Shown one piece after another: positions 1 to 64,000 of a stretch of DNA of 64,000 nucleotides; positions within the stretch are counted from its first letter, which is position 1; each line of letters starts with the position of its first letter. The translations under genes and the position numbers were made by a program. This DNA comes from an uncultured Poribacteria bacterium (GTDB lineage Bacteria > Poribacteria > WGA-4E > WGA-3G), in assembly GCA_958296135.2 (NCBI GenBank), contig CATQHZ020000001.1, positions 1,792,001-1,856,000 of the forward strand, written 5' to 3'. The notes under the pieces were generated by a model. The model saw only the letters and a list, made by a program, of their open reading frames with translations, was not told the origin of the DNA and did not search any database.

Positions 1-1060
1 TGGCATCCAAAACTGGTTGATGTAGTTTCCCGTTTGTTGCGACGATGCCGCGATTGTCAACCATCCGTCTGCCGGTAAGGAAATTCAGCGGTGCGCCGTT
101 TGCATCTGTCACCGTGCCGCCTGCCTCCTCAACGATGATGAGCCCGGCGGCGTGGTCCCAGATGCATTCGCGGTAATCCGGCGATGCTGGATTCGGGAGG
201 CGTAGGTAGACAGACGCTTCGCCACGCGCAACGATACCGTATTTCGCTTGACTGTCCATTTGCACCGGCGGCGCGGTGAGGCCGAGCCGAGTCGCGATCT
301 TCGCATGTGCATCGCTGTCGCCGTGTGAGGATTCAAAACTCTCTGCCAAACGGGGTGCCTCTGTTGAAACGCGCGCCTCTCCTAAAAAGGTGCCGGTAAG
401 CGAATACATTTCCGTTCCTTCACCACGGACAGCGACAAAAAGACATCCTTTTGTTGTTCGCGAGGCGGTGTTTGGCTGCGTTTTTGGATGGCCGGTTGAC
501 TTATTTTGGAAGGCCGGTGCAACACGAGGGACAGGCTCTTGCGCTACAGTTATTGGCTCGTCCAATCGATGCGGCAGATTTGGGCACGCGAGCACACCAA
601 GCGTTACTTCGCCGTCGACAATCCGCGCCAACGCAATCGCATACTGATCTCGGCGGAGGAAGCCTTTGGTGCCATCAATCGGGTCGAGCGTCCAAAAGGT
701 GTTCCCAACCGAACCGGTGCCTCTGTCAATCCATTCACAGACGTTTTCAGCCGAAGCGGCTGCGTCAAAATGGTTAACGTAAGCGGCGACACGTTTCAAA
801 AGCGGCGGGTTTGACTTGAGCGATGCCGCATCCTCTTCCGCCACGATAACGGATGCCGGGAACGCATCGCCGATAGCCTTGCATATTAGTGCTTGCGAAC
901 CGAAGTCTGCCACGGTGACAGGACTTCGATCGGTTTTTTGGATGGCATCTGTCGGCACCAAATCGGCTTGAACGTTTTGACACAACCTTGCCGCTTTTAG
1001 GACTGCGGCCATCGCAATTTTTTTGTTGTTCCTAGCAGTGGTTTGACATTGTCTTGGCAT
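1..1060 (-). CDS. 3'(2'),5'-bisphosphate nucleotidase, HAL2/inositol-monophosphatase family (3' end runs off the window)
   Basis: Not in the ORF track because the stop lies outside the window. Manual translation from ATG 1060 (RBS AGGAG upstream): [70 protein letters not shown], all HAL2/CysQ motifs. ATG 1012 is an alternative start. Confidence 0.9.
   Translation of the reverse strand, partial: MPRQCQTTARNNKKIAMAAVLKAARLCQNVQADLVPTDAIQKTDRSPVTVADFGSQALICKAIGDAFPASVIVAEEDAASLKSNPPLLKRVAAYVNHFDAAASAENVCEWIDRGTGSVGNTFWTLDPIDGTKGFLRRDQYAIALARIVDGEVTLGVLACPNLPHRLDEPITVAQEPVPRVAPAFQNKSTGHPKTQPNTASRTTKGCLFVAVRGEGTEMYSLTGTFLGEARVSTEAPRLAESFESSHGDSDAHAKIATRLGLTAPPVQMDSQAKYGIVARGEASVYLRLPNPASPDYRECIWDHAAGLIIVEEAGGTVTDANGAPLNFLTGRRMVDNRGIVATNGKLHQPVLDA
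449..504 (-). repeat. ~85-nt element, 3' part, in frame inside the HAL2 gene
   Basis: Minus strand ATAAGTCAAC..GCAGCCAAACACCGCCTCGCGAACAACAAAAGGATG. Confidence 0.75.
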
Positions 1061-1104
1061 TGTGTCTCCTCTTAGTAGGCCGTTTTGACGTTATCAAGTT
1101 TTGC
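1018..1104 (-). repeat. ~85-nt element spanning the HAL2 start
   Basis: Minus strand CTTGATAACGTCAAAACGGCCTACT..GTCAAACCACTGCTAGGAACAACAAAAAAA. Confidence 0.85.
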
Positions 1105-1204
1105 AGCTCCGAGCCAAATGTCTATAACGGTTGCAGTCCTACCGCGAAGCACGGCGAGGGACAGGTTTCCCGCGCCCTACGGAACTGGTGGCCGAGTGTT
1201 ATTT

Positions 1205-1233
1205 ACGATACCTGATTTCGCGAAGTTTGTCAA
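1205..1233 (-). promoter_or_regulatory. sigma70-type promoter for the nucleotidase gene
   Basis: Minus strand TTGACA-17 nt-TATCGT. Confidence 0.5.
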
Positions 1234-1236
1234 GTA

Positions 1237-1305
1237 TTTTTTTGTCATTCGCGAGGCGTTGTTCAGCTTCGTCGGGGTTGACAATGATGACTTTGCAGGG
1301 CTTGC
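1237..1305 (-). repeat. ~85-nt element, diverged copy
   Basis: Minus strand GTCAACCCCGACGAAGCTGAACAACGCCTCGCGAATGACAAAAAAA. Confidence 0.7.
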
Positions 1306-1351
1306 GCGGCGCGGGAAACCCTTGGCGATTCGCGCTCGCCGGCCCCTTGCC

Positions 1352-4300
1352 CTACGGACCAAGGGGCGATACGACAGACAACGCCTCGATTTCGGCGACA
1401 ATCCGAAGCGTTTCTGCCACCGAGACCAGGATGTGTTGATATTCCCGAATCTCCGTATGACTTAAGGCCGTGCCGCGCCGCTCCTTCAGCCACTTTTCAC
1501 AGACCTGATACGCACCGATTTCAAATTCCCAGACATCCACCGACACCTTGGCGAAGTGTTGCGTCTGATTCACCCAAATCTTGCCATCGCGGTAGCCATA
1601 CTTCGCGACAACCGCATCGCCTTCTCCCTCAAAACGGTATTGGGGTGTCATCGCGATTAGGAGGGTGCTCCTACCGAGATGCAGTTCAATCAAGGCACAC
1701 CCGAGCTCTGCCAATTTTCGGAATAAAGGGACATCGTCTATCAACGGAATGCGCGGGAAGTCGTATTTCAGAAAAGCGTAATAACGTTCGCGATAGGCGG
1801 GGCTATGCAAAATGGCATAGAGATAACCGAGGATGTCCTCTGCGGAAATTCCCGCCGGAAGTTCAAACGGCTCCGTCTGCAAAAGTCCCAGTTTCTCGGA
1901 AAGTGCCTTGAGAAAAGTTGGTTTGAGATTTACGGAACGTTCCGTTGATAACTCCAACTCCGCTGGATTTGGATAGAGATACAGCGGGAAGACGTGTCCC
2001 GATTCGCTCGCCCTATTTGAGATATGGCAATTTTCAGTCAGACAGTCGGTTACCAAGACATGCTGCCAAGCCGGGCTCGTGACAATGCGCGTGGTAGAAA
2101 GCGCGATATTGTCACCGGCGCGTAGGTGGCGCATCACCGCTCGGCGCGGACTCGAATGGAAGCCGCGGGACTTTCCTGTGTAGTAGGTCCAACGGACATC
2201 AAACGGACGGTAGCGCATACGGGTGACATGCTGTTCTACATCGGGATGGGCGCGGACATCAGCTTGGGCAGCAGCAACTGCCCAGTCACTTGTATCACGC
2301 GACAATCGGTACCTCTCCCTTACTTCGGTGTCAGAAAGGTTCACAAAATCGTTTACCGTGGCTCGGAGTTCCGCCTCAGTGCGATGGAGCGTCACTTTAT
2401 CACGGCCCGTGCAAATCCCCGTTGACTTCACTTGGAAGATATCGGGGAGTGCCCATCCTTGTTCATATTCCTCGCGGCGTTCTGTCTCTTGCGGTACGAA
2501 AAGGTAGAGCGGTGCCGTCGGCTGGAGTTCGCGCCATGCAGTCGTTTGGACATCCCTCTCCGCGAGCATTTGATATTTCTCTTCACGGGTACCCCATAGG
2601 TCTGCGTAATGGAGAGTAGCCGGGGCGGCGTTATCGGTTTCCTTGACACACAACAGAATAGTAATACCCTGCTGGATGTTAAACACACTTTCGTCTTTTT
2701 TCCCGACAGGAACCGCCTCTGCTTTTCGGGTGCTTCCGTGCAAGTTAAGCAAGTAAATTTCACTAAAACTGTTGAGCAAACTCTGCCGCATGCCACGGAA
2801 AATGGTGCCTTCCAGGAAACTGTTGTTGACGATATAGCCGATAACACCCTGGCCGCTCTTGTCAATCCGCCATTGTGCCCACCGAATGAACTTGACATAA
2901 TCCGCCTGAAGGGGTTGGAAATTTTCGCGTCCCATCGGCTTTCCATCTACCCGTTTGTAGTCCTCGATGAGTCTCCCGATGAAGGTGAGTTTGCCTCGCT
3001 CATCGCGGCTCGGCGTGGCAGAATTGCGAGGATAGGGAGGGTTCCCGATGACAGCCAGAATCGGGGCATCCCGTTTCACGGAAACTGCGGCGTTCGCCTC
3101 ATCGGAGATGAAGCCAGCAAATGCGAACCGCTCCTTTTCTTCGGGCTCCGCCAGCGTGTTGGTGAGGTAGATGCTGAGGCGTTCGCCATCTCGCTGTGTC
3201 CAGCCATTCGCCTGCAGAAAGAGACTCAGTTTGAAATGCGCAATAGTGTAGGGGGCCACCAAGATTTCAAACCCAGCAAGCCGTTGGACGAGGCTATCTT
3301 GAACATACTGCTGCCAGACACCGCCGCCATACGTCTCGGTGACGTGTTGCCGGATGTGGTTGATAACCGCTAAGAGGAAGCCGCCGGTGCCAGTTGCTGC
3401 ATCTAAAATGAGCGCGTCGTCATCGGCGAGGCCGTCAGGTTTACGCAGTTTCGTTTTGAGCAGTACATCAACAGAACGGACAATATAGGCAATAGCTTGC
3501 GGCGGTGTGTAATAGACACCCCTATCCATGCGGCGTTGCGCATCATACTCCGCGAGAAAGAGCTCGTAGAAATGGACAACCGGGTCTTCGATGTGGGTGC
3601 GGACATCAAAGGCAGTATGGAGCATCTCTGTAGAGACATTTCGCATAAGGTTGGCGATGTCGTCCAAGAGCCACGTGAGGTTGTTATCCACATTCGGGGA
3701 CGCTACCTGATAAAAGAGATTCCTAAGAAAAGGGTTGGAACGTGGTAGCGCGTCATAAGCGGTGATGCGTGAGAAGTTTGTCGCATTCGGGAGCGTGCAT
3801 CGCGCGGCAAAAAGCCCATAGGCCAGCGTCTGTGCATACATATCGGCAAAGTCTTCGGCTGTCAACGTAGAGAGAAGCAGTTTCTGGAATGCAGTAAACA
3901 TCTGCAAGATATCGTTCTGCTCATCGTGTAGCGTCGTCGCGATTTGGGTTTGGAGTTCTCGTGTGCGGCGCGCGAGGTATCTAGCAAGCACCTCCGGCGT
4001 TGCAAGCGGCATCGGACGCGCACTCAGGAAGCGTTCCAGCAGGTTTTCTAACGCCGCCGCGTCAGAAGAAAAAGCCGTTGCGCGCAAAGTGCTATCGGTA
4101 TACAACCGAAATTCAACAAAATTGGTGAGGACGAAGTTGTCAAGGTTGTCAATAAACCGCTGATTCTGGGTTTTGGCGTGCCCTGTGAGCGCGGCCAAGT
4201 CGGTGCCGTATGCTTCAGCCTCAACATAGCCGATAGGAAACAGCCCCTCCTTTGCGGCGAAATCTGGCCGCCCGATAGCAAGCGCAGCGCGCGGCTCATG

Positions 4301-4453
4301 CGTGAAGGTAATGTGCGGATGTGATGCTGCCGTCGCTGCGTCAAGGAACGCCTTCAGTGGTGCATGCAGCGAGAGTTCCGCTGTTGCCATCGGGCTAGTT
4401 CTGGCCGCATCAATGTCCTGCACATAGTCGTTAAGCAGCGTTTGGAATGTCAT
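1352..4453 (-). CDS. Fused restriction-modification enzyme: N6-adenine methyltransferase with type ISP-like C-terminal specificity domain and no helicase
   Basis: GVYYTP, motif I DAATGTGGFL, motif IV GNPPY, YRPFD, YDFPRIP, IGAYQVCEKWLKER; N-terminal RPDF..GYVEAE. Probable start is MTFQ at 4453; the track extension to 4561 reads through a repeat. Confidence 0.85.
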   Translation of the reverse strand: MTFQTLLNDYVQDIDAARTSPMATAELSLHAPLKAFLDAATAASHPHITFTHEPRAALAIGRPDFAAKEGLFPIGYVEAEAYGTDLAALTGHAKTQNQRFIDNLDNFVLTNFVEFRLYTDSTLRATAFSSDAAALENLLERFLSARPMPLATPEVLARYLARRTRELQTQIATTLHDEQNDILQMFTAFQKLLLSTLTAEDFADMYAQTLAYGLFAARCTLPNATNFSRITAYDALPRSNPFLRNLFYQVASPNVDNNLTWLLDDIANLMRNVSTEMLHTAFDVRTHIEDPVVHFYELFLAEYDAQRRMDRGVYYTPPQAIAYIVRSVDVLLKTKLRKPDGLADDDALILDAATGTGGFLLAVINHIRQHVTETYGGGVWQQYVQDSLVQRLAGFEILVAPYTIAHFKLSLFLQANGWTQRDGERLSIYLTNTLAEPEEKERFAFAGFISDEANAAVSVKRDAPILAVIGNPPYPRNSATPSRDERGKLTFIGRLIEDYKRVDGKPMGRENFQPLQADYVKFIRWAQWRIDKSGQGVIGYIVNNSFLEGTIFRGMRQSLLNSFSEIYLLNLHGSTRKAEAVPVGKKDESVFNIQQGITILLCVKETDNAAPATLHYADLWGTREEKYQMLAERDVQTTAWRELQPTAPLYLFVPQETERREEYEQGWALPDIFQVKSTGICTGRDKVTLHRTEAELRATVNDFVNLSDTEVRERYRLSRDTSDWAVAAAQADVRAHPDVEQHVTRMRYRPFDVRWTYYTGKSRGFHSSPRRAVMRHLRAGDNIALSTTRIVTSPAWQHVLVTDCLTENCHISNRASESGHVFPLYLYPNPAELELSTERSVNLKPTFLKALSEKLGLLQTEPFELPAGISAEDILGYLYAILHSPAYRERYYAFLKYDFPRIPLIDDVPLFRKLAELGCALIELHLGRSTLLIAMTPQYRFEGEGDAVVAKYGYRDGKIWVNQTQHFAKVSVDVWEFEIGAYQVCEKWLKERRGTALSHTEIREYQHILVSVAETLRIVAEIEALSVVSPLGP

Positions 4454-4557
4454 TGTCCGAGTCCTGAAGAGATGCCCACTGCGTAGCGCGAGGGACAGGC
4501 CCGCGCGAACCCTCGACAACAAAAAACCGCCGCGAGGAGGGGGCCGAAACCCAAAAA

Positions 4558-5223
4558 TCAAAAAAGCGTTAACTGCGGCGGTTCATCTGTCTCGCGAACC
4601 TCGCGCGTCGATTGCAAACACGCACTGCAACGTCGCTGTGCCTCGGCGATGTCATCGATGAGGATGTGTCGCGTGGCAGTGAAAGTTTCTCCCTCTTGGC
4701 GGAGGACGTAGGCCGGGTTAAACGTCGCCATCGCGAACGGCGCGTATCGCGTATCCTTAAACCAGATACCGCGTTCCTCCGTAATGCGGAATTGCCGATG
4801 AATCAGCGTTTTTGCCGCGGGGCTGCCCATGCACAAAATCACGGAAGGTTGGATGAGGCTCAGTTCCACATCCAGCCATTTAGCACACGCCTTGATTTCT
4901 AATGCTTTCGGCGGCCGGTTTTTTAGCACGCCATCTCTGATGCCAGCCGCCCGACATTTGATGATGTTCGTCAGCCAGATATTCCCGCGCGTCAAACCGT
5001 TCGCAGCGAGCACTTCATCCAACAGTTCCCCGGCAGGCCCTGAAAACGGAAACGTCGTCTGATTATCGGCAGCGGAGGGGCCTTCAGCGACGATAGCTAA
5101 TTTCGCTTCGACATCTCCGCTGCCGAAGACGACGTTGGCGCGGGTTTCTGACAAACCGCAATCGGTGCAAACGCTTGCACGCGCTTTGATGCCCTGCATT
5201 TGTGTGTGAATTGTGCTCATCAT
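4558..5223 (-). CDS. Uracil-DNA glycosylase family 4-like Fe-S protein with altered motifs
   Basis: CTDCGL, VVFGSG, EGP, F-x-G-x-AG, TNIIKCR, NRPP..C. Confidence 0.85.
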   Translation of the reverse strand: MMSTIHTQMQGIKARASVCTDCGLSETRANVVFGSGDVEAKLAIVAEGPSAADNQTTFPFSGPAGELLDEVLAANGLTRGNIWLTNIIKCRAAGIRDGVLKNRPPKALEIKACAKWLDVELSLIQPSVILCMGSPAAKTLIHRQFRITEERGIWFKDTRYAPFAMATFNPAYVLRQEGETFTATRHILIDDIAEAQRRCSACLQSTREVRETDEPPQLTLF

Positions 5224-5230
5224 CTCACCG

Positions 5231-7981
5231 CTACAAAGAGGACACTCTGCTTATACCCGAGGTCTTCGCAAACTGGATGTGGGCATGGATGAGCGTCTTC
5301 GTCGGACCGAAGGTTACCTGACAGATAGGTTTGTCCCAGCGATAGTGATACTCACTCCCGTAAGCGGATACTCCTGTCGGCAAGTAATTCTCCGGAACGT
5401 GAATGAAGCAGGTGCCTTCCGTTTGTCTGAGAGGCTTGCACACGAGCAGGTAACTTTGGTTTTGCCTGTCCCATCCGGCGGATAGAATCTCAACGCTTCC
5501 CTGCGTCCAGTGCATATCTGTGGCAAGTAGTTGCGGCACGTTCTGTTCTTCCCGCAAACAGAGCAGTTTCACCGAGCGCGGCGGGATGTTCAGCAATGTG
5601 ACGTTTTCAGACACGGTGCCAAGGTATTGGCGCATCCAAAAATCGTGGACGAGGTAGTCCTTAGATTTCGGAAGCCCAAGCGCGTCTAATTCAAAGTCAA
5701 CATCGTCCTCGTGGTCTGCCCAATTAAACACTGCGGCCAGGTGCCACGTTTCAGCCACATCTCGCGGCGAACTGCAAGGTTTGACAACGTCAAGAAGGCC
5801 TGGCAGCGAGATGTCCCAGCTTCGGTTATCCACCCCGAACGCATCGCGACATACAGAGAGACTCCAAATTCGGGGGAACGGTTCGTCGTAGAGCCCTATG
5901 GGTTTCGCCGCCGCGCCGGTAAGAGGGAAGAGTTTCGCCAAGAGTTCTGCCCGGTACGGTTTCAGCGTCGCGAGGGAATCGGAACAAAAGACTGCCCCGC
6001 CGCTGATGGCAGCGGCTGTCATCTCAACGATTGCCTCGTTGACAGGACGCGGCTCGTCAACCGCGAGTTCGCCGAAAACGTGATTCCACAACGTATTATG
6101 CTCACTCTGGTGGATGGCGTATCGGCTCATTCGGTGCTTCGTGCCGTTTGGGTGATGCCAGGGGCGGCTTTCATTTGCAGCGTCAGCCCCAGCAACCTGT
6201 CCGGCAAGCGGTGAATTGAGCGCGAAACTACCGATGCAGGGAGCAGCAATCACATTGTATCCAGCGAGAAGCACCTCTGTGGTAGGACTCGCGTCGGCTA
6301 CGGCTTCTTTGAGCACCTGAACGGCTAACCGATAAAGTTGCACTGAGGTAAGCGTGTTATCATACCATGTCACATTGTGCGGCGAAGACAGCACCGTGGT
6401 ATACGCGGAAAAGTCTGCCTGAATGAGTTCACATCCCCATTCGGCAACTATCCGTTGGACCTGCAGGCGAACATGAGCTTGCGCATCGGGATGTGAAACG
6501 TCCAACAAGGCGACTTTGGCGTTTCCACTCCCCGGCAGCAGCACCGCCGTAGGCGCGTTTCGGGAGCGCGCATCCGAACCCCGATTAGGGCGATTGTGCT
6601 GCCTGCCAGCACCTCCCCTCTTGTTCCCTCCGGTCGGGCGAAAAAACCTTTTTCCATCAGGTTCCAGCACTTGTAAGCAGCAGTCAGGATATCTCTGTAG
6701 CAACTCCGAGTCCAGCGCGGCGCAAAACGGATTTATTCGGATAGCCGCTTTGAACCCTTTCGCGTGAATGTGATTCACAATTTTTTGCATGTACGCGGGG
6801 CGTTCGGCGTGCATCTCTGGTGCAGAGACGGTTGCCTTACTGTTACGCCGAAACGCTGTCATCTCTGCCGGTTTTCCTGCAGAGATGTCCACTGTGCCAT
6901 CCTTGACGTTGTCAATGACTACGCTTGCGCTGTCAGCATCGGAATCAGCATTCGTTTCCGTAGCATCAATCTGGATGTATTCGATGCCGCCGGGGCAGTG
7001 TGGATGAAAGAGCGGGCTTTCCGCTAGCCGGTCTGCCTGCTCCAAGATGACATTCGCATTCGGCGAAGTGTTTTCAGCACTCGCGTCCACCAAATCAAGA
7101 AGATGCCACGCTCCGACAACCTGCCGAGTCGTTTGCGCGCCGTTCTGCGCCGCCACCAACTCGGTATAGTCGCGATACGCTGCTGCAGCCCTGTCAGTGA
7201 AATTGAGATAGACAGCATCTGAAGTCACCTCTTCACCTGCCTGACACGGATGCTGTTCGCACCGGTGATAGAGGGACCAGCGGTTAATCCCCGGCGACTC
7301 TTTTCCTACCACTTGATGGCCGACTTGAACCTGCGGCCACCATTTTTCAGTTGTTAGAAAGCCGAATACGAGTGCTCTTTGACTGTCTGTATCGTGAAGG
7401 ATACCACTCTGACACGGATGACTCGCCTCGGTTTCGCTGAGCCGAAACCCGTCGTAGAGTTTGCGACACCCGCCGGGAAATGTGGGCGGCGTGTTCGTGA
7501 AAAGATGATACGCCGAAGGTTTCCCACCGAGTTGCACTGCGCCGCGATTAGTTGAGATGCCGAGCAGCGTGACGCTGTCTAGTTCAATAGGGACAGGTTC
7601 TAGGTTTTCAACACCTACCCTCAACACGATATAAGGCGCATCGGGAAAGCAGTTGAGATACGTGTTGAGCCGGATGCCCTTTTCGGTGGCTTCGTAAGAA
7701 AACCGGATCTGGCGCGCGTCTTGAACGGCAGACCGACCGCGGGGGACAAGTCCTCGCGCTACGGTAGGGAGCGGTTCCGTGAAAAATTCGCGAGTGCCAG
7801 CGTCCTCCGTTGACACCGTGCTTCCATCGTGGAGTGTTATTTGTGTGCAGCCGTTCTTGATAATTGTCTGGCCGGTTCCATCAATGTAATCCCATGTCCC
7901 TTTTGCGAGATTGAACTTAATCTGAAATTTTTCGTGGTTTATCACGGCGAGGTTCCCCTGCCGTGAGACAGCTATTTCCAT
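5231..7981 (-). CDS. Alpha-galactosidase-like (GH36/GH27 clan) protein with several repeat-derived insertions
   Basis: YIQID, HAKGFKAAI..PF, LDVSHPDAQ, WGCELIQADF, C-terminal AVFNW..VHDFW..IPPRSVKLL. Confidence 0.65.
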   Translation of the reverse strand: MEIAVSRQGNLAVINHEKFQIKFNLAKGTWDYIDGTGQTIIKNGCTQITLHDGSTVSTEDAGTREFFTEPLPTVARGLVPRGRSAVQDARQIRFSYEATEKGIRLNTYLNCFPDAPYIVLRVGVENLEPVPIELDSVTLLGISTNRGAVQLGGKPSAYHLFTNTPPTFPGGCRKLYDGFRLSETEASHPCQSGILHDTDSQRALVFGFLTTEKWWPQVQVGHQVVGKESPGINRWSLYHRCEQHPCQAGEEVTSDAVYLNFTDRAAAAYRDYTELVAAQNGAQTTRQVVGAWHLLDLVDASAENTSPNANVILEQADRLAESPLFHPHCPGGIEYIQIDATETNADSDADSASVVIDNVKDGTVDISAGKPAEMTAFRRNSKATVSAPEMHAERPAYMQKIVNHIHAKGFKAAIRINPFCAALDSELLQRYPDCCLQVLEPDGKRFFRPTGGNKRGGAGRQHNRPNRGSDARSRNAPTAVLLPGSGNAKVALLDVSHPDAQAHVRLQVQRIVAEWGCELIQADFSAYTTVLSSPHNVTWYDNTLTSVQLYRLAVQVLKEAVADASPTTEVLLAGYNVIAAPCIGSFALNSPLAGQVAGADAANESRPWHHPNGTKHRMSRYAIHQSEHNTLWNHVFGELAVDEPRPVNEAIVEMTAAAISGGAVFCSDSLATLKPYRAELLAKLFPLTGAAAKPIGLYDEPFPRIWSLSVCRDAFGVDNRSWDISLPGLLDVVKPCSSPRDVAETWHLAAVFNWADHEDDVDFELDALGLPKSKDYLVHDFWMRQYLGTVSENVTLLNIPPRSVKLLCLREEQNVPQLLATDMHWTQGSVEILSAGWDRQNQSYLLVCKPLRQTEGTCFIHVPENYLPTGVSAYGSEYHYRWDKPICQVTFGPTKTLIHAHIQFAKTSGISRVSSL
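5774..5803 (+). repeat. Element 5' palindrome, antisense within the GH36-like CDS
   Basis: GCAAGGTTTGACAACGTCAAGAAGGCCTGG, translated as PGLLDVVKPC. Confidence 0.75.
6896..6919 (-). repeat. Element 5' palindrome within the GH36-like CDS
   Basis: Minus strand GTCATTGACAACGTCAAGGATGGC, translated as VIDNVKDG. Confidence 0.6.
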
Positions 7982-8126
7982 ATTTTTGTTGTTCCTAGTG
8001 TAGCGCGGGGGATGTTACGCCGAAACGCTGTCCTCGCTGCAGCCGCGCTGCAGCGGTGCCCACTGTCCCCCACAAGCCCTATGGCGGCTCTACCCGACGC
8101 AGGCCGTCTTGACGTTGTCAAGCCTT
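7982..8126 (-). repeat. ~85-nt element split by a REP; abuts ATG 7981
   Basis: Minus strand GCTTGACAACGTCAAGACGGCCTGC ... CTAGGAACAACAAAAAT-ATG. Confidence 0.85.
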
Positions 8127-8167
8127 ACGTGCTTTTGCCGCTTTCGCGTTTTGCACTGTGCGCGATT

Positions 8168-8890
8168 TTAAACCGCCCAGCAATGAATGAGTGTCGTCGG
8201 TTCGTCCCCTGTGTGGTGCAGGGTGAAGGTATCCTTCGGACTGAGGAAAATCACGTCGTGTGAGCAGAGTATCCGATTTTCCGTTTCCGTTTGGACTTCC
8301 GCGCTTCCGTTCGTTAGCACATAAACCGCCTCGGTTTCTAGCGGTTCGTGCGTAAACTCCTCGCCTGTGCAAAGTTGGATCCAGTCAAGTGAAAGATGCA
8401 CAGAACCTTTTTGCGGCGAGACGACACTTCGCCATTCCGCGGATTTGCCGAATACGGGGCCGCTTCGGGCCATGTTAATTACCTGCACGTCACTCCGATG
8501 TCCTTGCTGCGGCGTGGGAATTTCATTCGGCGTATCCCGTTCACCGCGGTAGAGGGCCATGTCCGGCGGAGCCTGGAAACTGATCAGGCGCGCCATATTC
8601 TCGGTGGTGTTCACAGTGCCATGGATTTCCCCGGCAGGCACAAAAATGACATCGCCCGCGGTAATTGGCGTGTAGACATTGCCCTGGCGGATTGCACCGC
8701 TACCCTCTAAGACGACAATAGCGTCCTCGGAGGCATCGTGATAGTGCTGCGTAAACTCTTGGCCGGGCGCGTGAAATCCATGGTTAAGCGTTAACTGTGT
8801 AGAGCCCATGTCGGGATGCACAACTCGCCAGTTTTTGCCCTTGCCCATCTGAAAGGGTGTTCCGGATTGGAGATTCAGAATTTGCATCAT
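8168..8890 (-). CDS. Bicupin (two cupin domains) protein
   Basis: HYH..SE..VLEGSG..GDVIFVPAGEIH and a second degenerate cupin. Confidence 0.8.
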   Translation of the reverse strand: MMQILNLQSGTPFQMGKGKNWRVVHPDMGSTQLTLNHGFHAPGQEFTQHYHDASEDAIVVLEGSGAIRQGNVYTPITAGDVIFVPAGEIHGTVNTTENMARLISFQAPPDMALYRGERDTPNEIPTPQQGHRSDVQVINMARSGPVFGKSAEWRSVVSPQKGSVHLSLDWIQLCTGEEFTHEPLETEAVYVLTNGSAEVQTETENRILCSHDVIFLSPKDTFTLHHTGDEPTTLIHCWAV

Positions 8891-8896
8891 CTATTC

Positions 8897-9463
8897 CTAT
8901 TCTGAGTGGCACGTCTGATAAAATGATAAAACGGTATCGCCGTAGGATTCTTGTCGCCTCTGTGTCAACTCTCCGATTGTCACCGGCAGATATGTCTGCT
9001 TTGAATGTTCAACGAGCAGCGTGCCGGTGTCACAGAGCAGGCGCGCCTCCGCAAGCAACGTTAGGCAGTCAATATAAAGCCCAGCACGATACGGCGGATC
9101 GAAGTAGATTACGTCAAACTGGGTGCGTCGTTGAAGATGTGAAATGCCCTTTGCAATCGGACAACGAAGCAGGCGCACTTGTCGATGCCTGCGCGTCACG
9201 TCGCACCCCGCAAGGTTACGTTCAATGATGTGGATGCACCGCGGCTCGCGTTCCACAAACGTGACGTGTTTCGCGCCGCGGCTCAATGCCTCGATGCCGA
9301 TGCTGCCTGTGCCTGCGCACAAGTCGAGAAAATTCGCGTCAACAACCTGTTCCCGGAGAATGCTAAACACCGATTCTTTGACTCTGTCTGTCGTTGGCCG
9401 CACGGTATTTCCCTTAGGCGCAGTCAAGCGTCTGCCTCTGAATTTACCGGCGATAACCCGCAT
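8897..9463 (-). CDS. rsmD: 16S rRNA m2G966 methyltransferase
   Basis: MRVIAGKFRGR, RPTTDRVKE, LDLCAGTGSIGIEALSRGA, DPPY, YGDT. Confidence 0.95.
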   Translation of the reverse strand: MRVIAGKFRGRRLTAPKGNTVRPTTDRVKESVFSILREQVVDANFLDLCAGTGSIGIEALSRGAKHVTFVEREPRCIHIIERNLAGCDVTRRHRQVRLLRCPIAKGISHLQRRTQFDVIYFDPPYRAGLYIDCLTLLAEARLLCDTGTLLVEHSKQTYLPVTIGELTQRRQESYGDTVLSFYQTCHSE

Positions 9464-9528
9464 CTTTTTGTTGTTCCTCGCGGTGGTTTGACGTTATCCT
9501 GTAGCAGGCCGTCTTGTTGTCAAGGCTG
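9464..9528 (-). repeat. ~85-nt element abutting the rsmD ATG
   Basis: Minus strand CTTGACAACAAGACGGCCTGCTA..GTCAAACCACCGCGAGGAACAACAAAAAG-ATG. Confidence 0.88.
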
Positions 9529-9533
9529 CCATG

Positions 9534-9557
9534 GCGGGGGACAGGCCCCCGCCCTAC
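9534..9557 (-). repeat. GTAG-type REP family R1 (representative copy)
   Basis: GCGGGGGACAGGCCCCCGCCCTAC; related copies at 525, 1154, 4483, 7739, 8000, 13616, 13664, 27186, 39889, 41962, 49911 and 52254. Confidence 0.85.
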
Positions 9558-9601
9558 GGTGTGGGGCCGGCACGGCAGAGGACAAATCCCCTGTACGGTG
9601 A

Positions 9602-10909
9602 CTACGACGTAAACAGTTCTTCAATAACGTTGCCATCGTTGACAACGCGAATTGGGCGGCCAGAGCGTGAGTAGTTCTCTTCATGCGCGTCAATTCTAAG
9701 GGCGAAGCAAAGCGATGCAAACAAATCCGGCACGCCTATCGGATCTGTCAGCACCTTAACGCCATCAGCATCAGTGCTGCCGATAACCTGTCCGCCACGG
9801 ACTCCACCGCCTGCGATAACGGCAGACCAGCCGTTTGTATGATGGTCCCGGCCCTCATTCCTATTAATGCTCGGTGTCCTGCCGAATTCCCCAAGCCATA
9901 ACACGATAGTCTGGTCCAGCAGTTCACGTTCTTCCAAGTCTTTCAGGAGCATCGCAAACGCAGGATCGACGACGTTGAGGAGTTCTTCTGTGCGCTCAAA
10001 GTTGTTTTCGTGCGTATCCCATCCATCAAGGCTGACTTCAACGAAGCTCACCCCGGCTTCGACGAGCCTGCGCGCCATCAAGCAGCCTTGTCCAAACTTG
10101 TTCATACCGTAAGCCTCGCGGATAGCGAGCGGCTCCTCGGAAAGGTGGAACGCTTGTATATCCGGAGAGTTGATGAGCCGGTCTGCCTTTTTGTAAACCG
10201 CTTCATGTGCCTCCGTGCTGCGTCCGGTGCGTTTGGCGATGAAATCCTTCTCAATGGCGTTCAGCATCTTGAGCCGTTCGCGGAAGCGGTGCGTGTCCAT
10301 CTGTGCCGGATACAAAAGGTCTTCCACTGGCCTCATCGGGTCATTCACGACAAACGGGTCATGCGTCGCGCCCAAGAAACCGCCAGAATAAGTCGGCGAA
10401 TTGATATTAACACAATTCGGGAGGCTAGCAGCGTTATTCTCCAAGTAATAGGATGTCAGCGAACCGAGCGGCGGATGCTTCACCGCGCCGCCGGGGGCGT
10501 AACCGGTATGCAGCAAATAGCGTGCCCGTTCATGGTTTCCCTCACGGGACACCATGGAGCGAATGATAGCGAGATGGTGCGCCTGTTCTGCAACAAGCGG
10601 AAGATGCTCGGAGACCTGGGTGCCTTTCACACTCGTCGGAATCGCGGCGAACGGGCCGCCGTTTTTGCTACTCGGCTTCGGGTCGAACGTATCCAGTTGA
10701 CTGGCCCCACCGCTCATAAAGAGGACAATGCAGTGTTTTGCATGCGGCACAATCTCTTCAAGTTGTGCCAAACCTGGGGTGCCGAAGTGTTGCATCGCCA
10801 CGAGGCCAAGAATACCGCTCACGCCGCTCTTGAAAAACCCGCGCCGTGAAATCTCGGTATGCCACAATTCCGGTGTGTCGTATTCGGGAACCCACAGATA
10901 TGATTTCAT
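9602..10909 (-). CDS. DUF1501 family protein with twin-arginine signal
   Basis: SRRGFF, LFMSGGASQLDTFDPKP, FGQGCLMARRLVEAGV, GWDTH, GEFGRTP, GRDHH. Confidence 0.9.
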   Translation of the reverse strand: MKSYLWVPEYDTPELWHTEISRRGFFKSGVSGILGLVAMQHFGTPGLAQLEEIVPHAKHCIVLFMSGGASQLDTFDPKPSSKNGGPFAAIPTSVKGTQVSEHLPLVAEQAHHLAIIRSMVSREGNHERARYLLHTGYAPGGAVKHPPLGSLTSYYLENNAASLPNCVNINSPTYSGGFLGATHDPFVVNDPMRPVEDLLYPAQMDTHRFRERLKMLNAIEKDFIAKRTGRSTEAHEAVYKKADRLINSPDIQAFHLSEEPLAIREAYGMNKFGQGCLMARRLVEAGVSFVEVSLDGWDTHENNFERTEELLNVVDPAFAMLLKDLEERELLDQTIVLWLGEFGRTPSINRNEGRDHHTNGWSAVIAGGGVRGGQVIGSTDADGVKVLTDPIGVPDLFASLCFALRIDAHEENYSRSGRPIRVVNDGNVIEELFTS

Positions 10910-11041
10910 GTTCTTCCTCCTTTGGTTCGCCCGATAGCCATTAAGAATCTAACGGACCTTTATCGGAATGGGTTCTTTTCATACTGATAATTATGTTATC
11001 ATATTTACGGTTTAAAATCAAGAAAATTTTGAGGAGAGACA

Positions 11042-11581
11042 ATGCAGAGAGACAAGGTGCTCTACCATTTCAGCGAAGAATCAGACATCCGCTCTTTTGA
11101 ACCGAGGTTTGCAACCCCCGAATTAGGCAAGGTGGTATGGGCAGTCTCCGATGCAGGTATGTATACATACCTCTTGCCGCGCGACTGCCCACGCGTCACC
11201 TTTCGCGCCGACAATAACACTACGCAAGAAGATATTCATCGCTTTTTCGGGCACAGCAGCGCGCAATACGTCGTGGTGATAGAAAGCGGCTGGCTCGCAA
11301 AAGTGCAAGCAACTACTCTCTATCGTTACCATATCCCTTGCGATATGTTCCGCCGCTATCGTGAGGATTCAATTTCGCAATACTACGTCTCACATCAGCC
11401 CGTTACGCCGTTATGCGTTGAACCCATCGAAGACTTGGTTAAAGCCTTAATAGACTTTGGGGTTGAATTGCGTATCATGCCCTCTCTGTGGCCGCTTTAT
11501 GACGCGGTGGTGAATTCAACACTGGCGTTTTCCATCATCCGCATGCGGCACGCACTCGCTCGCGATATTACAATGCTGTAG
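11042..11581 (+). CDS. Conserved hypothetical protein (DUF6886-like)
   Basis: RBS GAGGAG; LYHFSEE..FEPR, YLLPRDCPRV, FSIIRMRHA. Confidence 0.7.
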   Translation: MQRDKVLYHFSEESDIRSFEPRFATPELGKVVWAVSDAGMYTYLLPRDCPRVTFRADNNTTQEDIHRFFGHSSAQYVVVIESGWLAKVQATTLYRYHIPCDMFRRYREDSISQYYVSHQPVTPLCVEPIEDLVKALIDFGVELRIMPSLWPLYDAVVNSTLAFSIIRMRHALARDITML

Positions 11582-11682
11582 GCATGCCCGTGCTTTCGCG
11601 GGGCGACACACGCACGTTTGCTGTAGGCGTGCCCGTGACGGCCCTCGCCCTACGGTAAAGTGGCAGCTAAGCGGCGATGTTC

Positions 11683-13569
11683 TCATCGATGAAACCGCCG
11701 TTCTAATTCATCGCGCCCCATCTCGACGATGATGGGCCGTGAATGCGGACAATTGAAGGGAAGTTTCGCCTCCGATAACTCACGGACGAGATTCAGCATC
11801 TCCTTCGTGTCCAACGCATCTCCCGCTTTCACCGCGGATTTGCAAGCGAGAGTTATCAGTGCCTTGTCTAGTGCTTCCGGTAACTGCACTTCGCTAGGCG
11901 GTTCTTCAGGGAGTCCATCAAGCAAATCGGTGACGGCCTGCGCGGCGGCTCGAGTCGGTAATGGCGATGGAATCGCGCGGATTAGAATCGTGTTCCCGCC
12001 GAAGTCCTCCAGATCGAAGCCGAGTTTCTTGAAGATGTCGCCGTGCATCTTGAAGGTTGCAATTTGCTGCGGCGTGCTCTCTAATGTCACCGGGAGCAGC
12101 AGCCCCTGCACCGGAATGCCATCTTCTTTCAGTTGATGGACGAACCGTTCATAAAGTACCCGCTCCGCTGCGACATGCTGGTCGATGAAGAAAACCTTAT
12201 CCTTCGCTTCAGCGACGATATAGGTTTTGAAGAGGTTCGTCTTCAATTCAACGCCATCAAAATCGAGCAGTGTGAGCCGTGCTCCCCCGGGAATCGGCTG
12301 TTGCGGCGGCTGCACATTTTTTGTTGTGCCTAGCGGTTGTTCAGTTGCATCTGGGGGGTTGACATTGTCTTCACGAGCTGCAGTGACATCGTCAATGCTT
12401 GCGGTGCTGTCGTTCTGCACTCCAGCACCACTAGGTTTATTTGGATGGCCGCCCGTCCATGTAGGCGAAGGGCGTTGGCGCGGCGGCATTCGTCTTCCGG
12501 GGCGCGCTCCTGCAATATTGCGGACACCCCTGCCGTCTTCATCAGCGTTCTCAATGGGCGTTTCGATTTTCGGAATATACTTCGCTTTCTGGATAGCACT
12601 GCGAATGATTCGGACGATGCCGCTGTAAACCATCCGTTCGTTCCGGAACCGCACCTCAATTTTGGCGGGGTGAACGTTAACATCGACGGTATTCGGTTCC
12701 ATCGTGAGAAAAAGTAGCGCGACAGGTTGTCTATCTTTCGCCACCATCGCGCCGAGTGCTTCGGTGATAGCCGCGTTGATAATGCGGCTGCGGATCGGCC
12801 GCTGGTTCAGAAAGGAGAGTTGATAATCCCGATTCGGCTTCGTAAACTCCGGCTTTCCGAGGAGGCAGTACAGCTGCAAATCGGGCAGTTCCTCCTCAAA
12901 TTCAATGAGATTCTCCGCGAATTCTTTGCCGTAGATGAGCCGCGCGCGCGCCAGATACGTATCGCACGCACGGACATCCAAGATAGAACGGCCGTTGTGC
13001 GTCAGCGAAAATTGGATATTCGGGTGTGCAAGCGCAGCCCATGTCACCTGATTTGTGATATGGTTTACCTCTGTCGTGTCGCTTTTGAGAAACTTGAGGC
13101 GCGCGGGGACATTGTAAAAAAGATTGTTGATTGACATGTGCGTGCCAGGAGAACAGCCACTCTCTTGGACAGAGCGGAAGACACCGCCGTCAACGTTAAC
13201 CTTTGTCCCCTCCATTGCATCGGCTGCGCGGGTGAGTAGTTCAAACTGCGAGACAGAGGCGATACTTGCCAATGCTTCACCGCGAAACCCGAAAGTCTGG
13301 ATATTCTCGAGGTCTTCAATACGGTTCACTTTACTGGTAGCGTGGCGTTCCAAGGCGAGGAGCGCGTCCTCCCGTGCCATGCCGATGCCGTTATCGGAAA
13401 CACGGATAAGCCGTTTCCCGCCGGCCCGAATTTCGACGCGGATGTTGGTGCTTCCGGCATCGACAGCGTTCTCAACGAGTTCTTTGACTACCGATGCAGG
13501 CCGTTCTACAACTTCACCTGCAGCGATTTTATTTGCTACATCAGCGGAGAGTATTTTGATTTTTGGCAT
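11683..13569 (-). CDS. mutL: DNA mismatch repair endonuclease MutL
   Basis: IAAGEVVERPASVVKELVEN, GFRGEALAS, DVNVHPAK, endonuclease motifs DQHVAAERVLYE, ACK, CPHSRP. Confidence 0.97.
   Translation of the reverse strand: MPKIKILSADVANKIAAGEVVERPASVVKELVENAVDAGSTNIRVEIRAGGKRLIRVSDNGIGMAREDALLALERHATSKVNRIEDLENIQTFGFRGEALASIASVSQFELLTRAADAMEGTKVNVDGGVFRSVQESGCSPGTHMSINNLFYNVPARLKFLKSDTTEVNHITNQVTWAALAHPNIQFSLTHNGRSILDVRACDTYLARARLIYGKEFAENLIEFEEELPDLQLYCLLGKPEFTKPNRDYQLSFLNQRPIRSRIINAAITEALGAMVAKDRQPVALLFLTMEPNTVDVNVHPAKIEVRFRNERMVYSGIVRIIRSAIQKAKYIPKIETPIENADEDGRGVRNIAGARPGRRMPPRQRPSPTWTGGHPNKPSGAGVQNDSTASIDDVTAAREDNVNPPDATEQPLGTTKNVQPPQQPIPGGARLTLLDFDGVELKTNLFKTYIVAEAKDKVFFIDQHVAAERVLYERFVHQLKEDGIPVQGLLLPVTLESTPQQIATFKMHGDIFKKLGFDLEDFGGNTILIRAIPSPLPTRAAAQAVTDLLDGLPEEPPSEVQLPEALDKALITLACKSAVKAGDALDTKEMLNLVRELSEAKLPFNCPHSRPIIVEMGRDELERRFHR
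12315..12402 (-). repeat. ~85-nt element in frame in the MutL linker
   Basis: Minus strand GCAAGCATTGACGATGTCA..GCAACTGAACAACCGCTAGGCACAACAAAAAATG. Confidence 0.85.
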
Positions 13570-13601
13570 TTTTTGTTGTTCCTAGCGGTTATTTCGGCTG
13601 C
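13570..13601 (-). repeat. Element 3' half abutting the mutL ATG
   Basis: Minus strand GCAGCCGAAATAACCGCTAGGAACAACAAAAA-ATG. Confidence 0.88.
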
Positions 13602-13714
13602 CCTTGGCAGATGCTGTAGTGCGGGGGCCTGTCCCCGCGAGCACTATAGGACTTTGGATGATGGCGCGGGACAGGTTTTCCCTCGCCTTATGAACATGAA
13701 AGATTATCGTGCTC

Positions 13715-15784
13715 CTACCCGTTTTCATACAGATAACAGTGGCACGAATGCGCTTGGGTAAAATGCGTTACGCCGGGATATTTGTCCTTACAATGAGGCA
13801 TCACCTCCGGACAACGCGGATGGAAATGGCACCCCGCTGGCCGATTAATCGGCGATGGCACATCACCTTCCAATCGAATCTTTTCTACACCGCTCGCTGC
13901 ATCCATTTTGGGGACAGCCGAGAGGAGGGCGCGCGTATAGGGATGCTTAGGCGAATCAAAAATCTCCTCAGTAGTCCCGCGTTCTACAACGCGTCCGAGA
14001 TACATCACCGCCACCTCATCCGCAAGGTATTCTACGACGGAGAGGTTATGCGTAATGAGCAGGTAAGTAAGTCCTAGTTCACTTTGCAAGCCTTTGAGCA
14101 GATTCAGGATTTGCGCTTGCACCGATACGTCCAACGCGCTCGTTGCCTCGTCACAGACGATGAACTCCGGAGCGACAGCGAGGCATCGCGCGATGCAGAT
14201 GCGCTGCCGCTGGCCGCCGGAGAATTCATGCGGATAGCGTGTTACCATATCCGGCGATAGCCCCACCCGTTGCATCAACTCGGCGATGTGCTGGCGGCGT
14301 TCCGTCGCAGATTCCCCGATGTTGTGCGCCTGCATCCCCTCCTGAATAATATCCCCCACGGTCATCCTCGGATTTAACGAAGAATAAGGGTCTTGGAAGA
14401 TAATCTGCATCCGTTTCCGATATGGATGCAATTGCTGCCGCGTCGCCGTGGTGATGTCAACGCCATCGTAGAGGATGTCGCCTGTGACAGGGACACCTAA
14501 CCGGAGAATCGCCTTGCCGAAGGAAGTCTTCCCAGAGCCGGACTCCCCGACGAGTGCCAACGTCTTGCCGCGCGGAATAGCCAGATCGACATTGTCAACG
14601 GCATAAACATACCCGGCGGTGCGTTTGAAAATCCCTTTCAAAATTGGGTAATGAACGCAAATGTTCTTTAATTGTAGAGCCAGGTCTGGTTTCTCATCCG
14701 CGCGATTTGGGGCGACGTTCGCGTTTTCCACAGTTAACGCTTGGGGCGATTGCTCAATCGTATCCGCTCCCAGGTCTGCGGGAGCATAAAATGGCGGCGC
14801 AGCATTGTAGAGGTGACAAGCGATGCTATGCTGTGCCTCTTCGGGAGACGCGCGTTCGCTTGCGAAAATCGGCGCGATGCTCGCGCAGCCCTCCATAACC
14901 TTCGGACACCGCTCGGCGAACCGACAGCCTTCCCCATATGCCGTTGCTTTCGGGACGCGCCCGGTAATTGTCTGCAATTCGGAACCCCGTTTATGGCGCG
15001 CCGGCGTGGATGCTAGGAGTTTAACGGTATAGGGATGCTTCGGTGTTTTATAGAGCTGCTCCCACGTGCCCATTTCAACGATTTTCCCGGCATACATAAC
15101 AGCAACCCGGTCCGCTATATTTGCGACGACTGCCAAGTCGTGCGTAATCAACAGCACCGCCATCTGGAATTCTTGTTGGAGCCGCTGGATGAGCGCCAGA
15201 ATTTGTGCTTGGATAGTCACATCCAGCGCGGTCGTTGGTTCATCAGCGATAAGAAGAGTCGGCTGACAGGAGAGTGCCATCGCAATCATGACACGCTGTT
15301 TCATCCCGCCGGACATCTGGTGTGGATATTCATCGTAGCGCGCCGCAGGCTCCGGAATCCCCACCCGGTCTAACATTTCAATCGCCGCGTGTCGAGCGGC
15401 GGTGCCGCGGAGGTTCTGATGCAGGCGAATCGCTTCCGAAATCTGATTGCCCACCGTGAAAACGGGGTTGAGACTCGTCATCGGTTCTTGGAAGACCATG
15501 GCGATATCGTTGCCTTGAATCTTCCGTTTCTCGATGGCGGAAAGCCGCGTGATGTCCACGCCTCTGTAATAGATAGCCCCACCGGCGATAAACCCAGTCG
15601 GCTGCGGCACAAGTTGGATAAGCGATAGCGCGGTGACGCTTTTCCCGCAGCCTGACTCGCCGACTAGCGCGAAGATTTCGTTCTGCTGGAGCTCAAAAGA
15701 GATGCCATCTACAGCACGTGCCACCCCTTCGGGCGTGCGAAAATAAGTTCTGAGGTCTTGGACACTGAGCAATGTTTCGTTCAT
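13715..15784 (-). CDS. Fused dipeptide/oligopeptide ABC ATPase (DppD/DppF-type, two NBDs)
   Basis: GESGCGKS and [15 protein letters not shown] and SGGQRQR, HPYT, two Cys-rich oligo_HPY tails. Confidence 0.93.
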
Positions 15785-15790
15785 AAAACT

Positions 15791-15820
15791 AGTATAGCAT
15801 GTACGTTATAGAAAAATCAA
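15791..15820 (-). promoter_or_regulatory. Promoter, probably giving a leaderless mRNA for the ABC ATPase
   Basis: Minus strand TTGATT-18 nt-TATACT (TG at the extended -10 position), then only 6 nt to the ATG and no RBS. Confidence 0.55.
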
Positions 15821-15908
15821 GGCAAAGTTTTGTCTGTCCGAGCAGTTACCCCATTGTCGCCTGATTTGTCGGATGTCCGCTGCGATAGCAAGTTGTAAAA
15901 AATAACGG

Positions 15909-15937
15909 TTGACAAAAACGCGTTTTTCTGCTAATTT
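15909..15937 (+). promoter_or_regulatory. sigma70 promoter for the oxidoreductase pair
   Basis: TTGACA-17 nt-TAATTT with extended TG. Confidence 0.6.
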
Positions 15938-16062
15938 AACAGTAAACTCGATTCCTTATTAGCAGGACGGACGCAAATTCCGAAAACGCCCGTTCGGTAG
16001 GCGCGATTAAAAAGCGCGCCTCCGGAGTTTGTTCTGCGTAAGTCCTATTAGGAGAGATTCTC

Positions 16063-17100
16063 ATGTATAAAAGCGCGATGTTAGGGTGCGGTGGGCGTGC
16101 CCGAGCGCATGCAGCTGCATATCGCTTCGTCAACGGCGGGAAACTCGCCGCTATTTGTGATATGAACACCGAGTTACTCAACAAATTCGGGGACGATTTC
16201 GGCATATCGGCGCGCTACACCGACTTAGACGAGATGTTGGAGAAGGAGAAACCGGATGTCCTTCATATCGTCACCGCACCGGTGCTACGCGGTAGCAATG
16301 AGCGCATCCGTTACCCGCTGATGAAACAGGCATCCGACCACGGGGTGCCAGCCGCCATCGTGGAAAAGCCGATTGCCGTGGAAAGCGAGGACTGGAAACA
16401 GATCGCCGCCCTCGCTGACAACACCGCCACGAAGTTCGTTGTTAACACGCAACTTAACTTCCACCCGCAAAACTTGGAGTTGAAACGCGATGTGGCAGAA
16501 GGCAGAATTGGTGACATCAAATTCATCGAGGCAGGCGCGCGTAGCACTCCTGTTGATCAGGCACCGCATGTGTTACAACTCGTATCATCTTATATTGACA
16601 ACTCGCGGCCGGTGCGGGTGCTCGGGCAGATTTCTGGGGCGGGGCCTTTAGATTCAACACAGCCCTCGCCGCAACACGCCGCCGCGCGCGTGCAGTATGA
16701 GAACGGACTGCACGTATCTGTTGCCTTTGGCGCGGATATCGCGCCACGGGCATCCGACAGTGACAGTACTGTCGCACATAAACGGGTTTTCGTCGTTGGG
16801 ACGAAAGGCTTCGTGCATTGGCGGTTCAGTAGCTGGGAGCGCGCCACGCAGGAAGGCGGCTATGAAGGCGGCCCACTCAACTATGGTGAACAAGATGTTG
16901 TCGCCCAAGGCAACCTCACTGAGGCTGTCTTCAACTGGCTCGATGATGAGAACAACGTGCATCCGACGCATCTCAAGCAGTCTCTCGCAGAATTCAACCT
17001 GCTGCTAGGGATTTATTACAGCGGCATCACCCACGAAATCATTGAGCTGCCGTTCGACCCGCCCGATGGGTTAATCGATTTACTCAGACAAGCGTTGTAA
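16063..17100 (+). CDS. Gfo/Idh/MocA family oxidoreductase, tandem copy 1
   Basis: GCGGRA Rossmann start, EKPDVLHIVT, VEKPIA; RBS AGGAG. Confidence 0.9.
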   Translation: MYKSAMLGCGGRARAHAAAYRFVNGGKLAAICDMNTELLNKFGDDFGISARYTDLDEMLEKEKPDVLHIVTAPVLRGSNERIRYPLMKQASDHGVPAAIVEKPIAVESEDWKQIAALADNTATKFVVNTQLNFHPQNLELKRDVAEGRIGDIKFIEAGARSTPVDQAPHVLQLVSSYIDNSRPVRVLGQISGAGPLDSTQPSPQHAAARVQYENGLHVSVAFGADIAPRASDSDSTVAHKRVFVVGTKGFVHWRFSSWERATQEGGYEGGPLNYGEQDVVAQGNLTEAVFNWLDDENNVHPTHLKQSLAEFNLLLGIYYSGITHEIIELPFDPPDGLIDLLRQAL

Positions 17101-17130
17101 TTCCATTCTACTACAGAGGAGAAATTTTTC

Positions 17131-18168
17131 ATGTATAAAAGCGCGATGTTAGGGTGCGGTGGGCGTGCCCGAGCACATGCAGCTGCATATCGCTTCGTCA
17201 ATGGCGGGAAACTCGCCGCTATTTGTGATATGAACACCGAGTTACTCAACAAATTCGGGGACGATTTCGGCATATCGGCGCGCTACACCGACTTAGACGA
17301 GATGTTGGAGAAGGAGAAACCGGATGTCCTTCATATCGTCACCGCACCGGTGCTACGCGGTAGCAATGAGCGCATCCGTTACCCGCTGATGAAACAGGCA
17401 TCCGACCACGGGGTGCCAGCCGCCATCGTGGAAAAGCCGATTGCCGTGGAAAGCGAGGACTGGAAACAGATCGCCGCCCTCGCTGACAACACCTCTACGA
17501 AGTTCGTTGTTAACACGCAACTTAACTTCCACCCGCAAAACTTGGAGTTGAAACGCGATGTGGCAGAAGGCAGAATTGGTGACATTAAGTTCATTGATGC
17601 CAGCGCGCGTAGCACTCCTGTCGACCAGGGCCCGCATGTGTTGCAACTCGTCTCGTCCTACATTGACAACTCGCGGCCGGTGCGGGTGCTCGGGCAGATT
17701 TCTGGGCGCGAGCAGTTAGACTCAGCGCAGCCCTCGCCGCAATACGCCGCCGCGCGCGTGCAGTATGAGAACGGCCTGCATGTCTCCGTTGCATTCGGCA
17801 CAGCTATCGCCCCGACTGCATCCGAAGATCCGGTGGTTTACTTCCACAAACGGGTTTTCGTCGTCGGGACGAAGGGCTTCGTGCATTGGCGGTTCAGTAG
17901 CTGGGAGCGCGCCACGCAGGAAGGCGGCTATGAAGGCGGCCCACTCAACTATGGCGAACAAGATGTCGTCGCCCAAGGCAACCTCACCGAGGCTGTCTTC
18001 AACTGGCTCGATGATGAGAACAACGTGCACCCGACGCATCTCAAGCAGTCTCTCGCAGAATTCAACCTGCTGTTAGGGATTTACTACAGTGGCATCACGA
18101 ACGAGGTAATTGATTTGCCATTCGATCCGCCCGATGGGCTGATGGATTCACTTCGGGCACAGTTGTAA
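17131..18168 (+). CDS. Gfo/Idh/MocA family oxidoreductase, tandem copy 2
   Basis: Near-identical to 16063..17100 at a 1068-nt offset; RBS GAGGAG. Confidence 0.9.
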   Translation: MYKSAMLGCGGRARAHAAAYRFVNGGKLAAICDMNTELLNKFGDDFGISARYTDLDEMLEKEKPDVLHIVTAPVLRGSNERIRYPLMKQASDHGVPAAIVEKPIAVESEDWKQIAALADNTSTKFVVNTQLNFHPQNLELKRDVAEGRIGDIKFIDASARSTPVDQGPHVLQLVSSYIDNSRPVRVLGQISGREQLDSAQPSPQYAAARVQYENGLHVSVAFGTAIAPTASEDPVVYFHKRVFVVGTKGFVHWRFSSWERATQEGGYEGGPLNYGEQDVVAQGNLTEAVFNWLDDENNVHPTHLKQSLAEFNLLLGIYYSGITNEVIDLPFDPPDGLMDSLRAQL

Positions 18169-18210
18169 GTGAAGTTTCACAAATGAATGGGGTGATTTTT
18201 AAGAGGCAAG

Positions 18211-18240
18211 GGTAAGGGCGGATGTCTCTCCGCCCTTACC
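18211..18240 (+). repeat. Palindromic REP family R3 (representative copy; possible terminator-like hairpin)
   Basis: GGTAAGGGCGGA-TGTCTC-TCCGCCCTTACC perfect stem; related copies at 33295, 46487 and weakly 39839. Confidence 0.8.
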
Positions 18241-18344
18241 CTCGTCCAAAACCACCTATTGATTTGTTTGAGCTTCATAAACAATCCGCCTTATGTTGTT
18301 TAGAATTGCGAGTTCCGGCAACCGGAGCGAGGAGAATCCGAATA

Positions 18345-18614
18345 ATGAACGCATATCAGTCATTTTCAAAATTTACGTTATTCGTCTTCGTTTTCCTCTT
18401 TTTCGGCATTCTCCCGCGCAATATCAACGGGGAACTCGTTGGCTATATCGGCAGCCGGAACGGACAAAACCATTTTGCCGGGGTTGTTGACGAGGTAGCG
18501 TTTTGGAATGAGGCAATTCCTGTGGAAGCATCGATGAACCCGCAGCCGGTCAAAGGACGCGACAAACTCGCGACAACCTGGGCTACCCTTAAGCGCAATG
18601 GATATTCAGACTGA
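18345..18614 (+). pseudogene. Internally deleted LamG-domain protein remnant
   Basis: Signal peptide plus ELVGY joined directly to IGSRNG..DEVAFWN and the KLATTWATLK tail; compare the intact paralogue at 52299..53072. Confidence 0.6.
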
Positions 18615-19449
18615 AAAATTCGAGAAACAAGGCTATCTTGTCGTGAAATCAGCACTGCACGAGGCAGCACTCGCGCCGTTAATCGCCGTTATCTCCAACG
18701 TGGTTGATACGCGTGCGCAAGAACTCCGCAACGCTGGCACCCTCTCAAACCTTCATGAGGCCCTGCCTTTTGAACACCGATGGCATGCTGTTCTTCACGA
18801 CTGCGGTAGGGAAAATGAGGTATTTGGATGGCATACGCTCGTTTTTAGCGAGGCACTCTTTAACCTGATAACGCACCCGAACGTGCTGGATGTCGTGGAA
18901 ATGCTGATTGGAAGCGACATCCAATTCAACGGCGATTTTTGGGTGCGCCCTAAACTGCCGAACGAAAAATTGACAACGCTGCCTTGGCATCAGGACAGCG
19001 CGTATATGCCTAAAACTGAAAAGGATACGCATCTCACCGTGTGGCTGCCCTTGGGAGATGTGACAGCGGAAAATGGCGCGATGCAATTCTTGACGGGAAG
19101 TCATAAGCGTGGGTTGCAAGCCTATCATCGCGTTGAAGGCGAAACGTTCGCCGTGCCGGTCCGCCCGCCTACTTCACACGCGGACGACATTGAGACCTTG
19201 GAGATGCAAAAGGGAGATCTGCTCATTTTTGACAATCTGGTGTTCCATCGTTCCTTACTAAACCGCAGCGATATTATCCGCTGGTCTGCAGATTTTCGGT
19301 TCAGTCGGGCAGGCACATCCCTAGATGGGCTCTGGCACGAAGCAATTGCCTGTCTTGTTCGTGCCTATGACAGCCAGCAGTGTCCAACTTCGTGGGCGGC
19401 ATGGCAAGCACAATGGGAAGCAAGTCCGCATAAAGGCAGATTCGTTTAG
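18598..19449 (+). CDS. Phytanoyl-CoA dioxygenase (PhyH) family Fe(II)/2OG oxygenase
   Basis: FEKQGYLVV, PWHQDSAY, GSHK, GDLLIF..FHRS..N..R. Confidence 0.9.
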   Translation: MDIQTEKFEKQGYLVVKSALHEAALAPLIAVISNVVDTRAQELRNAGTLSNLHEALPFEHRWHAVLHDCGRENEVFGWHTLVFSEALFNLITHPNVLDVVEMLIGSDIQFNGDFWVRPKLPNEKLTTLPWHQDSAYMPKTEKDTHLTVWLPLGDVTAENGAMQFLTGSHKRGLQAYHRVEGETFAVPVRPPTSHADDIETLEMQKGDLLIFDNLVFHRSLLNRSDIIRWSADFRFSRAGTSLDGLWHEAIACLVRAYDSQQCPTSWAAWQAQWEASPHKGRFV

Positions 19450-19474
19450 ACACACCGATTGAAGGAGAATAAAA

Positions 19475-20290
19475 ATGCGAGTGCTAATTATGTCGGATAT
19501 GGAAGGGGTTAGCGGCATTGTCGTGTGGGAACAGGTGAACGGCGGTGCCGCGATGTTTGAAGAAGGCCGGCACCTCTACACAGAAGAAATCAACGCCGCT
19601 GTGCGCGGTGCAAAAGCCGCCGGGGCGACAGAAATTGTCGTCGTCGATTGCCACGGTGCTGGGCAGGGCTGGACTTTTAATTCGCTCATCCCGGACAGGA
19701 TTCATCCCGATTGCGAGTGGGTAGCGCACCACGGGTGGGGACGTTACGACGAGATGTGGGAAAAAGGATGCGATGCATGTTTGCTCATCGGCATGCACGC
19801 CCGCAACGGAACACCCGACGGTGTCCTGTGCCACACTATCTCCACTGTCAAATACAGAAACCTCTGGTTTAACGATGCACTTGTCGGTGAAACGGGTGTG
19901 AACGCCGCGCTCAACGGGCACTATGGTGTCCCTGTCGTTCTCGTCACAGGCGATGAGGCAGTCTGCCGAGAAGCGAAGACGCTCCTCGGCGATTCCCTGC
20001 CAACTGTCGCTGTCAAAAGAGGACTCAGCCGGTATAGCGCGCGGCAACTCCCTCCCATCCGCGCTCGCGAACGGATTGAGGCAGCAGCCAAAAGCGCGCT
20101 CACCGGACGCATCGCAACGCAACCCTACGTGCCCGAAAAGCCAACGACAATCCGAATTGAACTCGACAGCGTTGATAAACTCGCCGATTTCAAAGGGCGG
20201 CAGGGGATTGAAATCACCGGGCCGCTCGCCGTTGAAAGCCGCGCGAAAGATTGGTTAACCGCGTGGAACCAATTCTGGCCCTACGCTTAG
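19475..20290 (+). CDS. D-aminopeptidase, M55/DppA family
   Basis: SDMEG, DCHG, GMHA, LCHT, VGETG. Confidence 0.92.
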   Translation: MRVLIMSDMEGVSGIVVWEQVNGGAAMFEEGRHLYTEEINAAVRGAKAAGATEIVVVDCHGAGQGWTFNSLIPDRIHPDCEWVAHHGWGRYDEMWEKGCDACLLIGMHARNGTPDGVLCHTISTVKYRNLWFNDALVGETGVNAALNGHYGVPVVLVTGDEAVCREAKTLLGDSLPTVAVKRGLSRYSARQLPPIRARERIEAAAKSALTGRIATQPYVPEKPTTIRIELDSVDKLADFKGRQGIEITGPLAVESRAKDWLTAWNQFWPYA

Positions 20291-20326
20291 ATGCATCGCG
20301 ATTTCCGCGCGAAGGCGCACAGAATT

Positions 20327-20749
20327 TTAGGCATCCTCAAGAACGCTGAGCGGATCTCCCGAAGCGTCTTTTCGCTCCAAGATTTCAACCTCGTAACCGT
20401 CCGGGTCGGTGATGAACGCCATCTTCATGCCGCCGGACGTGAATTGCGCGCGCCATTCATCCGGCCAGATTTCAAGTCCGGCCCCCTCTAAACCGTCGCA
20501 AAACGCAACGATGTCCGGAACGCCGATTGCGAAATGCATCAGGTCTTCCTGAACGTTAAGTTCAAAATCCGGCGAGTAAGTGAGCTCCAACGTGTGCGCG
20601 TTCCCCGGCAGTTCCAGGTGCACGATCTGGTTGCCTGCCGGGGATTTATCGCTACGGCTGAGAACTTTGAATCCCAAATGGTTGCAATACCAATCGATTG
20701 AACCATCTAGATCGCTGACGCGAACCCGTGTGTGTAAAAAAATAGCCAT
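20327..20749 (-). CDS. VOC/glyoxalase (lactoylglutathione lyase-like) protein
   Basis: LHTRVRV, LELTY, HFAIGV, FITDPDGYEVE. Confidence 0.9.
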   Translation of the reverse strand: MAIFLHTRVRVSDLDGSIDWYCNHLGFKVLSRSDKSPAGNQIVHLELPGNAHTLELTYSPDFELNVQEDLMHFAIGVPDIVAFCDGLEGAGLEIWPDEWRAQFTSGGMKMAFITDPDGYEVEILERKDASGDPLSVLEDA

Positions 20750-20859
20750 GTTCTTCTCCTTATTTTTCGGCTGACGCGCTTTGGAGGCGCGCCTACCGGC
20801 ACTTGATTAATAATGAAGACATGTTGACATACTCCGTGAATTTTGGCAAGACTATTATC

Positions 20860-20888
20860 TTGACACATTCTGCAGAACATCGTATAAT
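20860..20888 (+). promoter_or_regulatory. Perfect-consensus sigma70 promoter of the R-M gene
   Basis: TTGACA-17 nt-TATAAT. Confidence 0.8.
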
Positions 20889-20925
20889 TCTGAAACGAGC
20901 CATTCTCCTCAGGAAGGAAACCGTC

Positions 20926-23900
20926 ATGAAACAAGCCGAGAATACTATCACGAGCCGTCTCGTGAGTCAACTCAATCGCATGGCAAATTGGACATTGCGC
21001 CAACAGCAAAAACCGCTCGCCGGCAACCAAAAACAGCCCGACGTGATGCTGACCCGGGCCGGACATGAACCCGTCGCCATTGAGGCAAAATGGGAAGACA
21101 ATCCCAAAGACGGCACCGAGCAAGTCCGCGGGTATCTCGGACAGCCCCTGAAACCCGAATACGCCACCATCGGCGAAACTCTCCGCGCGGCCATGGTTGT
21201 CCGTTATCCTACCTTCCTGCAGACTGTCGAGGATAGCGACATTGAGCGCGCCTTGTGCGAGACAGACGCACTGGAATATCTACTCATCGGGCAGCGCCAC
21301 GGCGAACCTTATCAATTCCCACGCGCCGGGTTTGCCAGCGGCACCCTCGCCGATATCGCGAATGCCCTCCACGTCGGCGCAGTGCCAAGCGAACGCATCG
21401 ATGCCGCCGCCCAGCAGATGGAACGCGACATCCATATCGCCGCCGAATGGCTCCTCGCGGCCCTGCCCGCAAAGCCTGCCATCGGCACCAACCTCCACCA
21501 CATCTTGGAGCAGGAACCCGGCGAGCAAACCGCACGGATGGCCTGCCTCATTCTCACCGACGCGTTCGTCTTCCAAAATGCTGTCGCCGGGCAGACAGGG
21601 CTGGAAGCAGTCCGTCCCCTCGCCTACTATAGAACCGAACCCCTGACGTGGACGGCCGTGGTAAAAGATTGGGAGACTATCCTGGCCCTCAACTACCAGC
21701 CGATTTTCAGAGATGCCCAACGGATGGTGAAAGCGGCGTTCATTTACGACGAGGCGATGTCGAACCGCGTGCTGAAAAAGTTGTGGGAGGCCGCCTGCAC
21801 CCTCGTCGCGTCGCACCTGCCGCAACTCCATGAATTAACCGGCGAAGTCTTCCAGAAACTCATCATTGACAGGCGATACGTCAAGGCAAACTATACGCTG
21901 CCGACAAGTGCAGCCCTGTTGTCGGCGTTAGTTTGTCCGAGCCTCCCCGAAGATGGCAGTCTGCCGAAGGTGGCAGACTATGCGTGTGGCACCGGTGCGC
22001 TGCTGAACGGCGTTTACAAACGCGTGCAACGCCTCTACGAACAGCAGACTGGGCTCGGTAGTGTGGAGATTCATCAGCAGATGCTGGAAAATCACCTCGC
22101 TGGCACAGACATCTACTCGCACTGCACGCATCTGACGTTCGCGGCGATGGCGAGTGCCCACCCCGAAATCACCCTGGGTGCGACGCGCGTCATCACTGCA
22201 CCTTACGGACAACAGCCCGATGGCACCTACAAAACCGGCTCGTTAGACTTGTTAGACAGCCAACTGCTGTTCGCGCCGATGGAAGCGGCAGGAGAACAAG
22301 TTACTGGTGATGACACTGCCACGGCGGAGTTGAAGCGCGAATTTCCCGATGGCGAGATGGATATCGTCATTATGAATCCGCCGTTTGCACGCCCTGGTGC
22401 AGATAGTTCCACCCGGGCGAGTAAAACCACTTTCAAGAGCTATGAGCATTCCGATGCTGTTAAAGATGAGATGCAAGAGGCGTTAGCACAAAAGGAGATT
22501 CGCGTAGCAAATGGGATTAACGGGCTCGGTTCATATTTCGTCGATATGGCAGACCGGAAATTGAAAGAGGGGGGTGTGATGGGTTTCATCCTCCTGTCAA
22601 CGATTTTAACGGGCGCGAGCATGAACAAGGTTAGGCGTATGCTGGCGGAGGAATATCACGACGTGCTAGTGTCAACCATCGCGGGTGCGAGTGGCCATGA
22701 CAGCGCGTTTTCTGCGGATACGAGCATGGCAGAATGCATCATCGTAGCGACGAAAGGGGTAGGCGCGAACACGGGGCGCGCGAAATTTGTCTGTCTCTCC
22801 GAGCGTCCCAATAGTCTGCTGTCGGCACAGACGTTAGCAGAAAGCATTCGTCGTCAACCTGTCACACGGAGGTTGGAAGACGCGCCGCACGGCAGCGATG
22901 ACTTGATGGTTGGGGATGTCTGTATGGGACAAATTTTAGATTGTCCCATTGACGAAAACGAGTGGGGAGTTTCGCGTGTAGCCTCAATGTCGCTAGTGCA
23001 GACAGCCTATCACATCCGGCGAGGGCAGCTGCACCTACCACAGATGCTAGATGGAAACGACATTCCCGTGTGCCAACTAGGCGAGGTTGCAGAAGTGGGA
23101 TATAGCCATCGCGATATCAAAGACAAAGGCAAGCGTGGGGCGTTTGAGTTGCGCGAGCGCGCATCGGGCACACAAGACGGCTACGATGCGTTGTGGGAGG
23201 TAAATGCCCCCCTGCAGCGGGCGATGGTGACTGAGCCGGATTACAAAGCCAAAATCAAACCCGATAATCTTGACAAAGCGCGGCGAATTCTGGAACGCAG
23301 CACTCGCACGCATTATCACGTCAATTTGCGTTATAACGCGAATTCGGCGATTGCTTCATGGACAGAGCATCCAAGTATCGGTATCACTTCGCTGAAGAAC
23401 GTGAACTTGGGAGATGTCCGATACGAAGCCGCGTGGACACTCTGGTGCAATTCTACATTAGGCTTGCTGTGTCACTGGATGCATTGCGGAAAGCAGCAAC
23501 CGGGGCGCAGTAGAATGGATCTTACAAGCCTCGCGGGACTTCATACTGTGGACGTACGGGAACTCACCGACGAGCAGTTGCAAGCGGCGGATGCGGTGTT
23601 CGCTGACTTGAAATCCTATCGGATGCTGCCCTACAACGAGTGCCACCGCGATGCATGGCGGCATGTGTTGGATGCACGGTTGTTGGCTGAGGTGTTAGGC
23701 ATCACCGACCCGGGTGTCCACGAGGCGATGCAGACGCTGCGCGAGTTGCTCTCCGCTGAGCCGAGCATCCGCGGCACCAAGAAATCCACGTGTGATTTAG
23801 CCAAGGAACGTAAAAAGCACCGCCTCCCCGGCACCGATGCGTCAGACAACAGCGCGCTAGCCTCGGCACAGCAGCAGTTGGCAGCACGCGGTATTCCCTT

Positions 23901-24006
23901 ACCTGTCATCAAGGCCGCACCGGTGCAGGCGAAGAAGGCGAACCCTACCGAGCCGTTGCTTCCGCCGAATGTTGTGCCGTTCACACCGAGCCGGGCGCGT
24001 CTCTAG
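20926..24006 (+). CDS. Type IIG-like fused restriction endonuclease/N6-adenine methyltransferase
   Basis: N-terminal QPDV..IEAK nuclease motif, NYTLP, motif I DYACGTGALL, motif IV MNPPF, C-terminal TRD-like region. Start MKQAEN follows AGGAAGG. Confidence 0.85.
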   Translation: MKQAENTITSRLVSQLNRMANWTLRQQQKPLAGNQKQPDVMLTRAGHEPVAIEAKWEDNPKDGTEQVRGYLGQPLKPEYATIGETLRAAMVVRYPTFLQTVEDSDIERALCETDALEYLLIGQRHGEPYQFPRAGFASGTLADIANALHVGAVPSERIDAAAQQMERDIHIAAEWLLAALPAKPAIGTNLHHILEQEPGEQTARMACLILTDAFVFQNAVAGQTGLEAVRPLAYYRTEPLTWTAVVKDWETILALNYQPIFRDAQRMVKAAFIYDEAMSNRVLKKLWEAACTLVASHLPQLHELTGEVFQKLIIDRRYVKANYTLPTSAALLSALVCPSLPEDGSLPKVADYACGTGALLNGVYKRVQRLYEQQTGLGSVEIHQQMLENHLAGTDIYSHCTHLTFAAMASAHPEITLGATRVITAPYGQQPDGTYKTGSLDLLDSQLLFAPMEAAGEQVTGDDTATAELKREFPDGEMDIVIMNPPFARPGADSSTRASKTTFKSYEHSDAVKDEMQEALAQKEIRVANGINGLGSYFVDMADRKLKEGGVMGFILLSTILTGASMNKVRRMLAEEYHDVLVSTIAGASGHDSAFSADTSMAECIIVATKGVGANTGRAKFVCLSERPNSLLSAQTLAESIRRQPVTRRLEDAPHGSDDLMVGDVCMGQILDCPIDENEWGVSRVASMSLVQTAYHIRRGQLHLPQMLDGNDIPVCQLGEVAEVGYSHRDIKDKGKRGAFELRERASGTQDGYDALWEVNAPLQRAMVTEPDYKAKIKPDNLDKARRILERSTRTHYHVNLRYNANSAIASWTEHPSIGITSLKNVNLGDVRYEAAWTLWCNSTLGLLCHWMHCGKQQPGRSRMDLTSLAGLHTVDVRELTDEQLQAADAVFADLKSYRMLPYNECHRDAWRHVLDARLLAEVLGITDPGVHEAMQTLRELLSAEPSIRGTKKSTCDLAKERKKHRLPGTDASDNSALASAQQQLAARGIPLPVIKAAPVQAKKANPTEPLLPPNVVPFTPSRARL

Positions 24007-24151
24007 GCGGGCCGCGCGAGGGCGCACAACCGGGCTGTCCTGCGCGAGGCTGCGTATAATTTTGTCAGATTCAAAACTACGTTCACTTAAGGATTTCCCC
24101 GACGAAGAACTCGTCGGCTACACCCGCGCAAAACATTAACGGAAACGAAAA

Positions 24152-25519
24152 ATGAGAAAAACCGATAAACCCAACGTCCTCTTTATCATGGCGGACCAGC
24201 ACCGATACGACTATCTTGAATCGGCTGAGGACGCACCCGCAGCACTCCATACCCCCAATCTACGGCGACTCGCGGAACGGGGAACCCATTTCCCAAACTG
24301 CACTACGAACGCCCCGGTTTGCGCACCCGCACGCATCGCTTTGGCTACCGGACTACAACCTTCGCGCGTCGGCGCACTGGATAACGGATGCTTCCTCCCG
24401 GCCACCGTGCCTACCTATTACCAAAGACTTCGCGATAACGGATACCGCGTCGGATGTGTCGGTAAACTTGACTTGGCAAAACCGGACGGTTACAACGGCC
24501 GCTACGGCGACAGACCGCGGGCTTACAGCTGGGGTTTCACACACCCCGAAGAATGTGAAGGCAAAATGCATGCCGGCAGCTCGCCAACGCCCATCGGCCC
24601 CTATACCCATTATCTGGAGGAAAAAGGCCTGCTGCAGGCGTTTCACGAAGATTATCGGAAACGGAGTTCTCGCGGATGGATCAAAGGCGGTTCCTACGAC
24701 TCTGTTCTTCCAACGGAGGATTTTGCGGATACCTACATCGGCAGACGCGCGACAGAGTTCATTCAGCATATCCCGGAGGACTTCCCGTGGCACTTGTTCG
24801 TCAGTTTCGTCGGCCCGCACGATCCGTTCGATCCGCCTACGGAATACGCCGATAAGTATCGCGACGCAGCCATGCCGCCGCCCATTGCGGGTGCCCTGAA
24901 CGGAAAACCAGAGTGGGTGAGGAAGCGCGTCGTTGATATGACACCGGAGGAAATTGCAGTCACGCGACAGCAATACTGCGCCGCGACCGAGTTGATTGAC
25001 GCGCAAATCGGTGCGATGCTGACTGCGCTGGAACAACGCGGCATGCTTGAAAACACCTATATCCTCTACACCAGCGACCACGGTGAAATGCTCGGCGACC
25101 ACGGGCTTTACACGAAAAGCGTGGCGTATGAGGCATCGCTGCGGGTGCCACTGCTCGCCGCGGGACCTGGCATAGAAGCCGGCCGCACTTCGCATGCATT
25201 GGTTGAACTCATCGATCTGAACCCGACGATTTGCGAAGTGGCAGGCGTGCCGGTGCTAGAGAACATTGATGCGCGTTCTATTGCATCGGTGTTGCGCGGT
25301 GAGACCGGCATGCATCGCACAGAAACCGTCAGCGCGCTCCGAAACTTCCGGTGTATCCGTACTGCCACCCATAAACTGATTGAAACCTACAACGATGTCA
25401 CGGAACTCTATGATTTATCAGCCGATCCGATGGAGTTGCATAACATCGCTCAGACAGAACGCAAATTGGTAGGGCAGCTGCGAGCGCGGTTGGGGCAGCG
25501 TTTCCGAACAGAGTTATGA
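24152..25519 (+). CDS. Sulfatase (formylglycine-dependent)
   Basis: PNVLFIMADQHR, CAPAR, GPHDP, SDHGEMLGDHG. Confidence 0.95.
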   Translation: MRKTDKPNVLFIMADQHRYDYLESAEDAPAALHTPNLRRLAERGTHFPNCTTNAPVCAPARIALATGLQPSRVGALDNGCFLPATVPTYYQRLRDNGYRVGCVGKLDLAKPDGYNGRYGDRPRAYSWGFTHPEECEGKMHAGSSPTPIGPYTHYLEEKGLLQAFHEDYRKRSSRGWIKGGSYDSVLPTEDFADTYIGRRATEFIQHIPEDFPWHLFVSFVGPHDPFDPPTEYADKYRDAAMPPPIAGALNGKPEWVRKRVVDMTPEEIAVTRQQYCAATELIDAQIGAMLTALEQRGMLENTYILYTSDHGEMLGDHGLYTKSVAYEASLRVPLLAAGPGIEAGRTSHALVELIDLNPTICEVAGVPVLENIDARSIASVLRGETGMHRTETVSALRNFRCIRTATHKLIETYNDVTELYDLSADPMELHNIAQTERKLVGQLRARLGQRFRTEL

Positions 25520-25576
25520 ACGCGCCTATAGACATTCAGGTGCTAACTAACAGCCCTTGAATCGGAGTTATTTCTT

Positions 25577-26800
25577 TTGAGATTTGACGCAAATCGGGCG
25601 TATCAGCATGTCAGGCAAATCGCATTTCCGCGCCTCGTTGGAAGCGTGGGTGAGACGAAGGCGCGAGAATATATCGTCCAGCACTTCAGGGACTTGGGCC
25701 TGCATGTCGTGCGAGAGCCCTTCCATTTCACAACATTCCCTGCGGAAGTGCTACCCCGTATCCTCTGTGCTATTTTCACCCTGGTAGTGTTCATCGTGCC
25801 GTGGCTCGGCGAACGGTTTCCGGTGCTGGCGTGCCTCCTCTGTTTGGGGAGCCTCGCCGTGGCGATGGTATTCACGCAGTGGCAACAATGGCTAGAAACG
25901 CTATATGATGTTGGCAAAAAGCATCGTTCAGAAAATGTTATCGCCAGGGATGACGTGCCTCAGACAGAGGGGACAACTACCCTACTTTTCGTGGCACATT
26001 ACGACTCCAAATCGCAGGTACTACCGATTGCAGTGCGAGCGGTAGCCTACGGTATCGCAATTGCCGGGCTCATCTGCCTCTCTAGTCTAACGCTTGCGAA
26101 GGTACTCTTCCACCTTTGGTTACCCGCTAGGTTTTTGTGGGGCATCGCGGGAACTACCGTTTTCGGGTTGTTGCTGTTACAGTTCAATGTCACGCAAAAC
26201 CGTTCGCCGGGTGGTTTTGATAACGCTTCGGGCATCGGCGTTCTCTTGGAGTTAGCCCGGTCCTGTAAGGAAGGATTTCCAGATGCCTCCATCCCTAAAA
26301 TGCCTCAAAAACCTCGCTGCATCTTTCTCGCCACCGGTGCAGAAGAATACGGGTTATGCGGTGCCCTGCGTTATATCCAACGGCATGCTGATGCCTACGA
26401 ACGCAGCTTAACCTACGTCATTAACCTTGATGGACTTGGGGTGGGTAATTCGGTGAACGCTATCATACGCTATGGAATTCCGCCGGTTCGCACAGCACAG
26501 AAACTCGCTGAGGCCCTTCGCGCATCAGGCAAGGGGCTCGGTATCAAGGTTACGGAACGCTACTCTCCTATCGGTATAGGATTTGACAGTATACCCATCG
26601 CGAGTCGTGGATTTGAAGCAGTCACGCTCACGTCGGGAGATGTTAGCAAGGTTGCGTTAAAAGTTCATTCCAAACACGACCGGGGCGAACTACTCGACGT
26701 GGAAAGTTTACAATGCGTAGGTGAATTAATTGTCAATTTCATTGAACACACCCGCAAAACCAACGAATCCGCAAGTAGTCAAACCACGATTGCAGCGTGA
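25577..26800 (+). CDS. M28 family metallopeptidase with inserted transmembrane segments
   Basis: AHYDS, DNASG, AEEYGL, NLD, HSKHD; hydrophobic helices. Confidence 0.85.
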   Translation: MRFDANRAYQHVRQIAFPRLVGSVGETKAREYIVQHFRDLGLHVVREPFHFTTFPAEVLPRILCAIFTLVVFIVPWLGERFPVLACLLCLGSLAVAMVFTQWQQWLETLYDVGKKHRSENVIARDDVPQTEGTTTLLFVAHYDSKSQVLPIAVRAVAYGIAIAGLICLSSLTLAKVLFHLWLPARFLWGIAGTTVFGLLLLQFNVTQNRSPGGFDNASGIGVLLELARSCKEGFPDASIPKMPQKPRCIFLATGAEEYGLCGALRYIQRHADAYERSLTYVINLDGLGVGNSVNAIIRYGIPPVRTAQKLAEALRASGKGLGIKVTERYSPIGIGFDSIPIASRGFEAVTLTSGDVSKVALKVHSKHDRGELLDVESLQCVGELIVNFIEHTRKTNESASSQTTIAA

Positions 26801-27479
26801 TTCATCGGTGCTTGTTACTGGGATTATTCTTGCAGGCGGGAGAAGCCGGCGGATGGGGCAGAATAAGGCGTTGCTGCAGCTCGGGTCTGAAACGCTCATC
26901 GAGCATGTTATCCATCGTCTGATAGGCGTTACGGATGAACGGCTGCTTATCACCAATAGTCCCGAAGAATATGTGCACCTGAATCTCCCGATGCACGGCG
27001 ATATTCTTCCGAATGCAGGCGCGTTAGGGGGCATTCACGCAGGTTTAACGTATGCCTCGCATGAGACAGTATTATGCGTTGCATGCGATAGTCCTTTCTT
27101 ACAACCTGCGCTCCTCACTTATCTGATTTCCGCGATGGAAACGGAGGATGCTGTCGTTCCTTACACCGAAACCCAAGAACCGAACGTAGGGAGGGTGCCT
27201 GTCCTACACCCTGCCACCCTAGCCGCAAACACCACCTCGCGAACAACCAAAAAATTCCAGACGTTGTGCGCAGTCTACTCCAAACGCTGTCTGCCAGTCA
27301 TAGAGCAAATGCTGGCAGACTCGGAGTTGCGCGTGCATGAACTCTATCGGCGTATCCGATGCCGGGAAGTTCCTCCGGCGATATGGCAAACGTTTGATGC
27401 AGAAGGCGTGTCATTTTTCAATGTGAACACACCGGCAGATTTTGAACGCGCCAAGAGGGAACAGGATTTTAGGATTTAG
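26730..27479 (+). CDS. mobA: Molybdenum cofactor guanylyltransferase
   Basis: LAGGRSRRMG..KA, GALGGIHAGL, ACDSP, FNVNTPADF. The true start is probably the GTG near 26808. Confidence 0.9.
   Translation: MSISLNTPAKPTNPQVVKPRLQRDSSVLVTGIILAGGRSRRMGQNKALLQLGSETLIEHVIHRLIGVTDERLLITNSPEEYVHLNLPMHGDILPNAGALGGIHAGLTYASHETVLCVACDSPFLQPALLTYLISAMETEDAVVPYTETQEPNVGRVPVLHPATLAANTTSRTTKKFQTLCAVYSKRCLPVIEQMLADSELRVHELYRRIRCREVPPAIWQTFDAEGVSFFNVNTPADFERAKREQDFRI
27186..27254 (+). repeat. REP plus element 3' end, in frame in mobA
   Basis: GTAGGGAGGGTGCCTGTCC..GCAAACACCACCTCGCGAACAACCAAAAAA. Confidence 0.7.
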
Positions 27480-27592
27480 CAGGGTCGCGTTTGATGTATC
27501 TGTTCAGGATGCACCTGGGGGGTGGTTTTTCTGCAAGATGCCTCATGTCGCCATTCCGTTCTCTTCTCTGATGCAGCCGCCCGAAAAAAGTT

Positions 27593-27621
27593 TTGACATT
27601 TGCCGCGAATTATGCTATAAT
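27593..27621 (+). promoter_or_regulatory. Perfect-consensus sigma70 promoter
   Basis: TTGACA-17 nt-TATAAT with extended TG. Confidence 0.8.
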
Positions 27622-27667
27622 TTTTACCGGTTGCAACGTTTTTGAGATTCACGGAGTTAGGAGGAAC

Positions 27668-28186
27668 ATGCAAGGATTCGTTAACCGCCTTCGACATTGG
27701 GATACACTCCTGTTCCATCGGATTTTTGGATGGAACGGACGCAGATACCTTGACACGGTTATGTTCAGCGTATCGCGCAGTGCTGATGGGCATCTCTATA
27801 TTCTTATCGCGGGATACCTGCTGCTGTTTGAAAGCACGCTTTTCGTCACAGCCGCTGTGGCGTTCGCGTTGGAGCGTTCACTTTATTGGACGCTGAAGCG
27901 CGCCTTCAAACGGCAACGCCCCTGCAACCAACTTGAAGATGTCCAATTCTTGGTGGCACCGCCGGACCTATTCAGTTTTCCATCGGGACATACGGCGGCG
28001 GCGTTTGCGATGATGACGTTGCTAATGCAGCTTTTCCCGGCATACCGGCTGCCGATGCAGCTGTGGGCGACGACGGTGGGGTTCTCGCGCGTCTACCTCG
28101 GGAACCACTATCCTACGGATGTTATCGCAGGCGCGATGCTGGGCAGTCTGTGTGCGAAAATCGGTATCGCTTTTGTGTGGCTTTAA
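27668..28186 (+). CDS. PAP2 family phosphatase
   Basis: KRAFKRQRP, SFPSGH, SRVYLGNHYPTDV; ATG 27668 follows AGGAGG. Confidence 0.92.
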   Translation: MQGFVNRLRHWDTLLFHRIFGWNGRRYLDTVMFSVSRSADGHLYILIAGYLLLFESTLFVTAAVAFALERSLYWTLKRAFKRQRPCNQLEDVQFLVAPPDLFSFPSGHTAAAFAMMTLLMQLFPAYRLPMQLWATTVGFSRVYLGNHYPTDVIAGAMLGSLCAKIGIAFVWL

Positions 28187-30576
28187 CGTTTCTGGGACTC
28201 TATCCATTTCACGGAAAAGTGGAGCAGGTTTTCGATGAACCTGGCGTTGGCTGCTACGTCGTCTTCGGTTTGATTTTTGAGGCTGGTGACGATGTATAAC
28301 CCGTGCTGAAAGGGGAGTAGCAGCAAGGGGGAGGCTCCGTCGACATGGCTTTTTGCGAGGGATGTCCATTTACCGAGCGGATCCAACCACATATCATCAA
28401 GGCGAAGGGCTGCGCTGTCCCCATCGGCGGGGGTAACAGTCACCGCGTTCGGCACCGCGTTCGGCGCGTGGAAAATGCCTGCGCGTTTGCCGCGGGCCGT
28501 CGGTATGAGCTCGGACGTTTCGTCGCATTCAATCCCTGTCAGGGGCTCGGGAATCCAGCCGGTGCCGCGTCGCTGTTTGTAGTTGGCTTTCACGTCCTGC
28601 CCAGAGACGATGACAACGCCGCCTTGGCCGACAAAGTGCTTAATCCGATGTTCGGTGTCAATGTTGAGACGGTAGCCGGCTTTGTAGATTTCGCCGTAAC
28701 CTATCCACAAAATATGGGTTTTGGCGAGCCTGTCTGTGCGTAAATCTTGCACGGCGGTGTAAAGGAGATGATGCTGGCGTATGTATTCAAAGCGTTCCAG
28801 GACAGGGAACTCGGCCGTGGTGACGTTGCCGGTGAGTGCCATGACTTTGAGGGGCAAGGGTGTCGTGTATCTGTGCGACTGAGGGATGAAGCGAAGAGTA
28901 GGGAATGCATGGCGGATGAAGCGCAGCACGGCGGGGAAGCGGCCGTTCCCGTTCGGGGTGGGCCTGGGGTAAACAATGGGTGCCAGGAGGGTTTGCTGCC
29001 ACGGGCCTCTGCGATGTAACTGTTGAAGGAAGGTAGCGTATGTGGCTACTCGTGCGCGGGCAAAGGGAGACAGCCGCGGTTGGATGGAGAGTCCGGGACG
29101 CAGGGAGGACTCACTGCGAGAAAACGCTGTCTCAACATCCCACCGTCTGCCGTAACTGGCATCGATAGTCTTCAGATCGATGCGTTCTTCGTTGACGTTG
29201 GTGACATATCCGTGAACGACGTTCATCCCATGAATGGGTTTTCCGGCTTTGTCGGTAATGGCGATGTCTTCGGTATCGCGCTGAGCCAAGATGGCATCGG
29301 TGAGTCCGGTTAAACTGAACAATTCCGGTTGATATTTCTCGGCACTTTCGACAATGGTGCAGGTGCTGCGCGGGAACACGATATCGGCATGACGAAAGGA
29401 ACGAAAGCGGAACCCGATTTTTTTGTAGTCTTTGGGAGTCAGCGGGACGCGCGTGGCGACTTTTTCAAATGGCTCCAGCCGACGATTCGCCGATGGAGGC
29501 AGACGAAGCCGCTGCACACTGAAGGCGTGGATGTGATATTTAAATTCATAATTCTTCTCCCATTTCGGTGCATCCTCCTGAAGGGTGATGCGTCCGAGTT
29601 GGATGGAATAGGGGGTGTTGTTCTCAAATATCACCTCGTAACCTTCCGCATCGTTTCCTTCCATGCGGCAGCGGAGCCCTCTGTCATCGCGGTAATTCAC
29701 CTGTTCCACCTTGTGCGCATGCTTGTGCAGATAGCCCCATTCGTCCTTGTAACCGTTGTTATCTTTATCTTTGACATCCATGAGGGCGATGTGTTTCTCG
29801 TTGTAATCTTTGAGGATGGCGGTGTATTCGCCAGCGTGGGTTCGGACTTTGACGCGGGTGCCGATGAGGCGTTCAATGAGGCGTTCATAACTCTCCTGCT
29901 CCAAGTACGCGGCTGATTCGTCGCCGAGGCTGTCAAGTCGCTTATCGATGCCTTCCACCTCTTGTTGTTGGAGCACTTGATTATAGCGTCCCATGCGCGG
30001 GGTAACGCTCTGACGGATGCTCGTCCAAGCCATGCTGATTGCGTCTTCCACAGCCCCTCTGAGCGCGATGAAGGTATTTCGGATTTTCCGTCCTATCCGA
30101 TAAATGAGGGGTGGATGATAGACGCGTTCGAGCTCCCAAACCCGTTCGCGCAGTTCGCGTTCATTCATCGCGTCGTGGTAGCGGATGTATGCAACGATAC
30201 CCTGGTCGCGTTCTGCATTGGAAAAGATATAGCTGGGGGCGTGCCCGCGCTGGCGGGATTCTTCGGAGACGATTTCAAGCCCGGTGAATTCAAGTCGCAT
30301 GGTGCCGCGGTACCGTCGTCCATCTTTCATCTCAAAAACGACGTATTTGTCCAGCAGCTTCTTGAGCAGCGTATCCTTCTTAAAGAGTTTGATGAGATAC
30401 CCGATGCTGGCGACAAGAAACACAATGAGGATGGACACAAGGTAGAGTTGCGAGTTTGCCCAGAGACTTTTCCCTTGTTTCACCGCTTCTTCAACGACGT
30501 TTGAATCCTGGCCCATCGCGTTGGGAAGGAGGATAAAGAGTAGCGTCCATAGAGAAATGAGATATTTTCGTCGCAT
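28183..30576 (-). CDS. Hypothetical membrane-anchored protein, 797 aa
   Basis: Long ORF with signal peptide and TM helix. The C-terminal region (ILWIG, FVGQGGVVIV) is weakly GATase-like. Confidence 0.75.
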   Translation of the reverse strand: MRRKYLISLWTLLFILLPNAMGQDSNVVEEAVKQGKSLWANSQLYLVSILIVFLVASIGYLIKLFKKDTLLKKLLDKYVVFEMKDGRRYRGTMRLEFTGLEIVSEESRQRGHAPSYIFSNAERDQGIVAYIRYHDAMNERELRERVWELERVYHPPLIYRIGRKIRNTFIALRGAVEDAISMAWTSIRQSVTPRMGRYNQVLQQQEVEGIDKRLDSLGDESAAYLEQESYERLIERLIGTRVKVRTHAGEYTAILKDYNEKHIALMDVKDKDNNGYKDEWGYLHKHAHKVEQVNYRDDRGLRCRMEGNDAEGYEVIFENNTPYSIQLGRITLQEDAPKWEKNYEFKYHIHAFSVQRLRLPPSANRRLEPFEKVATRVPLTPKDYKKIGFRFRSFRHADIVFPRSTCTIVESAEKYQPELFSLTGLTDAILAQRDTEDIAITDKAGKPIHGMNVVHGYVTNVNEERIDLKTIDASYGRRWDVETAFSRSESSLRPGLSIQPRLSPFARARVATYATFLQQLHRRGPWQQTLLAPIVYPRPTPNGNGRFPAVLRFIRHAFPTLRFIPQSHRYTTPLPLKVMALTGNVTTAEFPVLERFEYIRQHHLLYTAVQDLRTDRLAKTHILWIGYGEIYKAGYRLNIDTEHRIKHFVGQGGVVIVSGQDVKANYKQRRGTGWIPEPLTGIECDETSELIPTARGKRAGIFHAPNAVPNAVTVTPADGDSAALRLDDMWLDPLGKWTSLAKSHVDGASPLLLLPFQHGLYIVTSLKNQTEDDVAANARFIENLLHFSVKWIESQKR

Positions 30577-30588
30577 GGGAAACCTCTC

Positions 30589-31449
30589 CTACTGAATTTG
30601 CACGCCGTTTTCGGCGGCAATCTGCCGCACGTTCGCCGCGGCGAGCGGAATTTTTTCCACAGGTAGATGTTCTATCAACCCGTAGCCGTCCGGATACATC
30701 GCGTCAAACCGTTTTAGGGCGACACCGAGTTCAAGTTCGCCTTCACCGGGGACTTCTTCGTCCAGATGGAGGACAAGTCCGTTTTGAACGCGGATGTCCT
30801 TGATGTGTGCCATCGGCGCGACCGGTCCCATGACATCGAAAATGTGGTTGAGTCGCGCTGCGCTGTCATAAACCTGCCGCAATGTCTGGAAATGGTTGAC
30901 AAAATCCATGACGATACGGAGCCGCGCCGAACCGACGCGTTCCACCACATCCCGGCAGGTCTCGGGCGAATCCATGATGGAGACGGCGTGTGTCTCCATA
31001 ACGAGCGTTAATTCGTGGCGTTCGGCTTGTTCGGCTATCGGTTTCAGCGTCTCAATGAGCCGCGTCATCGATTCAGACAAATAGTTGTCGCGATGCGATG
31101 TCCATGCGCCATCAGGGTTGAGACTGCCGGGCCGGAACAGATAGTGCTGCGCGCCGAGGGCTGCCGCGGTTGGCATGCCGCGCACGACGCTGGTAACAGC
31201 GGCTTCGCGAATGGCCGCGTCCGGATGAAAGAGGCACTCATCGTAAGTGATACCGAATTGAACTAGAGCGAGCTGAGCCGCTGCAAACAATTCAACACAT
31301 CGCGACACAGCATCCGGCGAAACGTTCGGGATGTCCGTGCTGCGGAAGTGGAAACTCGCGCCTGTAAAATCCAGCGCGTTGATTTGTGATAGTTCTTCAG
31401 CGGTAACGGTGCGAAAATCACTGCACATACCAACAACACCGAGTCTCAT
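30589..31449 (-). CDS. Sugar phosphate isomerase/epimerase (xylose isomerase-like TIM barrel)
   Basis: METH, MDFVN, HIKD, PGEG, IEH. Confidence 0.88.
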   Translation of the reverse strand: MRLGVVGMCSDFRTVTAEELSQINALDFTGASFHFRSTDIPNVSPDAVSRCVELFAAAQLALVQFGITYDECLFHPDAAIREAAVTSVVRGMPTAAALGAQHYLFRPGSLNPDGAWTSHRDNYLSESMTRLIETLKPIAEQAERHELTLVMETHAVSIMDSPETCRDVVERVGSARLRIVMDFVNHFQTLRQVYDSAARLNHIFDVMGPVAPMAHIKDIRVQNGLVLHLDEEVPGEGELELGVALKRFDAMYPDGYGLIEHLPVEKIPLAAANVRQIAAENGVQIQ

Positions 31450-31479
31450 AGGGTTTTCCTCCGTAATCGGGCCAATTCA

Positions 31480-34400
31480 CTATGCCTCTAACAACTGCTT
31501 GGCTACCTTCAAGTCCGGTGTATCCAACCCTTCGGTGAACCAGTCAACTATGGGCTTGAGGCGCAAGTGGATTTCGGTGGCGGGTTTCCCTTGTGCCTGA
31601 TACAATTGGCTTAAACTGATGGCCGCTCGCAATTCCCAGTATTTCGCGCCTTGTGCGCGGGCAACAGTCAAGGCTTTCTCAAAGGATGCCGCTGCCTCAG
31701 CGGATTTTTCGTCGTTTGCACTGCGGTGTTCATGCTCTTCTGGGGTTTCAAGTCCAGCGTTTGGGTTATGACGCTTTGCGCGATACAAAGTGCCTTTGCG
31801 CCTGTAGAGTTCGGCCAAGTAGGCACGTTCGCCTGTCTTCTTGACAACGTCTATCGCGGAATCAAGCGTCTGCAGTGCCACGTCAGGATGTCTGTCGCGA
31901 TGATAGGCATCAGCAAGTAGCGCAAGGAAGAAGGGCATGAGCACTTCAGCACGCATCGTCTTCCATTTCTCAATGCCTTTCTGTATCATGGCTATTCCTT
32001 CTTTAGGGGTGTACTTGTCGCCCATGGCGAGGGCCCACCCTTTCATGACGGTGCCGGCGGCTTCCCAGACAGTGAAGCCGTGTTCCTGACAGACGCTCAG
32101 CAGGCGAGTAGCGTATGCATCAACTTTTTCGACTTCGCCGCGGTACTGGTAAATCACGGTAGCGAAGTAGAGGAGCACGGCTTCGCTGAACGGATGCTTT
32201 CTGTCTTGTCCAATCTTCTCTGCTTCCCGAATCCGCTGCACGGCTTGTTCGGGGTACCCGATGCACCACAACACTGGTGCGGAATAAGCGAGCAGCGTCA
32301 TTCCTGGTTCTGCAACGTAGTGCAAGAAAGCGTGTTGTGGATGATAGTGCACAAGTCCTGCTTCAAGGTGAGTTAGTGCGTTTTTGAACTCGCTCAGGTA
32401 GTAAAGTGTTGCGCCGAGGGCGCGGTGCGCCTCTACCTCAAACGCCTGGCTCCCCTGTTGCTTCGCAATCACGAGGCACTGTTCGCCCAATTCACGTGCG
32501 GAAAGTAACCGTCCGCGCACGAGATAGGAGAGCCACAACCCGAACAGCACTGGGAAACGGAGTTTTTCGTATTTTTCGGACTGGAGCAAAGCGTGTGCAG
32601 TCACGTTTCTTTGGGTAACGCTGTCATTACGGGCAGTCCGCCGGTCGGGCTCAGGGGCTCTTAACCTATCCGCGGCAGACCGGTTGTCTTGATAGGCGGG
32701 CCCGGTGTCAATGACTACGTTCCTGGTGCTAAGAGTTGTGGCGGTATCCAGTTTATCCAAGAGTTCTCGGGCGCGGGTATAGGTTGTCTCTACCTCAACC
32801 GAGGCGTACCCCTTTGTGGCGATGAGTGCGGGGCCGAGCGTGGTTTGGAGGACAAGTTCCCGTTGCGCGCGTTCCGGTGTCGCGGGCAGGGTTTTGAGTG
32901 CAGCGAGCCCCTGCGTCAGAAAGCGAACACCTTCCACATTGGCGGAACGTTCTAATGCGCGCTGCCCTGCCTGCTGCCAATACTCGACGGCTCTTTCGGG
33001 GAGTCCGGCTTCTGTCCAATGGTGCGCGACAAGCTCTGGTTGCGCGTGCGCGATTGCGCCAAACTCCCGCGTCAACACGGTGGCAATCTGTCCGTGATAG
33101 TGCTGCCGCGTGCTTTTGAGCAGCGATTGATAGGCTGTCTCCCGAACAAGCGGATGCCTGAAGGTATAGAGTGTCTGTCTGTCGCCCGCGCCTGCCCTCT
33201 CCCGCCGGTCCAGAATATGTCCCGCCACGAGGGTGTCCAATCGGCTCTCCAGCGTCTCTGCGCCTTCCGGCGGAGTGTCCTCAAGTTCTCCTGCGGGCGG
33301 ATATAGAAATCCGCCCTTACCACTATGCAGGGCGACTTGATGGAGCAATTCGCCTGTCCATTCGCGTCCAAGCGTCGCACCGAGTTGGACAATCTCTTTG
33401 GCGGGGCCGAGCCTGTCCAACCGGGCTGTGAGGAGTGCTTGTAAGGTGGCAGGGATGTCTGTCGATATCGCTGCAGTTACGGACTCTTCTCCCTCCAGCA
33501 CCATCCGGGTGAGCTCTTCCACAAACAACGGCACGCCTTCTGTCATCTCGACAATCTGTCGCAGCGCGTTTGCTGGCACAGGCGTATCCCCAGCGAGGGT
33601 GCGAATCATCTCTTTCACTTGGCGGGGTGTCAAAGGTTTCAGGAAGAGCGTCGTCCATTTTCCGCTCCCACCCTGTAGCAGGGTGTCAAGTGCCTCCCGC
33701 TCTAAGGCAGCGTTTATCCTGTCTTCCGCCTGACCCGAGCTGTCTTGCTGTAGCACGCCATAATGCCCGGCAGACCGGCTGGTGAGCACCGTCAAAATCC
33801 GAGCGTTTTCGAGGTGCGCGATGAACAGAGTGAGCCACTCTGTGCTAGACGGATCGATCCAGTGCAAATCTTCGACGACAAAGAGCATGGGTTTGCGTTC
33901 AGCCACCTTGAGGAACACTTGCACGAGGATTTCCAACAGTTGCTGTCGCCGCTGTTCCGGACTGTTGGAAGTTACGCCCCCCAACGCATCGTTATGTCTG
34001 TCCAGGGGCTCAGTAGGCACCTCGAGCCACTCAGCGAGGAGGGCAAAGTTTCCATCTGTCCGCAGTTCTTCGGTGTCATTCAGGAAATCTTCCAACTTGG
34101 CTCGTCGGGTTTCCGGCGTATCGGTGCTGATAAATTGCAAAAGATGCTGCTGTAACAACGCCTTGATCGGATAGAGCGGACTATTCTGGTAATAAGGCGA
34201 ACCTCTGCATTCCATGATGCCGGCTTCCGCCTCAACGTATTCCTTCAACAGTTGAACGCACCGCGATTTTCCGATGCCGGCTTCGCCTTCAATGAGGAGT
34301 GCCTGGCCTTTGCCGTTGCAACTCTGCCGCCAGAGTTTCTTGAGAAGCTCAACTTCCTGCACTCGGCCGATAAAAGGGGTTAGCCCACTCTCGCGTGCAA

Positions 34401-35211
34401 CATCCAAGCGACTCTGGCGCGGAATTTCGCCGGATACATCGTAGAGTGCCACGGGCTGTGAAATGCCGCGGAGCGTGGAAGTGCCGAGTGCCTCGCAGGT
34501 AAAAAACCCTTGAACGAGTTGATGCGTGGTAGCCCCAATCACGATGCTGTTCGGGGCCGCCAAGTTTTGCACTTTCGCTGCGAGGTTCGGTGCTTGCCCG
34601 ACAATATCTATCGGCTCCGGCGCATTTTCTGCCGCCATGTGCCATACAACGACGAGGCCCGTTTCAATGCTGAGCCGCGCTCGGATGTCTACACCGAAGG
34701 TGGCGTGAAGAGAGGGATTGAGCGTGTCTATAGCAGCCACAATGCCTAATGCCGCTCTGACAGCGCGATGGGCAGCATCTTCATGCGCAATCGGGTAACC
34801 GAAGTAAACAAGGATGCCATCGCCGAAGTAGCGCGCGATATGGCCGTTTTGTGCCAGCACCACCTCCATAACGCAAGCACGATACGCCTCTAAGACGTTG
34901 CGGAGTTCTTCCGGATCCAACTTCTCTGTCAACGGCGTTGAGTCGACAATATCACAGAAGAGGACAGTGAGCTGACGGCGTTCCGCTTCTCCAGTCCGCG
35001 GATGAGGCCGCGCCCGCCCCCAAGAGGGATTTCGTATGGACTCCGTCCGGGCATGTTCGTAACTAGGAGAATGTGCCTCCCCAAAACTGTCACCTTGGCT
35101 GTTCATACAAAAAGCCGGCGTTTGTTCGACAGCGGAGAGGGACTTCCCACACTCGCCACAAAATTTAAACGGTGGATTGTCAAAACCGCAGTTGGGGCAT
35201 TGCTTGCTCAT
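31480..35211 (-). CDS. Class III adenylate/guanylate cyclase - AAA ATPase - TPR protein with N-terminal zinc ribbon
   Basis: CPNCG..CGECG, ERRQLTVLFCDIVDST, FGDG, GEAGIGKS, VEDLHWID, ARLDRLG, WELRAA. Confidence 0.92.
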   Translation of the reverse strand: MSKQCPNCGFDNPPFKFCGECGKSLSAVEQTPAFCMNSQGDSFGEAHSPSYEHARTESIRNPSWGRARPHPRTGEAERRQLTVLFCDIVDSTPLTEKLDPEELRNVLEAYRACVMEVVLAQNGHIARYFGDGILVYFGYPIAHEDAAHRAVRAALGIVAAIDTLNPSLHATFGVDIRARLSIETGLVVVWHMAAENAPEPIDIVGQAPNLAAKVQNLAAPNSIVIGATTHQLVQGFFTCEALGTSTLRGISQPVALYDVSGEIPRQSRLDVARESGLTPFIGRVQEVELLKKLWRQSCNGKGQALLIEGEAGIGKSRCVQLLKEYVEAEAGIMECRGSPYYQNSPLYPIKALLQQHLLQFISTDTPETRRAKLEDFLNDTEELRTDGNFALLAEWLEVPTEPLDRHNDALGGVTSNSPEQRRQQLLEILVQVFLKVAERKPMLFVVEDLHWIDPSSTEWLTLFIAHLENARILTVLTSRSAGHYGVLQQDSSGQAEDRINAALEREALDTLLQGGSGKWTTLFLKPLTPRQVKEMIRTLAGDTPVPANALRQIVEMTEGVPLFVEELTRMVLEGEESVTAAISTDIPATLQALLTARLDRLGPAKEIVQLGATLGREWTGELLHQVALHSGKGGFLYPPAGELEDTPPEGAETLESRLDTLVAGHILDRRERAGAGDRQTLYTFRHPLVRETAYQSLLKSTRQHYHGQIATVLTREFGAIAHAQPELVAHHWTEAGLPERAVEYWQQAGQRALERSANVEGVRFLTQGLAALKTLPATPERAQRELVLQTTLGPALIATKGYASVEVETTYTRARELLDKLDTATTLSTRNVVIDTGPAYQDNRSAADRLRAPEPDRRTARNDSVTQRNVTAHALLQSEKYEKLRFPVLFGLWLSYLVRGRLLSARELGEQCLVIAKQQGSQAFEVEAHRALGATLYYLSEFKNALTHLEAGLVHYHPQHAFLHYVAEPGMTLLAYSAPVLWCIGYPEQAVQRIREAEKIGQDRKHPFSEAVLLYFATVIYQYRGEVEKVDAYATRLLSVCQEHGFTVWEAAGTVMKGWALAMGDKYTPKEGIAMIQKGIEKWKTMRAEVLMPFFLALLADAYHRDRHPDVALQTLDSAIDVVKKTGERAYLAELYRRKGTLYRAKRHNPNAGLETPEEHEHRSANDEKSAEAAASFEKALTVARAQGAKYWELRAAISLSQLYQAQGKPATEIHLRLKPIVDWFTEGLDTPDLKVAKQLLEA

Positions 35212-35215
35212 AGTG

Positions 35216-35932
35216 CTATTTTCTGAATTGAATCAGATATTCCTCAAGCTCCGCATCGCGCGGATCGAGTTTATACGCCTCTTGATAATAGTCAATCGCC
35301 TTGTCTGTCCTGCCTACCTTCATGTAAAAGGAGCCGAGGTTGCGATAGGCGACGCTATGCGTGGGTTTCAGATCCAAGGTACGCAAAAAGTGGTCGCGGG
35401 CTTTCAAAAGAAAAACCTTAGTCTGTCCGATGAGAATGTTGAGAGAAGTCTCGTTCTCCCATCGTTCTCGATAGACTTCGCCGCCGAGTGCCTTCGCCGC
35501 TGCTTCCAGCGCGTTGGCGATAGCATCATCGCGCGTTTTCAGGTTAATGATGCCCGATGCCGTCTGTTCAAGTGCTACGCGGAGTTCGGCGAGCGCGTCG
35601 TCGGTAGAACCGCCGATGATGTCTTTTTGCCAAGAAGGCCACTCCGGGCCGGCGTATTTGATGCCCTGCTGATAATAGACTGCCCCGAGGTCATTGTAGA
35701 TTTCGGCGTTTTCGGGACGCATCTTGAGTGCCACCGCGTAAAGTTGAATGGCCTGTTCATACTTTCCGGCTTTGAAAGCGTCTTTGGCATCGGAGCGGAG
35801 CTGCTTGAACTCCTCGCTTTCCAAGTTGACAGCGATACCCAAGTCCGGCTTATCTCTGCCGAAGAAATAGATTCCGCCGATGAGCAAGATGGCGATGCAG
35901 ACAGCGATGAGTGTCGGTAATTGCAATTTCAT
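35216..35932 (-). CDS. Membrane-anchored TPR protein
   Basis: N-terminal TM helix; YNDLGAVY and YRNLGSFY TPR units. Confidence 0.85.
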   Translation of the reverse strand: MKLQLPTLIAVCIAILLIGGIYFFGRDKPDLGIAVNLESEEFKQLRSDAKDAFKAGKYEQAIQLYAVALKMRPENAEIYNDLGAVYYQQGIKYAGPEWPSWQKDIIGGSTDDALAELRVALEQTASGIINLKTRDDAIANALEAAAKALGGEVYRERWENETSLNILIGQTKVFLLKARDHFLRTLDLKPTHSVAYRNLGSFYMKVGRTDKAIDYYQEAYKLDPRDAELEEYLIQFRK

Positions 35933-36015
35933 TTTTCGTATTTCCTAGCGGTTGTCCAGCGGTATCTGTAAAGACAGCCTCTGATTCCCAGGTCTTCTTG
36001 ATGTCGTCAAGACTT
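35933..36015 (-). repeat. ~85-nt element abutting the TPR gene ATG
   Basis: Minus strand AAGTCTTGACGACATCAAGAAGACCTGG..GCTGGACAACCGCTAGGAAATACGAAAA-ATG. Confidence 0.85.
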
Positions 36016-36152
36016 ACGTTAGTATTGGCATTGAGCGTATCGGCAACTTCGCCGTGCGCGCTTTGGGCAACGCATCTCCCGCGTAAGCGGCATACGCCGA
36101 GACAACTCCCTTGCCAAGCCAAACGTGAACGCTTGGCACCTATATAAAACAC

Positions 36153-37787
36153 CTATCTCCGCCGAGAGTTTCTATTAAAAGTGACGATGATAGTTTGCGG
36201 TTCCCCATTTCGCTCAAAATAGAGCCGAATTCTGCGTTGTACGCGGATTTGTTTGTCTATCATTTTAAAGAGCTCAAGCGAGTGAATTTTCCGGTTGCCA
36301 ATCTGATAAATAAAATCGCCGCGCTTGAGCCCATTCGCCAATCCACTCTCCTTCTCAACGCGTGTGATAATCACGCCGGGCTGTCTGTATTGCCGCGCCA
36401 TTTTTAGGTCAGGCTGTTCCAGCGTGAGTCCCCACCCGTTCGGCGTGTACTGGAATTGCCGGGTTCTGAGGCGCAGTGTCGTTCGCCGCTTCTTTCGCTT
36501 TCGGAGGAACTCACACGAAATATCTTGGTTGAGCGGGAGCAGCCGCGCTACCGCCTGAAAGCTGTCTTCATTCCGGATGCGTTGCGCCGCCATCGTGAGA
36601 ATAACATCGCCGCGCTGAATACCAGCCTTCGCAGCCGGACTCCGCTTTTCTATGTCGGATACTAGAACGCCGATGTGGGTTTCAGCTGCATTTCCCAGAA
36701 GTTTTTCTGCCAATTCCTCCGTTACAGGTTGAATTTCCATACCAATGTCAGGCGGAATTACCGTGCCATACGCGGTAAGCTGTTGGATAACCTTCTTTGC
36801 TTTGTTCACAGGAATCGCGAACCCTACGCCTTGCGAACCGCCGCTCGTTGACTTGATAACGGTGTTGATGCCAATGAGCTGCCCGTGCATGTTGACAAGG
36901 GCACCGCCGCTGTTTCCGGGATTAATGGACGCGTCTGTCTGAATCAAGTCTTCACGGAACCTATTTTTGACAGGAAGCGTGCGTTGCGTTGCACTGATAA
37001 TCCCAATTGTCACCGTCGGTTGTGCATCGCCTATGGCTAAGCCAAAAGGATTTCCGATGGCGACTGCCCACTCGCCAATCAGGAGGTTATCTGAATCGCC
37101 CCACTCAATCTGCTGAAGCGGGCTTTCGTCGTGGCCCAAAGCGTTCGGCGAGCGCTGCCGGTCTTTTGACGTTTCTTCACTAGTGCCGCTGGCTACGTTG
37201 TAGCGAGCTCGGTTCCCGATGCTATTTTTGCCGGAGTCCGTGTCAATCTCTAACAGCGCAAGATCGGAAAGGTAGTCGTAGCCGAGCAGATAAGCGTCAA
37301 ATTCGCGTCCATCGGAGACCGCGACCCGGATGTTATCGGCATCTTCGATGACATGATGGTTGGTAAGGATTTTTGTGTGGGTGCAGGAAATAACCTCCCT
37401 CTTCTTCGTGACGTTGATCTGACAAACCGTGGCGGTTCCCTGCAACGACGGAAGAGCACCAATTACAATCCCTGAACCAACCTCGCGCAATGAACGCCAC
37501 CGCGGGTATGGCAGCATCTCGCCCCCGAAAAACCATTCCTCAAATGAAGTTCGCTGTTCAACAATCCGAGTTGCACTGATATTGACGACAGCGGGGCTCG
37601 CGCGCGCAACCGCATTGACGATAGCCGTTCGCCGAGATGCCTCTGCCGCTAACGTTCCTTGCGTGAATCCCGGTGGAACGATGAAAAGAGACAAGAGTAA
37701 CGATAAAATTATGCTTTTCTGTTTTTCGCGACGCGTTCGGCAATGGTTTCTTGTCATCATGCTGTTTCCTTCCCAGGTTGTCTCCAC
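36153..37787 (-). CDS. HtrA/DegP-like serine protease with two PDZ domains
   Basis: TNHHV, SDLA, IGNPFG, QTDASINPGNSGG. Start uncertain (37787 or ~37760). Confidence 0.92.
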   Translation of the reverse strand: METTWEGNSMMTRNHCRTRREKQKSIILSLLLSLFIVPPGFTQGTLAAEASRRTAIVNAVARASPAVVNISATRIVEQRTSFEEWFFGGEMLPYPRWRSLREVGSGIVIGALPSLQGTATVCQINVTKKREVISCTHTKILTNHHVIEDADNIRVAVSDGREFDAYLLGYDYLSDLALLEIDTDSGKNSIGNRARYNVASGTSEETSKDRQRSPNALGHDESPLQQIEWGDSDNLLIGEWAVAIGNPFGLAIGDAQPTVTIGIISATQRTLPVKNRFREDLIQTDASINPGNSGGALVNMHGQLIGINTVIKSTSGGSQGVGFAIPVNKAKKVIQQLTAYGTVIPPDIGMEIQPVTEELAEKLLGNAAETHIGVLVSDIEKRSPAAKAGIQRGDVILTMAAQRIRNEDSFQAVARLLPLNQDISCEFLRKRKKRRTTLRLRTRQFQYTPNGWGLTLEQPDLKMARQYRQPGVIITRVEKESGLANGLKRGDFIYQIGNRKIHSLELFKMIDKQIRVQRRIRLYFERNGEPQTIIVTFNRNSRRR

Positions 37788-37852
37788 AGTCGTCCGCCGG
37801 TCGGATCGCTTGGCTTGAGAGACGTGCCCGTTGTCAAGTCCTCCGTTTTCGA

Positions 37853-39244
37853 TTACCCGGCCGGATCCTGCGTCAATTTCAGCGAGATGCGATAGCCTTC
37901 TAGGCCCGGGTCGGTGTCAACAATTTTCTGGACTTCTGCCTGGCTCCGCCGTTTTGCCGGGAAGTCATCGGCATTCGCGCACCGGAGTGCTATCCGCGCG
38001 CCGATTGCGCTGGCGGCGCGTAGGTTTTCCAACCTCACTTTTTCCAACGTATCATAGGCGGTATGCCCGAATCCTCTGCCGGAGGGTGGTGCACCCGGGT
38101 CGCCGATGTGACTTGAAGGCACGCCTTTCAGGAAAAACGGAAAATGATCCGAGTAGGAATGCACCTTTTGTCCAACTGGCACCTCCGCGTTCAATTGCGC
38201 GGCCGCTTCCTGAAAAAAGGGTTCAAGCGTCTGCCATTGATGCAGGACAATTCCCTTACGGCTTGCGCCGCCAGCGGCATCCATATTCAGCATGAACCGC
38301 ACGCTATCCAATTCGGATGTGTGCGCATCGACATACCGAAACGCTCCTGTTAGTCCAATCTCTTCGGTGCCGAAGGCGATAAACCTGACGGTGCGCTTGA
38401 GCGAACCGGCGGTGTAGGCAGACAGCACGCGCGCCGCCTCTATCACCGATACCATGCCGGAGGCAGGATCGTGCGCACCTTGCGAGATGTCGTGTCCATC
38501 GTAGTGGCATCCGAGAATCACCATTTCGTTGCGATGGCGGCCGCTCCCCGGCAAATCGGCAATGACATTCCACGATGTGCGGGGTTCGTTGACATCCGTG
38601 GTTCGGAGTTTCAAATTTACCTTTCGGTGACGTGCGAGTAATCGCAGTAAAAATTCGCCATCCTCTTTGCAAACGGAGATGCCGGGGATGGGTGCTGCCC
38701 GGTCGTTCTGCAGGCTACCTGTTTCGGGGCCGACCCCGGGGTGTTCGCTGACGAAAATAAAGGCACTCGCGCCGCCGAGCACCGCTCGCTCAAATTTCTC
38801 CTTCCGATGCACCCATCTGCCCAAGTCGGGTGGCGAAGAGCTCTGCGCCATGACGAGTTTCCCGGCACTGGCATCGCCGAGAGCACTGTACTCCGCGGGG
38901 CTGCCACATCCAGCGGAAATGAGCTCACCGGTGATGTCTCCCGCCGGGCAGTAAGGGAGCGAAATGCAGTGCAGCGCACGTTGCATCGGCTCAAGAATCT
39001 CTAACCTCGCCGTGCCGCGCGTCCAGCCAGCATACGGATACTCTTCAAGTTTGACGCTCTGGAGTCCGTAGTATTTAAAGCGTTCGGCGATGAAGTTCGC
39101 GGCTGCGTATTCCTCCGGCGTTCCTGCGAATCGTGAACCGTAGTCGTCGCATAAAACCGTCAAGTTCTCCATCACTTCTTGAGACGTGTAAATGTCGCCG
39201 ACCAGCTGCCGGTCGAGTTGTAAATAAGGATTCGTTTTGCTCAT
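37853..39244 (-). CDS. M28 family peptidase with PA domain
   Basis: GCHYD, HDPASG, TEEIGL, NMD, SDH, GHTAYD. Confidence 0.9.
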   Translation of the reverse strand: MSKTNPYLQLDRQLVGDIYTSQEVMENLTVLCDDYGSRFAGTPEEYAAANFIAERFKYYGLQSVKLEEYPYAGWTRGTARLEILEPMQRALHCISLPYCPAGDITGELISAGCGSPAEYSALGDASAGKLVMAQSSSPPDLGRWVHRKEKFERAVLGGASAFIFVSEHPGVGPETGSLQNDRAAPIPGISVCKEDGEFLLRLLARHRKVNLKLRTTDVNEPRTSWNVIADLPGSGRHRNEMVILGCHYDGHDISQGAHDPASGMVSVIEAARVLSAYTAGSLKRTVRFIAFGTEEIGLTGAFRYVDAHTSELDSVRFMLNMDAAGGASRKGIVLHQWQTLEPFFQEAAAQLNAEVPVGQKVHSYSDHFPFFLKGVPSSHIGDPGAPPSGRGFGHTAYDTLEKVRLENLRAASAIGARIALRCANADDFPAKRRSQAEVQKIVDTDPGLEGYRISLKLTQDPAG

Positions 39245-39384
39245 GTTTATCCTATAACCATTTGTCCCTCAAGGGGTTCTTTCGTATGATTGCAGAAAAT
39301 AACGTCACCTTTCGCAGTAGCGTTTTACCACAAGAGCCGTTCGTTCCTGCGACAACAGAAAAATGGCATAAAAAGGAGAGGCAC

Positions 39385-40341
39385 CTATGTCTGCATCGTC
39401 GCGCCTGGGCTTCGCGTACCCTCTTGCAGCGTTTCTGCTTGCGCGGCGGAAGTGTCTTGCGGTGTCCGCGGAAAGGTTCTCATTCGTGAACCCGCGATCT
39501 TTTTCAGCTGCCACGTATCCAGGATTTGGATGCGCCGAAACCGCTTTTTAATGATATGATGCCGCTGGAATTGCTCCAAGAGCTCTTCCATTTCCTCCTC
39601 CGAGCTCCCGATTAACCGTGAAAACGCCTTTGTAGAGAACTTGCAAGTCCACACCGTGCCAGCGGGTAGCGGCGGCCTTGCGTAGTGCTGAAGAAGTAAG
39701 GCCAGCCGAGATGCAGGCGACCGGAAGGCGACATTGCTCAATGTGTTGGTAACTTCCGACCGGCGAGTTTTTTGGACGGCGCAAGCGTGATAAATGAAAC
39801 GCTGGGCTTGAAACGGAGCAGTCTTTTCACGAAGCCTTGCGGACGACATAAATCCTCGCCCTCCGTGCTGCTGACGGACTTCGGCACAGCGGGGGACAGG
39901 CCCTCGCGCGACAAAGGGTTTGAACACTTGCTGGATAAGCGTGCTGAAGTTTTTTGTTCGCATCGGCATAGCCAAATGCGGTTTCCGTTTTAAGAAAAAC
40001 ATGAAATTCCGCACGCTGATAACTCCGATGACACTCTCCGTAATCGCCTCGGCGGTGACGTTTGAAAGTTCGTCGTCTTCTTCCCACGCGACTGCGCCGA
40101 AAACTTCGCCAGATGTGAGCACTTCCAAGGTGATTGGCTCGGCCTCCTCAAGCGGGGTTTCATAGATTTTGACGCGTCCCTCCTTGAGCAGATAAACGCC
40201 TTCTGCACAGAGAGGCTCTCCGATTTTGAAACGTTTGAAGGCGGTTATCTGGGCCAGCGCGTCCGCGTCTGCATCGGCGAGCGCGCGGAAGATATCAATC
40301 TGTTTGATGCACCAGAATCGCTCTGGGACGAAATTTTTCAT
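39385..40341 (-). CDS. Crp/Fnr family transcriptional regulator with large internal insertion
   Basis: YLLKEGRVKIY, GEVFG, SRLALLL, LIGSSEE HTH. Confidence 0.8.
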   Translation of the reverse strand: MKNFVPERFWCIKQIDIFRALADADADALAQITAFKRFKIGEPLCAEGVYLLKEGRVKIYETPLEEAEPITLEVLTSGEVFGAVAWEEDDELSNVTAEAITESVIGVISVRNFMFFLKRKPHLAMPMRTKNFSTLIQQVFKPFVARGPVPRCAEVRQQHGGRGFMSSARLREKTAPFQAQRFIYHACAVQKTRRSEVTNTLSNVAFRSPASRLALLLQHYARPPLPAGTVWTCKFSTKAFSRLIGSSEEEMEELLEQFQRHHIIKKRFRRIQILDTWQLKKIAGSRMRTFPRTPQDTSAAQAETLQEGTRSPGATMQT

Positions 40342-40931
40342 CAGTTTTCAGATTTATCAGGAAACGCAACGTGGCGATAGATGTGCTTCAAGGGCAGCTT
40401 GCATTCAACCGACACGATGGGTAGCACATCCTCAATGTCCCGGAATTCGGTCAAGAGCCACTGCGGGCCTTGGCGGAGATAGTGCTCAACGTGAACGCTA
40501 TCCTGTGAAATGAGGATGTATTCTTGGAGCGATGCCAGCTGCCGATACTGCGCGAATTTCTCGCCTCTGTCACGGGCTTCAGTTGAAGGCGAAAGCACTT
40601 CAATCACAACCGCCGGGTTAAGAAGAGTGTCAAAGACATCATCCTCAAAGCGAGCTGGACCGCAGACAACAAGGATATCTGGGTACAAATAGGAATCCGC
40701 TCCCCCGGCTCTGACACGCAGATCCCCGGCGTAGAGACTATACTCCAGGTCATCCAACAAGTTACCGAGCCTCAGAATTATATTTACTGTGATGCGATTA
40801 TGCGCTCTGCTTGCTCCGGACATTGCAATTATCGCTCTGTTAAGGTATTCGTTTTTAAAATCCGCCTTGCGCTCCCAAGCGAGGTATTCGGCCGGGGTTA
40901 AGTGCGTTGGGGCTGCAACAGGTAATGACAT
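40341..40931 (-). CDS. Uma2 family endonuclease
   Basis: EYLAWER, MSGAS..HN, YPDI, IEVLSPST..DRGEKF..Y, EYILISQD. Confidence 0.93.
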   Translation of the reverse strand: MSLPVAAPTHLTPAEYLAWERKADFKNEYLNRAIIAMSGASRAHNRITVNIILRLGNLLDDLEYSLYAGDLRVRAGGADSYLYPDILVVCGPARFEDDVFDTLLNPAVVIEVLSPSTEARDRGEKFAQYRQLASLQEYILISQDSVHVEHYLRQGPQWLLTEFRDIEDVLPIVSVECKLPLKHIYRHVAFPDKSEN

Positions 40932-41005
40932 GACTGCCTCCTTAAACGCGTTTTCGTTTGAGTTAACCGATTAACATTTTAACGTAAAACGCATTAAAAT
41001 TCAAG

Positions 41006-41240
41006 TTTTTTGTATTTCCTAGCGGTAGTTTGGCTGCGTGGAGTCTGATGAGGTTGCCTCAGCAGGCCGACTTGACGGTAGTCAGTCGCTCTGCCGGTCA
41101 CGCCTATGGAAAACTGCGTACAGTAGGGAAACCGTCGATCTGACGAGGCAGCTCAACTGTCTTGATAGACGTGACCGTTGCATCGCATAAGCAAACTACC
41201 TTATTCTTATCAGACCGATTGTCTTGATAGACGTGACCGT
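41006..41240. repeat. Intergenic repeat cluster: one ~85-nt element (41006-41085) plus three copies of a ~25-nt repeat
   Basis: TTTTTTGTATTTCCTAGCGGT..AGCAGGCCGACTTGACG; exact 21-mer TGTCTTGATAGACGTGACCGT at 41158 and 41220, with an inverted diverged copy at ~41095-41117. Confidence 0.8.
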
Positions 41241-41255
41241 GGCACCACCTAAGTA

Positions 41256-41951
41256 CTATCCAGGGATTCCGAAAAAAAGAGAGAAAAAACGATGAAAAAA
41301 AAGCGTTGTGAGAATCTTATAGCCTGCCTTCAGCGTACCGAGAACCGTGCCGCTGATTTTGGAAGTGCCGATGCGCTTTCGGTAACGGACTGGCACCTCA
41401 CAGACTTTTAGTCCCATTTTTGCCGCCTTGATTTGCATCTCTACCGTCCAGCCGAACGTTTTGTCCTGCATATCTAGTGCCAGCAGTTGCGGGTAACGGA
41501 TGGCTCGAAACGGCCCGAGGTCTGTCCAATGAACACCGAAAAACCGCTGCATTAAAAGGCAAGCGAGCCAATTGCCGAACCGTGCTTGCGGTAACAACGC
41601 CCCCTTTGAAGCCACCCGCGTGCCGACGACAAAGTCTGCCTTTCCATCAAGAATCGGTTGGACAAGTCGCGGCATCTCTGTTGGATAGTCACTGTAGTCA
41701 CCGTCAAGAAAGACGACGACATGGGGTTCAGCCACCGCTGCGATGCCCGCGAGACAGGCATAGCCGTAGCCTTTTTGCGGCTCCGTTACAACCTTCGCGC
41801 CATTCCGTTTTGCCACTTCTGCCGTGTTGTCGGTGCATCCGTTGTCAACGACGATAATCTCCTGCACGAGGGTTTTGGGAATATCGCCGATGACGTTGGC
41901 AATGGATGCCTCTTCATTCAGCACGGGAATGATGACAGATATTTTTTTCAT
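41256..41951 (-). CDS. Glycosyltransferase family 2
   Basis: VIIPVLNEE, VVDNG, DGDYSD, DLGPFRA, GWTVEMQ. Confidence 0.93.
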   Translation of the reverse strand: MKKISVIIPVLNEEASIANVIGDIPKTLVQEIIVVDNGCTDNTAEVAKRNGAKVVTEPQKGYGYACLAGIAAVAEPHVVVFLDGDYSDYPTEMPRLVQPILDGKADFVVGTRVASKGALLPQARFGNWLACLLMQRFFGVHWTDLGPFRAIRYPQLLALDMQDKTFGWTVEMQIKAAKMGLKVCEVPVRYRKRIGTSKISGTVLGTLKAGYKILTTLFFHRFFSLFFGIPG

Positions 41952-42022
41952 TTGTCGTCTGGCGGGGGACAGGCCTTCGCCCTACCGAAAAAAAGACAGT
42001 TGTTGGGAGAACAACGCGCGTC

Positions 42023-43030
42023 TTACAACTTTGTGGCCGGTTCCTCAACTGTCTCAAGCAGGCGTTGGATAACTGCGTCCGAATCGACTCCCTCTGCCTC
42101 GGCGTGGAAATTGGTTAAGATACGATGCCGTAGCACCGCTGGCGCAACTGATTTGACATCCGTAATGGAGGCGTTGTAGCGTCCCTTCAAGATGGCTCTC
42201 GCTTTCGCGCCTAAGATGAGATATTGTCCCGCGCGGGGCCCCGCGCCCCATCGCACCCACTGCTGAATGAAATCGGGGGCTTTCTCGGCTTTCGGCCGGG
42301 TTGCACGGGCCAGTCTCACGGCATATTGCACGACATTATCTGCTGCAGGGACGCGCCGGACAATTTTATGCAGCGCCAAAATCGCCTCACCGGAGAGCGC
42401 GGTTTCAAGTTCAGGCTCTTCAGCACCTGTTGTTGAGGAGACTATCTCTGTCTCCTCCGCCTCGGTCGGGTAGCTGATGACGACTTTGAACATGAACCGG
42501 TCCAACTGCGCTTCTGGCAAGGGGTACGTTCCTTCCTGCTCGATCGGGTTCTGTGTGGCGAGCACGAAGAAAGGCTGTTCCAGTTGGAATTCGGTGCCGC
42601 CGGCGGTGACGTGATGCTCCTGCATCGCCTCCAAGAGTGCCGCTTGTGTCTTGGGCGGCGTGCGGTTAATTTCATCGGCGAGGAGGATATTCGCGAAGAT
42701 GGGGCCCTGAATGAACCGAATGGTTCGATGCCCCGTCGTCCGGTCTTCCTCTAGCACATCGGTGCCGGTGATGTCGGCAGGCATCAGATCTGGGGTGAAC
42801 TGAATGCGCTTGAATTTCAGGTTCAAGATCTGCGCTAATGTCTTAATCATCAGCGTTTTCGCGAGCCCGGGCACGCCTTCTAGTAGGCAGTGTCCGCCGG
42901 CAAAAAGTGCCATCAACATTTCGTTGATAACCGCCTCTTGCCCGACAATCACTTTTTTGAGTTGCGCCAAGATGAGTTCCTGGCTCTCCATGAGTTCTTC
43001 AATCGCTTGAACTTCTTCTGTTGCTGGCAT
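42023..43030 (-). CDS. MoxR family AAA+ ATPase
   Basis: [45 protein letters not shown]. Confidence 0.95.
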
Positions 43031-43242
43031 TTTTTGTTGTTCCTAGCGGTTGTTCAGCTGCATTTGGGCAGAGAACGTTGACTTATACCAAATTAGATTG
43101 ATTGTCTTGTGTCTGTAGGGCAAGCCTGTCTCGTCTTGTCCTGTTCGGGCTCCCGATGTCACTAACAGCGGCGGGTCGCGAGCCCAAACGACTCAGGTTC
43201 ATTTGGTATTAGCAGGCCGTCTTCACGTTGTGAAGACTTGCA
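43031..43242 (-). repeat. ~85-nt element split by a ~120-nt insert; abuts the MoxR ATG
   Basis: Minus strand GCAAGTCTTCACAACGTGAAGACGGCCTGCTA ... TAAGTCAACGTTCTCTGCCCAAATGCAGCTGAACAACCGCTAGGAACAACAAAAA-ATG. Confidence 0.9.
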
Positions 43243-43401
43243 TGTCTGGGATTCGGTTAAATAAAGATGGGTCCGGTCCATTTCCAGACCGGAGCCCGGT
43301 TGCAAACCACGCAGAATTGTATTCCGCCTCTTTGAAGTGGGACATACATCAACGCGGGTTCTATCGGAATTTCCGTTCTAGCCCTCTGCGTGGGATAAGA
43401 A

Positions 43402-46287
43402 CTAATTGAGTCTCCTAAGGATGAACCGTTTTGGCCCGCGGTTGGAAGCAATCCGTACCACATCCTTGAGATGCATAATTTGGCTCGGTTCAACCCGTGG
43501 GGTATAGAAACTGACGGTTTGTCGCATCTCCGCCTTCCGCTTGGAATGCGCGTAGGCGAGTTCAATTTCGGCGACATCGGTTTTCAACGTCTGTGCAGCC
43601 GGGACGGTATCGATGACGAACGGTGCATCCGCATGCACGCTGATTTTATCCTCAAATACCAACGCTTTTCCGATGACAGCGGGATGAGTGCGCTGCTCCT
43701 CACTCAGCAGTTCGGCATAAGGGTGCTTAATAAGCGGGAGTTCAAGCACAAATTGGCTGCCGATTGCATACAGATATTCCTCGCATGTCCACGTGAGCGT
43801 CACCTTCAACTCGCGCTTTAATTCATGCAGTCCCGAGATTTTGAATTCCTCAACTTTGGCGCGTTCGTCTAATTCCAACGTTTTATGAAGGAACTCGGCT
43901 TGCTCTTCCTTTGTGCTGAAGCGCGATAACTTACTCCGAAGTTTCGTATTGAAACTCCCCGTAACCTTGAGTTCTTGGCGGACTGTTACGCCCCGGTCTT
44001 TTTTCACCTGCACCCGTGTGTCGACGCGTTTGATGTTAGACGCTGCGTCCAGGACGGGGCTCTTTTGAAAGAGATAGAGCTGGTTGGCTAGCGAGTGCGC
44101 TGACGATTCGTTGCGTCTCCCGGATTCATCGTCACGTTCGAGGAAATCCGGGTTGATAATGAGCGTCCATCTATCCTGGTCGTTCGCTGGAAAATCGCCG
44201 AAGGCGCAGGTTTCGGCGGTTGCGTCCAGCCAGAGGAATTCGTCATCTTTTTCACCCTCAACGGCGAGGATCATGTGATTGAAATAGGCCAACGAGGGGA
44301 TTTCTTTGACAATTTCACGTGAATCGCCGGCAGAGATGAGGACGGGATATGAGGCGATACCGGCGTGCTTCAGCATCGTAGAGAGCAGCGTCGTTTTATC
44401 CTTGCAATCCCCCCTGCCCTCCTTCAAAACGGCTGCGGCGGGATAGGGTTTAATGGCCCAAATTCCGAGTTCAAATCCGAGGTACCGGATTTGCGTGGCG
44501 ACGTATTCGTAAAGTCGTCGGATCTTTTCCCGTCTGCTCCATGCGCCCCGGAGGAGTTCCTCAGTCTTCGCCTCAATGTCAGGGGTAATCGTATCCTGTT
44601 CGCGAATGAGGGTTGCATACCACGTCACTAGTTTATCCCAAGACGCTAGTGAAGAGATGCTGATGTTGTACGCCAGATCTTGCGGCGCGGGCATGAGGTA
44701 TTCCTCTGTCAAGGGTGGCACATCGTGTGCTTTAAATGTATAGGTGCGCGTGTAATTGTTCTCCGTAAGCGTTGGCTCTATCGCAGTACCCTCCACCTGT
44801 CCCTTCACAACATAGTGGAGCTCTTTTTTCTTTGGAATGTGCGCGCGGAACCGATAGGACAGCACTGGTACCGAGGTCTGGAAATAGACCTGCCGCCAAA
44901 ATTCGCCCTGCATGACATGCCCCAGATTATTCGTTGAGTAAGCGTAATCGATGATGCATCCTGGGGTGAGTTCGGGCATTGTGAAATACATCAAGCGTGC
45001 ATCCACGTATAACCCAGCTTCAACAGCACTTGGCGGCGGGATGTCCCGGAGAATCTCGGCGGGATTCAGTTTGATGATTTCCCCATCAGGCGTAAGCGTT
45101 CTGGCGTGATGAATGGTGACATCATCTCGGCCGCGCATATACGGAATGCTGATTTCGCCGAGGCCGTATCCGTTCTCATTGAAAATTCTGACAATTCGGC
45201 GGGTGGAATAGATATGCTTACTGGCCTCATCAATGTCCACTTCGACGGCTTCCCACAGCACGACTGCGCCAGCATCAGGATAATCTTCCGCCTCTGGCAT
45301 GTTTTGAATAGCGGTTTGGATTGCGTCTTCGTCTGCTTCGCTGATAAAATCATAGGGGATAGATGAAGCGTCTTTTGCTCCGCTGCTATTCCCTGGCCTG
45401 CGGTTGTGCGCGTGGTTCTGACTGTCCAAGAGTAAGGAGCCGCGTCCTTCTTCCATCGCGTCTGCGAGCTCTGTCGGTTCGTCTTGCACCGGTAAAGGCG
45501 AACGCCGTTTGCCTAGGAACGTCTCCGCTGCAAGTGCGCCTTCACCCTTATCTTCCAAATCTTTTCGTGACGCGTTTCTGTCGCCGTTATCGTCCAGATG
45601 CGGATGTTCGGATTGAACAGAACCGTCATTTTCATACCACGCCTTGGTTTGTTCCTGCAGCCATAAAAACGCCTCTAACAGCGAGACGGCACCGTCGCTG
45701 TTTGTATCGGCAGTGGCAGTAGAGAATGCATCGACCAGGGCATCGCCAAATCCGGCTTGTAGCGAGTATCCCTCATTCCGTGAGCTTGAGGTGAGAATTA
45801 TCGTTTCCGGTGCGCTGACGCGCGGCACAAACCTCGCGCTGTAAGGGAACCCGAAGATTAAAATCTTTTGCGCCGCAGGAATGCGGTTGATGCTATCGGC
45901 GTATTCGGTTTCGCTAATATCGCGGCCCGGCAGGTTAAATTTTAACCCCTGGCTGGAACGGGAAGCGTGTCCCATCATGAAAAGCAAAAACCGGTCTGGC
46001 GGTTGCATCTTCTCTGCGAGTTGCGCGAACGCCGCTAAAATCGGTTCCCGTTTTGCTGCTGCATCGACGAGCCCCGGGATATCCCCCTCATCTTCAAAAA
46101 GGAAGGTGATTTGCTCGGGGGAATAGCCGTATTCGTCGGCGAGCAGTTGGTGAAATCGGGAGGTGGCACTCCAGAATGCATCGTAGAACGATTTTTCACC
46201 GCCGACACCACCGATGATGAGAGCGTAGTCCGCTCCAAAACCCATCGTGGGCATTAAGAGAACAACAAGTAGCGCGAGCATTTTCAT
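43402..46287 (-). CDS. Secreted protein: C13/caspase-fold-like N-domain plus DUF3857 and transglutaminase-like domain
   Basis: Signal MKMLALL; ALIIGG..GHA; GDCKDK, FNHMI, LDAT triad. The track extension to 46560 is repeat-derived. Confidence 0.8.
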   Translation of the reverse strand: MKMLALLVVLLMPTMGFGADYALIIGGVGGEKSFYDAFWSATSRFHQLLADEYGYSPEQITFLFEDEGDIPGLVDAAAKREPILAAFAQLAEKMQPPDRFLLFMMGHASRSSQGLKFNLPGRDISETEYADSINRIPAAQKILIFGFPYSARFVPRVSAPETIILTSSSRNEGYSLQAGFGDALVDAFSTATADTNSDGAVSLLEAFLWLQEQTKAWYENDGSVQSEHPHLDDNGDRNASRKDLEDKGEGALAAETFLGKRRSPLPVQDEPTELADAMEEGRGSLLLDSQNHAHNRRPGNSSGAKDASSIPYDFISEADEDAIQTAIQNMPEAEDYPDAGAVVLWEAVEVDIDEASKHIYSTRRIVRIFNENGYGLGEISIPYMRGRDDVTIHHARTLTPDGEIIKLNPAEILRDIPPPSAVEAGLYVDARLMYFTMPELTPGCIIDYAYSTNNLGHVMQGEFWRQVYFQTSVPVLSYRFRAHIPKKKELHYVVKGQVEGTAIEPTLTENNYTRTYTFKAHDVPPLTEEYLMPAPQDLAYNISISSLASWDKLVTWYATLIREQDTITPDIEAKTEELLRGAWSRREKIRRLYEYVATQIRYLGFELGIWAIKPYPAAAVLKEGRGDCKDKTTLLSTMLKHAGIASYPVLISAGDSREIVKEIPSLAYFNHMILAVEGEKDDEFLWLDATAETCAFGDFPANDQDRWTLIINPDFLERDDESGRRNESSAHSLANQLYLFQKSPVLDAASNIKRVDTRVQVKKDRGVTVRQELKVTGSFNTKLRSKLSRFSTKEEQAEFLHKTLELDERAKVEEFKISGLHELKRELKVTLTWTCEEYLYAIGSQFVLELPLIKHPYAELLSEEQRTHPAVIGKALVFEDKISVHADAPFVIDTVPAAQTLKTDVAEIELAYAHSKRKAEMRQTVSFYTPRVEPSQIMHLKDVVRIASNRGPKRFILRRLN

Positions 46288-46312
46288 GGTTCTCAGTGCG
46301 GCGTTCAACTGC
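46288..46312 (-). repeat. Diverged element 3' end abutting ATG 46287
   Basis: Minus strand GGCAGTTGAACGCCGCACTGAGAACC-ATG. Confidence 0.5.
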
Positions 46313-46545
46313 CACTTGACTAAGCCTACTGATTTATCAGGCTGCATTCGCGGTTGGCGAATGCTTATCTCCCTTGGCACATACAATTTTACCATTTTTC
46401 GTCTCCCACTTTTCGCTGGTAAAAGAAAGAACCCATTCCGATGAAACACCGAATGAAGATTAAGAAAATAACCAGGTCTTCCCGGCGAGCGAATATAGAA
46501 ATCCGCCCTTACACTCATCGCACTCCTTGGCCAGAAGCTGCAAGG

Positions 46546-46585
46546 CAACGTTCCCGGCACAATAGCAGTTAAACCACCGCATAGG
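46546..46585 (+). repeat. Element 3' half at the Uma2 truncation point
   Basis: CAACGTTCCCGGCACAATAGCAGTTAAACCACCGCATAGG. Confidence 0.75.
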
Positions 46586-46708
46586 GACTAATTCTCCCTT
46601 AACGTATTCATAACCGTCAACGTCGCTTGCCAGAAATTCCTCCAGCGTCATCCTGACGTTTTCGGGGAGGATTCCCTCTGGCGTGAGTTGCTGATGTGCT
46701 AGAGCCAT
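46579..46708 (-). pseudogene. Truncated Uma2 endonuclease (N-terminal ~43 codons only)
   Basis: MTLEEFL..DGYEYVKGELVPM, after which the sequence switches to repeat DNA and stops at 46460. Confidence 0.75.
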
Positions 46709-46711
46709 CTC

Positions 46712-47182
46712 TTATTCCTCCGCAAAATCGCTTTTTCCACCCGTTTTTTTGACTAACCGAATGTCGGAGATACGCATCCCCCGGTCTGCCGATTTGCACA
46801 TATCGTAGACGGTGAGGCCTGCTACTGACACCGCGGTGAGTGCCTCCATTTCTACGCCGGTTCGTCCGACGGTTTGGACTTCCGCCTCAATCTCAATTTT
46901 CTCATCCACAATTGCTAGTGCGACACGGACAGAAGTGAGTGCGAGGGGATGGCACAACGGGATGAGCTCACCGGTGCGTTTGGCCGCCATGATGCCGGCC
47001 AAACGCGCTACCTCCAAGACATCGCCCTTTTTGATGCGCTGCGCCGCGATGAGTTGGAGCGTCTCGGGTTTGGCAGTCACATGTCCTTGTGCGATGGCGA
47101 TGCGCAACGTCTCGGGTTTCTCACCGACGTTTACCATTCGCGCGGCACCTTTCTCGTCAAAATGCGTGAATTTTTCTGTCAT
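46712..47182 (-). CDS. moaC: Cyclic pyranopterin monophosphate synthase
   Basis: [42 protein letters not shown]. Confidence 0.96.
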
Positions 47183-47247
47183 TTGTATGCGTTCGGCGGA
47201 CATCTCCTGAATAAAGAACGTCCACTTCCCAAGTCGTCTTGGCGATA

Positions 47248-48894
47248 TCAAGATTTACGTTTGATGATTCTCTCATAGGCCTGGCGAAACCGTTGGAGGT
47301 ATTCGCCTTCGCCGTGATATGCGGCGACATCCGCAGGCTTTGGATGAATCGGTTCGCCGCGCTTCAAGACAGCCGCGCTGAACGTCTCCATGTCAAAGGC
47401 CTCATCGTTATCGTCACAATACGCTTTCGCACCGGCGACAGCGGCTCCGAGTGCCGCGCCGCCTTTTTCTACAGGAACAGCGGTTCTGTTCCAAATACCT
47501 GCAACACGCCGCATAATTTCGGGGCTCTCTGTGGCACCACCTGTCACAAACAACGGTGCCTGCGTTTCCTTCGCAAACACTTGTGAATACACATAAACGG
47601 CGGCGAGGCTCGTCTCTACAACGCCTGCGTAGTCACCGGCCAGCGTGGCAGATTCGGGCTCAGACGAACTTGAACGATAGCGAATGATGTCAAAGGCTGG
47701 CGAGACAGGAAACGACTCGGTTTTCGGTTGCCAGAACGTCATAAAGTGTCCGGGTGAAGTCTCACGCAGCGCAGCTTCTGCGGGTGCATAGCCCTCTTTT
47801 GCCAATCCGTAGCGGCTTCGGACAGCATCCCATACCATCGCGCCGTTGGTACGGCAGCCAAACATAAACGGCCGGCAGACCCCGTCATACATCGCATTGG
47901 CAAATCCTTCTGGATCCAACGTATCCCCATCCGTGGATACCATGTTCACGAAGCTGGTGCCGAGGCTGAGCAAATCTCCCGAGACAGGTACTTTCGCTTG
48001 CGGATTATCGCCTGAGCCAACTACCACGCTGCACCTCGGATCGAAGTCGTATTTATCAATAAAATACTGTGCAATCCGCCCGATAACAGTGTCAGATGGC
48101 ATCAGCATCGGCAACTTCTGGCGGAATGCTGCCACGCCGCCGGGTAACCCATCTGCTGTTGCAGCAAGCAACTCTGCATCCCATTCTTTGCTGCGATAGT
48201 TCATCAGGGACATCCCACACGCGTTGCCGTAGTCAATCGGCACAAGGCTGTTTCCGGTGAGAACCGCGGGGATAAAACTGCTAATCAGTTGGATGTTCAG
48301 TGTCTCTTCGTAGTGGCCGGGGAATTGCTCGGCGACGCGCCGCATCACAGCCCCCGTGAATCGGAGTGGCGTATCGGAACCGGAGAGCTCAATCATCCGC
48401 GCTTTGCCGCCGACTTTCTCCCGGACGTGGTTGGTTTGCTCCACCGTGTTAGCCGTCATCCAGATGGGCGCGGTAGGGTAAGCAAAACATCTATCCAACC
48501 GAGTCTTTAGCCCTGCTTTAGAACAATCAGATTCGTGCAACTCAAGGAAGAGCCCTGCAGCGTTTTTATCAAGATAGACGTGCCCATGCTGTTGTCCAGA
48601 CGTGTTGATGACAACGACATCCTCTAATGGCACTCCTTCGATGCGCATATCCGTGAACAGCGCATCAAGCGACGCGAGATACATCAGCGGCGGCTGCTCT
48701 GCTTCGCCTTCCTCCTGCGGCGGCAGGATATAGTCCTCACCGATGCCGAATTCGTTAAGCCGGTTATCGGCGCGATAGTCCAGCGAATATTCAAAACACT
48801 TCTCTGCTGTGTCTATATCAATGATGATGGCAGAGAGGCTCTGCGTGCTAGAATCCAAGCCGAGGGCAAGTCTTGGTTCTTTGGTGTCACTCAT
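47248..48894 (-). CDS. FGGY family carbohydrate kinase, xylulokinase-like
   Basis: [32 protein letters not shown]. Confidence 0.88.
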
Positions 48895-48897
48895 GAA

Positions 48898-49848
48898 TCA
48901 ATTCCCCGGATATGCGCGGTTATCCAATTCCGCGACAAATTTTTCAGAGGCGATGGCTGCCGCTGCGCCTGCGCCTGCCGCCGTGATGGCTTGCCGAAAC
49001 ACCTGGTCATGCACATCACCAGCCGCAAAAACGCCCTCTATATTGGTGCGCTGCAGGCTGTCTACGATGATATAGCCCTGTTCATCCATCTCAATGATGT
49101 CAGTAAAGAGTTCCGTGTTCGGGATGTGCCCGATGAAGATAAACACACCGTCGATCGGAAAAAGTCCCATTTCGCCAGTCTTGACGTTTTTGAGTTTCGC
49201 GCCGGTTACCTTTTCGGCATCGCCGCAAATTTCTTCGACGACGGTATCCCAGATAAACCGGATCTTGTCGTTTTTGAAGGCGCGTTCCTGCATAATCTGG
49301 CTCGCGCGGAGCTGGTCCCGGCGGTGGACGATGTACACCTCGGTGGCGTATTTGGTTAAGAAGATGCCTTCCTCAATTGCTGCGTCTCCGCCGCCGACGA
49401 CAATGAGCCGCTGGTTCTGGAAGAAGAACCCATCGCAGGTGGCGCAGTAAGATACGCCGCGGCCGCCGTATGCCGCTTCACCCGGAACGTTGAGCGTGCG
49501 CGGTGAAGCACCAGTGCAGACAATCACCGATTTGGCGTGATAGGTTTTCTCGTAAGTATCAACGACAAGCGGCTGTCGTGTGAAGTCTACTGCGGTGACG
49601 GTATCAAACAGGACTTCGGTTCCGAACTGTTCGGCTTGCGCCTGCATGCCTTGGATGAAGACAGCGGCTTCGCTGCCGAAGAAGCCCGGGTAATTCTCAA
49701 GGTCGAGCGTCAGCGAGAGCTGCCCACCAAGGGCATCGCCGGTAATCAAGACCGGCTCCAACATGGCGCGGGAAGTATAGACACCCGCGGCAAACCCGGC
49801 AGTGCCGCCGCCAATGATGACAATGTTTCGTTTTTCTGTTGTTCGCAA
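48898..49848 (-). CDS. trxB: Thioredoxin-disulfide reductase
   Basis: GGQL..ENYPG, SYCATCDG, GGGDAAIEE, HRRD, AAGDV..RQAITAAG; TTG start after GAGGAG. Confidence 0.96.
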   Translation of the reverse strand: MRTTEKRNIVIIGGGTAGFAAGVYTSRAMLEPVLITGDALGGQLSLTLDLENYPGFFGSEAAVFIQGMQAQAEQFGTEVLFDTVTAVDFTRQPLVVDTYEKTYHAKSVIVCTGASPRTLNVPGEAAYGGRGVSYCATCDGFFFQNQRLIVVGGGDAAIEEGIFLTKYATEVYIVHRRDQLRASQIMQERAFKNDKIRFIWDTVVEEICGDAEKVTGAKLKNVKTGEMGLFPIDGVFIFIGHIPNTELFTDIIEMDEQGYIIVDSLQRTNIEGVFAAGDVHDQVFRQAITAAGAGAAAAIASEKFVAELDNRAYPGN

Positions 49849-49900
49849 GGCGTTGTTCAGCTCCTCTTTTCGTTTGTGGGTTGTCTTGTCAAGTCTTGCA
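49831..49900 (-). repeat. ~85-nt element variant overlapping the trxB start
   Basis: Minus strand GCAAGACTTGACAAGAC..GAGGAGCTGAACAACGCC-TTG-CGAACAACAGAAAAA. Confidence 0.75.
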
Positions 49901-49930
49901 TTTCTGTTCCGGCGGAGGACAGCCCCCGGA

Positions 49931-50770
49931 CTACGGCATCAAGCGAGGGATTCCGTTGATAATCGGATAATTCCGCGCACAAGTTTTGCAGTGGAGGTTC
50001 TCCTCTGTCCAAATAATTTCGCCCTTGCACTGCGGACATACGAGAATCTCCCGGAGCGTTTTCGCGGGCGAGCCTCGCGCTCGGAAGAGCACCCCTACCA
50101 CAGTTTTCACACGGGCAAGGATACCGCTTGGGACCGCGTTTTTGAGGAGCGGCAGATGTCTCCTCAGCCAGTGGCTCAGCATCGAAACATTGTTATGCTG
50201 CATCGTTAACGCCGCGAGCGTTTCCGGACATTCTAGGTTAAGCGGCGACTTTCCCTGCGGGAGTATCTCGTAGTCAATCTCGTCTTCCCACTCGTATTGG
50301 ACGAGGAAAAGGTGATGATGCGTGAGATGAAACCGCTGCCACAACTTATCCCCTGCGGCCAAGGCGTGAAACAATTGCCCGAATTTCGATGCGTCTTCTT
50401 TTTTTTGCAAAAGGAGCCGGCCATTAACTTTGTTGACTACCCATTGGTGGTAAGGCCATCCATAAATGCGTTCGGCGATTTCAGACGGCGTTTCAATGTA
50501 ACCGCGCTTGGCAACCCGCATCAATTCGGAGATGAGCAGCGTGGGCTCTTCCACATGTTCAAGCACATGCGAACAGATAACATAGTCAAACGCGCCATCT
50601 GCGAAGGGGAGATACTGGCCATCCGCCGCAACGAGGGGCCGGTCTGCGACGATGCCGCCGCCACGCTGTTCGTCGTCTTCTATGAATTTGTCGCACAAGA
50701 CATCTGCGTGGGGCTTCGGATTATGACCGCTCCCTATCTCTAGGACAAAATCACCAGGCTGAATGTTCAT
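49931..50770 (-). CDS. Class I SAM methyltransferase fused to a C-terminal Trm112-like zinc domain
   Basis: VLEIGSG, FDYVICSHVLEH; C-terminal ILVCPQCKG..CKTC..YPIINGIPRL. Confidence 0.85.
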   Translation of the reverse strand: MNIQPGDFVLEIGSGHNPKPHADVLCDKFIEDDEQRGGGIVADRPLVAADGQYLPFADGAFDYVICSHVLEHVEEPTLLISELMRVAKRGYIETPSEIAERIYGWPYHQWVVNKVNGRLLLQKKEDASKFGQLFHALAAGDKLWQRFHLTHHHLFLVQYEWEDEIDYEILPQGKSPLNLECPETLAALTMQHNNVSMLSHWLRRHLPLLKNAVPSGILARVKTVVGVLFRARGSPAKTLREILVCPQCKGEIIWTEENLHCKTCARNYPIINGIPRLMP

Positions 50771-50857
50771 TTTTTGTCTTTCGCAATGCGTTCGGTGTGC
50801 ATCACTTGCGCAGAGGGCATTGACTTACCAGGCCATTTTAGCGTTGTCAAGCCTGGC
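50771..50857 (-). repeat. ~85-nt element variant abutting the methyltransferase ATG
   Basis: Minus strand GCTTGACAACGCTAAAATGGCCTGGTAAGTCAATGCCCTCTGCGCA..AACGCATTGCGAAAGACAAAAA-ATG. Confidence 0.8.
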
Positions 50858-50865
50858 ATCCCTGG

Positions 50866-51720
50866 TTATTTCTGAACAATCATGCTGATATAGGGGCTCA
50901 GATAAGGAAACGCCGTAGCGACGATGCCGCCCTTGAGTCCAAATCCGACACACCTTTTGACGATTTGAAGCCCGTTCGCTCGGAAAAATTGTGCAAGATC
51001 TATCGGGCACGCGTAGTAGGCACTGTCTGAATCGCCGCCGATGGCATCCGCCTGCAAATCCGGATGGCGATATAGGAATTGCGGTGCCTGTCTTGCGAAC
51101 CGCTTCTCCACAGAGAGTCGGCAATTCTTCACGAACTGTCCCCATGCCTGCCGTTTGGTTTCGCCCCAAACCGGTCTGCCCTGTTTCCCAACGATGAGCC
51201 CGAGCCAGTCAAGCAGCGGCGTTAAGGGTGAGCAGAGATTCGGGCCTGACAGCACAATCCGGCCGCCTTTTCGCGTCACCCGCATCATTTCAGAGAGCGC
51301 GGTTTCAACGTCAGGCAGATGCTCAATCAGTTCGTTTGAGCAAACAACGTCAAACGCCTCCGTTTCAAACGGCATTTCCAGCACATCGCAGACTTGGTAT
51401 CGCAACTGCTGATTTTCCCATCCCCGTGCCTCTTGTAAGAAGAGCGGGGAAATGTCGGTGCCGACAACGTCGTGTCCTGCCTGACTGAGGAGCTGCGCGG
51501 AGATGCCGTTCCCGCAACCCAGGTCGAGGATTTTGGAATTCGGTGGCGTGTGACAGATTACCAATTCCACGTAGTGTCGGAGGTAGCCCTCGTCGTGTGC
51601 AGCGAGGAGAGCTTTATACGCCACTGACGTTTCGTAGAACTTGCGCATCTGCTCCCGGACTTGCCCGGTGGGCGCGCGTGCCAGCAGCGATGAAGTCTCT
51701 GATGCGGAGGTTCCCATCAT
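50866..51720 (-). CDS. Class I SAM-dependent methyltransferase
   Basis: ILDLGCGNG, GTDIS, FDVV..IEHL, KGG. Confidence 0.9.
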   Translation of the reverse strand: MMGTSASETSSLLARAPTGQVREQMRKFYETSVAYKALLAAHDEGYLRHYVELVICHTPPNSKILDLGCGNGISAQLLSQAGHDVVGTDISPLFLQEARGWENQQLRYQVCDVLEMPFETEAFDVVCSNELIEHLPDVETALSEMMRVTRKGGRIVLSGPNLCSPLTPLLDWLGLIVGKQGRPVWGETKRQAWGQFVKNCRLSVEKRFARQAPQFLYRHPDLQADAIGGDSDSAYYACPIDLAQFFRANGLQIVKRCVGFGLKGGIVATAFPYLSPYISMIVQK

Positions 51721-51808
51721 TTTTTCTCTTTCACAAGTCGTTATGCTGTATCCGCTGGTGTTTCAGCACCAGTGGTGCTGTTATCACGCTTTGCGTCATA
51801 CAGAAAAT

Positions 51809-52210
51809 TTACGCGCGTAGCGTATGCCACGGTGCCTCGTCAAAGACATCTATCAACTGATACCCCTCCTCGCCTTTGCAGGGGCTCAGGGTGACGAACA
51901 ACTTCGCGGGCTGAGACGAGACGTTAAAGGACGCGTGGACAACGTCGGCAGGGATGAAGACAGAGTCGCCTGCGTTTAGCGTCTGCTTCTTGTCCTCTAG
52001 CCACTGTTCAACACTGCCTTCAATAACGTAGATAACCTCTTCTTGTTCTGGGTGCTTATGGAAATCGTGCCCATTGCCGGGCAAGAGGCTGACTTCCATC
52101 GCGACGATGTCTTTCGCCCCGGTCGTTTGTGGGCGGCTGAGCCAGCCTGTTGTGCCCCACTCCAGCTGATCGCGTTCCACATCTGCGGAAGCGATGAATT
52201 TTCCGTTCAT
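51809..52210 (-). CDS. Cupin domain protein
   Basis: HDFHKHPEQEE..EG, GDSVFIPADVVH. Confidence 0.9.
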   Translation of the reverse strand: MNGKFIASADVERDQLEWGTTGWLSRPQTTGAKDIVAMEVSLLPGNGHDFHKHPEQEEVIYVIEGSVEQWLEDKKQTLNAGDSVFIPADVVHASFNVSSQPAKLFVTLSPCKGEEGYQLIDVFDEAPWHTLRA

Positions 52211-52298
52211 TGTTAGTTCCTCAGGTATCGCAATCTGGGAATGTTGAGAGTTCGCGGGGGCCAGGCCCCCGCGCTACGTCAACTCCCATACAAAATCG

Positions 52299-53072
52299 TT
52301 ACTTTCGGGATTTTATCTGTCCCCAAGTGGTAGTCAGTTTCTGTCTCGGGTCGACAGCGAACATCTCAAAAAAGCCTATGTCCATCTGTTCAATCACCTC
52401 GTCTTCGTCAAGGGCCCGGTTCCAGACGCGGACTTCGTCAATGAGTCCGAGGAATTCACGCGACCCTTCATGCGTTTTGCCGACGAGGAGACTGGCAGAG
52501 TCGGCTTTCCCAGGGGGAGGTGGTTTTCCGCCGAATTCGCCGACGTTCTTACCATTTATCCAGTAGCGGTGTGTGCCATCATCGACTTGGGCGACGACAT
52601 GCTGCCATTTTTCAAGTTCCACTTTTCCGTCGCAGACGCTGCCGCCTCCGCCGACACTGAGGTGCAAGCATTCGCTCGGAAACTCGGTGTAGAAACTATA
52701 GGAACGCGGATTGTTGCTCTTGGCAAGGATACCCTGCCACCGCTGGCCGCCGGGCCCCTGATGGCGTTCGGTATTAATCCATGCCATCACGGTGACGCTT
52801 TCATCTACGGTGAGGATGTTATCGTGTGGGACTTCAACCCAGTCGCTCTCACCGTTCAGTTGCAAGGCCTTGCCGAATTTTCCATCAGCAAGTTTCGCAT
52901 CCCCGGCGATTTCCCCGTTATTCTCGTATTGCGAATGATCGATGGTGTTCTTCCCATCAAGTTCATCAAACGAAAAATAGAGGATAAGCGACTCATCCGG
53001 TTCGTTTTGCGCGTAGGCGAACGGTGCCGCACTCGCAAACAGGATTAGCACTATTAGCAATACGAATTTCAT
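52299..53072 (-). CDS. Secreted LamG-like jelly-roll protein
   Basis: Signal peptide, LYFSFDE, GKFGKAL, WQHV, IDEVRVWNRAL, VDPRQKLTTTWGQIK. Confidence 0.92.
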   Translation of the reverse strand: MKFVLLIVLILFASAAPFAYAQNEPDESLILYFSFDELDGKNTIDHSQYENNGEIAGDAKLADGKFGKALQLNGESDWVEVPHDNILTVDESVTVMAWINTERHQGPGGQRWQGILAKSNNPRSYSFYTEFPSECLHLSVGGGGSVCDGKVELEKWQHVVAQVDDGTHRYWINGKNVGEFGGKPPPPGKADSASLLVGKTHEGSREFLGLIDEVRVWNRALDEDEVIEQMDIGFFEMFAVDPRQKLTTTWGQIKSRK

Positions 53073-53134
53073 TTTTTCTCCTTTTCGGATTCATGAAAAC
53101 AAGTCTTCTTTTGGTTGGACGAAACAACATTATA

Positions 53135-53227
53135 TAGTATAAACAAAAATTGCAAAAAAAGCAAATTTATTTTGCGATGTGTCAAATGAATTTAGAAGTT
53201 GATAACTTTAAGAACCTATGCTAAAAT
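53135..53227. promoter_or_regulatory. Divergent promoters in an AT-rich spacer
   Basis: Plus strand TTGATA-17 nt-TAAAAT (53199-53227); minus strand TTGCTT-17 nt-TATACT. Confidence 0.55.
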
Positions 53228-53302
53228 TATCCTCAAATCAACCAGAAACTATCGCGCAGTTAAAACCGCGCCACGCACGAACAGAATTCAGCCATAAAAA
53301 AT

Positions 53303-55276
53303 ATGAAATCTCCAAACACATCGCGAATCCCGGCGCACGGGGTTACCTTCAAATCTGTCAGCATCGCCGCGCTTTTAATACCGATTAACTGCTATTGGGT
53401 GATTGAAATGGAGGTAATCCGCTATTCAGGGCACCCCGTCACCATTTCCCTCTTTTTCAATGTTATTTTTAGCTTGTTTGTCGTTATCGGCGCGAACGAA
53501 CTGTTCAAGCGGTTTTTGCCGACGCTGGCCTTGGCACAAAGCGAGCTCGTCATCGTTTATCTGATGCTGTCGATTGCGTCAGGGATTACCGGGCACGACA
53601 TGCTGGAAATTCTGGTGCCGATGCTCGGGCACGCCTTCCGCTTTGCTACCGCGGAAAATGAGTGGCAACAACTGTTCGTGCCGTTTCTTCCGAAATGGCT
53701 CACCGTAAGCGATAGCCAACTCTTACAAGGCTACTACGAGGGCGAGCTGCCGCTCTACACCGGCGAGACACTGCTCGGATGGGCAACGCCTGTGCTTTGG
53801 TGGACAGCATTCATTACCGTCCTCATCTTCGGCATGCTGTGCATCAATATCATCGTCCGGAAGCAATGGATTGAACATGAGAAATTGAGTTACCCTATCA
53901 TTCAACTCCCGTTGCAGATGTCGCAATCGGGGCTCACAAGCGGTTCACTGGTAGCGCCGCAGCAGCACCGCTTTTTCCGGAACAAGTTGATGTGGCTCGG
54001 TTTTGGCATCGCGGGCGCGCTCGCGCTGTGGAACGGCGTGAATTTCCTGTATCCGATTTTACCAGAATTGCGGACGCGCGTGCGGAGTTTTCAGGTTTTC
54101 ACGGAGAGCCCCTGGAATGCGATGGGAGGGATTCCGTTTTCGCTTTATCCGTTTGCGATAGGGCTCGGGTTCTTTATCCCGTTGGATCTTTCGTTTTCGT
54201 GTTGGTTTTTCTTTTGGTACTGGCGATTCATGCGCGTCGTGGGTGCCGCCATCGGCATGCGGAGTTTGCCGCGTTTTCCGTATATGAACGAACAAGCGTC
54301 CGGCGGCTACCTCGCCTTGTGCGTTTTGGCAATCTGGGCAAGTCGTCGGCATCTTTTGCAGATTGGGAGAACGGTTATCGGCCTGCATACCGATTCCGTT
54401 CGCGATGATTCAGACGGCCCGATGTCCTATCGCGCCGCGGTGCTTTGCCTCATCGGGGTGATGGCATTCCTCGTGCTTTTCTGCTACTACGGCGGTGCGG
54501 AAATTTGGGTGATGTTTATCTTTTTCGTCATTTACTATATGATTTCCATCGCTGTCACGCGTATGCGCGCCGAGTTAGGCACCCCCGTGCATGACTTGCA
54601 CTATTCCGGCCCCGACGAAATTCTGACACGGACAGTTGGAACACGCAGATTGGGCAGAGATAACCTCGTCATGTTCTCCATGTTCTGGTTCATCAATCGC
54701 GCCTACCGGAGCCATCCAATGCCGCATCAACTAGAAGGGTTCAAGATTATGGAGCGCGCAAACATGACGATGTATCGGATTATCTTTGCTTTGACGCTCG
54801 CCGCGGTGTTAGGTTCACTGGCAGGATTCTGGGCACTAATCGACAGAGGATATCGGTTAGGCATGGAGGTACGCGCCTATTGGCCCTCCCTTAGTGCGTT
54901 CGGGATAGAACCCTATCGCCGGCTCAGCGGCTGGTTGCAAGCCCCAGAAGAGACTTTGATTGCCGAAAGCGGGTTTATGGGACTCGGTTTCTTGCTCACA
55001 ACGGTTCTCATGTTATTTCGGATGCGGTTCGTGTGGTGGCCCTTTCACCCTGCCGGATTCGCCATTTCCACGAGTTGGGGCATGAACGTCACGTGGAGCT
55101 GCCTCTTCATGAGTTGGCTGATTAAGATGCTCATCCTCCAATACGGTGGTGTGGTGCGGCATCGGAAAATAGCCCCCTTCTTTTTAGGACTGATTTTGGG
55201 CGAGTTTACCGTCGGTAGCCTCTGGACAATTATCGGTATCATCGCGGGCATCCCTACCTACGGCTTCTGGGTTTAA
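53303..55276 (+). CDS. Polytopic membrane protein, DUF6785/DUF6784 (putative peptide transporter-like)
   Basis: RKQWIEHEKLSYP, WWPFHPAG, PFFLGLILGE; many TM helices. Confidence 0.8.
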   Translation: MKSPNTSRIPAHGVTFKSVSIAALLIPINCYWVIEMEVIRYSGHPVTISLFFNVIFSLFVVIGANELFKRFLPTLALAQSELVIVYLMLSIASGITGHDMLEILVPMLGHAFRFATAENEWQQLFVPFLPKWLTVSDSQLLQGYYEGELPLYTGETLLGWATPVLWWTAFITVLIFGMLCINIIVRKQWIEHEKLSYPIIQLPLQMSQSGLTSGSLVAPQQHRFFRNKLMWLGFGIAGALALWNGVNFLYPILPELRTRVRSFQVFTESPWNAMGGIPFSLYPFAIGLGFFIPLDLSFSCWFFFWYWRFMRVVGAAIGMRSLPRFPYMNEQASGGYLALCVLAIWASRRHLLQIGRTVIGLHTDSVRDDSDGPMSYRAAVLCLIGVMAFLVLFCYYGGAEIWVMFIFFVIYYMISIAVTRMRAELGTPVHDLHYSGPDEILTRTVGTRRLGRDNLVMFSMFWFINRAYRSHPMPHQLEGFKIMERANMTMYRIIFALTLAAVLGSLAGFWALIDRGYRLGMEVRAYWPSLSAFGIEPYRRLSGWLQAPEETLIAESGFMGLGFLLTTVLMLFRMRFVWWPFHPAGFAISTSWGMNVTWSCLFMSWLIKMLILQYGGVVRHRKIAPFFLGLILGEFTVGSLWTIIGIIAGIPTYGFWV

Positions 55277-55353
55277 TTGTATTGGCGCGAAGCAGTCGGT
55301 GCCTGTCAAAAGGAGCACGCTTGCAAAGCGCGCCTCCTGCTAGAAAAATATAA

Positions 55354-58284
55354 CTATTCCCGGTGCGGGCGCGGATTAATCGCCAAATTGAGCGGCAAGA
55401 GGAACAAGGTGAAACTAAACAGAAGCGTCCATTGCCACTCCCATTTCAACGGTGTCAGCCCTATAAGTTCGCTGATAGGTGTGACATAGAGCGCGGCGAG
55501 GTGAAGCCCGATAATGACAAGGAAGATTATGAGCAGTCTTGTGTTAGCGAACATCCGCTGAAAAAGCGACTCCCATGGATACCGTAGGGCCTGCCAGCAT
55601 GTTGCTAATTGGGTGAAAATCAGCATAGTAGCAACCATCGTGCGAGCAATTGCCACTTCCGAATCCTCTAAATCTGAACGCCACAGCATAAAGAAAAACG
55701 GAATCAGTGACATCAAACTGATAGTTACGCCGCGGCAAACGATGTCTAATCCGGCGATTTTCGGCAGAAATCGCGAGACAGAGAACATGGCGGGCCGGTG
55801 GTACTTTTCATCGGCGAATATCTGTTCGCATCCGGCACCGAAGGTGGGAAACAGACTGACGAGCAGTTGCACCCACGCAACCTGGGGGAACGTCAGCGGC
55901 ATCGGCAGGTGATAGACATAGTGCAGAATTGTGCCAAAAACGAGGGTGAGCGGCAGTGCCAGCGTGCACGAAAGCCCCCACCGTATTGAGCCAGCCAAGT
56001 TTTGGTAAGCCTCGCGCGCGTGAAGCAGGCCGTCCCGCACCGCACGGAAGCCTCTTTTCAGAATGAGCCCATCGCTCTGGGCTTGTGCTATGTCTGAGGC
56101 ATCTTGTCTGTTTGCAAAAGCGATATCCGCAGCCATCATAGCGCGAAGATCTGTGCCGGATTCCCCTAAAAAACCGACGGTATGCCCGTGGCGTTTCAGC
56201 CCGAAAACAATGCCGCGCCGCTGTTCCCGGTTCGGCTGTGAATAGGCTAGACACTTGCGCACCTTCTCGTCCAATGCCTCACGAGAAAGCGAGTCAAGCA
56301 CTTCTCTGGACGCAACCGCCTTTCCGGTGTGAATCAGACCGAGGGCTTTCGCCAGCACGCCTGTTTGTTGTTCATCGCGCTCGGTGATGAGGATGATTTT
56401 GAGCCCGGTGTCAAGGCTGGATTTGACAACCGCTTTCGTTTCCTCGTCATCGCTGACAGAAAAAGCGATGAAGCCTAGGAACGTTGAACCTGCCGCCATA
56501 TCCTGCGGCGTGAGCATCACTTCCGAAGATTGCGACGCGACCCCGTAAACATCGCCTAGAGCCCTTTGCGAGGACAGGCTCTGGAGGTAGGCAAGTGCAT
56601 CCCGATACTGATGATACCGTTCGTCTTGCAAGTGTATCACCTCACCTTGCGTGAGCGTGAAGTCACACACATCCAACACTTTTTGTGCCTCCCCAAAGAT
56701 GATATTCAAGTAGTTTTCATCGCCGGACTCAAGCACGCCCATCTGATACCCGTAGCGAGATGTCCACGGGTACTCATTGACAAGCGGGAGATTCGCTTTT
56801 AAATCCTTCAGTTCATAGCCGAGCCGCTGTAGCTGCTTTTGGAGAACTCGCCGGGGCGATGTGTCTTCATCGCTCCTTTTGCCGAGTTGATGCCGTTTCC
56901 CTGACACGCCGAGTGCTGCTGTCAATACCAATCCTGCAGCACTCGGCGGAATTTGGCTATGATGGCCCGCAGCCTGAATTGCGTTGACAGCTTGTTTCTT
57001 TTCTTCAACCGATAGGTTCTGAAGGGAGCGCAGCCACGCATTCCAAGTTGTTTCCTCAACGAGTTGTTCATCAACGAACATATAAGAGAGCGCGAGGGCA
57101 CGGGTGGTAGAAAGGCCCTTCTCATTTGCACAAAAAGTTGTGATACGGCTCAATTTTTCAAGGGAACGCGGATTGCGAAGGGCCACCCCTTTTTTCAGCA
57201 ATTCTCTGGCGTGTTGCGAGAAATTCAATCGAATCAGGGAAACGGCATCTTGCGGCGCAGCGGCGAGAATGAAGAGGACACCGAGGTGCAGCAGCGCAAA
57301 CCAGTCTTTCCCCTGGTCTTCGGCATCAACCCACCACGCTATCGCGACAACTAATCCCGCGACACATACGCCGGCTATTTTGATGAGGTTGTGCAGGAAT
57401 TTCAGTTCGCCTTCTGCGTAAGTCGTCGCGTCCGGGGTTGGCCGTGCGTTTGGACGTTGCTTCCAAAATTCAGTCTGTTTTCCTATCTGCACGACAATCG
57501 CTTGCCCACTGCCCACCTCCACGTAGGTTCCGGCAAATACCATGTTTTTCTGTTTTTCGGGAGGGATAGATGTTGCAGCACCTTCGCCGCCTGCAGGTTC
57601 GTCCGAAAGGGTATCACTTGTCTTTTGCACGGGGTCCTCTGTGCCGAATAGCCCAGCTTCGTCAATCAGGAGTCCATCAGCTTCAACGATTCTGGCATCA
57701 GCCGGAATGTAGTCACCGGTGCTAACCGAGATTAAGTCACCCGGGACAATGTCCTGCGGCGGACACTTTTCGAGCTTGCCTTGCCGGATAACTTGGACGC
57801 TGAGCCCTAAATGCTCATGAATCTGCTCTTCTCGGCGCCGGATGCAGTATTCGGAGAAGCACGCCCATCCGATATGCAAAATGAGCATCGCGCCGAGGAC
57901 ACCCGCGGCGGTTTTTGCCTGCGGGGCAGCGACAAGTGAAAGTTCTGGCCTAATGAAGGGGACAATTAAGACAGCAGTTGCCACGGCAAACACCAACACT
58001 CGCCAGCTCAGCATCGATTTCAAAAAGGCGGCGAACTGTCCCGTTTTTTGCGTCGCCCCCAGTTCGTTTTTGCCGTGTCGCGCGCGCGCCTTTTGCAAGG
58101 CATCAAGACTCAACCCTTGTTCCAAGTCGCTGTTAAATTGATTCAATATTGATGAAATGCCATTCGCGTAAAACTTTGACATCGGTTTTTCGTGTTCTTC
58201 TGTTTTTCGCAATGCGTTGTTCAGCCGCTTTTGTGCTGCCAACCTTGTCTCACTAAGCCGCATCGTCGTTGGCGATGTTTGCAT
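55354..58284 (-). CDS. P-type (IIA/IIC-like) ATPase homologue lacking catalytic motifs
   Basis: Topology, HGKNEL, VPGD..GDYIPADAR and FAGT are retained; DKTGT, TGES, TGD and GDGxND are replaced. The start may be MSKF at 58182. Confidence 0.85.
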   Translation of the reverse strand: MQTSPTTMRLSETRLAAQKRLNNALRKTEEHEKPMSKFYANGISSILNQFNSDLEQGLSLDALQKARARHGKNELGATQKTGQFAAFLKSMLSWRVLVFAVATAVLIVPFIRPELSLVAAPQAKTAAGVLGAMLILHIGWACFSEYCIRRREEQIHEHLGLSVQVIRQGKLEKCPPQDIVPGDLISVSTGDYIPADARIVEADGLLIDEAGLFGTEDPVQKTSDTLSDEPAGGEGAATSIPPEKQKNMVFAGTYVEVGSGQAIVVQIGKQTEFWKQRPNARPTPDATTYAEGELKFLHNLIKIAGVCVAGLVVAIAWWVDAEDQGKDWFALLHLGVLFILAAAPQDAVSLIRLNFSQHARELLKKGVALRNPRSLEKLSRITTFCANEKGLSTTRALALSYMFVDEQLVEETTWNAWLRSLQNLSVEEKKQAVNAIQAAGHHSQIPPSAAGLVLTAALGVSGKRHQLGKRSDEDTSPRRVLQKQLQRLGYELKDLKANLPLVNEYPWTSRYGYQMGVLESGDENYLNIIFGEAQKVLDVCDFTLTQGEVIHLQDERYHQYRDALAYLQSLSSQRALGDVYGVASQSSEVMLTPQDMAAGSTFLGFIAFSVSDDEETKAVVKSSLDTGLKIILITERDEQQTGVLAKALGLIHTGKAVASREVLDSLSREALDEKVRKCLAYSQPNREQRRGIVFGLKRHGHTVGFLGESGTDLRAMMAADIAFANRQDASDIAQAQSDGLILKRGFRAVRDGLLHAREAYQNLAGSIRWGLSCTLALPLTLVFGTILHYVYHLPMPLTFPQVAWVQLLVSLFPTFGAGCEQIFADEKYHRPAMFSVSRFLPKIAGLDIVCRGVTISLMSLIPFFFMLWRSDLEDSEVAIARTMVATMLIFTQLATCWQALRYPWESLFQRMFANTRLLIIFLVIIGLHLAALYVTPISELIGLTPLKWEWQWTLLFSFTLFLLPLNLAINPRPHRE
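58197..58228 (-). repeat. Element 3' end at the 5' end of the P-type ATPase-like gene
   Basis: Minus strand GCGGCTGAACAACGCATTGCGAAAAACAGAAG. Confidence 0.65.
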
Positions 58285-58293
58285 ATGCCTCTA

Positions 58294-59214
58294 TCATTCA
58301 GAAGATATGATTGCGGCCCCTCGGGTATCCGGATCCAGAATTTTCATCTCGCATTGAATGTGATGGTTTTTGAAAGCGGCCTGCATCTCTTGCGCAATTT
58401 GTGGTGCGAGTTGTCTGTAACAATATGCTGCCAAGGTCGGTCCTGCGCCACTCAGTGCGACGCTGAAAGCACCGGCATCCACAGCCGCTGCCGCTACCTC
58501 ATCAAACCCGGGAATCAACGTGGCACGGTAGGGCTGATGCAACCGGTCTTTCATCGCAACCTCTAACAAGCTTAACTTTCCGGTGGCGATGGCGGCGACT
58601 AACATCGAACTGCGACTGGTATTGTAAATCGCGTCAGCAAGTGCCACTGTGGTAGGCAGCACGCTGCGCGCCTGTTGCGTAGAAAGTGTGAAGTTTGGAA
58701 TCGCTAGCACCACAGCAAGTTCCTCCGGGCACTGCAACTGAATTGTGTAGACATGCCCGGCTTCCTGTGTACAGACAACCAGGCCGCCGTGCAAAGAAGC
58801 CGCAACGTTATCTGGGTGCCCCTCCAGTTCTGTTGCGAAGTTGAGCAGTGTCTGCAAAGGAAACGCTGTGGCGCACAATTCATTCGCTGTTAGCAAGCCG
58901 CCGAGGATGGCTGTGCCGCTGCCGCCCAACCCGCGAATCGCGGGGATGCCGTTGTCTATTGACAATCTCAAGCCTGGCGGGATTTCCGTGCCGCTCCGTT
59001 TGAAAACCAGTGCCGCCGCTTGAAACGCGAGGTGCTCGGTGGTGCTCGGGATTTTATCAGCGTCAACTCCCGTGACAACTACCTCAACACCGGGCGTTTC
59101 TGTCACTTCCAGCGTTACTGTGCTATAGAGTTTCAACGCGAGCCCGAGCACATCAAAGCCAGGGCCAAGGTTGGTTGTGCTGGCTGGCATACGTGCTACC
59201 GCTTTACGTGACAT
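58294..59214 (-). CDS. thrB: Homoserine kinase
   Basis: PASTTNLGPGFD, RGLGGSG, EGHPDN, DRLHQPYR, LSGAGPT. Confidence 0.95.
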   Translation of the reverse strand: MSRKAVARMPASTTNLGPGFDVLGLALKLYSTVTLEVTETPGVEVVVTGVDADKIPSTTEHLAFQAAALVFKRSGTEIPPGLRLSIDNGIPAIRGLGGSGTAILGGLLTANELCATAFPLQTLLNFATELEGHPDNVAASLHGGLVVCTQEAGHVYTIQLQCPEELAVVLAIPNFTLSTQQARSVLPTTVALADAIYNTSRSSMLVAAIATGKLSLLEVAMKDRLHQPYRATLIPGFDEVAAAAVDAGAFSVALSGAGPTLAAYCYRQLAPQIAQEMQAAFKNHHIQCEMKILDPDTRGAAIISSE

Positions 59215-59304
59215 AGAAAGTTCCTTGAGCACTGGTAGGCGCGCAATTGGAAAACCGCTCGGTGCAAATCGCGCCTACCGGGTTCATCTTGCGTCAATTT
59301 TGTG

Positions 59305-60477
59305 CTACAACTTCGCAATAGCCGTTTCCATTCGGCCGAGTGCCTCTTGTATGTTCTCCAACGAATTTGCATACGAGAGTCGAAGGTAGCCATCGCCATA
59401 TTTACCGAAGGATGTGCCAGGCAACAGCGCGACACCGGCTTCATCCATCAGATAATCGGCGAGGGGCTCACACCCCATGGGCAGCTGCGTCACGTTCGGG
59501 AACACATAGAACGCGCCAAGCGGCTGGATACAACTGACACCTTCAAGCGCGTTCAATCCGCCCACGATGCCGTCCCGCCGTCGCTGAAATTCGGCTACCA
59601 TCTCCGTGACAGAGTCTTGCGGGCCCGTCAGTGCCTCTATACCAGCGATTTGCGTAAACGTGGCGGTGCAAGAATTCGAGTTAATCGTCAACCGCGTAAT
59701 TTTGTCTGCAATCGCCTGTGGGGCGATGCCGTAGCCCAACCGCCATCCCGTCATCGCGTACGTCTTTGAGTGCCCTTCGATGAGGATAGTCCGCTCCTTC
59801 ATACCGGGGAGGCTGAGAATACTCAGATGCGTACCTTCGTAAAGGATGCGCGAGTAGACCTCATCAGTAAGCACATAAAAATTGTGTTTCTGCGCGAGTT
59901 CGGCGATGGCCCCGAGGTCTTCCGCCGTGAGCGTGCCGCCGGTCGGATTCTGTGGTGAGTTGAGAATCAGGAGTTTTGTGCGCGTAGAGATGGCCGCCTC
60001 GAGGTCTTCGATGCGGAAGCGGAAACCGACTTCCTCGCGCAGCAGCAGCGGCACCGCTTTTCCACCAATGAAATCAATGACAGATTCGTAGACAGGGAAG
60101 CCGGGTTCGGGATAGATAACCTCATCGCCTTCGTCAATCAGGGCCAAAATGGTGAAGAAGATGATAGGCTTCGCACCGGGGGTGACGGTGACTTCATCGG
60201 GGTGGATAGTCACGCCGCGTGTGTCCGTGATGTGCTGCGCGACAACCTCGCGAAATTCGGGCAAACCTGCGGAAGGACCGTAGCCGGTCTGGCCGTCCTT
60301 CATTGCCTTAAATGCCGCCTCACAGATATTCATGGGTGTCGGGAAATCCGGTTGCCCGATTTCAAGGTGAATGATGTCTCTACCTTGCGCCTCTAACCCT
60401 TTGGCTTTCGCGAGTACCTCGAATGCAGACTCGGTTCCCAGGCGACTCATCCGCTCAGCGAATGTGTGTGTTTCCAA
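59305..60477 (-). CDS. PLP-dependent aminotransferase class I/II (aspartate aminotransferase-like)
   Basis: GQPDF, NSPQNPTG, DEVY, SKTYAMTGWRLG; TTG start after AGGAG. Confidence 0.93.
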   Translation of the reverse strand: METHTFAERMSRLGTESAFEVLAKAKGLEAQGRDIIHLEIGQPDFPTPMNICEAAFKAMKDGQTGYGPSAGLPEFREVVAQHITDTRGVTIHPDEVTVTPGAKPIIFFTILALIDEGDEVIYPEPGFPVYESVIDFIGGKAVPLLLREEVGFRFRIEDLEAAISTRTKLLILNSPQNPTGGTLTAEDLGAIAELAQKHNFYVLTDEVYSRILYEGTHLSILSLPGMKERTILIEGHSKTYAMTGWRLGYGIAPQAIADKITRLTINSNSCTATFTQIAGIEALTGPQDSVTEMVAEFQRRRDGIVGGLNALEGVSCIQPLGAFYVFPNVTQLPMGCEPLADYLMDEAGVALLPGTSFGKYGDGYLRLSYANSLENIQEALGRMETAIAKL

Positions 60478-60496
60478 AATGGTGTCTCCTAACGAA

Positions 60497-60581
60497 TTTT
60501 TGTTATTCCTAGCGGTGGTTCAGCTGCGACTGTGCAGAGAACGTTGGTTTACCGGCCCGTCTTGACTTTGTCAAGACTTGC
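60497..60581 (-). repeat. Most complete uninterrupted ~85-nt element
   Basis: Minus strand CAAGTCTTGACAAAGTCAAGACGGGCCGGTAAACCAACGTTCTCTGCACAGTCGCAGCTGAACCACCGCTAGGAATAACAAAAA. Confidence 0.9.
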
Positions 60582-60606
60582 CAGCTTGCCAAGAAGATGC
60601 CAATCC

Positions 60607-60635
60607 GGTAGGCGCGCGTTCAAAGCGTGCCCACC
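60607..60635 (+). repeat. GTAG-type REP family R2 (representative copy)
   Basis: GGTAGGCGCGCGTTCAAAGCGTGCCCACC; related copies at 6549, 15996, 20773, 55283 and 59234. Confidence 0.8.
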
Positions 60636-60650
60636 GAAAATGAAGTCCTG

Positions 60651-61748
60651 TTAATCTGCCTGTAAGATGGCTCCGGTGGAGCCGGCTAGCCACACGTTTC
60701 GTCCATCCAGCACAAAAACTTTGACGAGTTTCTCCTTGGAGTCTTCAACTTCCCACGTTTCGCCACCGTCAGTGGTGCGTAGAATGGCCCCGACACCGAA
60801 GTCGCCGCCGACGGCCCAGCCATTCATTTCATCGGCGAATCCAACGCTTCTAAGCGTTTCTTCGGTGCCGCTGGTTTGCGGTTTCCACGTTTCGCCGCCG
60901 TTGTTGGTGTGGAGGATAGTGCCGTTCTCGCCGACGGCCCAGCCGAGTGAGGCATTGAGGAAGAAAATATCCTCAAGGATGTCTTCTCTTCCGGTCTCTT
61001 GCGTCACCCAGGTTTCTGCGCCATCGGTTGTTTTCTGGATGAGAGCACTCTGTCCCTGTGTGCTCGGGCTGACGCGCACCCCGGCAGCCCAGCCAGTGTC
61101 TTCGTCAAGGAACTGCAGCGCGTTATACATGTTGGCATCATCGTCGCCAACCGCGCCCACCTGTCCGCCTTGTAGCACCTTCCATGAGCGGCCGCCGTTT
61201 TTGGTGGAGAGAATGGTGTCGCTTTCGCCGACAGCGTATCCGACATCTTTGTTGACAAAGTAGATGCCTTTCAATCCGTTGCCAACCTTACTTGTCTGCA
61301 TTTCCCAATCTGCGCCGTTTTGGGTGGCCGCTATTGCGCCCTTCGCGCCGACGGCCCAGCCGTGTTTCTCATCTAAGAAGTAGACTTCGGCGAGGTCCGC
61401 GCTGATTTTAATCTCGGATTTTTGCCACGTTTTGCCGCCATCCGTGGAATACCCGATGAAGCCGGGGTTTTCAAAATCTTCAAACGAGGCGGCACCGACT
61501 ACCCAGCCAGTATTCTTGTTCGTAAAGGTGATAGACATATAGTCCCGAACTTCCGGATCTCGTACTTGTAAGACGGTCCAACCGGCTGCGGCAGGTAAGG
61601 AAATTACCACGGTGCAGGCGATGGCCAAGCCCATAAAGATTACAGCGAGTGGGCATGCTATAAACATTTCGTGCATAACGGCACTGTGAATGGATTTGAA
61701 TTTGTTCACTGTTATCGTGTCTCCTTTGTTGTTCAAGTGGTTTCCCAC
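60651..61748 (-). CDS. YCF48-related beta-propeller (BNR/Asp-box repeats)
   Basis: Repeated GWAVG..T-x-DGG-x-TW units. Start uncertain, probably downstream of the track start. Confidence 0.85.
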   Translation of the reverse strand: MGNHLNNKGDTITVNKFKSIHSAVMHEMFIACPLAVIFMGLAIACTVVISLPAAAGWTVLQVRDPEVRDYMSITFTNKNTGWVVGAASFEDFENPGFIGYSTDGGKTWQKSEIKISADLAEVYFLDEKHGWAVGAKGAIAATQNGADWEMQTSKVGNGLKGIYFVNKDVGYAVGESDTILSTKNGGRSWKVLQGGQVGAVGDDDANMYNALQFLDEDTGWAAGVRVSPSTQGQSALIQKTTDGAETWVTQETGREDILEDIFFLNASLGWAVGENGTILHTNNGGETWKPQTSGTEETLRSVGFADEMNGWAVGGDFGVGAILRTTDGGETWEVEDSKEKLVKVFVLDGRNVWLAGSTGAILQAD

Positions 61749-61828
61749 GTTATGAGCCCGGTTAAGGGCGAGAGGTTTCTAGCCATTTTGGCAAGTATCG
61801 CATTAATGCAAAATTAAGTCAACAATTT

Positions 61829-63232
61829 TTACTTTGCAACAATTACGGTGCCTGTTTTGAAACTTTCGCCTATCTGGAGTTGATAGACATACACGCCGCT
61901 TTCCACGATTTCGCCTGCTTCGTCCGTGCCATCCCAGCTGAGTTCCGTTTCGCCGAGTGGCGCGGTTAGCGTTTTCACAAGCATGCCATCAATGTTAAAA
62001 ATCAGCACCATGAATTCGCCTTGTAGCGTGCTGCTTGCCAGTGCGTCTGCAAGCGCGCGAGCCGGAAATATCACGCGGTTGAAGTCTTCGTTCGGCGAGA
62101 GCGGCGTGAACGGGTTCGGATAGGGTTCATCCAATATCCGCAGGATTTCTTGTAGGGGTGCAGAGCGGTTCTTAGCCTCGTCAATCGCTTCAATTGTGTA
62201 AACGAAACTGCCTACCTCTAACGGACGCACATCCACAAATTTATATGTGCCTATGGATGCCTCCACATCTCTATTAACCAGCGGACTGAGCGAAGCCGGT
62301 GACGAACCGAAGAAAAGCTGATACTGCATAACGTCGCGGCTGACGCTCGGTGTCCACGTGAGTTCAATGCCCTCGTTCAGCGCAACGATGTGAAATGTCG
62401 CAGGTGGCTGCGGGGCCGCGGTATCTTCCGAGACGTTCACCGTCTGAACAGCGGAACGTTCCGAACGGAGCTGCAGCGTTTTGTAAGACGCAATCTGATA
62501 GGTATGGCTTCCCGGGACAACGTTCACATCGCGATACGTGGTTGAGGACGCGTTTTCAACGTTGATAGGCGGTTCCCTATTTCCATCCCGATAGATGAGA
62601 TAGCCGTTGACATCCGGGTCTGTCGACTTTTGCCAGCGTAGCGTTACGTCGTTCTCGCCGTCTGCATCGGCCGCGGCGGTAAACCCGTTCACTGGTGCTG
62701 GCGGCACATTTGGAATCACTTGTAAGGTGAAATCGTCGTTGTTGAGTTTTCCATCTGCTTGCCCGGAGCGGATAAATTCGCCGATGGGGCCGTCTTGCAG
62801 ATTTCGGAGGCGCGCGCGGAACGTTGCCTCCAACCTCACAGTATTCGGGGTTCGACAGTCAAACCGGATGTCATAGACAGAATTCTGAAGATCGATGATG
62901 ACATCCGCGAGTTCAACGCGCAGCTGGTTACTCGATACCACGGCCCGCGCCACAATGCTGCTGCCATCGCGCGTGATGCCTTTAAAATCGGCCGAGCGTG
63001 TTAAGAAGCCGGGCGGCAACGCAATTTCAATCGTCTTAATTTCTTCACCCGGCTCCGCTAACGAACGATCGATGCTGAGCGTGACAAGGAGCGGCACGGT
63101 TGAACTCGCCGGCACAACGCCTTGAGTCTCCCCCTCAACGTTAATCTCACCGACAGATGTAACCGCGCCGTAACTGTTCACGGCAATGAGCAAATTACTG
63201 ATGAGTATCAACACGAAGTGTATCTTATCCAT
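61829..63232 (-). CDS. Secreted fibronectin-III protein with C-terminal FlgD-Ig/T9SS-like sorting domain
   Basis: Signal MDKIHF, two FN3-like units, PYPNPF..IFNIDG..WDGTDEAG..SGVYVY. Confidence 0.8.
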   Translation of the reverse strand: MDKIHFVLILISNLLIAVNSYGAVTSVGEINVEGETQGVVPASSTVPLLVTLSIDRSLAEPGEEIKTIEIALPPGFLTRSADFKGITRDGSSIVARAVVSSNQLRVELADVIIDLQNSVYDIRFDCRTPNTVRLEATFRARLRNLQDGPIGEFIRSGQADGKLNNDDFTLQVIPNVPPAPVNGFTAAADADGENDVTLRWQKSTDPDVNGYLIYRDGNREPPINVENASSTTYRDVNVVPGSHTYQIASYKTLQLRSERSAVQTVNVSEDTAAPQPPATFHIVALNEGIELTWTPSVSRDVMQYQLFFGSSPASLSPLVNRDVEASIGTYKFVDVRPLEVGSFVYTIEAIDEAKNRSAPLQEILRILDEPYPNPFTPLSPNEDFNRVIFPARALADALASSTLQGEFMVLIFNIDGMLVKTLTAPLGETELSWDGTDEAGEIVESGVYVYQLQIGESFKTGTVIVAK

Positions 63233-63300
63233 AATACCTCTTTTTGTCTTCCCTACCCAAAAACTTTCCATGCCCGTAGCGCGAGGCGTTTTCCTTTCGT

Positions 63301-64000
63301 TTAGAAGCGCAAATTGACTGAGAACCGCTGCGTTGTGTTGTCCCGGAAAACGCCGGTGAGCAGTTGGAATCCGTAGTCCAATTGCAAATGGGTAGCACTT
63401 ATCGGAATTTTCACACTGGTGCCGAGGGAGACAGTTGAGGCGGAATCCACGCCGGTTTTCACGCCATAGCCGCCACGTGCGGCGACATTTTTTCCCAACC
63501 AGACCTCGGCACCGACGCGGACCTGGGTTTCGCCATCGCGCAGCGCGATTTCAAACGTGGCTAGACTCGATTTCAATATGTTGCTCACGGTCGCGCCTTG
63601 CGCGCTCATCGCGGCAATGGACTCAAGCCGATACGCTGCCCCCGCCCGAATATTGCGAGGCACCGAATCGGTGAAGGCTTCGGAGATGCTCATGTCCGCC
63701 GGAACGAGATTTTCTGCGGCAACCCCGATGCTCAGCCCGGTGACAGGTTTGGTAATTATTCCCACGTCTACCGAAATCGCCGAGGCAGAAGTTTGCGTGA
63801 AATAGGCGTTCCCCGCGACAAATTCGTTCGTTTCATCAAAGGTAGTGCTGAAACGTTTCAAGTTAACTCCGATGGAAAATTGCTTGAGGAACGCCTTGCC
63901 GTAAGAAAACAGCAGCGTCTGTTCTCGATAAATCTCTGAATCCTCAGCCAATATGCCGATATTCGCGCCGATAGAACCGAGCATCCCGATGGGAATAACA
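63301..64000 (-). CDS. PorV/PorQ-like outer-membrane beta-barrel (5' part outside the window)
   Basis: SYGK, IGVNLK, VDVG, GAEVW, RGGY, DYGF, terminal Phe. Confidence 0.7.
   Translation of the reverse strand, partial: VIPIGMLGSIGANIGILAEDSEIYREQTLLFSYGKAFLKQFSIGVNLKRFSTTFDETNEFVAGNAYFTQTSASAISVDVGIITKPVTGLSIGVAAENLVPADMSISEAFTDSVPRNIRAGAAYRLESIAAMSAQGATVSNILKSSLATFEIALRDGETQVRVGAEVWLGKNVAARGGYGVKTGVDSASTVSLGTSVKIPISATHLQLDYGFQLLTGVFRDNTTQRFSVNLRF

Follow-up and report, generated by a model that had tools for sequence, protein, structure and literature searches.

An oriented ~95-nt repeat at gene starts in one genus of Candidatus Poribacteria: a candidate promoter and leader cassette

Introduction

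Correia elements of Neisseria, which insert in either orientation, carry terminal inverted repeats with a TA duplication and are often co-transcribed with neighbouring genes, sometimes overlapping open reading frames (ORFs). The ends of IS200/IS605 and their palindrome-associated derivatives are recognised by hairpin shape and lack both terminal inverted repeats and a target duplication; these units have hairpins near both ends and require Y1 TnpA. In Rickettsia, palindromic elements can lie in frame within protein-coding genes. Putative mobile promoters (PMPs; Matus-Garcia, Nijveen, and van Passel, 2012) occur mostly in pairs of ~92% identity in the -150 to -50 region, and Correia elements have been named as carrying promoters (commentary PMC3575422).

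We analysed a 64,000-nt stretch of a Poribacteria chromosome (hereafter the window), which contains copies of a ~95-nt module present in about 130–160 copies in one genus of uncultured sponge-symbiont bacteria. Like PMPs, the module is homologous non-coding DNA ahead of unrelated genes in one genome, has no known mobile-element hallmark and is proposed to have a regulatory role. In contrast to PMPs, it has ~160 members with a mean identity of 59%, is restricted to one genus, reaches the start codon, and has a covarying hairpin and a leader that seems to replace the Shine-Dalgarno (SD) site. It resembles Correia elements in being small, high-copy and non-coding, in its potential to supply promoters and in sometimes overlapping ORFs, but it has one internal 5' palindrome, no duplication and a strict orientation. 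Like REP/REPIN sequences with RAYT transposases, it has a short palindrome whose stem varies in a compensatory manner, copies in the hundreds and a family specific to its lineage. However, the element lacks the GTAG head, is three times longer, and is directional and located at gene starts, whereas REPs are located at gene ends. The genome has its own GTAG-type REPs, which are inserted even into copies of the element. As in IS200/IS605, terminal inverted repeats and duplications are absent and the hairpin is kept in shape rather than sequence; yet only one hairpin is conserved, and no TnpA was found besides two RAYT-like genes. A copy in frame in the linker of mutL is reminiscent of the Rickettsia elements, but it is the one clear in-frame copy in the window, and the bulk of the copies are intergenic, at gene starts.

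Copy number and taxonomic range

An iterated nhmmer profile built from the window copies found 162–163 copies at E ≤ 1e-3 in the chromosome of 5 Mb, and 285 matches at E < 10 in the whole genome, all on contig C1. The same profile found only 1 match at E < 10 in the reversed genome and none at E ≤ 1e-3. Within the window, nhmmer gave 21 matches at E < 10 and a covariance model (R1) gave 16 at E ≤ 1e-3. The 22-nt 5' palindrome had 4 window matches at ≤3 mismatches, against 0 in 100 shuffles, and a repeat-family search of the window recovered the 3' and 5' parts of the element as multi-copy families D3–D7 and D15. These results confirm that the dispersed family of the original prediction is real and far above chance.

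The family is limited to a single genus of Candidatus Poribacteria. In covariance-model searches, all three genomes of this genus (G000, the genome of the window, and the two other carriers, G001 and G002) had 78–132 matches each, while 26 of 28 genomes outside the genus had no match and 2 had one marginal match each. Among 185,579 species, the exact 22-mer occurred in two other records only, both Candidatus Poribacteria MAGs. The element matched no Rfam family even at E ≤ 1, had no BLAST match to plasmid or phage sequences, and was not found in the literature as a described family, in line with the original prediction. Mean pairwise identity among 105 copies was 59%, and only 7 of these had a neighbour at least 90% identical, tandem duplicates among them; tandem arrays of the element are present.

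Anatomy of the element

The unit is oriented and has a sharp 5' edge, with nothing conserved further upstream in 97 copies. It had been described as ~85 nt long; conservation begins 8 nt further 5', which brings the true length to ~95 nt. From 5' to 3' it consists of an 8-nt lead-in (CCAGAnA), YGYAAG, an 8-bp hairpin (hairpin 1) with a conserved central GACAACGTC and a 5' arm that is usually TTGACA, GGCCTG-N-TAAG(A/T)C at 17 bp past the TTGACA hexamer, a variable stretch of ~25 bases in which a second hairpin (hairpin 2) often forms, either of two 3' modules, and an unpaired CA/A-rich tract. The two 3' sub-types seen originally were both recovered (type B in 61, type A in 34 and unclear in 10 of 105 copies). 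The A-rich tract is fixed in length and interrupted (AACAACAAAAA), and was free of pairing in all 8 folded copies; hairpins 1 and 2 formed, with the tail free, in 5 of the 8.

Hairpin 1 is paired in 95% of cells, and 7 of its 8 pairs vary on both sides. Double-sided changes were counted in 78 cells, against 17.2 in shuffles, from 69 distinct copies in three genomes, and an unselected mutual-information scan of 105 copies recovered the same pairs. Outer stem positions change jointly and keep their pairing: one pair is T-A, A-T or C-G. Hairpin 2 is paired in only 58% of cells. G.U and A.C mismatches are equally common in hairpin 1 (30 vs 28), and therefore there is no strand-specific RNA signal.

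Copies in the window

Of the 19 sites originally listed, 17 are supported. R1 matches those at 449, 1018, 1237, 9464, 12315, 13570, 35933, 41006, 43031, 46288, 49831, 50771, 58197 and 60497, and nhmmer those at 5774 and 46546. The site at 7982 is a 20-nt 3' end (7982–8000) with its own 5' hairpin at 8099–8128 past REP insertions, a single split copy (7982..8128, minus strand, nhmmer). The sites at 6896 and 27220, found by eye or repeat search only, are short fragments. The list was also incomplete: it missed a full copy at 47170–47265, the hairpin half of another at 43206–43242 and a weak copy at 37716–37788.

The copies below are on the minus strand unless stated otherwise. The best one is a full type-A copy at 60494..60588 (R1 93.2 bits; nhmmer E 6e-18), which folds into hairpins 1 and 2 (z -5.29) and is followed by 46 nt with a native AGGAG and then an aminotransferase gene; at this site the relatives keep a type-B 3' module alone. 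The full type-B copy at 58194..58289 (67.3 bits), upstream of a P-type ATPase gene, is a compensated stem variant (GCATCGCC..GACGATGC), and the relatives have only a GCGAAC-N-ACGAAAA-ATG-like 3' end. Three sites are occupied in all three species. A full type-B copy at 50768..50864 (71.5 bits) extends to the start codon (ATG) of a methyltransferase gene; the element there is of differing sub-family between the species, and in G002 its 3' module is tandem-triplicated. The copy at 49830..49906 (32.9 bits), upstream of a Pyr_redox_2 gene, lacks its 3' hairpin arm through an internal deletion. The third is a 3' module at 13567..13621 (28.1 bits) that ends at the mutL ATG, with AGGAACAACAAAAAATG kept in all three species and REPs upstream.

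Other sites differ between the species. A full copy lies in frame inside the mutL ORF at 12315..12409 (80.7 bits), where it occupies the linker between the DNA_mis_repair and MutL_C Pfam domains; this linker is unrelated in sequence and similar in length in G001 and G002. The copy at 43028..43242 (nhmmer, R1) runs up to the ATG of a gene for a MoxR ATPase; there the relatives have a native TAGGAG-type SD in place of the element. It is split into a 3' part (43028–43117) and a hairpin part (43206–43242) by ~120 nt between GGCCTG and TAAG, an insert that has a REP-like core and short inverted repeats at its termini. The entire ~150 nt at 7982..8128 is missing from G001 and G002. A partial type-B copy (3' two thirds) runs up to an ATG at 449..504 (27.2 bits), where the relatives instead have a GTG start with a GGAG-type SD. 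On the plus strand, a hairpin module at 5773..5855 (nhmmer E 3.8e-4) lies in a 916-aa ORF, antisense to it, and exactly 54 nt (18 codons) are absent from this locus in G002.

The remaining copies are two of type A at 35930..36024 (full, 74 bits, abutting the ATG of a gene for a TPR protein) and 1017..1111 (full, 74 bits), a type-A copy without a good 5' hairpin arm at 41004..41098 (50.2 bits), a diverged copy at 46278..46375 (47.1 bits, E 1.4e-10), a copy with a shortened middle at 9462..9537 (34.1 bits), which ends at the ATG of an RsmD-like methyltransferase with a Pfam match from residue 1, a partial type-B copy (3' two thirds) at 1236..1312 (38.6 bits) and, on the plus strand, a partial copy (model positions 33–79) at 46542..46588 (nhmmer E 7.9e-4). 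According to Pfam, the downstream genes (RsmD, MutL, MoxR, MoaC, methyltransferases, P-type ATPase, aminotransferase, TPR protein) have no common function.

Gain and conservation at orthologous sites

Comparison of 11 window loci with the relatives revealed 6 filled in G000 only, 2 common in the 3' module only and 3 common. Conversely, of 15 syntenic G002 copies, 6 have an element counterpart in G000, 3 a weak remnant and 6 nothing. Filled and empty sites both exist, and the filled sites differ between species. Some seemingly empty sites hold decayed copies, as at locus L033.

The clean case is moaC. The copy at 47170..47265 (62.5 bits) is inserted between an FGGY-like kinase gene and moaC, and the upstream ORF now terminates within the hairpin. 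In G001 and G002 the site is empty, with an ATGA stop/start overlap; 17 outgroup moaC spacers range from -4 to about 150 nt, measured to the first in-frame start called by a script. The covariance-model search of genomes outside the genus gave only the two marginal matches, and moaC shows a clean gain of the element. The predicted non-autonomous mobile unit is thus upheld in the broad sense that new sites were gained (moaC, the mutL linker and others), though not in the mechanisms named for it. Recent mobility is not supported: mean identity is 59%, and the searches turned up neither a mobilising enzyme nor target duplications nor dispersed copies that are nearly identical.

Six orthologous element pairs are 58–95% identical, while the 100 nt upstream are 42–48% identical in 4 of the 6. 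Shared copies are thus kept far better than the non-coding DNA beside them, and this pattern, seen for six pairs, shows purifying selection on orthologous copies.

Orientation and translation start

In line with the prediction, the copies point at a downstream ORF. For 94 of the 163 copies, the start of an ORF of ≥100 aa falls within the next 60 nt downstream; antisense to the copies this holds for 32 of 163, and at random positions for 34.5%. Among 140 copies with an intact 3' end, 59 end within 4 nt of an ORF start and 35 have no ORF of ≥50 aa within 60 nt. Adjacent copies form 5 divergent pairs and no convergent ones. In 2 of the 5, each side has an ORF of ≥97 aa whose start lies no more than ~80 nt from the element end, and the elements occupy most of the intergenic space.

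A GGAG/GAGG motif precedes the start in 16% of element-led genes vs 50% of others, and GA[AC]NNACNAAA in 32% vs 0.9%; the 16S rRNA of the genome retains CCTCC. These frequencies suggest that the A-rich tract reaching the start codon takes the place of the SD site. The A-rich tail noted originally is present, but it is the stretch that abuts the start codon, a translation-start region and not a retroposition tail.

A candidate promoter and leader cassette

The tRNA promoters of the genome read TTGACA-N14-TGnGG-TATAAT, and GGCCTG-N-TAAG sits where they have TGnGG-TATAAT. TTGACA is matched at ≥5 of 6 positions in 79 of 105 copies, the extended -10 place is TG in 71 and position 2 of the -10 is A in 77. 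Conversely, 26 of the 105 match the hexamer at ≤4 positions, compensated stem variants destroying it in about a quarter. The sixth place of the -10-like box is not T in 98 of 105, and its best-kept letters are AAG, vs T-A...T expected of a -10. A consensus promoter scan of 41001–61000 listed no site that coincides with any copy's TTGACA-N17-TAAG box, and at least 2 copies have their own canonical TTGACA/TTGCCA-N17-TATnAT promoter downstream. The layout resembles the house promoter, and from this resemblance we infer promoter activity.

The best reading, to which we assign roughly an even chance, is that of a multiplied promoter plus SD-independent leader cassette, now retained by selection. 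Genus-specific, oriented cis-acting cassettes of ~95 nt would supply the 5' control region of ~100 genes per genome, working as weak or conditional sigma-70-type promoters; the leader behind the promoter would offer a 5' stem-loop and an A-rich, SD-independent ribosome landing site. Copies would have dispersed to new sites as DNA, for which the evidence is the outcome and not the mechanism; many would subsequently have been kept by purifying selection, and the others decayed, leaving the 3' module behind. The hairpin would be needed as a structure, for spreading or for regulation. The reiterated cis-regulatory RNA/DNA module of the original prediction agrees with the ORF-ward orientation, promoter-like layout, apparent SD replacement and ortholog conservation. 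The exact abutment on the ATG has no mechanistic account under such a cassette and counts against it.

Alternative explanations

An unlikely alternative is a pure RNA module without its own promoter, all 95 nt being transcribed from upstream and acting between cistrons or in a 5' UTR. In this view hairpin 1 would shield the upstream message or flag a site of processing, and translation of the following gene, independent of an SD, would rely on hairpin 2 and the A-rich tract. The base-pair kind of covariation, the poor -10-like box and the folds with two hairpins and a free tail would all suit such a module, as would the 80 of 163 copies that lie between co-directional genes (from crude gene calls) and the moaC copy at an operon junction of relatives. 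However, G.U mismatches do not exceed A.C mismatches, hairpin 2 often fails to pair, and Rfam offers no match. In addition, no conserved upstream sequence presents itself as a candidate promoter, divergent back-to-back elements fill most of the space between genes, and the house-promoter register (TTGACA, 17 bp, TG, TA) would be a coincidence.

Improbable, too, is a selfish non-autonomous DNA transposon whose 5' hairpin would be recognised by an enzyme acting on single strands (HUH-type or another kind) that has been lost or is encoded at another place, with promoter and leader effects as by-products. A structure-conserving hairpin with a conserved loop, the sharp 5' edge, high copy number restricted to a genus, tandem arrays and newly gained sites are consistent with this, as are the in-frame copy in the mutL linker and the 54-nt hairpin-only insertion inside an ORF. 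Yet repeat search, Pfam and locus comparison revealed no transposase in the window, and no terminal inverted repeats or target duplication in the window or at the compared loci, as the original prediction had said; a second end structure is likewise absent. Its proposed HUH/IS200-like mechanism finds no enzyme either: the only Y1_Tnp/HUH genes of G000 are two weak RAYT-like matches. Both have REPs of a different family, of GTAG type, on their flanks, and neither lies within 3 kb of an element copy; G001 has no Y1_Tnp match, and the relative G005 has 34 but no element. No mobilising enzyme was found in the genomes searched. Moreover, strict gene-ward orientation and start-codon abutment are unexpected for neutral insertions, orthologous copies are under purifying selection, and the copies are old.

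We consider it very improbable that the family is one large regulon, with the palindrome as operator of a dimeric transcription factor and the rest as convergent promoter grammar. The inner GACAACGTC is a conserved palindrome that overlaps the -35 region, and copies lie upstream of genes. But protein-DNA recognition does not predict compensating outer-stem changes; the likeness spans 95 nt in fixed order with a sharp edge, the downstream genes lack a common theme, some copies lie within ORFs, and the whole family including the 3' module is missing in sister genera with the same genes.

SINE-like retroposition through RNA, which would leave an A tail and 5'-truncated copies, is scarcely credible, since the A-rich 3' end and the excess of 3'-only over 5'-only remnants (14 vs 5) stand against a tract fixed in length and interrupted, target duplications that were not found, 3'-only remnants accounted for by selection on the translation-start region, and no RVT_1 reverse transcriptase in G000, G001 and G002 (completeness 95, 86 and 94%) in a search that was positive in 3 of 14 control genomes.

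Implications

As a promoter and leader cassette, the element would represent an unusual kind of regulatory DNA, multiplied across a genome and serving unrelated genes.

Size, age and range of the element family

The 5' palindrome described in the original prediction was matched four times in the window with at most 3 mismatches, against no match in 100 shuffles, and an all-against-all repeat search of the window returned the 3' and 5' parts as repeat families of 5-7 copies. A profile seeded with ten window copies and then iterated on the whole genome of this species (G000; 5.19 Mb, four contigs) gave 285 matches at E<10, or 162-163 at E<=1e-3. All lie on the 5.0-Mb contig C1, where the window spans 1792001-1856000; the reversed genome gave 1 match at E<10 and none at E<=1e-3. 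The window alone contains 21 matches by nhmmer and 16 at E<=1e-3 by covariance model. These searches support 17 of the 19 sites originally listed. The other two, at 6896 and 27220, are short fragments, and the list lacked the full copy at 47170-47265 and the hairpin half at 43206-43242. By model coordinates, 116 of the 163 matches are full, 14 are 3'-only, 5 are 5'-only and 28 are otherwise partial.

The element family is old. Mean pairwise identity among the copies is 59%, the nearest neighbour of a copy has a median identity of 76% (105 copies), and only 7 of the 105 have a neighbour of at least 90% identity.

Our results are based on three genomes of one uncultured genus, namely G000 and those of two other species (G001 and G002), in which the covariance model found 132, 122 and 78 matches. 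Across one genome each of 185,579 species, an exact 22-mer occurred in only two other records, both titled Candidatus Poribacteria bacterium. Among other genera of the same family, one marginal covariance match (E ~5e-4) was found in 2 of 16 genomes, and there was none in 12 genomes from three other families of the order. The 22-mer had 0 matches in JGI metagenome contigs, and plasmid and phage BLAST gave no match to the element. Rfam likewise returned nothing, either at the gathering score for the window or at E<=1 for 12 copies, in agreement with the earlier view that this is not a described family. Among the papers listed by literature searches on Poribacteria repeats or mobile elements and on prokaryotic mobile promoters, no title or abstract opening describes the element. 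The contig C2 (143,886 bases) of G000 contains no copy; its G+C content is 36.8% and that of the chromosome 54.4%. C2 may represent a foreign replicon or contamination in binning.

Anatomy of the unit

Conservation sets in abruptly 8 nt 5' of the first base originally assigned to the element, and 97 copies share no conserved sequence further upstream. From its 5' end, the unit consists of a lead-in, YGYAAG, a hairpin, GGCCTG-N-TAAG(A/T)C, ~25 variable bases, a 3' module and a CA/A-rich tract, which was unpaired in all of 8 folds. The two 3' sub-types recognized earlier are evident among 105 copies, with type B in 61, type A in 34 and 10 unclear.

The first hairpin has an 8-bp stem and an AAC loop. 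Its inner part, GACAACGTC, is conserved, and the outer stem positions vary in compensating pairs; one of these is T-A in 31, A-T in 21 and C-G in 17 of 105 near-full copies. In this unselected set, the pairs with the highest mutual information are exactly the stem pairs. Among 69 distinct copies from the three genomes, 95% of the stem cells are paired and 7 of the 8 pairs vary on both sides, with 78 doubly changed cells versus 17.2 in shuffles; when the partner columns are slid by 1-3, pairing falls to 24-42%. The 69-copy alignment was fitted to the model and therefore leans towards structure. Stem mismatches are about equally often G.U (30) and A.C (28), and hence the data are compatible with a hairpin that acts as RNA or as single-stranded DNA alike. 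Such a compensated stem around an unchanging loop suggests that the hairpin has a genus-specific partner, either a protein or an RNA-level process.

Some copies have a convincing second hairpin in the ~25-base stretch, with the compensated variants CAGCTGC/GCAGCTG, CCGCTGC/GCAGCGG and CATCATC/GATGATG. As a general feature it was rejected; with 58% of cells paired in 27 hand-picked copies, it is frequent, not universal. Folding of the 3' half gave a mean z of -0.86 over 40 copies (match columns only, hence slightly altered sequences), and a putative short third hairpin has the form CGC-NNN-GCG or CC-GCTA-GG.

In the G002 orthologue of window 50768-50864, and at C1:571402-571488 and C1:3969840-3969960 of G000, the 3' module occurs as two to three tandem repeats (CGAACGCCTCGCGAAAGACGAA units) directly 5' of the start codon, an arrangement suggestive of slippage, or of unequal exchange, in the leader. 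One element copy is split between GGCCTG and TAAG by an insert of ~120 nt (window 43086-43205), which has a REP-like core and is bounded by short terminal inverted repeats (TACCAAAT...ATTTGGTA).

Position at gene starts

An ORF of at least 100 aa begins within 60 nt downstream of 94 of the 163 copies. The antisense side gives 32 of 163, and random positions give 34.5%. For the 140 copies with an intact 3' end, the distance to the ORF start is at most 4 nt in 59, 5-30 nt in 28 and 31-60 nt in 18; 35 lack an ORF of at least 50 aa within 60 nt. Copies that do not abut the start often retain a native AGGAG in the spacer. Where relatives can be aligned, similarity to them starts at the same ATG where the element stops. 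We rejected the ATG as a part of the element: of the 56 copies that lack an ORF of at least 100 aa, only 10 have an ATG where the model ends, versus 50 of the 84 copies that have such an ORF.

The window genes downstream of copies are unrelated, encoding RsmD-like, MutL, TPR, MoxR, MoaC and thioredoxin-reductase-like proteins, methyltransferases, a P-type ATPase and an aminotransferase; this annotation (Pfam) covers the window copies only. Our results also rely on a home-made gene caller (3,879 genes). It miscalled several loci, for instance by classing as 'convergent' a copy with a 298-aa ORF directly downstream, and its neighbour-class counts are therefore usable as a rough statement only.

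Adjacent copies form 5 divergent pairs and several tandem arrays, and no convergent pair. At two of the divergent pairs, ORFs begin on both sides and the two elements occupy most of the intervening space. A hairpin shared by the overlapping divergent pair at C1:4188823-4188963 was considered, but the sequence does not support it. The full copies at C1:2052660-2052750 and C1:4124038-4124125 of G000 are followed immediately by a canonical TTGACA/TTGCCA-N17-TATnAT promoter and no ORF; there may be unannotated RNA genes downstream of these two copies.

Gain, loss and conservation among species

The three species are syntenic at the window, with genes of ~81-85% DNA identity. A comparison was possible at eleven window loci. 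At six of them, only G000 has the element (449, 7982/8099, 12315, 43031, 47170 and the hairpin part at 5773, the latter compared with G002 only). Two loci have only the 3' module in common (58194 and 60494), and three share the element among all species (13567, 49830 and 50768).

The cleanest case of gain is moaC. In both G001 and G002, moaC overlaps the kinase gene upstream of it by ATGA. In G000, the element is present and the upstream ORF terminates inside its hairpin. In 17 genomes of other genera, the spacer before moaC ranges from -4 to ~150 nt, as measured to the script's first in-frame start. Elsewhere, the place of the element is taken in relatives by an ordinary Shine-Dalgarno (SD) sequence: TAGGAG at the MoxR gene, GGAGG at an AP-endonuclease-like gene, and GGAG with a GTG start at 449. 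Copies also occur within coding sequence. The mutL linker of G000 contains one full in-frame copy, and the relatives' linker is unrelated and of similar length; a hairpin-only piece of 54 nt lies within another ORF at 5773.

Eleven top copies of G001 and G002 were compared in the opposite direction. In 3 cases the G000 locus has an element oriented alike, and in 2 an inverted one; in the remaining 6 it has none, a weak opposite-strand match only, or a decayed remnant. Among 20 further copies of G002, the 15 that are syntenic correspond in G000 to a significant element (6), to a weak remnant (3) or to no element (6). One of the compared loci (L033) shows decay by deletion, and several 'empty' alleles retain just TAGGAACAAC...ATG. 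Contigs from four DNA runs of one sample revealed no empty allele when compared with window 41001-61000; the joints among them all have sides of <31 letters, which are other family copies, and the contigs break at the repeat.

Six orthologous copy pairs are 58-95% identical, and in 4 of the 6 the 100 nt upstream are 42-48% identical. Since orthologous copies are more alike than the DNA upstream, they are under purifying selection and not junk.

Proposed promoter and leader function

The tRNA promoters of G000 are of textbook form and consist of an A/T-rich tract, TTGACA, 14 nt, TGnGG and TATAAT. In the element, 79 of 105 copies match TTGACA at five or more of six positions, followed by a 17-bp spacer as in the tRNA promoters. 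The extended -10 TG is present in 71, TA in 53, and A at -10 position 2 in 77 of the 105 copies. The -10-like hexamer, however, ends in C; its sixth position is T in just 7 of the 105 copies, and a standard promoter scan of window 41001-61000 listed no site coinciding with the TTGACA-N17-TAAG box of a copy. From these motifs we infer that the element would be a weak or conditional sigma-70-type promoter. A search for RNA runs that contain window 41001-51000 returned none.

The leader role is better grounded than the promoter role. G000 has a 16S rRNA with a normal CCTCC end. GGAG or GAGG occurs at -18 to -4 in half of the ordinary genes versus 16% of the element-led genes, and GA[AC]NNACNAAA in 32% of the element-led genes versus 0.9% of the others (crude gene calls, ATG starts). 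We rejected the 3' module as a native leader of the whole family, because matches to its pattern number 41, 38 and 19 in the three genomes of the genus and 0-5 in each of the 17 others, where 0-6 was the range for control patterns.

An RNA-only module is the main rival explanation, which we consider unlikely.

Comparison with known mobile elements

By its tested features, the element does not qualify as a MITE, a REP/RAYT element, an IS200/IS605 derivative, a retroposon or a member of an Rfam family. An RNA-mediated origin, one of the routes originally proposed, is not supported: no RVT_1 was found in the three carrier genomes, the tail is fixed and interrupted, and no target duplications were seen. 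An HUH/IS200-like end, the other mobile route proposed, fares no better; hairpins are not present at both ends, helix 1 being 90-95% paired and the second helix 58% and not terminal, and G000 contains no TnpA beyond two RAYT-like genes. The earlier statement that the element is neither a MITE nor a REP holds, as the tests that define both failed. Terminal inverted repeats are absent; the sole conserved palindrome is internal (unit positions 5-23) and the 3' end is the A-rich tract. There is no GTAG head, and no element match lies within 3 kb of either Y1_Tnp gene of G000. These two matches are weak and RAYT-like, and both are flanked by REPs of the GTAG..GGGACAGGCCC type, a different family. 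The element is missing from a relative in which Y1_Tnp occurs in 34 copies. Target duplication, also reported missing at the outset, was found at none of the junctions compared, including the filled/empty pairs at moaC, 5773 and three further loci (L112, L036 and L097), with only a TAG microhomology at L112.

To our knowledge, no mode of transposition accounts for the exact abutment to the start codon with loss of the native SD. Microhomology with the A-rich stretch before the ATG is a possible route; alternatively, elements may have inserted first and been trimmed later by deletions under selection.

Among known concepts, the 'putative mobile promoter' (PMP; PMC3575422) comes closest; it is defined by a stretch of 50 nt or more that is at least 80% identical upstream of non-homologous genes. 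Of the 105 copies, 31 have a neighbour of at least 80% over 86 columns, and the PMP window (-150 to -50) would span only the 5' half of the element. In contrast to PMPs, the family is far larger, extends to the start codon, has a covarying hairpin and replaces the ribosome-binding site.

Other repeats and genes

A classical REP family with a GTAG head and a GGGGACAGGCCCCCGC-type palindrome (core GGGAC[AT]GG, 1,199 times in C1) has copies at window 7739-7772, 9534-9567, 13605-13636, 39889-39922, 41962-41995 and 52254-52288. Copies at C1:4790715 and 4792328 flank the RAYT-like Y1_Tnp gene C1:4791155-4791397, and a second REP variant flanks the RAYT-like gene C1:3734478-3734807. An association of the element with REPs was rejected as weak, with a REP core within 90 nt upstream of 6 of 127 copies versus 1.8% of random windows. 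A second type of palindromic repeat, GTAGGCGCGC...GCGCGCCTAC, is intergenic and recurs in all three species (window 20759-20799 and 60605-60645; L093 and L097 in the relatives). At window 16058-18168, a GFO_IDH_MocA oxidoreductase gene is duplicated in tandem with a period of 1,068 bp and copies 93-99% identical. Two large restriction-modification-type genes lie within 20 kb of each other at window 1352-4561 and 20803-24006, one being Type ISP (N6_Mtase plus specificity domains) and the other an Eco57I-like methylase.

Interpretation and implications

We file the element with the promoter-bearing intergenic repeats. The best explanation, to which we give about an even chance, is a copied-around cassette of a promoter and an SD-independent leader. 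A bolder version is improbable: that this self-contained gene-start cassette of hairpin, promoter and SD-independent leader belongs to a mobile DNA class new to bacteria and is copied through a single-strand mechanism that depends on the hairpin and has no known enzyme, landing at or trimmed to the start codon and overwriting the native ribosome-binding site. If it were true, 3-4% of the genes in one sponge-symbiont genus would have shifted from SD-led to A-rich leader-led initiation.

Should this reading of the cassette hold, it would be a large and clean natural case of promoter and leader reuse, in which ~100 unrelated genes in one genome draw the signals for starting both transcription and translation from copies of one unit. 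Nature would also have set up an experiment in which SD-independent initiation can be studied in a bacterium that retains a normal anti-SD. In genome annotation, the element is a marker of true start codons and accounts for many 'missing' ribosome-binding sites in these genomes. It is also a candidate for a compact expression part in an uncultured phylum without genetic tools.
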